Assembly: GCF_964213995.1 (NCBI RefSeq)
Contig: NW_027590123.1
Span: 1,798,001 to 1,862,000 of the forward strand
Direction: 5' to 3'
DNA: 64,000 nt
Source of the DNA: Mustelus asterias
Taxonomy: Eukaryota
Shown: piece by piece, positions 1 to 64,000 of the stretch
How positions within the stretch are numbered: position 1 is the first letter of the stretch
Layout of the letters: every line of letters begins with the position of its first letter
Position numbers and translations under genes: made by a program
The notes under the pieces: generated by a model
Told to the model about the DNA's origin: nothing
The model's database searches: none
What the model saw: the letters and a program-made list of their open reading frames with translations, nothing else

Positions 1-87
1 CAGTTGCTCTCCGTGGTGAATGCCTGCCGTGTGTTACCTTGTAAGTTTCACAAAAGCCACAATGATGACTTTGGTGGGTTTTGGAAA

Positions 88-390
88 TTGAAATGGAAGA
101 TAGCAGGAGGAGGAGGCCATTTGGCCCGTCCAGCCTGCTCCGCCATTCAATAAGATCATGGCTGATCTTGACGTGGACTCAGCTCCACTTACCCACCCGC
201 TCAACATCACCCTTAATCCCTTTACTGTTCAAAAATCTATCTCCCTTTGCCTTAAAGACATTCAATGAGGTAGCCTCAACTGCTTCACTGGGTAGGGAAT
301 TCCACAGATTCACAACCTTATTGGTGAAAAAGTTCCTCCTCAACTTAGTCCTAAATCTGCTGCCCCTTATTTTGAGGCTAAGTGCCCTAG
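88..390 (-). mobile_element. CR1-type LINE 3' fragment
   Basis: Reverse complement shows the CR1 3' coding end (..RRNFFT.RVVNLWNSLP..) and a 3'UTR-like hairpin. Confidence 0.75.
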
Positions 391-391
391 T

Positions 392-1765
392 AGGATGGGG
401 TAGGGCAGTGGGTGTTGTCTACGTGGACTTCAGTAAGGCCTTGACAAGGTCCCTCATGGCAGACTGGTGCAGAAGGTGAAGTCGCATGGGATCAGAGGTG
501 AGCTGGCAAGGTGGATACAGAACTGGCTCAGTCATAGAAGGCAGAGGGTAGCAGTAGAAGAGTGTGTTTCTGAATGGAGGGCTGTGACAAGTGGCGTTCC
601 TCAGGGATCAGTGCTGGGACCTTTGTTGTTTGCAATATATATAAATGATTTGGAGGAAAATGTAACTGGTTTAATTAGTAAGTTTGCGGACGACACAAAG
701 TTTGGTGGATTTGCAGATAGTGATGAGTACGATCAGAGGATACAGCAAGATATAGATTGGTTGGAGACCTGGGCAGAGGGATGGCAGATGGAGTTCAATC
801 TGGACAAATGTGAAGTAATACATTTTGGAAGATCTAACACAGATAGGAAATGTACAGCCAATGGCAGATCCCTAAAGAGTATTGATAGGCAGAGGGATCT
901 GGATGTACAGGTACACAGGTCATTGAAAGTGGCAACGCAGATGGAGAAGGTAGTCAAGAAGGTACACGGCATGCTTGCCTTCATCAGCCTGAGTTTAAAA
1001 ATTGGCAAGTCATGTTGCAGCTTTATAGAACCTTAGTTAGGCCACACTTGGAATATAGTGTTCAATTCTGGTCGCCACACTACCAGAAGCATGTGGAGGC
1101 TTTGGAGAGGGTACAGAAAAGATTTACCAGGATGTTGCCTGGTTTGGAGGGCATTAGCTATGAGGAGAGGTTGGAGAAACTTGGTTTGTTCTCACTGGAA
1201 CAACAGAGGTTGAGGGGCGACCTGATGGAAGTCTACAAGATTATGGACAGAGTGGATAGTTTGAAGCTTTTTCCCAAGGGATCCTCTCTCCCTGCTCCAT
1301 TACCTCTGACAGCATCGCCCTGAACTCACTAAGCATCACTCCAAGGAATCTTCTCTCCCTGCTCCATTCCCTCTGACTCCATCCTCCTGAAATCACTGAG
1401 CATCACCCCAGGGATTCTCTCTCCCTGCTCCATTCCCTTTGACTCCATCCCCCTGAACTCACTGAGCATCACCCCAGGCATTGGTTTATGGTGCGAGGGG
1501 CGAGCTTTAAAGGAGATGTACGAGGCAAGTTTCTTACACAGAGGGTGGTGGGTGCCTGGAACTCGCTGCCGGGAGAGGTAGTGGAAGCAGATACGATCGT
1601 GACATTTAAGGGGCATCTTGACAAATACATGAATAAGATGGGAATAAAGGGATATGGTGCCCGGAAGGGAAAGGGTTTTAGTTCAGTCGGGCAGCATGGT
1701 CGGTGCAGGCTTGGAGGGACAAAGGCCTGTTCCTGTGCTGTAATTTTCTTTGTTCTTTGTTCTTA
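392..1765 (+). mobile_element. 5'-truncated, frameshifted CR1 LINE (RT C-terminal half and 3'UTR), interrupted by a minisatellite
   Basis: ORFs 467-1036, 1012-1323 and 1488-1766 contain SGVPQGSVLGP, KFADDTK, LVRPHLEY and FLTQRVVGAWN; tail TGTTCTTTGTTCT. Confidence 0.92.
1273..1478 (+). repeat. ~66-bp minisatellite, about 3 copies, inside the CR1
   Basis: Unit CCCAGGGATTCTCTCTCCCTGCTCCATTCCCTCTGACTCCATCCCCCTGAACTCACTGAGCATCAC; the minus-strand ORF shows 22-aa periodicity. Confidence 0.9.
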
Positions 1766-1894
1766 GTTCTGGTTTTACCCCCCAGTGAAAACCACATCCC
1801 TGATTCTATCGTATCTATTCCCTTCATAATCTTATATGTTTCTGTAAGATCCCCCTCATTTTTCTAAATGACAATGAGTATAGTCCCAGTCTAC

Positions 1895-2135
1895 TTTTTA
1901 AGGCAACCCACTTTTACCACCCTCCCAGGCAGCACATTCCATACCGTCACCACCCTCTGGGTAAGGAAGTTTTTCTTCACATCCCCCCTTAACCTCCTGC
2001 CCCTCACCTTGAACCTCTGTCCCCTCCTGACTGACCCTTCAGCGAAGGGGAAGAACTGCTCCTTATCCACTCTGTCCATGTCCCTCATAATCTTGAACAC
2101 CTCAATCAGGTCGCCCCTCAGTCTTCGGATCTCAA
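1895..2135 (-). mobile_element. CR1 LINE fragment
   Basis: ORF 1891-2160 contains RRLRGDLIEVFKIM..FLTQRVVTVWN. Confidence 0.85.
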
Positions 2136-2350
2136 TATGAAGTTTAAAGGTCATATTCACTTTTGTTAACTTTCAAATGAATTCTCCTGTAAAATATTCT
2201 GAGTTTTTAAAAATAAATATTGAATGCAAAATTAACCAACTCTGACTTTGCTTAATTCCGTTCTCCAAAGCCCATAGACACCACTCCACTTTCCCGATTT
2301 CACGGTTTTCCCCCTTTCCCAGGCAGGTATTTCCCCAGTCCTGTCTGGGA

Positions 2351-2692
2351 TGTGTTTGAACTCAAGGCCCTTCAGTGAGTCACTGCGCCACTCAGTGACA
2401 CATTTGTGTAAATACACCTTCATCTCTGCCTTTTCAATGATAAACTCCAGAGACAGAATGAACAGCTCGAGAACCCGGTTATAAACTGATCTGTCACTAT
2501 AATGTGTCAGTTCATTCTGAAACTCCAAAGGCTCTGCTTCATCCGAGGCCGGTACAGCGCAGTATATGGGAGAAGAAAACATCTTTTTACTGCCCCGCCT
2601 AACACTACAAAGGTTGCTGCGGCGTTGGGTATCAGAGTAAATCTCTCTCCCTATTGTCTGATTAAGTAATTCCAAGGCTGGCACGCCACAGG
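2351..2692 (-). pseudogene. Highly degenerate antigen-receptor V-segment relic
   Basis: Polypyrimidine-AG acceptor then (A)CGVPALELLNQ; Cys; frameshifted (W)YRP; FR3-like LEFIIEKAE..C; followed by CGCAGTG and a weak nonamer. Confidence 0.4.
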
Positions 2693-3130
2693 CTAGATAG
2701 AAAACATGGAGTGGGGTCAAGACCATGGAGTGAGACTAAGTGACTGGAACATTATTCACACAAGCGTATAATCGAGTACACATTCCCAAATAATTACTAG
2801 AATTTGGGCCTGTGAGATATACTCGGGGAGGGGTGGTGGGGGGTGGGGGGGGGGCGGAAACGTGGAAATTCCCAGACGCCATGTCCATCCAAACAACAAG
2901 TAAGCAGAAATCAAGGGAAAAGCTCCCAGATAATGGAGCTCATTCTCATAAAAAGACACACATTTTCTCTTTGACACACCAACAGATGTTCTCTCCCCCT
3001 GTCTGTTAGACATGCACACGCTCCACTTTCTGGTGAACACACACTGACTCTCTGCTTCAAGCTTTATTTTTGTACCAATTAACAATGTCCCCACCTCCTT
3101 TTACAATTACGTATTATCCCTAATAAGGTC

Positions 3131-3388
3131 CATTCCCTCAGACCATCTCTGTGAACTCACTGAACATCGCCCCAAGGATCCTTCTCCCTGCTCCATTCCC
3201 TCTGATAGCATCCCCCTGAACTCACTGAGCATCACCCCAGGGATTCTCTCTCCCTGCTCCATTCCCTCTGACTCCATCCCCCTGAACTCACTGAGCATCA
3301 CCCCAGGGATACTCTCTCCCTGCTCCATTCCCTCTGACTCCATCCCCCTGAACTCATTGAGCATCACCCCAGGGATACTCTCTCCCCA
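3131..3388 (+). repeat. ~66-bp minisatellite, about 4 copies (same unit as 1273-1478)
   Basis: Direct tandem copies; minus ORF 3107-3367 repeats GVMLSEFRGMESEGMEQGERIP. Confidence 0.9.
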
Positions 3389-3591
3389 GTAATCAACAGA
3401 GCACCTTTAAACAGGCCCTTTATTGTAATGAGTTCGTATTATTTCCGTGCATATGTCAATCTGAATTTAAGTATATTATAATAAGAATAATAGGGACAAG
3501 AAAAACTGCAGCACCATAATCCTGCAACAAGATCCTCCAGTAACCTGAGAATTCACTGATCTCCCAAGCAGAGGCCATTTACCTCACGTCA

Positions 3592-3605
3592 CCACCAGAG
3601 GGAGC
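3592..3605 (+). promoter_or_regulatory. CTCF-like motif
   Basis: CCACCAGAGGGAGC versus the core consensus CCASYAGRKGGCRS; an RSS-nonamer-like TGTTTTTGT lies at 3616-3624. Confidence 0.45.
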
Positions 3606-3658
3606 TCCCTCACCGTGTTTTTGTGTTCTCTATCAGGAGCGGGTTCCGTTACACACCG

Positions 3659-5537
3659 ATATAGAACATAGAACAGTACAGCACAGAACAGGCCCTTCGG
3701 CCCACGATGTTGTGCCGAGCTTTGTCTGAAACCCAGATCAAGCTATTTCCTCCCTATCATCCCGAAGTACTCCATGTGCCTATCCAATAGCTTTTTAAAT
3801 GTTCCTAAAGTTTCTGACTCCACTATCCCTGCAGGCACTCCATTCCACACCCCAACCACTCTTTGAGTAAAGAACCTACCTCGGATATCCTTCCTATATC
3901 TCCCAACATGAACCCTATAATTATGCCCCCTAGTTACCGCTCCATTCACCCGAGGAAATAGTCTTTGAACGTTCACTCTATCTATCCCCCTCATCATCTT
4001 ATAAACCTCTATCAAGTCTCCTGTCAACCTCCTCCGCTCCAAAGAGAAAAGCCCAAGTTCCCTCAACCTTTCCTCATAAGACCTACCCTCCAAACCAGGC
4101 AGCATCCTGGTAAATCTCCTTTGCACTCTTTCCAGTGTCTCCACATCCTTCTTGTAGTGAGGTGACCAGAACTTCACACAATATTCCAAATGTGGTCTCA
4201 CCAAGGTCCTGTACAGTTGCAGCATAACCCCACGGCTCTTAAACTCAAACACCCTGTTAATGAACGCCAACACACTATAGACCTTCTTCACGGCTCTATC
4301 CACTTGAATGGCAACCTTCAGAGATCATTGGATATGAACCCCAAGTTCTCTCTGTACCTCCACATTCTTCAGAACCCTACCATTGACCCCGTAATCCACA
4401 TTTAAATTTGCCCTACCAAAATGAATCACCTCGCATTTGTCAGGGTTAAACTCCATGTGCCATTTTTCAGCCCAGCTCTGCATCCTATCTATATCTCTTT
4501 GCAGTCTACAACAGCCCTCCACCTCATCCACTACTGCACCAATCTTGGTGTCATCAGCAAATTTACTGATCCACCCTTCAGCCCCCTCCTCCAAGTCATT
4601 TATAAAAATTACAAATAGCAGAGGACCAAGCACTGTGGCACTCCGCTGGTAACCGGTTTCCAGTCCGAAAATTTTCCATCCACCACCACCCTCTGTCTTC
4701 TGTTAGATAGACAGTTACCTATCCAATCGGCCAAACTTCCCTCAATCCCACACATCCTTACTTTCTTCATAAGCCGACCGTGGGGGACTTTATCAAACGC
4801 CTTACTAAAATCCATGCATAGACATCAACTGCACTACCTTCATCTACATACTTAGTTACCTCCTCAAAAAATTCTATCAAATTTGTGAGGCAAGACTTGC
4901 CCTTTACAAATCCGTGCTTACTATCCCGGATTAAGCTGCATCTTTCTAAATGGTCGTAAATCCTATCCCTAAGTACCTTTTCCATCAACTTACCGACCAC
5001 CGAAGTAAGACTAACCGGCCTATAATTACCAAGGTCATTTCTATTCCCTTTCTTAAACAGAGGAATCACATTCGCCACTCGCCAGTCCTCTGGCACCACC
5101 CCCGTGGACAGTGAGGACGCAAAGATCAATGCCAAAGGCTCTTCTATCTCATCCCTTGCCTCCCAAAGAATCCTAGGATATATTTCATCAGGCCCAGGGG
5201 ACTTATCAACTTTCAGTTTATTCAAAATTGCTAGTACATCTTCCCTCCGAACATCTACTTCCTCCAGCCTATCAGCCTGTGACACCTTCTCTTCCTCAAA
5301 AATATGGCCCCTCTCCTTGGTGAACACCGAAGAAAGTTATTCATTCATCACCTCTCCTTTCTCTTCTGACTCCATGCACAAATTCCCACTGCCGTCCTTG
5401 ACCGGCCCCAGCCTCACCCTGGTCATTCTTTTATTCCTCACATAAGAGTAAAAAGCCTTGGGGTTTTCCTTAATCCGACCCGCCAAGGACTTCTCATGCC
5501 CCCTCCTAGCTCTCCTAAGCCCCTTTTTCAGCTCATT
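3659..5537 (-). mobile_element. 5'-truncated CR1 LINE, young subfamily, frameshifted
   Basis: Minus ORFs 5337-5549, 4767-5327, 4609-4815, 4325-4633 and 3743-4303 tile CR1 ORF2; (TTCTATG)n tail near 3660. Confidence 0.95.
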
Positions 5538-5573
5538 ATAGGGAGACATAAATCAGGAGAATTGGATTAATTG

Positions 5574-5853
5574 TTGGATTACACAGTGAAACGTTGCCCT
5601 ATCTGACAATTGAACTCCTTAACAGTGATAGTGCTGGACCTTTTCTTCTGGTGCACATGTACTGGAAATCATCCACCAGCTCTTTCATCTCTGAATGTGG
5701 AGAAAGGGTAACCAGGAGCTCGATTGAAGAACTGTCTGTACAAAACTAGAAACATGGTAGAGGCGATGGTGATGTGGTGATGAAGCAAAATGCTTTCTCC
5801 ATCTGTTCCTTGAATAATCAAGATCTGTAATCCCTCCAGGTGACAACGCAAAG
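5574..5853 (-). pseudogene. TCR alpha/delta-like V pseudogene, His at first-Cys position; paralogue of 33950-34251
   Basis: Acceptor TTGTCAG, then ALRCHLEGLQILIIQGTDGESILLHHHIT..LYRQFFNRAP..STFRDERAGG*FPVHVHQKKRSSTITVK/VQLSDRATFHC; contains a stop and a frameshift; no intact RSS. Confidence 0.75.
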
Positions 5854-8565
5854 CTGACAAATCTGCAATGAAGCAGGCAGAATTATATATGGAAGTAAAA
5901 TTAAATAAAGCGCTTGTGAATACAGGAAGAATAAAGTAATCAATTCATATGTCCATCTATCTAATATTTCCTCTGCTAATCGGCCTATCCATATAATGTC
6001 ACTCTATCTATCTTCTGCTCACCTGTCAGGTCACTATTAGTAACACATATTCCTATTCCTACGACATGGGTTCACATTGCACTAGATTTGAACCATTTGT
6101 TCCTCCACCGCACTCACCTCCTCGAACTGGGATATCCCAAGTGGGGCCACTGTTGACACAAGAGAAACATGGGGCAGTCTCGGAGCTTTTTGATCCAACA
6201 CGATCTTCTGAACTCACGAGAACCAGAGGGAAATAAAAGAGGTCCACCTCAATTGGCACCTCAATTGGATGAATCTCAGGAGGTTTGTTTGAAATGGCAG
6301 GAATATCAGTTATCCAGAGATCCAACTGCATCGTCAGTAAATACGGTAATGAGCTTTAAATTTAAGGATCACCGTACATTTGCTCATAAGTATCCAACAT
6401 TCACGATGCTGGCTCTTTCTCACCCACACGCCTGGTATTGCTGCTGGTTGGATGCTCAAAGGCGACACAAGTCAATTTACTCTGATGCGTGTGATCATGG
6501 CTAGTCAAGTGTGGCAGGCAATTGTTCCATGCTATGTTAGTGAATGTTTACCCCAGATGAATATGAATAATGGGTCGATGAACAGGGTTTCAAGCCGATT
6601 ACCCTGGACAGTGGAAAAGTGCAGTAATAAATGAGGAATGTCATGCCAAAACGTCGGAAGAGGCATGGGATAAGAGACTGCCCCACAACTACCCCCACAG
6701 TTGATGAGAAACTGCTCAGTTTTGTTTCACGATTGAGTGCAGGCGGACACTCAGCTTATGCATCAAGGGGAAACGCATTCACCTCTACAGGTACATTGTG
6801 TAACATTGCTTGTTATTCGTTGTTTTGAATTTTACTATTTCATAACTTTCCATGTTTTAACGTAAGCTTTTTTTTCCGTTTGCCCATTTCACCTGATGTT
6901 ATTTCCGAATCTTTTCGCCTCAGTCTCTTTGCAATTCCAAGATTTCCGATATCTCGGTTTCCTTGTAACAGTGAGCAGTTCTCAGGTTGTACGTGCGTCT
7001 TTGAGTTTCATTAAGTTTCAGTCTTCCATGCTGTGTATCAGTGTAGACCACTGTCATCCAGGTTTGCTTTAATGAGCGGATTAGCCTTGGAAATGTTGGT
7101 GAGGCTAAGTTTGCATCCGCTGGAGTTTAGAATAAGGGTAGGCTACTTGATTGAAATGTATAATATACTGAGGGATTTGACAATGTGTTGTAGAGAGGAT
7201 AGCTCCTCTTGTGCGAAAATCTAGAACTACTAGAACTATGCCACTGTTTCAAATTAAGGGTTCACCCATTCAAAATACCATTCTACCACGGCCTCTTCAA
7301 ATGTATGTCTCTATTTATATGTACACATCTGCAGTAACGTCCTTCCTTGGGGTCGCTCTTTATCATTTACTGCTCTCAGTCTCACATACATTCTTGTCCC
7401 TCAGTTGGATTCTCTCTTTATTAATCCGCTCAATGTCAGCTTTATCTATGTCAATGACTTTTATAACTCTCTCAAAATTTGCAGGTGGATTGGGTGATAT
7501 ACGTCCTGTACCGCTTAGGGAGTGAGCGCTTACTTGCCTGCATAGCATTCTTGATCAATTCTTTAAACACGGGATGTTAGCAGACACTAAGCTGGTGCAC
7601 TGGTGATCCCATTCAACCACCTGACCTTGAGATTGCTCAAGTATTCAGCATTGAGACCAGACAGTGAAAGGCCTGATCCACTGAAGGATATCTCAATCAG
7701 CTCCGTGCCAAAAGTCTCAGGTTCCAAAGCGTTGAATCTAGACAGTCACTAGCTGATGCACAGACTGGCTCACGCTCACCTGCATCGGTACATTGCTCAG
7801 ATTTTTGACAGTCAGTATGTACGTGGATAGGAAAACATACATTTCAGTTGCACCAATTTGCACTGGTATATTGCTCAGATCTCCTTTTATTTAGTCACAT
7901 TCTTTGTAACGCTGCATCATTTTTACTCTGTTTTTCTCTTCTCAGCTTGGACTGTTTTTAAACCTATATTTTTTCCCATACGTTCTATATTTTGGTTGCT
8001 CCTTCAATCTCATTTCCGTCACTCGCCATGTAAACTGGAGAATCCATACAACCACCCCTTCGCGTGCCCCCCCCCCCCCGCCCCCCCCCCCCCCCCCCCC
8101 CCGCCACACACAGACACACAACTACCACCCTCGTCACCACCACAACTACCCTCATTCAATGTTGTTATTCCCTGGTTACATCTCGCAAGCTGTATTATAT
8201 GAGGTGCTGTCGGACAGTTTTGAAGCCTTTTTTTAAGTCTGAGCAACCTATGTTTGGTGGAGCTGATCTTCCCGGCCAAGCTTGAATTGAAGGAAATAAT
8301 AATTCGAACGGAAACAGGAACTGTTTAACTGGTAGCTGCTCTCTCTCTCCCTCTGATCAATCTTTCCGTCTGATGGAATTCTGCTATTTGTTTTCTCAGC
8401 CGATCCTGGATTCAGCTGGGTGACAGTTTGATCCGAGGTTAATGTGGTTTCCTCTGGGTGCGTGTTGGAGCGGCTGACAGCGCCGCTGCTCTATATGGCT
8501 GTAACTTTCCGCGATTTTCTACACAAACCTCAACAGACTGGAGCACCCAATGATAGCGGCAAAGC

Positions 8566-8604
8566 AGTTTTTGTACTGGGGTGAGACTGCTTTCTATCAC
8601 TGTG
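8566..8604 (-). other. 23-RSS (V(D)J recombination signal)
   Basis: Minus strand CACAGTG + 23 nt + ACAAAAACT directly after YYCAFS. Confidence 0.95.
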
Positions 8605-9161
8605 AGGCTGAAAGCGCAGTAATAGCGGCCAGCGTCAGTCAGCTGCAGGCTCGAGATGGTTAAAGTGGTTAAATTAGCGGATGTCTGGAGTTCAACAAAG
8701 AAACGGGGTCCAAAACCTTCCCCTCTGTCTTCTTGTGGATCCCAGGACAATTTCAATGCAATGAACTGCAAATCCGGCTGTGGTTGCTGTCTGTACCAAT
8801 ATAAGACATAGTTGCTTGCTGTAGTGCTGTAGGTACATCGAATAGTCACAGTTTCACTTTCTCTCCCCTCTAAAGACTGCGGCTGAGAAACAGAATCTCC
8901 ATCAGCCGGATCTGTAACACGTGTTGAAGAAGAGAACAAAAGTTAGTATCGTGTGTGCTGCTGAAATAATATTAATAATTTACATTCACTGGAGTTATCA
9001 AACAAAAACTAATGAAGGCCGAAATACTCAGCAGCGTCAGGAAGCATTATTGGAGGCAAGGAGAATTACAGGTTCTGATCGAGGTAACATTTTACCAGAT
9101 TGGAGTCATCCTTACCGAAAAGAAAGAGCCCGAACACAATGCAGACGGTGAGGAAATGCAT
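8605..9161 (-). CDS. Intact T-cell receptor alpha/delta variable gene segment (leader exon 9161-9116, V exon 8911-8605)
   Basis: Kozak GCCGCCATG; leader MHFLTVCIVFGLFLF; GT-AG phase-1 intron; DSVSQPQSLEGRESETVTIRCTYSTTASNYVLYWYRQ..LTISSLQLTDAGRYYCAFS; both canonical Cys and the Trp present; near-consensus 23-RSS. Confidence 0.93.
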
Positions 9162-9189
9162 GGCGGCTGCAGAGCCCGAAGCTGTGGCT

Positions 9190-9275
9190 ATCTTTAAAAT
9201 TCCAAGCACTGCTGGAACAAAATCTGTTTTTAACGTCACTCTCTGAACTCAAACTTCTCGTCCAATCAACCAATC
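9190..9275 (-). promoter_or_regulatory. Putative V-segment promoter (TATA-like, CRE/decamer-like, CCAAT)
   Basis: TTTAAA near 9193; AGTGACGTTA on the minus strand at 9231-9240, resembling the TCR V promoter CRE decamer; CCAAT near 9262 and 9270. Confidence 0.55.
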
Positions 9276-9429
9276 TGCAATCTACCCGTCATAGATTGAG
9301 ATAACATTTAAATGAGTTTCAGTGATCAGCTGAAGCTCTTTGACCAACAGTATTAAATACCACAGAGTGGAGTCAGTGACTGAGTGTGTACAGTGCATGG
9401 TGTGAGGGAAGAATCAGCATTGCTGTCAA

Positions 9430-9860
9430 GACCATAAGATATAGAAGCAGAATTAGACCATTCGGCCCATCGTGTCCGTTCCGCCATTCAGTCATGCTGC
9501 AAAGTTTCTCAACTCCATTCTTCTCCCCTTTTCCCAGTAACCTTTGATTCCCTTACCAATCAAGAACCTATCTATCTCTGTCTTAAATACACCCAATGAT
9601 CTGGCCTCCACAGCCTTCTGTGGCAATGAATTCCACACATTTACCACCCTCTGGCTGAAGAAATTGCTCTCACCTCGATTCTAAAGGGCCGTCCCTTTAT
9701 TCAGAGGTTGTGCGCTCGGATCCGAGCTTCTCCTACTAACGGAAACATCTTCCCCACGGCCACTCTATCGTGGTCTTTCAATATTCTGTAAGTTTCAATA
9801 AGATCCCCCCTCCCCCCAACAAACTCCATCGAGTTCAGACCCAGTGTCCTCAGATGTCTG
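9430..9860 (-). mobile_element. CR1 LINE 3' end
   Basis: Reverse complement encodes ..FSQRVVNVWNSLPQKAVEA.., followed by a 3'UTR hairpin and CTTATGGTC tail. Confidence 0.8.
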
Positions 9861-10069
9861 CAGTTTTAATAGATCGGGTTCACTCGCTCATGTTTGTTGT
9901 TGTTTATTTTAAGGTCGGTCTGTGACGGCTTCTCAAGACCATTAATCGCATTGCCATGTGTCTGACCTGTTTACATTGAACTCTTCGTTCTGAACCGTTG
10001 ATTTCCTGGTGTTGCGATTGTAAATGAAACGAATTGTACAGCAGCGGATTGAGAAGTAGATCCAGTGCG

Positions 10070-10520
10070 AGAAACAGATGCAGCAACACAGAAACCTTCA
10101 AGCTAAGAAACGGAGATAAACAAATGGAAAGACAGAGGTTGAATCCGAGGCCGAGGCCGTAATAGAAGTAAAGGCATAAGTTCGGAGAAACAGATGGAGC
10201 TGCAGAGTGAAAAACACGAGGAAAGGGAATGGTAGAAATGAGGGAGAGGCTGAGAGATAAATAGAGGGACAGACAGTGAGATAAATGGGGGAAAGAGGGA
10301 GGCAGGAAGGGAAATAGATGAAGATACGGTGAAGGAACCGTGAAGGGAAAGAATGCATATATTTGGAGATAATACCGACGGAGACGCAAAGAGAGACAAA
10401 CGAATAGTGAACAAGAGAAGCAGAGAAATAGGCAGTGAGATAAACAAAGGAGTTCACTGAAAAAAGCAATGGCCCAAATGCAACCAGGAAAAAAAGGGAA
10501 AAAAAGGGAAAGAAAAATAG
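10070..10520 (+). repeat. Purine-rich (GA/A) low-complexity tract
   Basis: Strong A/G strand bias; accounts for the hydrophobic spurious minus-strand ORFs. Confidence 0.7.
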
Positions 10521-10657
10521 CATAATGTAGCGTATAACGTGATACCGGCAGGGCGCTTTCCAAGAACCTCTTGCAACCTAAGTAACAAGACCAGTGGCAC
10601 CATCACATTGTTATCCTTCCTGTACCACTGCAGTAAATACACAAACATGGTGAGGCA

Positions 10658-10671
10658 TCGCCATCTGGCGG
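10658..10671 (-). promoter_or_regulatory. CTCF-like motif
   Basis: Minus strand CCGCCAGATGGCGA, preceded by CGCAG resembling the CTCF upstream motif; lies between two divergently oriented V genes. Confidence 0.55.
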
Positions 10672-11918
10672 CGATCTGCGGTAAATGGTCATTCCCTGGA
10701 AAATCATCGAATTCTCAAATTACAGAAGGTTGTTGCTGCATGATTATATTACATTACTCTTGTTCATCCTTTTACTGTTACAATGTAATTGAATGCAGTT
10801 GAATGTATACATGAGGGATAATCCCAACTTTATTTAATTGCTGGCGATTCGCTTTATTCAATTAATAGTGGTTAAAAAGCTAATTTTAAACAAAATTAAC
10901 CCATCAATATTCCGATAAGTGCCTCCTCTAAAATACCAACACAAGATGTAAATATGACCCTGGATTCACACTCATTTCCTATGTCCTTTCATAATGTTAC
11001 TCCTTAAGTTATTATATTTTATTATACTTTATCTAATATAAATAGTATCTAATCTAAGAGTTTCTTTATCTAATATAACGAGCAATTTGGTGGACTCATT
11101 GAAATGGGAGACTGGGAGAAATCGTATTGTCTAAACTCTGAAATTCAGGAAAAGGGCAGAAAGAGAAGAACGTGGAGTAAATGTGAAGGTCAGAAGTAGG
11201 GCAAGGGAGGTAGATCCAGAGTGGCGAAATGACAGAGCGAGATAGACAGGTCTCAAACGAAGGCAGAGTCGGAGAACCTGAGAAATACAGGGAGAAAGAG
11301 AAGCTCAGATTTCATTCGTCCAGAGCGAACACTGATAGGTGCCCGACGACCATAAGTTCAGAGAGAGCAGCCAATCCTTTCGCTTGGAAACGCCCCTCAG
11401 TTTCTAAGTAAGTGAAGTTTCTGCTGATATGAATTTCCAATTTAATATCAGAACAGAAACGTCAACATTTCTGCCGAATCCAAAACCGGACAACATGTGC
11501 TCCTCATTTTGGTTGCTGATAATAATGGTCTTGCTCATTGGTCAATGGTCATTGAGCTCTGGCAAAATGTCATCCTGACACGAAACGTTATCTCTGTTCT
11601 CCCTCTCACACATGTTGTCAGATCTGCTGAAGATTTCCAGCGTTTTCTTTGAGCCAATGTTTAAATGATCAGCGTCTGCCCCATGGACTATGTTCGCTCC
11701 TAGATTTTGAAGAACGTCTGTGTTTTATTACAGGGACAAATGCTGAAGATTCAGTGTTTCAAGGTCGATCTGAATTATCGGTTCTGGAAGGACAGAACAT
11801 AACATTGGACTGTAAATACTCAACAGCTGCTCTTCGAACCCTGTTCTGGTACACCCAGTATCCCGGCAAGCTCCAAGGCAGCTGATGAAGATTTTTAGCA
11901 CTGGTGATACCGATAAGT

Positions 11919-14609
11919 AGAAGGAGGTAGAAGAGGGGGAGGGGTAGCATTATTGGTCAGAGATTGTATCACAGTGTCAGAGAGGAGGTTTGATGAGGAC
12001 TTATCTGTTGAGGTAGTATGGGCGGAGATTAGAAATAGGAGAGGAGAGGTCACCCTGTTGGGAGTCTTTTATAGACCTCCTAAAAGTTCTAGAGAGGTTG
12101 AGGAAAGGATTGCGGAGTCAATCCTGCTTAGGAGTGAAAGTAATAGGGCAATTGTTATGGGGGATTTTAACTTGACTAATATTGACTGGAATTGTTATAG
12201 CTCTAGCTCGTTAGAGGGGTCAGTTTTTGTTCAAAGCGTGCAGGAAGGTTTTTTGACTCAGTATGTAGACAGGCCAACTAGAGGTGAGGCTATATTGGAT
12301 CTGGTGCTGGGAAATGAGCCAGACCAGGTGCTAGACTTGGAAGTTGGTGTGCATTTTGGTGATAGTGACCACAATTCGGTTACGTTCACCTTAGTGATGG
12401 AAAGGGATAGGCATGAACCTCGGGCCAGTGGTTTTAGCTGGGGGAAGGGTAATTATGAGGCTATTAGGAGAGAATTAGGAAACATAGGTTGGACTAGGAG
12501 ATTACAGGGACTGGGAACGTCCGACATGTGGAGTTTTTTCAAGGAGCAGCTACTGCGAGTCTGTGATAGGTATGTCCCTGTCAGGCAAGGAGGAATTGGT
12601 AGGGCTAGGGAACCGTGGTGCACCAAAAAAGTTTCTTTGTTGGTTAAAAAGAAAAAGGAGGCTTATGTTCGGATGAGACGTGAGCACTCGGGTAGTGCAC
12701 TAGAAAGCTTTAGATTGGCTAAGAGGGAGTTGAAGAGCGAGCTTAGAAGGGCTAAAAGGGGACATGAGAAGACTTTGGCGGATAGGGTTAAAGAGAATCC
12801 TAAGGCGTTCTATAGGTATGTCAAGAACAGAAGGTTGGTTAGGGCAAGTTTAGGGCCAGTTATAGATGGCAGAGGGAAGTTATGTGTGGAACCGGAGGAG
12901 ATTGGTGAAGCATTGAACCAATATTTCTCTTCGGTGTTCACGCAAGGGGACATGAATATAGCTGAGGAGGACACTGGGTTGCAAGGGAGTAGAATAGACA
13001 GTATTACAGTTGATAAGGAGGATGTGCAGGATATTCTGGAGGGTCTGAAAATAGATAAATCCCCTGGTCCGGATGGGATTTATCCAAGGATTCTCTGGGA
13101 GGCAAGAGAAGTGATTGCAGAGCCTCTGGCTCTGATCTTCAGGTCGTCGTTGGCCTCTGGTATAGTACCAGAAGATTGGAGGTTAGCGAATGTTGTCCCA
13201 TTGTTTAAGAAGGGGAACAGAGACTTCCCCGGGAATTATAGACCGGTGAGTCTCACTTCTGTTGTCGGCAAGATGTTGGAAAAAATTATAAGGGATAGGA
13301 TTTATAGTTATTTGGAGAGTAATGAATTGATAGGTGATAGTCAACATGGTTTTGTGGCAGGTAGGTCGTGCCTTACTAACCTTATTGAGTTTTTTGAGAA
13401 AGTGACCAAGGAGGTGGATGGGGGCAAGGCAGTGGACGTGGTATATATGGATTTTAGTAAGGCGTTTGATAAGGTTCACCATGGTAGGCTTCTGCAGAAA
13501 ATGCAGATGTATGGGATTGGGGGTGATCTAGGAAATTGGATCAGGAATTGGCTAGCGGATAGGAAACAGAGGGTGGTGGTTGATAGTAAATATTCATCAT
13601 GGAGTGCGGTTACAAGTGGTGTACCTCAGGGATCTGTTTTGGGGCCACTGCTGTTTGTAATATTTATTAATGATCTGGATGAGGGTATAGTTGGGTGGAT
13701 TAGCAAATTTGCTGATGACACCAAAGTCGGTGGTGTGGTAGACAGTGAGGAAGGGTGTCGTAGTTTGCAGGAAGACTTAGACAGGTTGCAAAGTTGGGCC
13801 GAGAGGTGGCGGATGGAGTTTAATGCGGAGAAGTGTGAGGTAATTCACTTTGGTAGGAATAACAGATGTGTTGAGTATAGGGCTAACGGGAGGACTTTGA
13901 ATAGTGTGGAGGAGCAGAGGGATCTAGGTGTATGTGTGCATAGATCCCTGAAAGTTGGGAATCAAGTAGATAAGGTTGTTAAGAAGGCATATGGTGTCTT
14001 GGCGTTTATTGGTAGGGGGATTGAATTTAGGAGTCGTAGCGTTATGTTGCAACTGTACACAACTCTGGTGCGGCCGCACTTGGAGTACTGTGTGCAGTTC
14101 TGGTCCCCACATTACAGGAAGGATGTGGAGGCTTTGGAGAGGGTGCAGAGGAGGTTTACCAGGATGTTGCCTGGTGTGGAGGGGAGATCCTATGAGGAGA
14201 GGCTGAGGGATTTGGGATTGTTTTCGCTGGAAAGGCGGCGGCTAAGAGGGGATCTTATTGAAACATATAAGATGATTAGAGGTTTAGATAGGGTGGATAG
14301 TGATAGCCTTTTTCCTCTGATGGAGAAATCCAGCACGAGGGGGCATGGCTTTAAATTGAGGGGGGGTAGTTATAGAACCGATGTCAGGGGTAGGTTCTTT
14401 ACCCAGAGGGTGGTGAGGGATTGGAATGCCCTGCCAGCATCAGTAGTAAATGCGCCTAGTTTGGGGGCGTTTAAGAGATCCGTAGATAGGTTCATGGACG
14501 AAAAGAAATTGGTTTAGGTTGGAGGGTCACAGTTTTTTTTTAACTGGTCGGTGCAACATCGTGGGCCGAAGGGCCTGTTCTGCGCTGTAATGTTCTATGT
14601 TCTATGTTC
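11919..14609 (+). mobile_element. Young 5'-truncated CR1 LINE with target-site duplication TAAGT
   Basis: TAAGT at 11914-11918 and 14610-14614; (TTCTATG)n tail; uninterrupted ORF2. Confidence 0.96.
11953..14517 (+). CDS. CR1 ORF2, partial (C-terminal part of APE endonuclease plus reverse transcriptase), 854 aa open frame
   Basis: YRPP, GDFN, LDLV and SDH (APE); KSPGPDG, NYRPVSLTS, DFSKAFD, GVPQGSVLGP and FADD (RT). The N-terminus is missing. Confidence 0.9.
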   Translation: MVRDCITVSERRFDEDLSVEVVWAEIRNRRGEVTLLGVFYRPPKSSREVEERIAESILLRSESNRAIVMGDFNLTNIDWNCYSSSSLEGSVFVQSVQEGFLTQYVDRPTRGEAILDLVLGNEPDQVLDLEVGVHFGDSDHNSVTFTLVMERDRHEPRASGFSWGKGNYEAIRRELGNIGWTRRLQGLGTSDMWSFFKEQLLRVCDRYVPVRQGGIGRAREPWCTKKVSLLVKKKKEAYVRMRREHSGSALESFRLAKRELKSELRRAKRGHEKTLADRVKENPKAFYRYVKNRRLVRASLGPVIDGRGKLCVEPEEIGEALNQYFSSVFTQGDMNIAEEDTGLQGSRIDSITVDKEDVQDILEGLKIDKSPGPDGIYPRILWEAREVIAEPLALIFRSSLASGIVPEDWRLANVVPLFKKGNRDFPGNYRPVSLTSVVGKMLEKIIRDRIYSYLESNELIGDSQHGFVAGRSCLTNLIEFFEKVTKEVDGGKAVDVVYMDFSKAFDKVHHGRLLQKMQMYGIGGDLGNWIRNWLADRKQRVVVDSKYSSWSAVTSGVPQGSVLGPLLFVIFINDLDEGIVGWISKFADDTKVGGVVDSEEGCRSLQEDLDRLQSWAERWRMEFNAEKCEVIHFGRNNRCVEYRANGRTLNSVEEQRDLGVCVHRSLKVGNQVDKVVKKAYGVLAFIGRGIEFRSRSVMLQLYTTLVRPHLEYCVQFWSPHYRKDVEALERVQRRFTRMLPGVEGRSYEERLRDLGLFSLERRRLRGDLIETYKMIRGLDRVDSDSLFPLMEKSSTRGHGFKLRGGSYRTDVRGRFFTQRVVRDWNALPASVVNAPSLGAFKRSVDRFMDEKKLV

Positions 14610-14835
14610 TAAGTCTCCGGATTTCCCAGATATGTTCTCGGCTGCTTTACAGAAAGGAAACAACACTGTTCCTTTAAATATCGCCAGCTCTCTTCTCTCT
14701 GACACCGCCGTGTATTTCTGTGCCATGGAGCACACACTGGTTCAGAGATATGGCGAAACCTGTACAAAAATCCCAGGCTGGGAGTTCTAGATAGTGGTCC
14801 GCAAGGGCGTGCTCACACTGATAAACAGAAACAAG

Positions 14836-14970
14836 ATGTGGCGGTGCCGGCGTTGGACTGGGGTGAACACAGTAAGAAGTCTCACAACACCAGGCTAAAG
14901 TCCAACAGGTTTATTTGGTAGCAAATACCATAAGCTTTCGGAGCACTGCTCCTTTGTCAGATGGAGTGGA
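14836..14970 (-). mobile_element. Penelope-type short repeat (family A) with minimal hammerhead-ribozyme motif at 14964-14928
   Basis: Minus strand CCAT-CTGACAA-A-GGAGC-AGT-GCTCC-GAAA-GC-TT-ATGG; homologous to 30860, 33235, 39434 and 51440. Confidence 0.7.
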
Positions 14971-15705
14971 AATCTGCTCTCAAACAGTGCAAACAGACAA
15001 AATCAGAAAAAATTCAGTCCTGTCTATCCACAGGACTAACACAGGACTATCCACAGAAACAATTCAGTCTTAACAGTGAGTGTCACCGGATCATAAACAG
15101 AATAACAAAACAAAACACAACGCTCAACATGAAAAGCTGAGCCGCAGTTGGTTTTAACTTGCAACTATGCTAAAAATGCATTTATTGTTAGTTAACTCAC
15201 ACTTACCCTTTTGCTAATATTTCCTTGAATATGTGAATTATTTACCATCATCACTCTTCGTTTTGTGGTCGGTTTGATCAAAGGGTCTATTTGATCGGAG
15301 TATTGTGCTCGCTAAGGGATCAGTTATATAACATGTGCATTTCACAAGCTTGACACAGAACCATTTAAGCAATCCCTGGGAGCAAGGTACAATCAATGTC
15401 CATTCTCATTTTCAATGTTTTTTGACATAATTCGCAACTTTATAATAACCGGACCAGCGACTTTAATCCCACCCCTGTCCCTAACAATAGAACGATATTC
15501 CTAATAAGCTCACTGAATGTAACCCAGCTTGGGATATTTCTGCTCACTGAAAACCATGTATCCATCCACAGGACTAAAAACACGACAGGGGACACACGAA
15601 AGTGAGGTGCGAAGATCCGATCACATTATAGCAGATTAATAAGAGTGTGGATTGGAACGAGAGTTTTCTTGCGTCAACTTACCCTTCTACAGAGCGGCCA
15701 GCGAC

Positions 15706-16130
15706 AATGTGTAAGGCAGCAACTGGTTGTATGGGGGCGGGGAGGGGGGATTTCGGGCAGATAATTGTGAAATGTACACATTTAATCTGTTTTCCAAATC
15801 ATGTTGGAGAGTTTAAAGCACTCCAATATGATTAGTTCAGATTCTAATATACATTTCAGATCAGAGTCATGGAAATTCTGTCACTTAATTACTGTCCTCA
15901 AATGATACGACAGAAGGAGAAGTGTTTTTTTAAAGTTTCACCTATGATACTACATGGAGTGATTTGGTTTTATTCTGGCATTGTCCAATCCCGATAAACT
16001 GCACTCACAGGAAGTTTTACTCATGTCTGCAGACAAGCGGTGAGACAAACAATAGCAACAGCACCATTCAGGCATCCAAACCTCTCTCAATTTCAATGTG
16101 GAGAAATTGGACTCTGCAGAGTTGATCAGA
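15706..16130 (+). pseudogene. Ancient V-segment relic
   Basis: Acceptor TTTCAG at 15859, then DQSHG-NSVT*; later LFWH and NVEKLDSA (FR3-like); paralogous to 29767-30200. Confidence 0.5.
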
Positions 16131-16812
16131 AGAAGGGCTCACGTACGGAGTTCGTGATGAATCATAGGATCATAGAAAAATAATCGTTGCAGGTCAGAAG
16201 GGGGCATTCGGCCCATCGAGTCTGCACCTGCCACAATCTCACGCAGGCCCTATTCCCGTCACCCCACACATTTACTCTGCTAATCCCGCTGACACAGAAG
16301 TCAATTTAGCATGGCTAATCAATCTAACCCGCACATCTTTGCAGCCCCACCCGTGCACTCTGCATTATCTCCGGGAGCTCCTGTCTGCTGGCTTTTCAAT
16401 TTTGTGATTCATTTCTTAAAGTTACAAAGCCAATGCGCAGAGCGGAGAAGCCAATCAAGAATCAATCTCCACACTTGCCCCTACATCAATTCAAATTCAA
16501 ATTCAATCCAATTGACGATCCCCACAAGAGATATGAGCAAGATCCAAGCTGACAAGATAAGGTATTGCACGTGAACTTGGGCTTTATGTGACGCTTAGTC
16601 TTAGCCAAAAACCCGAGAAGATTGCAGCGGTTAGACTCGTGGACAGTTGCAGCCACAATGAGGACCGGCGCTGTCAGCTGCTCAAACATACACCGAGAGA
16701 AACCAAATTAGCATTGTATCAAACTGTCACGCACCTATTTACAGCAGTGGCTGAGAGAACAGGCAGCAGAATATGATCAGGCCGCCAGTTCCATCATCAA
16801 ATCAGCCAACAG

Positions 16813-17121
16813 ATAGAAAACATAGAATCCCTACCGTGCAGAAGGAGACCATTCGGCCCATCGATTCTGCACCGACACCAATCCCACCCTATCCCCGGAA
16901 CTCCATTCATTTACCCTAGCTGCCCTCCTGACGCTACGGGCAGCTTATCATGGCCAATCCACCAAACTCGCACATCGTTGGACTGTGGGAGGAAAGCGGA
17001 GCACCCAGAGGAAAACCACGCAGACACGGGAAGAACGTGTAAACTCCACACAAACAGTGAGCCAGCGCCGGAATTGAACCCGGGTCCTGGCGCTGTGAGG
17101 CAGCAGTGCTAACCACTGTGC
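16813..17121 (-). mobile_element. HE1-like tRNA-derived SINE
   Basis: Minus-strand head GCACAGTGGTTAGCACTGCTGCCTCACAGCGCCAGGACCCGGGTTCAATTCC, body, and CR1-derived tail GGGATTCTATG. Confidence 0.88.
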
Positions 17122-17444
17122 AATCATGCGGCCATGAATAAATAAAATCATGCAGGCTTCCCTCAACCGAACTGAGAAAGTTTTAATAATGTTTCTGCCC
17201 GGTCCGAAACAGGGACGTTTAGCGTGTGATGCGAATGTGATGACCACTACAGAAACTGTTAAAAAGAGAGAGTTTGCGAACTGCCATTAAGTTTACATCG
17301 AGCCAGGCTGCAATCTTCTGATTATAGTCAGACGGGTTATTAGTTGCGCCACTGGCCCACATTGAGCTAGTCATCTCCCTGCTTCTGATCAGATGTCAAT
17401 TCCATAACCTCAGAGCTGGATATTCAGATAAGGTCCGGGAGACC

Positions 17445-18225
17445 TTTTGGTAGGACAAATTTAAATGTGGATTACAGGGTCAAAGGTAGGGTTCTGAAGA
17501 ATGTGGAGGAACAGAGAGATGTTGGGGTTCATATCCATAGATCTCTGAAGGTTGCCACTCAAGTGGATAGAGCCGTGAAGAAGGCCTATAGTGTGTTGGC
17601 GTTCATTAACAGGGGGTTTGAGTTTAAGAGCCGTGGGGTTATGCTGCAACTGTACAGGACCTTGGTGAGACCACATTTGGAATATTGTGTGCAGTTCTGA
17701 TCACCTCACTACAAGAAGGATGTGGAGACACTGGAAAGAGTGCAAAGGAGATTTACCAGGATGCTGCCTGGTTTGGAGGGTAGGTCTTATGAGGAAAGGT
17801 TGAGGGAACTTGGGCTTTTCTCTTTGGAGCGGAGGAGGTTGAGAGGAGACTTGATCGAGGTTTACAAGATGATGAGGGGGATAGATAGAGTGAACGTTCA
17901 AAGACGATTTCCCCGGGTGAATGGAGCGGTAACTAGGGGGCATAACTATAGGATTCATGGTGGGAGATATCGGAAGGATGTCCGAGGTAGGTTTTTTACT
18001 CAGAGAGTGGTTGGGATGTGGAATGGAGTGCCTGCAGGGATAGTGGAGTCAGAAACTTTAGGAACATTTAAAAAGCTATTGGATAGGCACATGGAGTACA
18101 TCGGGATGATAGGGAGGAAATAGCTTGATCTGGGTTTCAGACAAAGCTCGGCACAACATCGTGGGCCGAAGGGCCTGTTCTGTGCTGTACTGTTCTATGT
18201 TGTACTGTTCTATGTTCTATGTTCT
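17445..18225 (+). mobile_element. CR1 LINE 3' fragment, same subfamily as 3659-5537
   Basis: ORFs 17467-17700 and 17722-18123 are nearly identical to 3743-4303; (TTCTATG)n tail. Confidence 0.95.
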
Positions 18226-18324
18226 TGAGAGTTGTTTCTGATCAGTTGTTAATTCCCATGATCTCAGGGCTGGATGTTCCGATCAGCTCCGGGAAAGATG
18301 TTTCTGAACATCAGACACGACCCA

Positions 18325-18810
18325 CTGACGTCACTCGGACTTCACAGTGACGCCACATGCCTGCAGTGTGACGTCACATATGCCCGCTTTCTGACGTCAC
18401 AATACACGATGCTCTGACGTTGGGTGTACAGTGGTGAGCACTGCTGCCTCATAGCGCCAGGGACCCGGATTCAATTCCAGCCTTGGCTCACTGTCTGTGT
18501 GGAGTTTACACATTCTCCCCGTGTCTGCGTGTGTTTCCTTCGGGTGCTCTGGTTATCTCCCACACTCCAAGGATGTGCAGATTAGGTTGATTGGCCCTAG
18601 TGCCAGGGGGATTAGCGGGATAAATATGTGTAGTTACGGGGAGAGGGCTTGAGTGGGGCTGTGGTCGGTGTAGGTTGAATGGGCCGAATCGTCTCCTTCT
18701 GCCCAGTCGGGGTTCTATGATTCTGTGACGTTCAGTGCCGGATGCTCTGACGTCAGAATGCCGGATGTCCTGACTTCACAATACCCGATGTTCTGTCGCA
18801 TGCGCACTCT
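18325..18810 (+). promoter_or_regulatory. Array of ~23-bp repeats each carrying a CRE-like TGACGTCA, upstream of the V at 19007 (split by a SINE)
   Basis: Several perfect TGACGTCA plus variants in the unit GATGCTCTGACGTCACAATGCCG; ends in GCATGCGCA. Confidence 0.65.
18421..18724 (+). mobile_element. HE1-like SINE inserted in the CRE array
   Basis: tRNA-like head, body and TTCTATGATTCT tail; flanked by TGACGTT on both sides. Confidence 0.88.
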
Positions 18811-19006
18811 CCTCCCCCACACTATCAATGCTGAAGCTCCCTCACTGATTCACTTTGTGATCACAAATTCCCGCGACCCGGCTCTCACCGCCACTGTATG
18901 ACTGGTTTGGGGCTCGGTTTGATAGCCAATAGCATTGCTTTCCCAGGAGCTGATCTCAGCCTGGGATCTGCTGACAGCTGTTTCACACAAGTCGATAGAA
19001 TCCAAC

Positions 19007-19530
19007 ATGTTTCTGAGCTTCACGTTGGTGATTGTTTTCCTGGATTTCTTACTGTTCCCTCAATGTAAGTGTGGTCACTATTTCTGACAGGAATATTTCA
19101 CACCTCAGCAATGTTATGTTCTGTTAAATTGTACTCAGCTTTATTTTATTATCTCGAATTGTGAATGCAATTGTACTTTATTGTGCTACATTATAGTACG
19201 ATATATTATTACTGCAAATGTACAATTGCAGGTGCTGCTGGCAGTGAAGAGCTATCACAGTCTCCGGAGTCAGTGATTGTTACCGAGGGAGCCACTGCGT
19301 CGTTGAAATAGCTGAACAGGACCTGCAATGGTACAGACAAAGTCCAGACAGAACCGTGCAGCACCTGGTGAGCGGTACCAGCGATCAGGGCAGGATCACG
19401 GCTCGATACAGTTTCTCAGAGAAACGCAGCGTTCTGAATGTTAGTGAAACTCGACTGACAGACACCGCTACCTATTTCTGTGCGATGGAGGCACACTGTA
19501 GCAAAGACCGTACAGGGCCGTACAAAAACC
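19007..19530 (+). pseudogene. TCR alpha-like V pseudogene with intact 23-RSS (leader 19007-19064; V exon from 19232; RSS 19492-19530)
   Basis: Leader MFLSFTLVIVFLDFLLFPQ; SEELSQSPESVIVTEGATASLK* (stop at Cys1, CDR1 deletion); LQWYRQ..RLTDTATYFCAME; CACACTG + 23 nt + ACAAAAACC. Confidence 0.92.
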
Positions 19531-21306
19531 TGCCACGATCACCCGGAACGTGTATAGCCTGTGTAGAGAGCAACGACTTTAATCACTCTCTGCCTTGGCT
19601 ACGCACCAGTCACCCGATCAGTCAGACCTGTTCCTGATTTGGGGTTACTCTTTAACATCAAAAGAGAAAGCACAAAATACATTTAAATTCGATTATTTTC
19701 CGTGGAAATGGCATCCAGGGAGTAGGTGTTCCATGGTGCTTCCAGATTGAAATCATCGTGCTATTCGGTGAATCAAACTTCGAAGGATCTTTGTCTATTT
19801 CCTGTGATAAATCCCATTCCAGTCTGTGACACATTCTGAGTTGGCTGCAGGGCCGAGTGACACACTCGGCCCTGCAGCCGAGTCTCCCAGAATCAATCGG
19901 CGGTGAAGGCTCGGGAAGGGCAGTCAGTGATTTTAAGGGATAGCCACTCCATATCTGAAAGCTTTCTGTACCTATCTAGACAGAGCATTATTCCGGGTAA
20001 GTTACGGGATATTTAATGAAGCGTGGAGGCCCAGACATTGAAATACCTCCCAAGATCTCTCAGACCGGTTCGCTGTTGATTGGAAGGAACAAAGGCAGCA
20101 ATGCAACTGTTTGATAAATAAACGAACATTGATCCCACTTTCACAGAAAAATGGACAGGATGTCTCGATAAATGTTATTCATTTCATTGATATTTGTTAC
20201 CGTCTGGAGTAGAGCGCCGCAAACTATAAGGGAAGAACATTCAATAGTAAATTTCAAAAAGGCATTGCCAGACCTTCAGAACGGAAAACAACACGTGGAA
20301 TGCGGGGTGAAAAGAGCAATTGGGAAAGACCTTTCATGCAGCCACAGGGAGAGACAATTGTTTCTGATCCATTCGCGCCCGTCCGACACTATTTTTTCTC
20401 AGTCACTTGAGCAGTAAGCAGATGCAGGTTGTCACAGACTGCTGCAGGTTCAACTGTCGCTGTTTCCACTCCGTCACCTGCGACTGCCGCTGAGAACTCC
20501 GCACTTCCATCAGCTTTGAGTCTGCGGTGACCCCGGTCACAGCTTCCGTTTGCTGCGCTCACTCTAACACCATTGTGCTTTTCGAGACATTGCTGCCGCT
20601 GGCGATTCCTGTCATTGGTTAGATCAGAAGTTCAGTGTTTAAGTCTATTTATTAGTGTAGCAAGTAGGCTTATATTAACACTGCAATGAAGTTACTATGA
20701 AAATCCCCTAGTCGCCACACTCCGGCGACTTTTCGGGTACACTGAGGGAGAGTTTAGCATGACTGATTAGAACAAAGAACAAAGAACAATACAGCACAGG
20801 AACAGGCCCTTCGGCCCTCCAAGCCCAATTAGCGACTGATTCAGGAAGTAGTGCGTGGTCCTATCAGATAATACAGTCTTTTTAACGAGGTGAGTCTGTG
20901 TTGAAATTATTATTGAGCATTCCAAGTATTCATAACTACAGCAAACTTTGACACATTTAATGTTTGGTTCCAGGAATTGCTGGCGCAGACTGAATGGCCT
21001 TCGGCCCATCTCAATTAACGGCTCTGGAAGAACATAAAACAGTAATTTTTGGCTACATGTTCTCTACATCTGAGAGCTTTCATTATCGCTGCTCTGAAGT
21101 GGATATTGCAGGTTTACTGTTTGCATTGTGTCTTGGAGATAGGTCTCATGATTTCACAATCTGCTCCTTTGGTGACCTAGACAAGGGCAGAGATAACACT
21201 ATAACCGCAATAAATCGACATGATTTCTTTCGTGAACCCAGGATCAAAGCATTCCCGGAGACAAGGGCAGGAAAGCAAATTTAGTGGGGTTGTAAATGCC
21301 GGCTGA

Positions 21307-22280
21307 GGTTTTTGTGCGGGGATTTAGTTGTAATCTAACGCTGTGCCTCACTGCTCAGTCATAGACTGCCCCGTCCTCCACACGGAGGGCGCTTATAATG
21401 AGGGAACCATTCTGATTAGACTTGTCAGCAGCCGCTAGATATTGTCCTGATGCTTTATCATCCTTCAGTGCTAATACTTTAGTAATAATCCACATTGGTG
21501 GTTGTACTGTTTTCTGCTGATATCACTGCATTTATTCCATATCCTTGTCTGTATATTTGCACCGAATCCCCTTCTGATACGATTATTGCCACCGGTGACT
21601 GAGTTACTGGATCTGCACACAGTCTGCCTATGAAGGTAAAAGAATGCAACATAAACCGAATTGACATAAATTTGTTTGTAAATGTGTGAGTTTCTGGAAT
21701 CTCGACTCTACATATAATATCGATACTTCTGATAGCAAATTATAGTTAATTATATGCAACATTGTTTATGACATATTATTATATACTACATATAATAATA
21801 TATATTTCTAATATATATATGTATATATATATATCTTTCAGTGGCTGGAACGGGGAGGTGTCTGGAGCGATTAAATAAAACTTCCAGTGTAAATATTCCG
21901 CACTTTCAAACGAAATCAGTTCCTTGCCTCCAGTCCGTGGAACTGGAACTGGAAGCTAATCAGGATCTGTGTGTTTGAAAGTCTGGTGATTGAAGTCATT
22001 CACTGGTACCAAAGGAGCTGGAATCTCAGCCCAACTAATTCTCTCTCAGTCCCTGGGGGAAATGTGCCTACTGACAAAGCAGTGTTCAGTGTTGAGACCA
22101 GCGAGACTCGAATGACTTTTCGAAGTTTGATGAATCCATCACCCGAACACCCAACCCGTTGTACTGAGCTCGAAAGAATATAGTGTGAGGTAAAGATACG
22201 AAATAAAGTTGAGCAACTCGTAAACTTACATGTTTAAAGAGCTGCCGCTTTGAGGAATAAGTAAAGAGTAACCGGAGATG
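21307..22280 (-). pseudogene. TCR alpha/delta V pseudogene with intact 23-RSS (V exon 21627-21346; degenerate leader about 22280-22230)
   Basis: CADPVTQSPVAIIVSEGDSVQI..; GQYLAAADKSNQNGSLIISALRVEDGAVYD*AVR; CACAGCG + 23 nt + ACAAAAACC; GTAAGT donor near 22229; CRE/CCAAT-like motifs at 22370-22415. Confidence 0.85.
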
Positions 22281-23482
22281 TGTCTGCAGAGAGCGCGCGG
22301 CGGATTTCACCAGAACGGGTTGAAGCTGAAATTGTTTTATTCAAGAGTTAGAAAGAAGTTGAGTTCCTGTTGATTGGTGCATTGCCGGCAACGTCATCAG
22401 ATGACATCCAATCGGCTTCAAACTCCTTTGTTCTCCAAGTCAGTCAATGATCTCGCAGCTCCTTTATCTCCAATGAATCCTACTGGCGCAGGGCGAAAGG
22501 AACAAAGTGAATTTGTTCATCTCACTGCAGCGAATTGGAATGCAATCAAACTGAATGATGACCGTATAACATTTCCAATCTCTCGGGCGTGGGTAGAGAA
22601 GTGCAACAGCTTTTGGTTTTCCAGTACCTCTTCTGGGTGCTCTAATTTAAATCGCTACTCAAAAACGGTGAGAATTCCCTGCAGTCGATAGCGGCGGCCA
22701 TTGGGTTCTCAGGGATTGGAAGAGACCAGTATCAGAAATAGATAAACAACACATTGTAAATGAACTAAATGGTGGGGGAAAGCGCATTGCCTATTTGATG
22801 GATTTAAGCAGAATGGGGATGTGTGTTCAGCCCACGGACTCAGTGATCATGAGTGATTTGGTAATTAGAAATATTTGTAGGCTATTTATTATAAAAATAA
22901 CAATGTTCAGAGTAGCTTAATAATTAACCAGCAGGGCCACAGGCTTGCCCTGGAACTTGATGTCTGCATTTAAATCTATTTGATTTTAAAAAACTGGGCA
23001 AGCCTCCTTTCACAACACCTTCCGATCCCGAAATCTATAATATTTCGAAGGACAGGGGCAGCAGACACATTGCGATAACATCATCTGCAAGTTCACCTCC
23101 AGGTCACACATCATGCCGACGTGGAAATATATCGCCATTCCTTTAGATTCGCTTGCTGCGAAACTCCTGCAAATCACTATACTAAAAATATCTTTACGAA
23201 TTTGTGCAGCAGACAGAAAATTAGAAATGTGAGGAAGGAGAAATGCAAGAAAGCGAGAAATAAAGATTCCAAAATGCAAAATAAAAAAGATACGAACAAG
23301 ATGTAAATAGGTTCATAAATAAAGGGAAATGCATTTCCTGCCGACTGACTCGCATTCAAATTCGTCTATTTGCAGTGCTGAATTGTTTGAAACACATTTC
23401 TCAAAAGAAGACCACTGGAAATGCCCCATTGATGATCTTGCACTTTATTGGTGATCAGAACAGTGTACAGTTCCCTGACTCA

Positions 23483-23496
23483 CCGTCAGAGGGCGC
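23483..23496 (+). promoter_or_regulatory. CTCF-like motif
   Basis: CCGTCAGAGGGCGC, one mismatch to the core consensus. Confidence 0.5.
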
Positions 23497-23524
23497 TGTG
23501 GTCACATGTTTCCCGCAGTTCCCA

Positions 23525-23830
23525 AACGGATATTATTGAAACAACCTCGTGGAGCTATTACCAGTGGCAGTGACACCCGCAGCCTCATTTCACTGCTCAG
23601 TCTCTGATGTGCCTTACCGGCCCTGTGTTATTTGAGAGGTTGCCGCCGATGTTCACTATTCGGTATTGGTTACAACAGCAATGTGGTGGGCCGGGGATCT
23701 GCATTCCGGCTCCAGCAGAAGATTCCCGAATCTGCGGAGTTACAGACTTATAGAGAATGAAGCGGAACCACAGTTCACTGCTTTTCATCATTAGACCATT
23801 AGTAGTCAGCATCCTTACCCAGTTATAAAT
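23525..23830 (-). pseudogene. Possible very degenerate V relic
   Basis: Minus-strand fragments IFCWSR..PGP..LL, HIRD..EAA..HC, then a CAC..CAATAAT RSS-like trace. Confidence 0.3.
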
Positions 23831-24084
23831 ATCTGTTGTCCTCCTGAGTGCTGTAACTCAAATCTCATTGTTGCGAACTAATGATAACTTATTTGTTACT
23901 CTTCATTTGGACATTGGTGGCAAGACTAGTATTTGAAGTCCATCGTTAATTGACTTTGATCTGAGTGGCATGCTAGGTCATCGTGGAGGGAAGCTAAGAG
24001 TCAACGTGCTTTCAGTGGATCTGGTGTCAGATGTACATCGCTGACTTGATGTGACAGTTCCTGTTTATGGATAACTATCAAGGT

Positions 24085-24476
24085 GGTTGGAGACCAGTCC
24101 ATCACGCAAACCAGCCTCCCATCCATTGCCTCCGTCTACACTTCCCACTGCCTTGGAAAAGTAACCAGCTTAATCCAGGATCCTAGTTCTCCGGGCATTC
24201 TCTCTTCCAACTCTTCCACTGAAAAAAAATACAAAAGTCTGAGGCCACGTCCCAAACGACTGAACAACGGCTTCTTCCCTGCTGCCATCCGGCAGGACGT
24301 ATAACATATTAAGCTGATTTTTCCCTTCACCCTATCTGTAACCACGACACTATATTCCACATCCTCTCCTTTCCATCTCCCCGATGTACTCTATGAACTC
24401 ATTGTCTGTGTAGCACACAAGAAACAATACTCTTTAACTTTATCCTAATACATGTGACAATAATCAATCAAATCAA
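24085..24476 (+). mobile_element. Rex1/Babar-type LINE 3' end
   Basis: ..LPSIASVYTSHCLGK..KKYKSLRPRPKRLNNGFFPAAIR resembles the Rex1 C-terminus; AATCA tail. Confidence 0.7.
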
Positions 24477-24984
24477 GAAATGTTCAGTTTGAGCAGTTCT
24501 GACTTGGTATCCGGAGAACAACAAGGTTTTATGTCAATAATCTATAGATTGTAACAAGGAAGTTTAAAAGATTATGAGTAAGAGAATGGAGACAGACGAT
24601 GAGAGGAAATAGACATGCAAAACATATGGAAGGGCAGAAGGTTAGGTGCATTCAATTCAAAATGAGGACATAAGTGTTAAAGAATTGTGTTGATATTAAA
24701 TGTTGAATTACAACAAATGCTGGATATAACTGGTTGAAGGTATTCGACCGAAGGTGAGAATGATGCATTAATGATTGAGCAGAAATATTTGCTCCCTTAC
24801 AGATTTGCCACACAAACGCTTTTTAATTTTGGAGTACAAGTTAAGTTGAGTTATCAGGTTGAAAGTAACGGATGTGTTCTTGTATTAAGTGACATGGACT
24901 CTCAACCGAACCATCAGAACCTGCACCAACACAATGGAATTGAAAATTGTAGTTAAGGCAATTGGTGGAGCTATGCTCTCACTT

Positions 24985-25044
24985 GCTTCGGTAGTGTAGT
25001 GGTTATCACGTACGCCTAACACGCGCAAAGTTCCCGGTCCGAAA
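24985..25044 (+). pseudogene. tRNA-Val(AAC) pseudogene, 3'-truncated
   Basis: GCTTCGGTAGTGTAGTGGTTATCACGTACGCCTAACACGCG.. matches vertebrate tRNA-Val; T-arm mutated and 3' acceptor strand missing. Confidence 0.85.
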
Positions 25045-26076
25045 AGCGTTCATTAAGCTTTGTCGTGCAGCGTGAGGGAACTCTGTAGGATTTAAGTTGG
25101 TTGCGAACATTATCCGAATCTTGATGTTACAGCCATATTACCTTTTCTCTGACCTCGGCCTCAAATGCTTTCTGCAAAATAAGAAATGCTGAAATATTTT
25201 GACGCACCGACACGAAAAAAAAAACGCTTCCATTTTGACAACGTGTACATAGAAGCATCTGGTTCAGTCTACAACAAATTTAATGGATTTATAGGTGGAG
25301 AATAACATAGTTAATCACCATCTGAAACAGATCTAATAGTAGTGTGTGCTCAACAAGACAGACACAAGTGATACTGTAAGCGAACCAGAGGGAATGGCGC
25401 ACATTTCCCAGAAGAATCTTTTTTTTCAAACCGTTCCTCATAAAGAAATCGGAAAAAACAGTCAGACAGATGAGGGAGTCGAGATTCAGTGCAGATCTAC
25501 TGGACTTTCCGCTAGATGGCCGGAATTTATGCGCCTGAATGTTTCACTCCCAGAATTAAAAAGGCTCAAGTATAACTAACAGATAATTCTTCAATCTCTA
25601 CCATTTAATAATAGCTGACTGCTTAAATGCTGACTATGGTCGAACTCAAATAAGCACCATGGGATCTGTATTACTCGGTGACTCGATTCCTTTTGTTGGT
25701 CAGTTACGTTTGCAATTCAGTGACATTCAATTTCAGAGATATTCAATTCATAATGAGGACATATGTGTTCAATAATATATTGAAATTAAATATTGAATAA
25801 CAAAACAAATGCTGAGTATAATTGGTTGAGATGGTTCGAAGGAAGACGAGAATGAAGCATTAATGGATGAGCAGAAATCATTGCTCCCTTAGATGTTTGC
25901 CAGGCGAACGCTTTCAAATTTCGAAGTTCAGGATAAGTTGAGAAACCAGGTTGAGAGTAACGGTTATCTTCCTGAATTAAGTGACATGGGCTCTCAGTCT
26001 AACCATTGGAACCTACAGCAACACACCGCAGGTAACAATTGCAGACAAGCCGATTAGCTGCAATCTGCTGTCAGCT

Positions 26077-26145
26077 GTTTCTGTAGTGTAGTGGTTATCA
26101 CGTCCGTCTCACGAAAGGGGCCGTTTCGAAACCGGGCAGTAAACG
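26077..26145 (+). pseudogene. tRNA-Val pseudogene with anticodon-arm deletion
   Basis: GTTTCTGTAGTGTAGTGGTTATCACG..TTCGAAACCGGGCAGTAAAC. Confidence 0.8.
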
Positions 26146-27539
26146 CTGTTGGTACCTTATCATTAAGTGTATGCGAAGTCTGCATGATGGAAGTTCATTG
26201 CTCAACATTATTTGAATCTCGGTGTTACATCAACTCAAAAGCTTTTCGGAAACTCAGGTCTCACATCAACTCAAATGCTTTCAGGGAAATCAGAAATGGT
26301 GTATTTTAGGACGCATTGACAGGAAATGAGTGTTGTATTGTTTGTACACATATTCGGAACACGTTCCGTCCACAGCAGAATTTAATGGGTTTATCGATGC
26401 AGACTGACATAGTTAATCACCATCGGAAACAAGTCTTATAGCATTCCGTGCTCATAAAGACAGACACAAGTGAAACTGTAACTGAACTGGAAGAAATAGC
26501 GCACATTTCCCAGAAGCATCTTTTTAAAATTGTCCTTCATGATAAAGCAATAGGAAAAACCACTCAGACAGATGAGGAAATCGAGACTGGATCTGCTGGA
26601 CTTCTCATAGATGAACGAGATTTAGACGCCAGAATGTTTCACACACTGAATAAAGAGTGATCAGGTATAACGAATAGATCATTCTTAAATCTCTTCCCTT
26701 TTATGATATTTGATTTCGTTTAAAAGTTGACTGTAGTCAATTTCAAAAAAGTATCATGGCATGTGTCTTACCCACTGACTCGATTTCTTTTGTTTGCAAT
26801 TCAATGTTGTCTATTTCAGAGATATTCACTTCAGAATGACGACAAATGTGTTAAATAAATGTATCGATGTTAAAAGTTGAATCAAAAGAACCAGCAGGAT
26901 GTAATGTAGTTAGATGGGATTTATTTTTCCCACCCATTTTCTAATCAGCAAATGGTCACTTTCTGCAGAAGGAGGCCATGACGTTCGGTAAGTGATCAGA
27001 CAGCGCCCTCCCGTGGACCGGACAACGGCATTGGAAATAGACGCCCAGATATATAAACTCCGAGACAGATCCAGTACAACTACCACACTGGACAACAGGA
27101 AATATCCGCTCAACATCACACTGTTAGCACCGGTTGGGGTTTTAAAGGTTACAGTCAAGTTGTCTCTTACTCTTCTAAACTCAGGTGGATACAAACTTTA
27201 TCCTTTATCACTTTATCCTTTCCTCGTAAGATTGCCCGCTCACAGCTGGTAATAGTTTAATAAAACTCCTCTGAACTTTTTCTAAGGCATTAATATCTTT
27301 CTTATGATAAAGAGACAAGTAGTGTACACAATACTCGAGATATGGCCTCGCCAATCGGATTTCCGATCTATCTTTGTGGCGGCAGCAGATTGAGCATTCA
27401 TATCTTCACTCCTTTGATCACCGCTGAAATCATCCCACAAATGCTTCTTGACAAATTCAGCCAGAATGCATTTGCTCAGATCAAATCGTGTTGAATTAAC
27501 TTGCTTGAGTTTTATGCTGAGTAATTTGCACTAATGAAA

Positions 27540-29625
27540 AGTGGAACTTTTTCAAGGAACAAATACTGGGTGTCCTTGATAGGTATGTCCCTGTCAGGCA
27601 TGGAGGAAATGGCCGAGTGAGGGAACCATGGTTCACGAAAGAGGTAGAATGTCTTGTGAAAAGGGAGAGGGAAGCTTATGTAGGGGTGAGGAAACAAGGT
27701 TCAGATGGCTCGATTGAGGGTTACAAGTTAGCAAGGAACGAGCTGAAAAAGGGGCTTAGGAGAGCGAGGAGGGGACATGAGAAATCCTTGGCGGGTCGGA
27801 TCAAGGAAAACCCCAAGGCTTTTTACTCTTATGTGATGAATAAAAGAATGACCAGGGTGAGGTTAGGGCCGGTCAAGGACAGTAGGGGGAACTTGTGTAT
27901 GGAGTCAGTAGAGATAGGCGAGGTGATGAATGAATACTTTTCTTCAGTGTTCACCAAGGAGAGGGGCCATGTTTTTGAGGAAGAGAAGGTGTTACAGGCT
28001 AATAGGCTGGAGAAAATAGATGTTCGGAGGGAGGGTGTACTGGCAGTTTTGTATAAACTGAAGGTCGATAAGTCCCCTGGGCCCGATGAAATATATCCTA
28101 GGATTCTTTGGGAGGCAAGAGATGAGATTGCAGAGCCTTTGGCTTTGATCTTTGGGCCCTCGCTGTCCACTGGGATGGTGCCAGAGGACTGGAGAATGGC
28201 GAATGTTGTTCCTCTGTTTAAGAAAGGGAATAGAAATGACCCTGGTAATTATAGACCGGTTAGTCTTACTTCGGTGGTCGGTAAATTGATGGAAAAGGTC
28301 CTTAGGGATGGGATTTATGACCATTTAGAAAGATGCGGATTAATCCGCAATAGTCAGCACGGATTCGAGATGGGAAGTCGTGCCTCACAAATTTGATTGA
28401 ATTTTTTGAGGAGGTAACTGAGTGTGTTGATGAAGGTAGGGCAGTTGATGTCATATACATGGATTTTAGTAAGGCGTTTGATAAGGTCCTTCATGGTCGG
28501 CTTATGATGAAAGTGAGGAGGTGTGGGATAGAGGGAAAGTTGGCGGATTGGATAGGTAACTGGCTGTCTGATCGAAGACAGAGGGTGGTGGTGGATGGAA
28601 AATTTTCGGATTGGAGGCAGGTTGCTAGCGGAGTGCCACAGGGATCAGTGCTTGGTCCTCTGCTCTTTGTGATTTTTATTAATGACTTAAAGGAGGGGGC
28701 TGAAGGGTGGATCAGTAAATTTGCTGATGACACCAAGATTGGTGGAGTAGTGGATGAGGTGGAGGGCTGTTGTAGGCTGCAAAGAGACATAGATAGGATG
28801 CAAAGCTGGGCTGAAAAATGGCAAATGGAGTTTAACCCTGATAAATGTGAGGTGATTCATTTTGGTAGGACAAATTTAAATGTGGATTACAGGGTCAAAG
28901 GTAGGGTTCTTAAGACTGTGGAGGAACAGAGAGATCTTGGGGTTCATATCCACAGATCTCTAAAGGTTGCCACTCAAGTGGATAGAGCTGTGAAGAAGGC
29001 CTATAGTGTGTTAGCTTTTATTAACAGGGGGTTGGAGTTTAAGAGCCGTGGGGTTATGCTGCAACTGTACAGGAGCTTGTTGAGACCACATTTGGAATAT
29101 TGCGTGCAGTTCTAGTCACCTCACTATAAGAAGGATGTGGAAGCGCTGGAAAGAGCACAGAGAAGATTTACCAGGATGCTGCCTGGTTTGGAGGGTAGGT
29201 CTTATGAGGAAAGGTTGAGGGAGCTAGGGCTGTTCTCTCTGGAGCGGAGGAGGCTGAGGGGAGACTTAATTGAGGTTTATAAAATGATGAAGGGGATAGA
29301 TAGAGTGAACGTTCAAAGACTATTTCCTCGGGTGGATGGAGCTATTACAAGGGGGCATAACTATAGTGTTCGTGGTGGGAGATACAGGAAGGATATCAGA
29401 GGTAGGTTCTTTGCGCAGAGAGTGGTTGGGGTGTGGAATGGATTGCCTGCAGTGACAGTGGAGTCAGACACTTTAGGAACATTTAAGCGGTTATTGGATA
29501 GGCACATGGAGCACACGAGGATGATAGGGAGTGGGATAGCTTGATCTTAGTTTCAGATAAAGCTCGGCACAACATCGTGGGCCGAAGGGCCTGTTCTGTG
29601 CTGTACTGTTCTATGTTCTATGTTC
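27540..29625 (+). mobile_element. 5'-truncated CR1 LINE (RT region), one frameshift and one nonsense codon
   Basis: ORFs 27617-28396, 28393-29115 and 29137-29544; (TTCTATG)n tail. Confidence 0.95.
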
Positions 29626-29766
29626 CATGAAAGGCAGGTCTCCACCATTGGGAAACATGTAAATAACGTGAGAGGATGCCATGACACTATAGCAGATTAA
29701 TGAGAGTGCGGATTAGGACGAGATTGTTCTTGATTTAACGTCGCTTTTACAGAGCGGACAGCGACA

Positions 29767-30200
29767 ATGTGGAAAAGCAGCAGTTGGGTTTTGTGGGGTG
29801 GGAAGGGAACCTCATCCCACAGATAGACAATTCTGGAATAAAGACATTTAGTCTCATTTCCCAATCGTGATTGCAACCTAAAGTTTATCACAATCCGATA
29901 TGATTGATTTCCGTTTGAAGATTTATTTTAGATCTGAGTCTCTGAAATTCTGTCACTTACTTATTGTCCTCAAATGATAAAACCGAAACAGAAAGACCTT
30001 TTTCTGTTTCAAGTTTCTTCTATGATGTTACAAGGAGTAATTTTGCTTCATTCTGGCACTCACTAATCCCGATTAGGTGCGCTCACAGGAAGTCTTGCTC
30101 ATGTCTGCAGACAATCAGTGAGACAACCATCACCAAGTGCACCGTTCAGGCAGCCATACCTGTCTCCATCTCCAAATGGCGAAATTGGACTCTGAAGAAT
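29767..30200 (+). pseudogene. Ancient V-segment relic (paralogue of 15706-16130)
   Basis: Acceptor at 29931, then ..NSVT..FYDVTRSNFASFWH..KLDS; DNA colinear with 15.7-16.1 kb. Confidence 0.5.
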
Positions 30201-30824
30201 TGATCAGAAGAAGGACTCACGTCCGGAGTTAATGGTTGAAATCAGTTCTGCCCTCGCACTTTGCGTTGTGTCCAGGAAGCTCCTGTCTGCTGGATTAAAA
30301 ACTAAGATTCATTAACGTTGCAAAGCCAATGTGCAGAGCGTACATGCCATGCCACAATCCATCTGCTAATTGCTCCAAAAAAGAATTCAAATTCAAGTTG
30401 AATCTAATTCATGGATCCCACAAGAGATATGTACAAGATCCAAGCTGCCAAGAAAAGGCATCGAACCTGATCTTGGGCTTGAGTTGAAGCTTGATCATAG
30501 CCAAAAGACCGAAACGTTTGCCGGGGTTAGTGTAGAACCTTGGACAGATACAGCCACTATGAATATCGGCGCTGTCAGCCGCTGAAACACACAACCAGAG
30601 GAAACCACATTATCCTCAGATTAAACTGTTACCCAACTGTTTCCAGCGATAACCGAGAAAATTAACTGCAGAATCCAATCAGACCGGCCGATCAGTCATC
30701 AAATCAGTCTACAGGTTAAACCGGGTGCTGTTCAGTTTCTGATCTGCTGTTAAGTCCCACAAAGACGGGCTGGATGTTCAGATCAGTTCCGGGAGAGATG
30801 TTTCTGACCCGCAGAGCCGACCCA

Positions 30825-31120
30825 CCGACGTCTCTCAGACTACAGATGACATCACACGTCACAGTAAGAAGTCTTACAACACCAGGTTAAAGTCCAACAG
30901 GTTTATTTAGAATCACGAGGTTTCAGAGCGCCGCTCTTTCATCAGGTGAGTCACAATGCCAGATGATTGGACGTCACAACACATTGCCCTGATCTCACAA
31001 TGCCACCATGCTCTGACGTTACAATACATGTTGCTCTGATGTCACAATAGCAGATGATCTGCCGTCACGATGCCAGATGCGCTGACGTCACAGTGGGATG
31101 AGCTGACACATGCGCACTCT
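30825..31120 (+). promoter_or_regulatory. CRE-like ~23-bp repeat array upstream of the V at 31319
   Basis: Repeated GATGCTCTGA(C/T)GTCACAAT units; homologous to 18325-18810; ends in CATGCGCA. Confidence 0.6.
30860..30951 (-). mobile_element. Penelope-type short repeat (family A) with hammerhead motif
   Basis: Minus strand TCAC-CTGATGA-A-AGAGC-GGC-GCTCT-GAAA-CC-TC-GTGA; flanked by GTCACA. Confidence 0.7.
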
Positions 31121-31318
31121 CACCCCCACACCCCATCATTGCTGAAGCTCCCTCACTGCTCCACTTTGTGATCACAAGTCCAGAAGACCCGGTTCTGACC
31201 GACACGGTATAACTGGTGTTGGGTTCAATTTCATACCCAACTGCGCTGCCTTCCCCAGGAGCGTCTCTCCCCCTGGGATCTGACGACAGCGAGCTTACAC
31301 ACGTCGATAGGATCCGAC

Positions 31319-31877
31319 ATGAAGCTGAGCTTCACTTTCGTGATCATCATCCTGGATTTCTTACTCTTCCCTCAGCGTGAGTGTGATGGCTATTTCTGAC
31401 AGGAATATTTCGCATATTCGCAATGCTATGTTATGTTGAATTGTACTCTGCTTTATTGTATTATATCCTATTGAGTACACAATTTCACATTATTGTGATG
31501 ATTATATTGGGCTCTGCGATAGTATTTTTTAATGACGTTATTGCATGCCTAAGTATTCTTCCCAGATGCCGCTGGCAGTGAAGAGGTATTACAGTCGCCG
31601 GAGTCAATGGTTATTACCGATGGAGACACGACAGTGTTGAACTGCTCAACGGTAGTGGAGCAAAATATCTTGCAATGGTGCAAATAATACCGGGACCTAA
31701 CCGTGCAGCACCTGGCGGGCGGTACCATCGATCAGAACAGGATCGCGGCTTGGTTCATTTTCTCAGAGAAACGTAGCTTTCTGAATGTTAGCCACACTCG
31801 GCTGACAGACACTGCCACTTATTTCTGTGCAGTGAAGGCACAGCATAACAAAGACGATTCAGCACCGTACAAAAATC
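31319..31877 (+). pseudogene. TCR alpha-like V segment with a single in-frame stop (leader 31319-31376; V exon from 31566; RSS 31839-31877)
   Basis: Leader MKLSFTFVIIILDFLLFPQ; SEEVLQSPESMVITDGDTTVLNCSTVVEQNILQWCK*YRD..RLTDTATYFCAVK (TAA at 31685-31687); CACAGCA + 23 nt + ACAAAAATC. Confidence 0.92.
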
Positions 31878-32971
31878 TGCCGGGCTGATCCTGCAAGCCT
31901 TTGCAGAGAGCTGGGTTTTTAACCACACTCTCCCTTGTGTACACGTTACAGTCACCCAATCAGTGAGGCCTGTTCCTGATTTGTGTTTACTCCTAAATAT
32001 CAGAGGCGAACGTTCACAATATATTTAAATTCGATTATTTTTTATGGAAATCTCATCCAGACAGCACATGTTCCATGGTGCTTTCAGATTATAAACATCG
32101 TGCTATTCTTTCATTTGGTGATAATCTCTAAAACAGTGTTGGTGAAACTGGGGAATGTGAAGAGGGGTGAGGGCGGGGAGAGAGACGATTCACCTGATCA
32201 GGAAGCTGAGCAACTCCGGACCTTTCCACCAGAACAGGGAATGTTCTCAATTGCTCAGACAGACGTGTACCCAATCAAGGATGGTTGGAAAAGTTTATCA
32301 AGAAATAAAGTTAATCTGAAACGGCGCTAAGTGGGTAACTAAATTGCGTCAGTTCAGGTTATCACTATTGTGACAGAGGGAGCGATAAGGAGCCATTGTT
32401 ACGTTGGAGAGTCTCTGTTAGAGAACGTAATAGTGCACGAGAAACAGTGATGGAAACTGAAGCTATAAGTCATTTGAAGGGTGAATTGGACAAATGTTTG
32501 TTCAGAAATGGAAAATTTTAAAATGCGTAATATATGGAAGCAGGCAGATGATTAGGAATAAGTGGATACATCTTTAAGAGAGACAGTACAAAATTACTGG
32601 GCCGAAATTCCTCTGCTTGTGCTCTATGATTCTAAGATAATAAATGGTTCCGTTCAGTTAGTGAGACAACAGAACGTAGCCCTTATGAAACAATTTACTC
32701 TGCTGTTACATACAGGAAGCAGAGAGGGTCGGAAGCAATGACGGTTCAAGTGGTCTCCGGTTTGAGAAACAGCCAATCGCTCAGTGGCACCGTGAATAAC
32801 GTCAGATACCAACATCCCATAACAGTGCAATCGGTAACACTGTTGCGCCTCAGTCTCACATTCAGCTCTCGCCTCTCCTCTCCCTCCCCACCATTCAGAG
32901 TCCTGACCTTAGCTGCAAGTCCCAGTCTGGAAATCAGACCCGGATTGATCCTTTTGTACATCTTCATCACC

Positions 32972-33502
32972 ATGAAGAGAATCCCCCGCAAAGACCTGCT
33001 TCCAGTTGGTGCTCTGATACTGATGCTATTTTGTGAGTTTCTTTTTCTAATCAGATGTGGAGATTTAAACAATCTCATAATACCGCGTGCTTTGTAAGTG
33101 ATTTTTTTTTCTTCGTTCAGTGTGAGGATCAGCGCTCCCACCCTGAGCAGGTGGTGTTTCGGGAAGGGAAACGGGTTGAACTGAAGTGCCGGCTCTCCAT
33201 TGAATCTGGCTATTCCGTAGCTTGGTGGAGGCAATTATGGTATTTGCTACCAAATAAACCTGTTGAACTTTAACCTGGTGTTGTGAGACTTCTTACTGAG
33301 GCAAACACTGATAGGTGCTCCGAAATTAATCGCCTCCATTTCCAATGGAAATATGACCGAAGGACGTTACACACTGTCCTTTGACCGAGTAAAGAATTCC
33401 AACGCCAGCCCTATAGATGAGACCGCGGCCCAGGACTCCGGAATATATCTCTGTGCGAGGCAGACACAGTGAGACAAAGACCAGAACCGATGTACAATAT
33501 CT
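32972..33502 (+). pseudogene. V pseudogene with IgH-like hallmarks, disrupted by a 63-bp insert (leader 32972-33032; RSS 33465-33502)
   Basis: Leader MKRIPRKDLLPVGALILMLF; VQC-EDQ..VELKCRLSIESGYSVAWWRQ | TLIGAPKLIASISNGNMTEGRYTLSFDR..QDSGIYLCARQ; CACAGTG + 22 nt + ACAATATCT; no in-frame AG acceptor. Confidence 0.88.
33235..33297 (+). mobile_element. 63-bp Penelope-type (family A) insert with 7-bp target-site duplication GAGGCAA
   Basis: GAGGCAA at 33228-33234 and 33298-33304; removing the insert and one copy restores the V frame. Confidence 0.88.
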
Positions 33503-33949
33503 TATTCCCTGCCCTGTCTCCACTGCCCCGTTAACATTTCCCCAAATCAGGCCCATTAGGCATGCCGGTAATATTAGAAGGATTAGTTTCCCATGTGCAG
33601 CCAAGATGGAGTCGCAATATCCGATAACCGTAAATACAGATGCAGTGTGTCGAAACATTTTCAATAAAATCTCTTGTTTCGTTGTCCGTCACAAAAAATA
33701 AAGAGACAGACAGAAAAATAACTTTTTCTCAGATAACTGGACAGGTAGCTTTGTGAGAGAAAGGTAGCTAAACAAGGACATGGGAAGATGGAAAGAGCGA
33801 TAATAAGTAGACAGATGGGTAAGAGACACAGACAGGCGGACAGATCAATACGTAGACACAAAGATTCGTTAATTCCGTCGATGTACGCAAGTACTCATTT
33901 AACTATCCCGTTACGTATCTTCACGTTAATTTTATTCTTGTTTTGACAG

Positions 33950-34269
33950 TTGTTCCTTGTCACTCAGAAACATCTCAGATATCAATGTATCTAGGAACGC
34001 AAGGACAGACCATCTCTCTTCATCACAATGTTACTGCCACTCGAGATGAACTTGTATGCTGGTACCAGCAGTTCTCCCATCAAGCTCCAGAGCATTTCAT
34101 CTGCACATTCGGAGATGAAAATGTTGAGGGAAGATTTGAAGAATATGTGTACCGTAAGAAAGGCTCCAGCACTCTCACTGTTAAGACGGTTGAGTTGTCA
34201 GACGCTGCGGTGTACTACAGTGCAGTGAGACAAGGTGAATCAGAGACATGAGGAGCCTGTACAATAACT
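33950..34269 (+). other. Non-canonical V exon: open frame, no Cys23/Cys104, Cys40+Cys55 pair, RSS with defective heptamer
   Basis: Acceptor TTGACAG; VPCHSETSQ..QTISLHHNVTATRDELVCWYQQFSHQAPEHFICTFG..STLTVKTVELSDAAVYYSAVR; CAAGGTG + 23 nt + ACAATAACT; the frame stops at 34251. Confidence 0.8.
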
Positions 34270-34988
34270 CACTCAACATGGGGACTATGGAGACCACAGC
34301 ACATGGCCTTGAGAAATTGAGAAGTGTAATGCAAGCAAAATCGATAGAAAATGTTGCTCATTCGAATAATATGATGGAATTTTAAAAATATATGTTAATA
34401 TTTCTAATAATAGAACTTGCAGATTAAACCTCAATAAAAACCCCTATACGTCACTCTTTGATATATTGGCTTCTTGAAATTTGGTTGGCATAATTGTGTG
34501 ATTATTCACGAGCTTCCAAAATTTCCATTCTTTCCAAATGAACAATCCAGAGTTATCAGTTGTGGATTTATGTGTTTACAAAAATGAAATTCACCCATCT
34601 ACTCAATTGAACACATATTGTGCTAAAGGCGCAGGCCATCAGAAAATTAAGACAAATGATTTGGTATCAATATTACACAATGAAATTAGCAAAACCAAAA
34701 TCAGAGGATTAGAAGGCATGTTTGTGCTCAATTTTGTGTCCATATTCTACACTTTACCGAAATGTGCGCTGCACTTTCAGTCAATTTGATACATCTTAAT
34801 ACTGTATTTACCAGCACACGACCATGAATCCGATACATAACATGCAAACTGCGATTGCCAGCTTACGTGTCCAGGCAGCCAATTGGTGCGTTGTTGTGGT
34901 TTTGTTGTGTGTGTGTGTTTGTGTATGATTGGGGGGTGGGATGTGGCGTGGAGCAGTTGGAGGCTAGAGGTTTGGGCTTAAGGGTAGT

Positions 34989-35915
34989 CATGGCAGGAGA
35001 GCTCGCACCAATGATATGCTTCTACTGTTCTATGTGGCAACAGTGGAAGTTTCAGGTGTCCCTGGTGACCATGTGTTCAGGAAGTGTGTCCAAATGTAGC
35101 TACTGGCTGACAACATTTAGAAGCTGAGGCGAAGGGGAGATTCAGTGTGGAGCATCCATATTGCTGAGCAAGTTGTCGATCGCACGTTTGGTGAGTGATC
35201 GCACCGCAGGTGAAAGTTGAAAAGGCAGAATGTCCATGGGTGACAAATAGGCGGAGTAGAGGAAGGAAAGTAATTCAGGAATCGTTCGTGGGCATCTCGC
35301 ATATGTAACGCTTTGGCTACTTTTTTTTTGGAGGGGGTGTGGGATGGCGGTGACTGTGCCGGGAAAGCAGTGACAGACAACGACGTGGCAACATGCATGG
35401 GTCTGCTGCACAATAGGGGAGGAGGAAGAATGACATTGTTATAGGGGAAGAAATTCATTTGTAAGGAGGAAAGAATTACCATTTCTGTGATGGTATGTTG
35501 CCTCCCTAATGACAGGGTCAGAATGTCACAAAACGACTGCAACGTTTTATGAAGGTGGAGGTGTTTGTGGCGGGGGGAGGGGGGGCGGTGGGGGGGGGCG
35601 GGCGGTGGGGGTGGCATACTGAAATCGTGGTAAATATTGATATCATCTAAATAATACAACAAGCGAGGAAACCCTGCAAGTAGATTTGAGGAAGCTAGGA
35701 AGTAGATCAGATAAAAAGACCCAAAAGTTAGTCATCTCTGGATTACTACAGTGCCACGTGTTAGTGAGTTTAGAAATAGACGGTTAGTCCAGAAGAATGC
35801 TCTCTGGAGAAAAGGTGCAGGAGTGAGGGCTTCAGACCTCTAGGACACTGGGACTGTTTTGGGAGACCGTGGGACCTGTGCAATGAGGTCGTCTTGCAAC
35901 TGAACCGAAATGGGA
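34989..35915 (+). mobile_element. Degenerate CR1 ORF1 region (zinc-finger and esterase-like)
   Basis: MAGELAPMICFYCSMW..C.KC motif and downstream SGNH-esterase-like remnants. Confidence 0.6.
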
Positions 35916-36574
35916 ACGGCAACCAATATATTGGTTTTAATATCCCAAAATTCCCTCGATTCAGGAATAGTTCTGGTGGATTGAAAATATACTAATACAA
36001 CGTTCTAACTCTTAAACTCGTATTAACTGACATCATCAAATCTGAAGATGTTTATCCCGCTCATGAGTACAGCTTATTTTGTTTAAAGTCAGAACCCTAA
36101 ATGCAGTTACTATTCTGAATTAAAGAAGCTTCTCATTTTTAATCCGCACTAAACTGGACAATAAAACAATGAACATAATGTCCGCAGCAGGTCAGACTTG
36201 CCTCTGTGAAGAGAGAAACATGATCAGGTGACGGCTGTGTGAACTTTGGTCTCAACTGGGAACAGATAGAAAAGTAACAGTTTATTACCAAATGAAAAGG
36301 AGACAATTTATAGCCTTGAAGGATCAAAATTGAGTTCAACGATTGATATATTATTCTCTGTCCTACCTTCTTTCGCGTTTCTTTACCACTTTCTATCCCT
36401 TTATTTGCCCCCTATTTTATGTTGTTTGAATCCCTTCCCGCACCCCCCGCTTTGCCACACGTTCTCCTCAGCTTGGCTGTTCATTTTTTCCTCGGTAGGC
36501 CGGGTCATGAGCAGAGGCATCGGTCACAGACAGAGGACATGTTGCATTTCACCCCACTGTGACCTGTGCTTAGG

Positions 36575-37760
36575 CATAGAGTAGTACAGCGAAGTAGAGG
36601 CAGCTCGTCCCATCAACTGTACAACGACAATGACTACCACGAGCATCGCGCTAATCCCACTTTCAAGCACTTGTCCCAGATCCTTGAATGTTATGATTTT
36701 CAAGTGTTCATCCAGATGCTTCTTAAAGTTTGTAAGTTTTCCGGCCTCCATGACCTTCCCAGGCAGTGTACTGCATATTCCCACCGACATCTGAGTGAAA
36801 ACAAAATGACCTGCTGAATTTCCTGTCCCTTAACTTAAAACTGTGCCCCTTCGTGATTAATCCCTCCACCAAGGGGAAGAGGTGCTTTCTGTTCACCCTG
36901 CCCATGAAACTTATAAACCACAATCAGCCCCCCGCACTCCCTCAGCATTCTCTGTTCAAACAAAAACAATCCAACTCTATCCACTCCCTCTTGCCTGGCG
37001 CTTCCGTGCCAGGGAATATCTTGGTGAATCTGCTCTGTTCCCTTGTTAGTGCAATCACATCCTTCCTATAGTGAGCTGACTCGAACTGCACAGAGTACTC
37101 CAGCTGTGGCCTAACAAACGCTCTGTATAACTCCAATGTTAATTCATTGCCCTTATATTCGATGCAACGACTGATAAAAACAAGTGTCCCATATGCCTGC
37201 TTAACTATCCTATTCAACTGCTCTGCCACCTTCAGGGATTTGTTTATGTATCCCTAATTCACAAGTTCCTCTGAGCTTCCTAATGTCCTGCTATTCATTC
37301 AGTAGTAGCCTGCGTTGTTATTTCTTCCAAACTGCATCACCTCGCACTTATCAGGTTTACGCGCCATCTGCCATTGTTCCTTCCATCTGACCAACAAAAC
37401 GAGATCTTCATTTAACATAGGGCTTTCGTCTTCAATATTAACCACTCTAACAATCGTAGTGCCAGCTGCAAACTTGCTTATAATTCCCCTCAAATTATCA
37501 TCTATACTATTTATGTATGTAAATAAACAAAAAGGTTGGCAGCACTGATCCATATAGTAGGCCACTGTGCACTAACCTCCATTCATTCGAACAGCCTTCT
37601 ACCACTACCTTATATGTCCTATTATGAAGGCATTTTCAGATCCATCTCCGCCCAGTTTCCCTGAATTCCAAGTGCTCCTATATTTTCAATCAGTCTCCCT
37701 TGTGGAACCTTCTCAATGGCTTTGCTAAAAACAAAAGAAAGTACATTAACTGCACTTCCC
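36575..37760 (-). mobile_element. Old CR1 LINE fragment
   Basis: Minus ORFs contain ISKFA, DKCEVMQFGR and FVRPQLEYSVQF. Confidence 0.85.
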
Positions 37761-37991
37761 CCAGTCACAGGAGAAGGAAGTTAAAAGATTCAAATTGAAA
37801 GTGGCAAATTTTGATATGCCTATCGTATGTGCGTCATGTGATTATTCGTCAGACGTTTTTTGTTAATGTTACACCTTTAACTTTTCCAGCTCTGATACAA
37901 TTTCATCCAGCTGGAAGATTAACCTTGTTTCCCCCTTCACAGACTCTGTGAGTCGTGTTTTCATTAAATGAAGAAGTAAACAAAAAGCTAT

Positions 37992-38060
37992 TCACTCCAT
38001 GACTGGGAATTGAACCTGGGGCCATTGTGTCGAATTCTGATCATTGTACCCTCAGGGAAG
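37992..38060 (-). pseudogene. Degenerate tRNA relic (Glu-like)
   Basis: Minus strand TCCCTG..GGCCCCAGGTTCAATTCCCAGTCATGGA; B-box retained, anticodon arm deleted. Confidence 0.45.
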
Positions 38061-38224
38061 CTGACACGAGACGTTGGCAATAAGATGATCATCTCTGTAC
38101 CCATTGCTTTAATTCAAAAACTTTCACTAAAGACATCGTCACAATGTGGAATGATGGGAAGCGGACATGGCAGGATTTGAACTTGATTTTGAAAACCTGA
38201 ATCCATCACCTTAATCTCTGGAAC

Positions 38225-38350
38225 CAAAAGAGCAAACGCTGGAAAATCTCAGCAGGTCTGGTAGCATCTGCAAGGAGAGAAAAGAGCTGAAGTTTCGAGT
38301 CCAGATGACTCTTGGTCAAATATTCCAGGATCCGCAGTAATTTGCTTTTG
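38225..38350 (-). mobile_element. Penelope-type short repeat (family B) with degenerate hammerhead motif
   Basis: Minus strand TTGACCA-A-GAGTC-ATCTG-GACTC-GAAAC-TTC-AGCTC followed by CAGATGCT..GACCTGCTGAG. Confidence 0.6.
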
Positions 38351-38618
38351 TCCAGCCCTTAACCCCTCGGCCGGGAACACAGTCTCACTGCTTGAAATAC
38401 TGTTGCTTATATCGGCAGTCAGTCATTTAGCCTGTGTTCCCGTGTGTGCTCTCTATAGGAGCAACTCCACTGTTTCCACACACGCTCCTTTACCCGAACA
38501 ACCGTTTCATTGGTACTGTCCCTCCACGCTGTTCCTGCCAAAAACGACAGTGCCCACACTCCTGCATTCAATATGAGCTGTTTGCCTTAAGCAGCAAGGG
38601 GCAAAGCGCACAACAATT

Positions 38619-38701
38619 CTCACAATGGTTGGATTTGAAGCCATGCTCTGCAGAGGCTGGAGCATTAAACCCAGCACTGTAGACCACGCGGCCACGCTAA
38701 A
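38619..38701 (-). pseudogene. tRNA-Leu pseudogene
   Basis: Minus strand TAGCGTGGCCGCGTGGTCTACAGTGCTGGGTTTAATGCTCCAG..GCTTCAAATCC resembles tRNA-Leu(AAG/TAG). Confidence 0.7.
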
Positions 38702-39433
38702 CTGCATGGCAATTGTTATTTACTGGTATTGTTACTGAACTACATGAGAAGCAACTGAGCTGAGAAAGGTCATCAGGAGGCTTGAGCATGCTCCTTCACT
38801 GAATCCGGTAATCCTGAAATGTGTAACAAACATAAATCATCCCCAGTCAGAAACACCATGAGCTGCAGTTAAGGGCCGGCGCCATTTAAACTGTCCTTAA
38901 CCTCGTCTGTTTCCCAATCTCCTGCCAGAAATGAAAATAAAACTTCCTGTTGAATTTGATCAGGGTCTTCACTTCAAAAAGGACGGGACACGAGGAGAAA
39001 TTGAGATTTCTCTGTTCTTGCAGGAAATTTTTGATATTTGTTTTCACAGTTTGGACGAGAGCAATAAATCTTCATTTTCTGACCTGCAATCAAAACAGCA
39101 GTGAAAGTGTCAAACTCTAACCACCAGAAAAGATTCTTACAGCGTGTTTGACAATTTGATGCATCCACACTCTGTCTGTTATTTCATCATCATCCATGAT
39201 TGAATGTGTTTAGACAATGACAACAAATGCTCCACTGCAGTTTTCACGTTTTGTTCCCACGGTGCGAAACTGGACAAAAATGTTTTCAAGTATTGGTCAT
39301 TACAGATTAAGATAATTTTCAAAATGTTACAATTCAGTGTCAGTGTAAACGGTAAAATCTGACCAATTATCATGCAGATTTTACCTGGCTTCACCACCTC
39401 TATGCTCAGCGTTTTTTAACCTATCACTGGTTG

Positions 39434-39602
39434 AAGTCTCACAACCATCAGGTTAAAGTCCAACATTATTTGGAATCACCAGCTTTGTGAGCGCTGCCCC
39501 TTTGAGCTCTTGATTCCAAATAAACCTGCTGGACTTGAAGCTGGTGTTGTTCGACTTCTTAATGTGCCCACCCCAGTCCAACGCCAGCAGCTCCACCTCA
39601 TG
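39434..39602. mobile_element. Family A repeat as an inverted pair with central deletion
   Basis: AAGTCTCACAAC..AGGTTAAAGTCCAACA on the left and its reverse complement on the right. Confidence 0.7.
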
Positions 39603-39883
39603 ACAATCTATCACTGTTCTTCTCTTTCTGTGTTTGTGCCTGACCTGTTGCACATGTGACATTTCCAGCTCTGAAGTAAACTTGTAAACTTCACTCTGCT
39701 GATTCTGCTGATCTGCTTTACATCAGAGAGTAAATCAGATTACTTTTAATCGTTTGCTGAGAGCAATGTACCGTTATTTACTGAGCGGGAATTGAAAGCA
39801 AACATAACCGGGCGGGACTGCACACGAACCATTGGATTGCAAGGGTAACGGGTGAACTGTGTTTTTCAAACTGACGTACCCTA

Positions 39884-40186
39884 CGGGACGGTGGTATAGT
39901 GATTGGCACTACTACCTCAATGCGAGGGACAAGCGTTCGATTCCTGGCTTGGACCACTGTCTGTGTGGAATCTGCACATTCTCCCTCTGTTTGTGTGGGT
40001 TTCCTGCTAGTGCTCTAGTTTCTTCCCAGAGTCCAAAGATGCGCACGGTAGATGGATTGGCTATGCTACTTCCTCCGCAGTTTACCTAAACAGGCAGCCT
40101 CGTGTTGTGACCAGCGGATTTTCACAGCAACTTCATTGAAATGTCAATGTAAGCCTACTTGTAACACGAATAAATAAACTTTAAAA
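39884..40186 (+). mobile_element. tRNA-derived SINE (HE1-related head, different tail)
   Basis: GGGACGGTGGTATAGTGATTGGCACT..GTTCGATTCC head; tail AATAAATAAACTTTAAA also seen inverted near 20640 and 47030. Confidence 0.7.
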
Positions 40187-41169
40187 ACACTTCTCTTTGT
40201 TTATTATGTTCATCTCAGATCAATTTCAACAGCGGAAGAATTTCCTTCAGAATATAATGTTTAGTTGGGACATAAATGGCTCCTTCAGTCAATGACAACA
40301 CCCATAGTGTTTCTGGGACATGAAATCGACAGTGAGGTGAAATAGTCTCACAAGGTGCTGAAGTGATAGAAGTCTATGAAAGTCTAAAGGAAACTAATAG
40401 AGTAAACGTAGACCAACTGCTTCATCTCTGGTGCAATCTAGAACAATAATTCACAGGCTTCGGTTGAGAGGCGGTAGATTTAAACCTGAAATGAGGAGGA
40501 GGTACTTCGAGAGAGTGCTGAATCTCTGGAACTCACTGCCCAATAACATGGTGAGTTCTGAAGGGTTGAATGGTTTCAAAAGGAGATAGATATATTTCTG
40601 ATTGTAAAAAATGTTTTAAGGGAAATGAGGAACAGATGGGGAAGTGGATTTGAGATCAGGCAGAGATCAGCCATGACCTGATTGAATGATGGAGCAGGCT
40701 CGAAGGGCTGAATTTGCCTCCTTGAGCTCCTGATTCCCATCTTTCGATATTACTGTGTGGAACTATCACATCTCAAGGCCCACCAACCTCATCAATGTGG
40801 CTCCAGTGTAATCTATGTACAGTACATCCACCGGTTCCCCTTTATCCACAGCACACGTGAGTCCTGGGAAGAACTTCGGAATGGCGTCATTCTGTGGTGT
40901 AATCACTGTTTCCCTCATCAAATCTCTCCTGACTTCCACCCTGCCAGATGTTATGTTTCCTCCCTCCTGCATACCACTTGTTCGAAACTTTCGACATTTT
41001 TAAGCATTCTTGTTTTCAATGAAAGGACATCGAGATAAAAGATGAGCTTTGTTTCTCTGTGCACACACGCTGTCTGACTTTCTGAGCTTTTCCAACATTT
41101 CACCTTTCACTGTATATGTATGATGAGCGTTGGATGACAATTAAAATATAAGCAGGTGCTTTCAGTGAT

Positions 41170-41259
41170 GGCTCGTTTGTCTAGGGGTATGATTCTCGCT
41201 TTGGGTGCTAAAATCCACAAACTTGCGAGAAGTCCTGGGTTTAAATCGCAGATGAGCCC
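41170..41259 (+). tRNA. tRNA-Pro(UGG) with 18-nt insert at the canonical 37/38 intron site; probably a pseudogene
   Basis: GGCTCGTTTGTCTAGGGGTATGATTCTCGCTTTGGG[TGCTAAAATCCACAAACT]TGCGAGAAGTCCTGGGTTTAAATCGCAGATGAGCCC then TTTT; B-box C>T change and a T-stem mismatch. Confidence 0.8.
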
Positions 41260-41519
41260 GTATTTTGCTGCTATTTCGTATTGGGCAATATCCTGGTTTT
41301 GTAAATTTATTTTCCTTGCACACGGCGGGATTGCTTCACATGGGCTTTGGTTTGAGAACTTGAGCACAATCTAAAACCATAGCAGACTCACAAGTAAATC
41401 ATGACATTTTCAATAGGTGACTATGCTTGCGGACATGAATTCAGGGAACTCATGCATTCAGACGATCTCCCACGTTGCCGGACGCTTGGGAGGAAATTTC
41501 CCTTGGGGGGAAATCTCCC

Positions 41520-42845
41520 TTCCAGAGATATCTGAATCATCGACAGCCACAGGTAAGGTCCCTGAAGATTGGAGGGTGGCAAATGTCGTGCTTTTGTTTT
41601 AAAAAGGCTGCAGGGAAAAGCCTGGGAACTATAAGCCGGTGAGCCTCACATCTGGAATGGGTAAGTTATTAGAAGGTAGTCTGAGAGACAGGAGCTACAG
41701 GCATTTAGAGAGGCAAGGGCTGATTAGGGACAGTCAGCATGGTTTTGTGAGTGGAAAACCATGTTTCAAAAATTTGATTGAATTTTTTGAAGGGATAACC
41801 AAGAACGTACATGAGGGCAGTGCAGATAATGTTGTCGACATGGACTTTAGCAAAGCTTTGACAAGGTACCACATGGTAGGTTGTTGCATAAGTTTAAACC
41901 TCATGGGATCCAAGGTGAGGTATTCAAATGGATACAAAATTGGCTTCATGACAGAAGCCAGCGGGTGGTTATAGACGGTTGTTTTTCAAACTGGGGGCTT
42001 GTGACCAGCGGTGTGCCTCAGGGGTTGGTGCTGGTTCCATTGTTATTTGTCATTTATATTAATGATTTGGATGAGAATACAAGGGATTTGGTTAGTAAAT
42101 TTGCAGATGGCACCGAGATTGGTGGCATAGTGGACAGTGAAGAAGGTTATCTCGGATTGCAATGGGACCTTGATTAATTGGGCCAATGGGCTGACGAATG
42201 GCAGATGGAGTTTATTTCAGATAAATGCGATTAGATGCGTTTTGGTAGATCGAGCCAGGACAGGACTTGCGCAGTTAATGGTAGGGCGTTGGTGAGAATT
42301 ATAGAAAAAAGTGATCTCGGGGTACAGTTCATAGCTCCTTGAAAGTGGAGTCACAGGTGGACAGAATGGTGAAGGAGGCATTCAGCATGCTTGGTTTCAT
42401 TGGTCAGAACATTGAATGAAGGAGTTGGTACGTCTCGTTGAAGATGTACAAGACATTTGTAAGGCCTCACTTGGAATACCTTATTATAGAAAGGATATTA
42501 TTAAACTAGAAGGAGTGCGGAAAAGATTTACTTGGATGCTGCCGGAACTTGATAGAGGCTGGATAGACTGGGACTTCTTTCTCTCGAGCGTAGGAGACAG
42601 AGGGGTGACCTTATAGACGTTCTTAAAATAATGAGGGGCATAGATCAGCTGGATAGTCAATATATTTTCCCAAAGGTAGGGGAGTCTAAAACTAGAGGGC
42701 ATAGGTTTAAGGTAAGAGGGGAGAGATGCAAAACGGTCCCGATGATCAATTTTTTTACACAGAAGATGGTGAGTGTCTGGAACAAGTTGCCAGTGGTACC
42801 AGTAGAGGCGGGTACAAGTTTGTACTTTATAAAGTGTTTAGAGTA
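41520..42845 (+). mobile_element. Degenerate CR1 LINE (RT region)
   Basis: PEDWRVANV, DSQHGF, SGVPQG and KFAD motifs with several stops and frameshifts. Confidence 0.9.
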
Positions 42846-43719
42846 AGGATAGGTTAAAATGCTAGAAGTTGGACCGTGCTGAAGCCATCCGATTGAATGC
42901 CTGATTTAGCAGACTATGGTCTTCGAGATTTGAGATTGGACACGCACGTGTGGAAGATACAGTGTGACAAGCATCTGGTAGATACAGTGTAGACCTTATT
43001 TTGCGTGGCAGCTGCCACATAATTTCAGAGCGCAATGTGCCTGATCACATACAGCTTACTGGTTTGGATAACTGTACATTTATCGTGCATATGGACTCGG
43101 AATGATAACCCTGTTTCGTGCTCGAACGTTTCTGTCAGAACTGCTGTGTTCATGTAGCGTTTTCTGTTTCTGTTTCAGATTTTCAGCACCTGCAGTATTT
43201 TAATTTTATTAGGAAAGTGGCGTCGAGTTTTTTGTTTTCATGTATTTACGTGTCCATTCCTCTATTCTCTGTTTGTAAACCCAGAAACGTGGGCGTCGGA
43301 CGGTGCCTCCTGAGCAGAAGACAAAGTGTGAGGGCAGAAGTTAATTCAATTTCAGTGCATCTGCACCATCTAGGGCTACATAATTGTCATGCAGGATATT
43401 GGTATCCCTTCATTAAACTGCTAAATCAATAGCAGGTAATGGCCGGACTCTCTGTCAACGTGGGTGTAGAGTAACCCCGGGGCTCTCGGAGCTTCCTAGA
43501 AAATGCCTGACGTGAGTCAGTTCAAACAATGGATTGGGAATAATTAATGACAGGTTAAACAGCATATGAATTATTATTTCAATTAATGCACATAGACTAA
43601 GAACATTTATTTCTCATGTGGATCGGGGAGGATATCCGTTGGGTCACATAGTCAGGAAGGTCAAAAGTTGATTTTGATCTGAAATTAACGTTGGTTTAGA
43701 GTGAATTGATTAATGAAAC

Positions 43720-43930
43720 AAAAGCAAAAAATTGTGGATGCTGGAATCTGAAACAAAAACAGAAAAATGCCAAAACATTTCAGCAGGTATGTTAGCATCT
43801 GTGAGGAGAGAACAGAGCCAACTTTTCGATTTTCGAGTTGCATGTCCCTTCCTCGGAGACTCGTAGCGTTGGCTGTATTCTGCCCCCACAGATGCTGTCA
43901 GACCTACTGAGATTTTCCAGCATTTTCTGA
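43720..43930. repeat. Inverted pair of family B repeats directly 3' of the GPCR stop codon
   Basis: CAGAAAAATGC..CAGCAGGT..AGCATCTGTG on the left versus CACAGATGCT..ACCTACTGAG..GCATTTTCTG on the right. Confidence 0.75.
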
Positions 43931-46671
43931 TTAATTAAACAATTTGCCAATTAGTGTCAGGGGATACTTCACCCCATTCTTTATCTCATTTCTAAATTGA
44001 CTCTGGGTCCCTGCATAAATAAAGGGATTGATGCAGGAACTCAGAAGCTGAAGCATAGTTCCACTTTCACCCAAAATAAATATTGAGTTACTGGAATCAG
44101 AACCTGAGGAATAAGTAAGATTCGCAAGTCGTACATAGAGAATTGTTACAAAAAGTAATAAGTACAACAGAATGAAACTCCCCGAGATACAAAAGAGTAA
44201 AACAATGGACTTCCTCCGTTTCTTCATCTCTGGGTCACTTTGATTCTCTCCACTGCTCTGGGCCCGGAGTCTCCTGCGGGCTCGATTGGCCGCTAAAATG
44301 TGTCTGACGGTCAGAGCATTGAGCAGTAAGATCAGAATAAATGGGAGACAACGGGTTAAAATGACGAGAATCCAGTCAAATGCCACCCATATTGGTGACG
44401 TATAAAATACAGATTTTCCACTGCAAAGCCAAGGAATACCGTTGAGGATAAACAAAGGCTCATATGCAAAGTACCAAGGGCTGTTTACAACACAACTCAG
44501 AACACAAACAATGCCTATTACCGTCGCTGCCGTTTCCTTGCTGCAGTATTTTGTTTTCAATTTCTGGCAACAAATAGCGATGAATCGATCAAAGGTAAAA
44601 GCGACTGTTGTCCAAACAGAACAATCTCTGACTCCATAAATGATCACAAAGCTGAGACTACAGGCCGGAGTGATGGAGAGGAAGCTGAATGGGAAATAGA
44701 TACGGGCAATCCGGTTTAATATCACAGCTGTAATAATGACCAGGAAATCTGTCACCGCCATAGATATCAAATAGTAAGTGATAAATCCAGAGAGACCACA
44801 TCTTCCACGGGCTAGGACGACAATCACTGCCAAGTTTGCTGTGTTGTAAGCAAAATAAACTGTGAATAAACTGTAGAAAGACAATGAAAGATCAAATGCT
44901 TAAAAGATTGAATGACTAAAAAGCCAATGTTAAGAGAAACCAGAATTGGCAATCCGAGTTGATGACCTTTCTTTTCCACTCGAGAAGAATCCTTCCTAAA
45001 TTGCAACATTTCCCCAATACGGTACTGAACTGTGAGGAAAATTTCCTGGATATTTATCGCGCTACTTGATGACTCAGCTACAAGAAATACAGTCAGTTGG
45101 TATCTTGTTCAACGTGTAGAGAAGAGAGAAAACATGGCCAAGTCATTGTCAAATCCAACGACCACTAACATTAAAACAATTTGGCTGAAATGCAGGATAT
45201 GAAATTGAATGTCCAGGAATGTCAAGTGCCTCATAGGGCGAGAAAAAAAATGGAATATAAAGGCAAAGTACTGCGGATGCTGGAATCTGAAAAAGAAAAA
45301 TAAATGCTGGAGGAACTCAGCAAGCCGGACAGCATCTGTGGAGAGAGAATGGAGTGAATATTTCGAGTCTAGATGACGCTTCATCAGAGTCGGGGAACTT
45401 ATTTCACTCAAAATGTGAGAACGTGGTTGGAATTGAAAATGATCCTGGAATCCACATTGATAATTAATTGAAACAATTGAAAGCAAATGTTTCGCGGTAG
45501 CGGATACAACAAAATCTACCTGCAAAGCTTAAGCCATGATTTAGTTAATAAAACTTCATTGTCTGAGTCATATGGTTGTGGGTTCAAGATCTATTCCAGG
45601 ACTTTTGGACAAATGGAAGTTTGAAGTGTCAGTGATTTCATCTTCTGGCTAAGTACAATAAGTTGAGTCCCTGTCTAAATAAGACACGGAAACAAAATCA
45701 ACACCAACCTCACAAAGGGAGGTTGTTCACGTTGCCCAAAAAACAAATTAAACATGCAAGTCAGGTAAGAGTGTGATCATTCACGAACAGTTTTAAAAAC
45801 ATAACAGAGCTCTTTTAACAGTGAGATAATCTCCCCACAGTCACAGTGGCAAATCACAACATAACTTACTTTAAACGGTTATATTGGTTTCAAAGTGCAG
45901 CCACAGTGAGGGCATCAACAATCAAATGAAATAGCAATTGCAACATGAGTTGGGGACAGTATGTAGGGGAACATGTAAGCTTGAAGTGATGAAGTTGTAC
46001 TGATCAAGGCAAATGGTATATTGTTAAAGAGGAGAAATTATATAGGCAATGTGCAGTCACCATGCCAGTAAGAGAAAGAAAGAACGCATTGCTATGAAAG
46101 TTTCAATTCATAAAAAGTCTCAGATCGTTATTTCTACATGCAAATGTTTCCTTGAAATAATAGACATTTCCAGGATTGCTGCCTCCATGTGATAACGTTG
46201 CCATTATCATTTGGTAGCTTGCTGCTCAGCTCCCACAATATTAGATCTCCTTGGGTTTCCAAGGATTTCAGCTTGTCTTCTCTCTTCTCCACACGTTCAA
46301 TGAAAGCATGCAGACTTATTTCCTGCAATGGCGGAAAATATATACTTGCCATGAGGAGTAATTATTTCAGGGAAAGAGAAAAACGTAGATAGATGAAATG
46401 AAACACTTCAACTGTCAAACTGCAGAAAGTGTAACTCCATTATACTGGAGAAATCACAGCAAGTAAAACGAAGATTTTCAACATAATTGAGAGAAATTAT
46501 CCAAGGATATCGGTACAATAGTTAAGCTTGAGTGTTAAATATGAATGGCAAGAGGAATAAGCAGTGATTCCCATAATGAATAACTAATCAGTAAACCTTA
46601 CCAGGAATTCCGATAGCAGCAAGGGCAGAATAGTAAATGGCAAACAGCAGACCTTTCGGTGATGAGTGCAT
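43931..46671 (-). CDS. GPR139-like: GPR139/GPR142-like class A GPCR, two exons (46671-46602, 44838-43931), 325 aa
   Basis: MHSSPKGLLFAIYYSALAAIGIP-ANLAVIVVL; YLISMAVTD; SVWTTVAFTFDRFIAIC; LNALTVRHI; SSCINPFIY; GT-AG phase-1 intron at the P/AN position; 978 nt in frame. Confidence 0.92.
45260..45392 (-). mobile_element. Family B repeat with hammerhead core, in the GPCR intron (sense strand)
   Basis: Minus strand CTGATGA-A-GCGTC-ATCTA-GACTC-GAAA-TA-TT; stem I is not well paired. Confidence 0.6.
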
Positions 46672-49509
46672 TTCTATCAAAATCTCCAAATGTGTTCTCC
46701 ACTGCACTCAGAGATTGTGACATTTATTCTTGACGTCTGACTCCAGGGAGATAATTAAAACATCTTTTTTTTACATGAATTGCATTATTTCAACAAACAC
46801 ACTGGCGAAGATGCTGTGCATCACGTGTTTAAATTTTGATATTTTTCTCATGGGCGCTGATGCACAGAGAAACACTCAGAATGCATATTATGTTCCCAGT
46901 TAAATTATTCCATCAAAATAATGAGAATTTAAACAGTGGACGGCTTGAATAGTGAAACTGGGCATTGTGCAAAAGCAATGAATGGGGTTAATCTATTAAT
47001 GCTGAGTTACTAAAGTAATGTAAAGTTTAAGGTTTTTTTGTCACAAGTAAGGCTTGCATTAACACTGCAATGAAGTTATGTGAATTATCTGCGCCAATTA
47101 TAAATGAACAGTGATATTCAAATGAAAACACTGACAATTGCTCCCTGCTGTTCAGTGTTCAGTCCATATGATCACGAGGCAGGTTCATCCTGGTGGAAAA
47201 TCTATGAGACGGCGAAATCACTTTAATACATTTGTCTATGCATTCATTGTGGAAATAGACTGATCAGCACACTTGCACACCATTAGCCAGATTCTGCTAG
47301 AGCGTTTAAATTAAATACTGTCTGGTCCATTTCAGCACAGTTGCATTCGTTGTGTACATGTTCAGATAAGCACACTTACGCTCAGAATAGACAGATTCAA
47401 TCTAGCAAGTTTGAGTACAGCAGCAAGAACAGAGAAAATGGGAAAAAAAACTCAGCACTGAGTTCTTCCAGCTTCCTCTAGTCTTGTTTCAGATTCCTGT
47501 ATCCACTATATTTTTCTTATTTTTGGTTGGAACTCGGGTGGGCCAGGTCCACATCAACATGCATGAATTTGTGTAAACATGTCGAACACACTGAAGTCAT
47601 TTTCAGCACTGATCCATCGAACTCCCGCCCAAGGTGGTGATAGTCAGAAAGAACGATTTAGTTCAGCATGGTTAATATCAGAGTAGACCAATCCACTTGA
47701 ACAAACGTGAAATTGCCCAGAATTCTGGACTTCCTCATTTGGATGGGCAGGACAAGTTCATGACAGTACATTCAGTTCAGTTCGGTCCAGCAAAGTTACT
47801 TTCAGAGTATACAGGTTCAGATCAGCATTGCTAGTCACGCAATCTCTGTGCCCCGCCATCAGCCGCCAGGGCTTTTTGAGGGCTCTTGTTGAATTGAATG
47901 AAGACACATCTCTCACCAGACTGTATCACCCGACTGAACGGGCTTCCGTAATGAACAGGATATTTAACTCCACTCGTTTCTTTCAAATGAAAGTGATTGC
48001 TTTGTACAGAGGCAGCGGTTCCAGCTGTGTTTGATTTTTATGGGAAAATGAATCTTTGATGCCCCAGTCCTACCCAGGGTGCTACATTCACCTCTTCACC
48101 CAACATATAGATGGCGGTATCCGTGTCGATTCCTGCTCACTGACTAGAACTTACTTCTTTCCAATTTAAACTCTGCACTTCCGATGGTTTTCATTTGCTC
48201 CATATTGATTATTTCTATTCCTTTATTTTACTTTGATGTGTACATATCTGAGGATAATCTCTTGCCCAATATAGATTATAAACTCATTAACTCAAACAGT
48301 GGTCTCTAGCATAATGTACACCCTGCTTTACTACAATGGCTCCATTCAATTCTTCATAATTTTCCCCATTTATTTTGCAACTGCTCAATTAGTTCAATAA
48401 TACAGATTGGAGGTTTCGGTAATCTGCACCCCTCTGTTGTTGACAGCACAATGGCAGTTAACGTCACCAGAATGCTACTCTCACCTCATTGTCCCTCCCA
48501 GAAACAGGATAGAGTTACACTTTTCCTCACTTTGCAAGCACCAAACCACAATCATTGGATCATCTTCTGCATTCCAGGCAGACCAGTGTGACACCGCAAC
48601 CAAGCTTATCTTACTGTTCTCTTCATTGCCATTTTTCAGCATCCAAGGCATAAACAAACATGAGCTTAAGATGAAGCAGTGATTTCCTGTAATGCCTTTC
48701 CAATGGATATTTTGTTCTTGGATCATGGTATAGTCCACTCTGCACGTTGGAGATGAGGCATTGAAAAAAAGAAACATAGAAAATGGAAGGAGAAGCCGTT
48801 CAGCCCTTCGACTCCGGTCAGTAATTCATTTTGATCATGTTGGCCTCAACTACTCTCTGTGGTAGCGAATTCCACTGATTCACCTGCCTCTAGACAAGAC
48901 ATTTCTCAGGCTCAAATCAACTCAGTCGTAAATGATTTACCCCTCATCCTCAAACTATGACAGTTAGTTCTGTACTCCCCCACCATTGGGAAAATTCTTT
49001 CTGAATCTACCCTGGCTAATCCTGTTAGATTTACTGAATATTTTGCAGTATACCTCGAATCAATCCACAAGTGTGAACCTGAGGTTCTGATCATTTGTCA
49101 CTTTCTCTTGCTATTTGGCTCCAATTTTACTTCTTTGTGTTCGGCATCCTGCAATGATCCATATAAACTCGAAATGAGCTGGAAGAATTACACCTCGTTT
49201 TTGTTTCGTTTAAACATTTTGCGAATGTCTTGACTGAATAAGAAGTTTAAAAAAATAACCATTGGCTCCTTCTCTTTCCTTTACTTCTTTTTATCTCCTT
49301 TGATTGCTTTTTGATATATGTTGGTGACAATTCCGGGATTAATATTGATATATTACCAGGCATCTGTGTTGCATCTTCATTGTTCCAGTCTCACATTATT
49401 TTGTTTTTCACCATCACCACTTCAGACATGTATTTTTTCCAGCTATCTAATTAATCACAAACATACGCTTCTGTACTTGCAGCACTTCAATAAAACACCA
49501 CTCCTCCAC

Positions 49510-51400
49510 GCCACCCTACACACAAAAACAAAGATAAACACACACAAATGAACACATGGGCGCACAGACAGGCACACACACACATACGCACACACATGCA
49601 CCTGCGCACACACGCACACATGCATAAAACATAGAACATAGAACATTACAGCGCAGTACAGGCCCTTTGGCCCTCGATGTTGCGCCGACCAGTGGAACCA
49701 ATCTAAAGCCCTCTAATCTACACTATTCCAATATCATCCATATGTTTATCCAATAACCATTTGAATGCTCTGAATGTTGACGAGTCCACTACTGCTGCAG
49801 GCAGGGCATTCCACGCCCTTACTACTCTCTGAGTAAAGAACCTACCTCTGACATCTGTCCTATATCTCTCACCACTCAATTTAAAGCTATGTCCCCTCGT
49901 GCTAGCCATCACCATCCGAGGAAAAAGGCTTTCACTATCCACCCTATCTAATCCTCTGATCATCTTGTATGCCTCTATTAAGTCACCTCTTAACCTTCTT
50001 CTCTCGAACGAAAACAACTTCAAGCCCCTCAGCCTTTCCTCATACGATTTTCCCACCATACCAGGCAACATCCTGGTAAATCTCCTCTGCACCCTTTCCA
50101 ACACTTCCACATCTTTCCTATAATATGGCGACCAGAACTGTACGCAATACTCCAAATGCGGCCGCACCAGAGTTTTGTACAGTTGCAGCATGACCTCCTG
50201 GCTCCGAAACTCAATCCCTCTACCAATAAAAGCTAACACACCGTACGCCTTCTTAACAACCCTATCAACCTGGGTGCCAACTTTCAGGGATCTATGCACA
50301 TGGACACCCAGATCCCTCTGTTCATCGACACTACCAAGTATCTTACCATTAGCCCAGTACTCTGTATTCCTGTTACTCCTTCCAAAGTGAATCACCTCAC
50401 ACTTTTCCGCATTAAACTCCATTTGCCACCTCTCAGCCCAGCTCTGCAGCTTACCTATGTCCCTCTGTAACCTGCCACTTCCCTCCGCACTGTCTGCAAC
50501 TCCACCGACTTTAGTGTCATCCACAAATTTACTAATCCATCCTGCCACGCCCTCATCCAGGTCATTAATAAAAATGACAAACAGCAGTGGCCCCAAAACA
50601 GATCCTTGCGGTACACCACTAGTAACTGAACTCCAGGATGAATGTTTCCCATCAACCACCACCCTCTGTTTTGTTACAGCTAGCCAATTCCTGATCCAAA
50701 CCACTAAATCACCCTCAATCCTATGTGTCCGTATTTTCTGCAAAAGCTTACCATGAGGAACCTGATCAAACGCTTTGCTGAAATCCATATACACCACATC
50801 AACTGCTTTACCCTCATCCACCTCTTTGGTCACCTTCTCAAAGAACTCAATAAGGTTTGTGAGGCACGGCCTATCCTTCACAAAGCAATGCTGACTATCC
50901 CACACACACACACACACACACAAAATACACATTAGCAAGGACAAACATACACATAAGCACATGCAGACGCCCACATAAACACAGGCACCTCTAAATACAC
51001 ACAAACACGTTCATGCACACAACAACACACGCACCCATGCATTGATAATGATACAAACACAGCTAAAGACACACAGAGGAACACACACACACATGACTTT
51101 GCACACAAATGCACAAGCAATCACATGGGCACACACGTAAAGACACACACACAAACACACATATACACCAACAAATAAACCCACACAAATACACGGATTC
51201 ATTAACGCACACGCAACCACACATAATCAAACATTAAACAAACAAAAACACACATACACTCGCAAGAAAAAAACACATAGAAACACACACAAAACACATG
51301 CACGGCAAAACGCACGCATACACATATACACGTTCACAAATATATGCAGAAAAATAAGCACACGTACACACATAAATTTACACACAACCATGCACTCAGA
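49510..51400 (+). repeat. Degenerate (CA)n-rich tract split by a CR1 insertion
   Basis: CA-rich sequence at 49510-49625 and 50901-51400. Confidence 0.85.
49626..50900 (-). mobile_element. Young 5'-truncated CR1 LINE with open RT frame
   Basis: ORF 49718-51004 from DSQH onward is uninterrupted CR1 ORF2; (TTCTATG)n tail. Confidence 0.95.
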
Positions 51401-51439
51401 CACTACGCTTTCTTAAATACTGTCCCATTACCATCGTAC

Positions 51440-51645
51440 AAAGTCACAAAACACAAGGTTAAAATCCAGCAGGTTTATCTGAAAAATCACGAGCTTTCGA
51501 AGCGCTGCTCCTTCATCAGTTGAGTGATGAAGGAGCAGCGCTCCAAAAGCACTTGATTCCAGGTAAACCTGTTGGACTTTAACCTGGTGTTGTGAGACTT
51601 CTTACTGTGCGAACCCGAGTCCAATGCAAGCATCTCCACATCATA
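51440..51645. mobile_element. Family A palindromic element with two inverted hammerhead motifs
   Basis: GCTTTCGAAGCGCTGCTCCTTCATCA-GTTGAG-TGATGAAGGAGCAGCGCTCCAAAAGC; the minus copy keeps CTGATGA, GAAA and GCTC. Confidence 0.75.
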
Positions 51646-52759
51646 AATACTCAGCATTTCTCGTTTGGATGTAAGGTTACCCTATTGCAACATACACTGG
51701 AAGCGTGTTTCTCTTCACAGAGACTGCCTGACATATTGAGTATTTCCATTCTATTTATTTTCATTCTATTCATCACGGACACACTCAGCGTGGAAATGCC
51801 CCGTTTAGTGACATTTCAGGGTGCACAGATCCAGTTCTGCACAGTAATTTTCAGTATGGGGCAGTCGAATTTAGTTTCCTTCAACATGAACATGTCAGCC
51901 CCGAAATGGGAAATGTGCAACCTGTTCACTCCTTGTGTGGCAAGATGCATTTCAGCATGCCTGAGCTCAGTGCTTCATGTCTAAACTCAGTGCAATGATA
52001 TTCACTGAAGATAGGGTCCAATTGAGCATGATTGCATTAATTGCTACAACTCCAGTTCCTCATTGCTCGACGTTGTGAACATGTTTCAATGCAGCCGGTT
52101 ACACTTACTGATGATCGGGAAAGCAGATCAATTTTCAGTTTGCAGAGCCAAATCAGGCAAATTATTTTCAATTGGGTCAATTCAAATGATGCATAATTGT
52201 TCTCATTATATGGCGATCCACTTCAGTTCTGCTTCATTGACGGTGTACAAGTCCTATTCTGTAGGATTACCTTCAATGTGGACGGGTAAAATCCAGCAAT
52301 ACACTTTTTACAGAGTCCCAGTTTTCACGATGTGGATGTTATTTGTTCAAAATGGTTGGTTGCAAAGTAAGTTGCTCAGTGTGCCTGCCTTCGATGGAGC
52401 GTGGGCCAGTTGAGTCCAGCTGTAATCAGTGTGGATTGCTGCCTGTCTGTGTGGTGATGATCGGTCCAACCATACCAACTTTTTCGGAATTATTCAGAGA
52501 GCATTTGTTCATTTGTGCACAGATATGTTCCGTGCAGGCTGCTCCTATGCGAACCTGTTGTATTTATCGCGTACAGGCCAAGATCAGCATTGTTACTGTC
52601 ATTGTGCACCAACCTAATTTGGTACGGGTTAGTTCGCACATGTCTCATTCAGAACGGTTGAATTCAGTGCACATAGGTTCAGTTCTGCAGCATGTCTTTC
52701 AGTAAGATCGGTTCTCGCTCAGAAGGCTCTTATCTAGTTTGAAACCACTATGAAATTAA

Positions 52760-54100
52760 TAGCGGCAGATTCGGAAAATCATAATCAAATCAAGAAGAAT
52801 TAGCATGGCTTTATCTAAGTGAAATTGTATCTGAATAATTAATTAGATTTACTCGAGGATGTCTCAACCAAAGTGGATAGAAGGAAACCAGTAGATGTGT
52901 TGCATTTGGACTTCCAAAAGGTAATCGACGAAGTCCCTCACAAATGTTTAAGACATAGGTAAGAGCCCATGGTGCTGGTGGTAGCATATTTGCATTGATA
53001 GCAGATTGGTTAATGAGTAGCAAACATTTAGTGGAAATAAAGGGTTTTTTGAGGTTGGCAACCTGTAGCCAGTGGGATTCCACAGGGATCAGTCCTGGGA
53101 ACACGTCTGTTCACAATATATATTTGTGACTTGGAGGAAATAAGCGAAAGTACATTTGCCACTTTCGCAGACGACATAAGGATAGATGGGAAGACAAGTT
53201 GCGTGTGTGAAACACACAATTTACAAAGATATACTGATAGATTAAGTAAGTGGGAAAAATGTTGGCAAATGGAGTATAATGTAGGGAAATGTGAAGTTAT
53301 TCATTTTGGAAGGGGGAGCACATGAATAAAATATTATTTAATAGGGAAAAATGCAAAAAACTGCTCCAGCAAGGGACCTGCGGGTGCTTGTGCGTGAAAA
53401 CCGGAAAGTTAGCACATAGATCCAGCAAGTAATCAGAAAGGCGAATTGATTGTTGGCTCTTATTGAAAATGGGTTGGAGTAAAAGAACAGGGGAGCATCG
53501 CTGCAACTGTACAAGATGCTGGTGAGACAATAGTTCGAGGACTGTGAGCAGCTTGAGACCCCTTATTTAAAGAAATATGCTATTTGTTCAGAGAATGTTC
53601 ACGAGGATGATCCCTAGTACGTTGGGATTGTCTGATGAGGAACGGTTAAATTTGGGTCTCTACTCATTGGAATTTAGAAGATTAAGAGGTGATTTCATGA
53701 AAATATAGAAGGCTCTGAAGGGATGTGACAGGGTAAATATTGAGAGGATGTTTTCGTTCACACGAGTGCCTCGCATGAAAGGGCATAGTCCCAGAATAAT
53801 TGGGGCAGGGGGGAGGGGATGGGTATGGGGTGGCAAGGTGATATAAGACTGAGGTGAGGAAGATTTTTTTCTCTGTTCTTCGTCTTTGGAACTCCTATCC
53901 ACGTCGAGCTGTGGGGGTAGAGTCCTTGTGTATATTTAAGGCTCAGCTCGTAGATTTTAATCAGTGAGGGTATCAAGTGTTATGAGGAAAGGACAGCAAG
54001 ATTGACTTGGAGATTATTGGATCAGCCATCATCCTATTGAATGGCGGTGCAGACTCGAGTGGTCGAGTGGCCGGTTAATGTTCCTACTTCTTACGATCCT
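52760..54100 (+). mobile_element. Old CR1 LINE
   Basis: TFADD, WQMEYNVGKCEVIHFG and a 3'UTR; many disruptions. Confidence 0.85.
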
Positions 54101-55214
54101 AAGGTCCAGTTTCATACTGTTGTATTGAATCATAATCCTATCCAGAGGAGTACATTACATTCAAGAACTTTGCAGCAGGCAATCAAAATCACCAACACAA
54201 GGGAGTCAGGCACCTCCCACTGACATTTTGTGACATTGAAGCCGCTGAGTGCCCCCACCGACAAGATTCTGGGGAGGGTGAGTGATGGGTGAGGTTGCGC
54301 AATCAACATAATTGGGGAACCGCGCCAATGACATAATTTCTATCTCGCAGTGCAGACTAGATACAATGTACTTACAGCCAGTTCTTTTTACTATTAACTT
54401 CCCAAACCTTTGCCACAATCTGCAAGGTACAAGCCAGTGGTGTGCTGGGATATTCATTCTTATTGGGGTCAGCACCAACAAAACGCAATAAACGAGATAA
54501 AACAAACCACCCAGTATGTTAAAAGTCCAGTCCCTGCACGAGGGGACATCCTGGCTGCAGATGTGCCATCTACCAGATGTGAATCAGTACATCAGCATGC
54601 ATTCCGCCTGACTGTCATTTCGTAGCTCGCACTTCTGCCGACGAGGTAAAGACTGCTCTTTCCAGGAAGTGACATTAACTGCAATATCAATATTGATGGA
54701 TAGTGAAGCAGAGTGCGCAAGAATCTGGACGCCACATCCAACCTTCTGATGTAAACAGCAAAAGACGCCAAGCTGCATAATGTTGTTAGCCACCCTGCAG
54801 ATGGAATTCCGTAGTCGATCAAAGAGCTAAGGCTTCTCCACGATAGAGAAACATAGAAAGTAGCAGCAGTAGGAGGCTGTTAGGCCATCCGAACCTGCTC
54901 CGCCATTCATTTTGATCATGGATGGTCATCAAATTCAATATCCTCATTCCCTCTTCTCCTATATCTCTTGATATCTTTAGCCCGAAGAGCTATATCTAAT
55001 TCCAGCTTGAAATTTTAAAAAAACATTTTGGGTCTGAACGACTTTCTGTTGAAGTGAATAGCATACAATCGCCATTCTCTGAATGAAGAAATTTATCCTT
55101 ACCTCTGTCCTAAAAGGTTTATCCCTTATCCTCAAACTATAACATCCAATTCTGGACACAGCACCATCGGGAACATTCTTTCTGAATCTAATCTGCCGGT
55201 CCTGCTGGAAAGTT

Positions 55215-55960
55215 ATAAATTTAAATAAATGGCAGAGTCATCAGGAGTATAGAAACACAGAGGGACCGAGGTGTGCAAGTCCACAAATCCTTGAAGGTGG
55301 CAACACAGGTGGAGAAGGTGGTGAAGAAGGCATATGGTATGCTTGCCTTTATAGGATGGGGTATAGAGTATAAAAACTGGAGTCTGATGATGCAGCTGTA
55401 TAGAATGCTGGTTAGGCCACATTTGGAGTACTGCATCCAGTTCTGGTCGCCGCACTACCAGAAGGACGTGGAGGCATTGGAGAGAGTGCAGAGAAGGTTT
55501 ACCAGGATGTTGCCTGGTATGGAGGGTCTTAGCTATGAGGAGAGATTGGGTAGACTGGGGTTGTTCTCCTTGGAAAGACGGAGAATGAGGGGAGATCTAA
55601 TAGAGGTATACAAGATTATGAAGGGTATAGATAGGGTGAACAGTGGGATGCTTTTTCCCAGGTCGGAGGTGACGATCACGAGGGGTCACGGGCTCAAGCT
55701 GAGAGGGGCGAAGTATAACTCAGACATCAGAGGGATTTTTTTTACACAGAGGGTGGTGGGGGCCTGGAATGCGCTGCCAAGTAGGGTGGTGGAGGCAGGC
55801 ACGCTGACATCGTTTAAGACTTACCTGGATAGTCACATGAGCAGCCTGGGAATGGAGGGATACAAACGATTGGTCTAGTTGGACCAAGGAGCGGCACAGG
55901 CTTGAAGGGCCGAAGGGCCTGTTTCCTGTGCTGTACTGTTCTTTGTTCTTTGTTTGTTCT
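55215..55960 (+). mobile_element. CR1 3' fragment nested in an older minus-strand CR1 (about 54845-57130)
   Basis: ORF 55273-55878; (TGTTCTT)n tail; flanking sequence continues a minus-strand CR1. Confidence 0.9.
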
Positions 55961-58353
55961 TTGTATGAGATCCTATTTCACTATTCAAAACTCCAGCAAA
56001 TATAATCCAAACCGACGAAATATCTCCGCATGTCCCAAGAATCAGCTTGGCAAATCTTCCTCTCTGATAAGGACGGCCTTCCTCAGATACTGACACCAAA
56101 TCTGCACACAATTTTCCAGTGTGGCCTCACCAATGCCTTATAAAATTGTAGTAAAACATCGCTTTCCCGAGACTCAAATCCTCCCCCTCTGAGGGCTAAC
56201 ATATCATTTGTCTTCTTTACAGCCTGCTGCACCTGTGCGCTTACATTCAGCGACTGATGCGTGAGGACACCATGATCTCGCTGACTGTCCACGTATTTCA
56301 ATTCGACAAATAAGAAAACCTGCTTATTTGTCAAGTTTTACTCCTTTGCCTTCAATTCTCCAGAATTAACATAGTGCAGTGTTGTGATTCTACAACAGCT
56401 GGGCATTTTATATATGAGAGCAATGTGCAGCCATGTACCAATGGCCTGCACTTTGCATGTATAGGGGACAAACACGGTTTTGTTTCAATAGCCTTCCTAT
56501 TTTTGCTACTGAAGTGGATGAACTCACATTTATCCACATTACAATGCATGCCATGCATATGGCCACTCACGTAGTCTGTTCAAATCATGCTGAAGCAGCT
56601 CTGCCTCGTCCTCACAGATCACCCACCCACCCAACTTGACATCACCTGCAAATTCGGAAAGAATGCACCTCTTTAACATATAATGAGTGCAGTTGGGGGT
56701 CTTTGCACACATCCTGGCTGAACCCCACTAGCCACTGCTTTCTAATCGGAAAAAAACCCATTTATGACAACTACGTGCTTCCTGTCTGCTAATCAGCTTT
56801 CTAGCCATCTTCAGAAACTGCACACAATCACATGTGCTTTAAATTTACATAGTTGTCCACGATATGACACCTTGTCGAAAACCTTCCGAAAGTCTAAGTA
56901 AATCATAACTACCTCTTCTCCTTGGTCAACTATATTACTTACATTCTCAAAGATTTCCAATGGTTTCGTCAAGCACGAATTTCCTTTTCTAACTGTCTGC
57001 TCAATTTGTCTGACTTTTTCACTGCTGTGCAAATGCAGTGCTGTGAAATTCTTGAAAATGGACTCTCGCAACTTCCCCAGTAAGAACAGTTGGATCACTG
57101 GACTACAGTTCCCTGTGTTATCTGCACCTCTTTTTTTCGAATGGCTCAGGGTGCTCGGTGTCTTCCCACAGAGCAAAGGTGTGCTGTCTGGGTTGATTGG
57201 CCATAGTGTCTGGGGGACGTGCAGAGTAAATGCGTGTGTTTATGAGGATAGGGTCTGGGCAGGTTTGTTGTCAGTGCAGGCTCAATGGGCTTAATGGCCT
57301 CTTTCTGAACTGTAGGGATTCTATTATTCTCTGAAACCTGCTTATTTGTCAAGTTTTACTCCTTTGCCTTCAATTCTCCAGAAGTAACGCAGTGCAATGA
57401 TGCGATTCTACAACAGCTAGACATTTTATATTTGGCAGCAATATGCAGCCACGTATGCATGTATCGGGGACAAACACACCCAGATTTCCTCTGAGGTTTG
57501 AGGCTGCTGCTACGGAGGATCCTGCTTCCACCTGTTGCCACGAGGAAGAACAACTGATCACTTAATACTGAAAATAAAAAGGTTCTTGTGTTCATATTGC
57601 TGCTTGCCCCTGATGAAGATTGTAAATAATATGTGAATTAGCCCACGGAATATAAAACATTCTTACTGTTCCTTCTCAATCAATCGCTCATACACATCAC
57701 AAAGACCAGTTAGCAATGTTCGATAATTATACATTATTGTGATTGTTGATACCCATACTGGCCATATGGAGACAGGAATCAAACTCCCTCATGTACTGAC
57801 ATTTTTATATTGTTTTATATTCATTTGTGGGATGTGGGAACTCTTGCTAGGCCAACATTAAGTCTGCATTCCGAATTGCCCTGTTGAATGTTCTGGTGAG
57901 CTATCTACTTAAAGCGTTGCCATTCCTTTACTGCAGGTACACCTACAATGGCGTTAAAGAGGGTGTTCAAGAATTTTCAACAAGCGACTGTGAAGGAACC
58001 GTGACAAATTTCCAAGTCAGAGTGCCGTGTGACCTGGAGTGGAACATCCACGAGCTGCTGGCATCTTTATATTTCTGCTGCTCTGTCCTTCTAGATGGCA
58101 GCGATAGGTTTGGAAGGTGCTGTCAAAGGAACCTTCATGTGTTCCTATAGTGAATCTGGCAGATGGTATACACTGCTGCCACCCTTTGTCTGTGCCAGAA
58201 GGAGGGGTTTTAGCAGAATGTCAGCCAATCAAGCAGGCTGCTATTTTCTCGGATAATGTCGAGCTGTTTGAGTTGTTTGAGCTGCACTCATCCAGTCATG
58301 TGGACAATATTACATTACACACCTGATTTTGGTTTTTAGCTGGTAGACATGCT

Positions 58354-58818
58354 CAGTGGCGAATTAACTACCACCGGACCCCTCGGCTGAGCTTTAGCAA
58401 GGCCTCCTGACCTTGCCCCCTGCCCCACCCTTCGTTGAATAGAATAAAGTGACGTTAAGTGACGTTAGATAACTTATATCGTTGTACTATGTATAATGTA
58501 CTACATGTATAATATCATAACGTTATATGAATCAATTACAGCCCTTTTATTCATTTACTTTTCATTTTCTTTACATTTATACTTTTAAAAACTTCCGTGT
58601 TTTTTGGTTTACAAAAGTGTCGATAACAGCATGTAAATCAGCAGATCGAAGCATGTCTGATTCAATGTGCATAAGTGCCAGATGACTAAGTTTCTCATCG
58701 CTCATTGTTGAGTGCAAATAGATTTTGATCCTCTAGTGCCGAAAATGAACGCTTACCTGAAGAGTTAGTGATTTTATTTGCTCTCGGGCCCCCCTCCCTT
58801 CCGGGCCGCCTGGCTTAA
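58354..58818 (-). mobile_element. hAT-family DNA transposon remnant (C-terminal dimerisation domain)
   Basis: Minus strand about 58775-58590 reads SGKRSFSAL/RIKIYLHSTMSDEKLSHLALMHIESD..VIDTF; CAGTGGCG terminus at 58354. Confidence 0.75.
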
Positions 58819-59844
58819 GCCTACTCACATGTTTTGTGGAGTCAGGAAGTGTGTTAGTCACCCCAACATGCCTAACCTCTGACCTGTTTTTGTAGTCACG
58901 GTAGTAATTGTCTCGTCAGATAAAGTTTCTGGTCATTGGTAACCCCCGGATTTGGATATTTCGGGGCTTATCAATGGTAATATCACTGAATGGGGTGATT
59001 TAAAAAAAAAATTCTCTTGCTGGAGATAGTGCTGTCCAGATTGTCAGCGTTTTTCTGCCAAACTGTTGTCCACAGACAGATGTGACATTCTGGCGTGACC
59101 ACTCTGTTTGTCCTCATGCTGTAATAATTGGATATTCTACATGCAGAGTGTAAATTTACTGAGTGTGATTAATTTAATTTAATTCACATACGTGGTAAAC
59201 AAGGTAGTTTGACTTTACTTTCAACTGGACATTTTTACTCTGATTGTAACCTTGCTTCAGTGAATCTGTTCAAATGTTGAAATGACAGTGCCCACGTTGA
59301 ATATAACACAATGGCCCGGCCATTTCACTGCATGCAATCATGAACTGGACTGTGCACACTGAATGCAACTGCACTTAACCGGGTCGGTGCAACATCCAGA
59401 TGCATCTGTTGTGCTAAAGTAGTTGCGGAGTCTCAGAGAGCATGGGGATGGCGTAGGAGATTATTAGTAATCACACTGTTGTTTTAATTATCAGGACTGA
59501 GAATTTGGCTGCATTTTCCTTCTACAATTTCTGCTTCTCCGTGTGGACAGCAATGAATTGCGTTATATTGGCCTATCCCAAAGATCAATGCCAATATTAT
59601 CATTCTGATGAAGCAATGAAGCAACATTCATTCTCTTGCCTCTTGAGAGAAGATTCAGATTCTATGAAAGAAAATCCAACCCATCAAAACAAAAGCAGAA
59701 GTGCAGCTGTTGCAATAATCTGTTTGTTCTAATAAATTTGCTTAAGGTGAAAGAACAATCGAATTTTCTCCCCGGAGAATATCACTTATAAATATGACAT
59801 TATTTTCAGTGTAGTGCAGACTGCGATCAGAGCTTTTGATAGAA

Positions 59845-64000: not shown

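Follow-up and report, generated by a model that had tools for sequence, protein, structure and literature searches.

Family A, a short repeat dispersed over a 64-kb stretch of Mustelus asterias DNA (hereafter the window), very probably derives from the 3' end, the pseudo-LTR, of an endonuclease-bearing Penelope-like retroelement (PLE) with a very high copy number, as judged from its sequence. Since the RT/GIY-YIG ORF was not reached, membership in the PLEs rests on the type of ribozyme that the repeat carries and on the anatomy of its insertions.

The family comprises five loci with seven arms. The initial annotation had reported these loci as mutually similar copies, and blastn searches within the window confirmed both their positions and their similarity, with E values from 4e-27 to 6e-6. 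The same searches placed two arms in inverted orientation at the 39.4 kb and the 51.4 kb loci. In the sense direction, the unit consists of a hammerhead, a short spacer, the motif AAAUAAA, a conserved body of about 45 nt and an optional tail. The arms are 70-96% identical over the 50-column downstream part that they have in common, and they fall into two subfamilies, with copies 1 and 3 in the first (A1) and copies 2, 4 and 5 in the second (A2).

Copy 1 (14835..15000, minus strand) contains the hammerhead, the downstream body and the tail. Its 3' end is sharp at 14835 and its 5' boundary is ragged, at about 14995-15003. The minimal hammerhead of this copy spans 14928..14964 (minus strand), with a predicted cut between 14932 and 14931, and the optional 3' extension, the PLE tail, occupies 14835..14868 on the same strand (34 nt, or about 40 nt together with the ATGACT found next to it in other copies). 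Copy 2 (30860..30951, minus strand) is a short form without a tail and adjoins a 23-nt tandem tract; its minimal hammerhead lies at 30913..30949 (minus strand). Copy 3 (33235..33297, plus strand) is 63 nt long, 5'-truncated and devoid of a hammerhead core. Copy 4 combines a decayed left arm (39433..39509, minus strand), which is truncated within the core and has no tail, with a right arm (39504..39606, plus strand) that starts at the AGCT palindrome and includes both the tail and ATGAC. In copy 5, the left arm (51441..51526, minus strand; hammerhead at 51487-51523) stands head-to-head with a tailed right arm (51527..51645, plus strand).

A descriptor scan of both strands, which allowed one core and one stem mismatch, gave three matches in the window. 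All are on the minus strand and within family A, with C3 at 14960, 30945 and 51519 and (core, stem) mismatch classes of (1,0), (0,0) and (0,1). Three copies had been annotated as showing the full hammerhead pattern. Three matches are indeed there, but copy 1 reads CUGACAA, with A for G8 at 14955, copy 2 reads GAAA-CC-UC, and the left arm of copy 5, intact in its core letters and palindrome, shows A.G in place of the first stem I pair. The core elements CUGANGA, GAAA and UH stand at hammerhead spacing in the family majority and in two of the seven arms, those at 30.9 kb and at 51.5 kb (left). The helices are as annotated, with stem I CCAU/AUGG or, in copy 2, UCAC/GUGA, stem II GGAGC/GCUCC or AGAGC/GCUCU, and an extra A after A9, which is present between 9 and 10.1 in all five aligned arms. 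The description of stem III as an AGCU palindrome applies to copy 1, the left arm of copy 5 and the family majority, but not to the 30.9 kb copy, where the remnant is the non-palindromic ACCU. Overall, the palindrome occurs in both subfamilies and in copy 1, both arms of copy 4 and the left arm of copy 5, and is gone from copy 2 and the right arm of copy 5.

We also agree with the annotation that no copy is free of damaging changes. These are the G8-to-A substitution in copy 1, the lost palindrome and the A10.1-U11.1 pair in copy 2 and the broken stem I pair in the left arm of copy 5; besides copy 3, the other three arms are the two truncated or decayed arms of copy 4 and the right arm of copy 5, which is without C3 and has A for G12. 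The three matching arms are minimal type I hammerheads, each of them damaged, and all seven arms in the window are probably decayed, inert passengers. As found, the family has little significance: it joins a known class, and its local copies are broken.

Could the hammerhead shape be a chance reading of a repeat that happens to contain a hairpin, for instance the end of a MITE or SINE? We regard this as extremely unlikely. Twelve simulated 64-kb windows yielded no match in the observed classes and only looser (1,1) matches, at about one per window, and the CUGAUGA-A-stem-GAAA layout recurs in another repeat family of the window that is not related to this one. A chance origin would sit well with the resemblance of copies 4 and 5 to long palindromes, with the imperfection of every arm and with the Rfam searches, in which neither the whole window nor the two best arms matched a hammerhead family at E values up to 5-10; the latter means only that no curated model came over threshold. 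It is largely refuted by the family majority, in which every core letter stands at the exact spacing and the palindrome is kept.

This majority was obtained from contigs of four runs, one from each of four organisms, which were aligned to copy 1 at 80% likeness; 23 listed runs carry copy 5. The numbers of aligned contigs, which do not amount to copy numbers, were 41,701, 26,509, 73,944 and 412 per run. The repeat is very abundant and common to several species. The canonical G8 letter accounts for 90%, 96% and 62% of the depth in three runs, the fourth being without depth at this position. As the majority carries G8, the substitution in copy 1 is decay. G12 is altered in 6%, 2% and 16% of the depth, which fits the expectation for a decaying CpG. 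The family majority keeps an intact core at exact spacing, the extra base between 9 and 10.1, the G10.1-C11.1 pair and the AGCU palindrome, and stem I appears to co-vary between the two subfamilies. In three runs, a consensus built from loose ends recovered the second subfamily, whose spacer is shorter, whose core is intact and whose stem I reads UCAC/GUGA.

In stem I, two of the four pairs are altered on both sides between the subfamilies. The corresponding covariation score was reached by 10 of 500 shuffles, a result that comes from only five related arms in two subfamilies, or about two independent events, and relatedness alone can beat shuffles. The apparent covariation of stem I genuinely distinguishes the two subfamilies. 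The compensatory pairs that the annotation saw in stem II dwindle to a variant of one copy. Among the five aligned arms, the 10.1/11.1 pair is G-C in three, A-U in one (copy 2) and unpaired in one. At the equivalent positions 14952/14940, no alternative letter reaches 8% or more in any of the four runs (the fourth is almost without depth there), so that the A-U pair is private to copy 2. As a single-copy feature that arises by a C-to-U change within a CpG, we rejected A10.1-U11.1 as evidence of selection.

The ends of the copies provide the second line of evidence for a PLE. Loose 3' ends form two clusters in all four runs, at 14835 and at 14869-14872, and two such sharp ends, 34-40 nt apart, constitute a PLE tail. 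The tail is present in three of the seven arms (copy 1 and the right arms of copies 4 and 5) and absent from copies 2 and 3 and the left arms of copies 4 and 5. Beyond the long 3' end, the sense strand continues with ATGACT in the loose-end consensus and with ATGAC in the right arm of copy 4. On the 5' side, the aligned depth fades gradually over 14969-15012, and the 5' ends differ among all arms, from about 65-70 nt upstream of the predicted cut site down to 2 nt upstream. At two of the five loci, copies 4 and 5, the arms are inverted and face each other head-to-head, and one arm of each pair bears the tail.

Clear target-site duplications are found at two of the five loci. Copy 3 is bounded by the 7-bp sequence GAGGCAA, exact at both ends (33228..33234 and 33298..33304, plus strand), and copy 4 is flanked by the 9-bp duplication CTATCACTG (39421..39429 and 39608-39616, plus strand). 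Random flanks in the window, sampled in 3000 trials, gave matches of this kind at rates of 0.4-1.8% for 7 bp and 0.03-0.2% for 9 bp. Three uncertain cases were excluded from the count: a possible 6-bp duplication at copy 2 (GTCACA), which lies inside the tandem tract, an 8-bp match at copy 5 that lies about 19 nt beyond the left limit of the alignment, and an imperfect match at copy 1. The duplications attest that copies landed here, which is the part of the annotated activity in this locus that stands; the family is genome-wide, and activity at this site amounts to no more than landing.

The same ends bear on the annotation's claim of a non-autonomous family, which we do not uphold, as ragged 5' ends and a tail fit a 5'-truncated ordinary PLE at least as well. 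The alternative would be a dedicated short element, a SINE-like derivative of a PLE, transcribed as a unit of 100-200 nt that PLE proteins would copy in trans. This has some appeal. All seven arms are shorter than 180 nt with no adjoining PLE ORF, the short stretch is carried by tens of thousands of contigs, and rotifer pseudo-LTR sequences are described in the available portion of PMC3846280 as sufficient in cis for mobilisation. We nevertheless consider it unlikely, given that the 5' ends vary arm by arm, that the depth fades upstream and shows no single stop, and that heavy 5' truncation is usual for PLE insertions.

The reading of family A as the end of an ordinary PLE agrees with several published systems. 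Four diagnostics of PLE minimal hammerheads, as set out in the accessible part of Cervera and de la Pena 2014 (PMC4209133), are seen here: families with a consensus and with putative compensatory changes, an additional base between 9 and 10.1, the G10.1-C11.1 pair and the palindromic 15.2-16.2. Type I topology, a helix I of 4 bp, thousands of solo copies per genome and some close pairs on opposite strands are further likenesses to the elements of that paper. The annotated Penelope-type minimal hammerhead is supported by the family majority, which combines an intact core with the additional base, the G10.1-C11.1 pair and the AGCU palindrome, all of them features given in PMC4209133. Differences concern helix II, which has 5 bp and a 3-nt loop here and 7-8 bp in Schistosoma, and the ORF linked to the repeat, of which none was found for family A. 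The text portion of PMC4209133 at hand and two of its supplementary files make no mention of cartilaginous fishes, and family A adds one lineage and one family to a class that, going by this portion, has been in print since 2014. PLEs were detected in 23 of 23 vertebrates of one survey, chimaera included (PMC4350176, from the section available). Literature searches for short motifs of family A and for Penelope hammerheads of sharks found no relevant paper; repeat libraries such as Repbase and Dfam were outside this search, and the family may be catalogued already.

The tail and the inverted arms have counterparts of their own. The element Poseidon PAc of the green anole (Frangieh et al. 2024, PMC11167929, as far as accessible) likewise has a pseudo-LTR hammerhead and two discrete 3' ends that define a tail of 30-40 bp. 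The PAc ORF begins at stem II, with the RT start sites 111-118 nt inside it, whereas the first conserved ATG that we see in family A follows the cut site by about 100 nt, where the tail ends, and may mark the start of the ORF. In the rotifer Adineta vaga, endonuclease-bearing Penelope elements (Arkhipova et al. 2013, PMC3846280) share with family A the head-to-head pseudo-LTRs, a tail on one arm only, target-site duplications of 8-10 bp and solo pseudo-LTRs. Their ORF lies between the repeats, whereas the inverted arms of family A meet directly. PMC8557442 likewise describes inverted arms that meet head-to-head and bear a tail on only one side.

Non-LTR retrozymes, raised in the initial annotation as an alternative to Penelope, resemble family A as short non-coding repeats with a type I hammerhead that are thought to depend on PLE proteins (PMC7229834; bioRxiv 10.64898/2026.07.22.740005; both in part). 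If the arms were remnants of such a retrozyme, that is, of hammerhead repeats arrayed in tandem that give rise to circular RNA, one could also account for a few single contigs with joints going back 63-100 nt, and retrozymes are reported for one chondrichthyan genome in the part of the bioRxiv manuscript that was available. According to the accessible text of PMC7229834, however, retrozymes form tandem units of 150-450 bp with mostly canonical type I hammerheads, whereas the motif here is of the minimal PLE type in solo or inverted copies. The window has 47 tandem rows, none of which is a head-to-tail array of the unit, and the pairs of the unit are inverted. Because the copies are dispersed or inverted and not tandem, we do not take them for retrozymes, and an origin from one appears very improbable.

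The search for a linked GIY-YIG/RT ORF, which had been suggested as a check, was negative within the window, both in the ORF list and in a motif scan. Exact DNA patterns of the repeat hit no locus in collections of prokaryote genomes, metagenomes and viral contigs, which hold little or no animal DNA. Peptide searches with a short frame that crosses the tail drew 22 candidates in one case and 1 in the other, without a match at E values up to 10. A frame at 48310-48588, which we had initially presumed to be a piece of a PLE ORF, was dropped as a decayed remnant of this kind, having no relevant Pfam match and matching one unrelated MucBP-repeat protein.

How might an ordinary PLE give rise to such copies? 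In the model that we propose, a master element elsewhere in the genome would be transcribed, and its RT/GIY-YIG protein would nick the DNA and start reverse transcription at one of two sites on the RNA, yielding copies with or without the tail of 34-40 nt. Synthesis would mostly halt after 60-170 nt, so that only the pseudo-LTR end is inserted, and occasionally a second strand would be made head-to-head, giving rise to inverted pairs. Most genomic copies of PLE hammerheads are described as solo and as probably truncated PLEs in the consulted portion of PMC4209133.

On the master RNA, the AGCU palindromes of two minimal hammerheads may pair into a stem III of 4 bp, followed by cleavage after position 17. 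Minimal hammerheads of metazoan PLE pseudo-LTRs show no activity as monomers and weak activity as dimers (PMC4209133, available part), and the ribozyme of the anole element cut only with the element's protein while being dispensable for insertion in vitro (PMC11167929, available part). From the dimer activity and the protein-dependent cutting, we infer that the master RNA could form this intermolecular stem. Cleavage of the master-RNA dimer would be slow and probably assisted by protein. The arms in the window are unable to form the dimer in cis, as cores on the same strand are at least 16 kb apart and the inverted pairs are antisense to each other. Moreover, the inverted pairs fold into long hairpins that bury the core (-97 and -108 kcal/mol for copy 5). 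ViennaRNA cofolding of two copies, which does not model the catalytic core, gave no palindrome-paired dimer and favoured other intermolecular pairings.

A related question is whether RNA already cleaved by the ribozyme served as the template for some of the copies. Copy 3, bounded by its exact target-site duplication, starts 2 nt from the predicted cut site; among seven arms, one such near-match is expected by chance in 30-40% of cases. There is no loose-end peak at 14931-14932 among the rows listed, and in vivo cleavage was sought in RNA reads of the anole and not found (PMC11167929, portion at hand). We hold that copying from cut RNA is improbable. Were it true, and were the 5' junctions of tens of thousands of copies to pile up at 17/1.1, the genome would preserve, like a fossil record, the cuts that PLE minimal hammerheads made in vivo. 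With its abundance in at least four organisms, the family is a good data set for testing whether PLE hammerheads cleave in vivo and for tracing the origin of the tail and the inverted forms.

The arms in the window have one visible effect, a V gene segment broken by copy 3. The window contains several immunoglobulin-type V exons with recombination signals behind them, of which a strict scan of the 64 kb found four, and from its repeat families we presume that it is a T-cell receptor region. One V exon matches the V-set profile at E 6.5e-15 and, in a PDB search, antibody and TCR alpha V domains, which identifies it no further than as an Ig/TCR V domain; a homologue search with one V exon as query found none. 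The antigen-receptor V exon at 33124..33463 (plus strand), with the signal heptamer CACAGTG at 33465, is split and frameshifted by copy 3, which sits directly past the W-W-R-Q motif. Both halves are stop-free and cover consecutive V-set positions (3-36 and 56-91), with matches that are weak when taken alone (E 0.086 and 0.22). Insert and duplication together add 70 nt and thus shift the frame; the signal nonamer has imperfections as well. This V segment is a pseudogene, and the 63-nt insertion, be it the first hit or a later one, makes a clean case of a PLE fragment disabling an antigen-receptor V segment. The window further holds many pieces of CR1-type LINEs (RT and APE endonuclease) and two intronless GPCR frames, one of which was confirmed as 7tm_1.

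One V exon in the window (33124-33510) is disrupted by copy 3, the 63-nt family A copy on the plus strand at 33235-33297. The recombination signal of this split exon combines a perfect heptamer with an imperfect nonamer. At 14602-14772, a second V exon is reduced to its final third and retains its recombination signal, beyond which copy 1 of family A (14835-15000, minus strand) follows after approximately 60 nt. Immediately before this remnant lies a CR1-type LINE. At 11917-14517 (plus strand), an 866-aa, stop-free stretch of a CR1-type LINE ORF2 contains APE endonuclease and RT domains. This stretch belongs to a young copy, and many shorter CR1-type copies are spread over the window.

The window contains a 23-nt tandem tract twice, at 18719-18795 and 30950-31092. 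Together with a 79% match between 18938-19185 and 31250-31497, this suggests that a V-gene cassette was duplicated. Copy 2 of family A (30860-30951, minus strand) is found next to the tract at just one of these two sites. Two arrays of a 66-nt minisatellite are also present, with three copies at 1273-1482 and four at 3129-3386.

Two intronless rhodopsin-family GPCR frames, related to each other and oppositely oriented, are situated among the V segments. The frame at 43931-44899 (minus strand) was confirmed as 7tm_1; the other occupies 61450-62457 on the plus strand. A 93-aa frame at 48310-48588 (plus strand) was considered as a decayed retroelement piece, which was unsupported by Pfam and a representative search.

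A second repeat family, unrelated to family A, occurs at 38234-38349, 43720-43925 and 45259-45395 (the last on the minus strand); it probably represents the terminal part of a different PLE family. It carries a CUGAUGA-A-stem-GAAA layout at 45387 (minus strand), the 3' part of which is decayed, and two of its loci contain inverted pairs.
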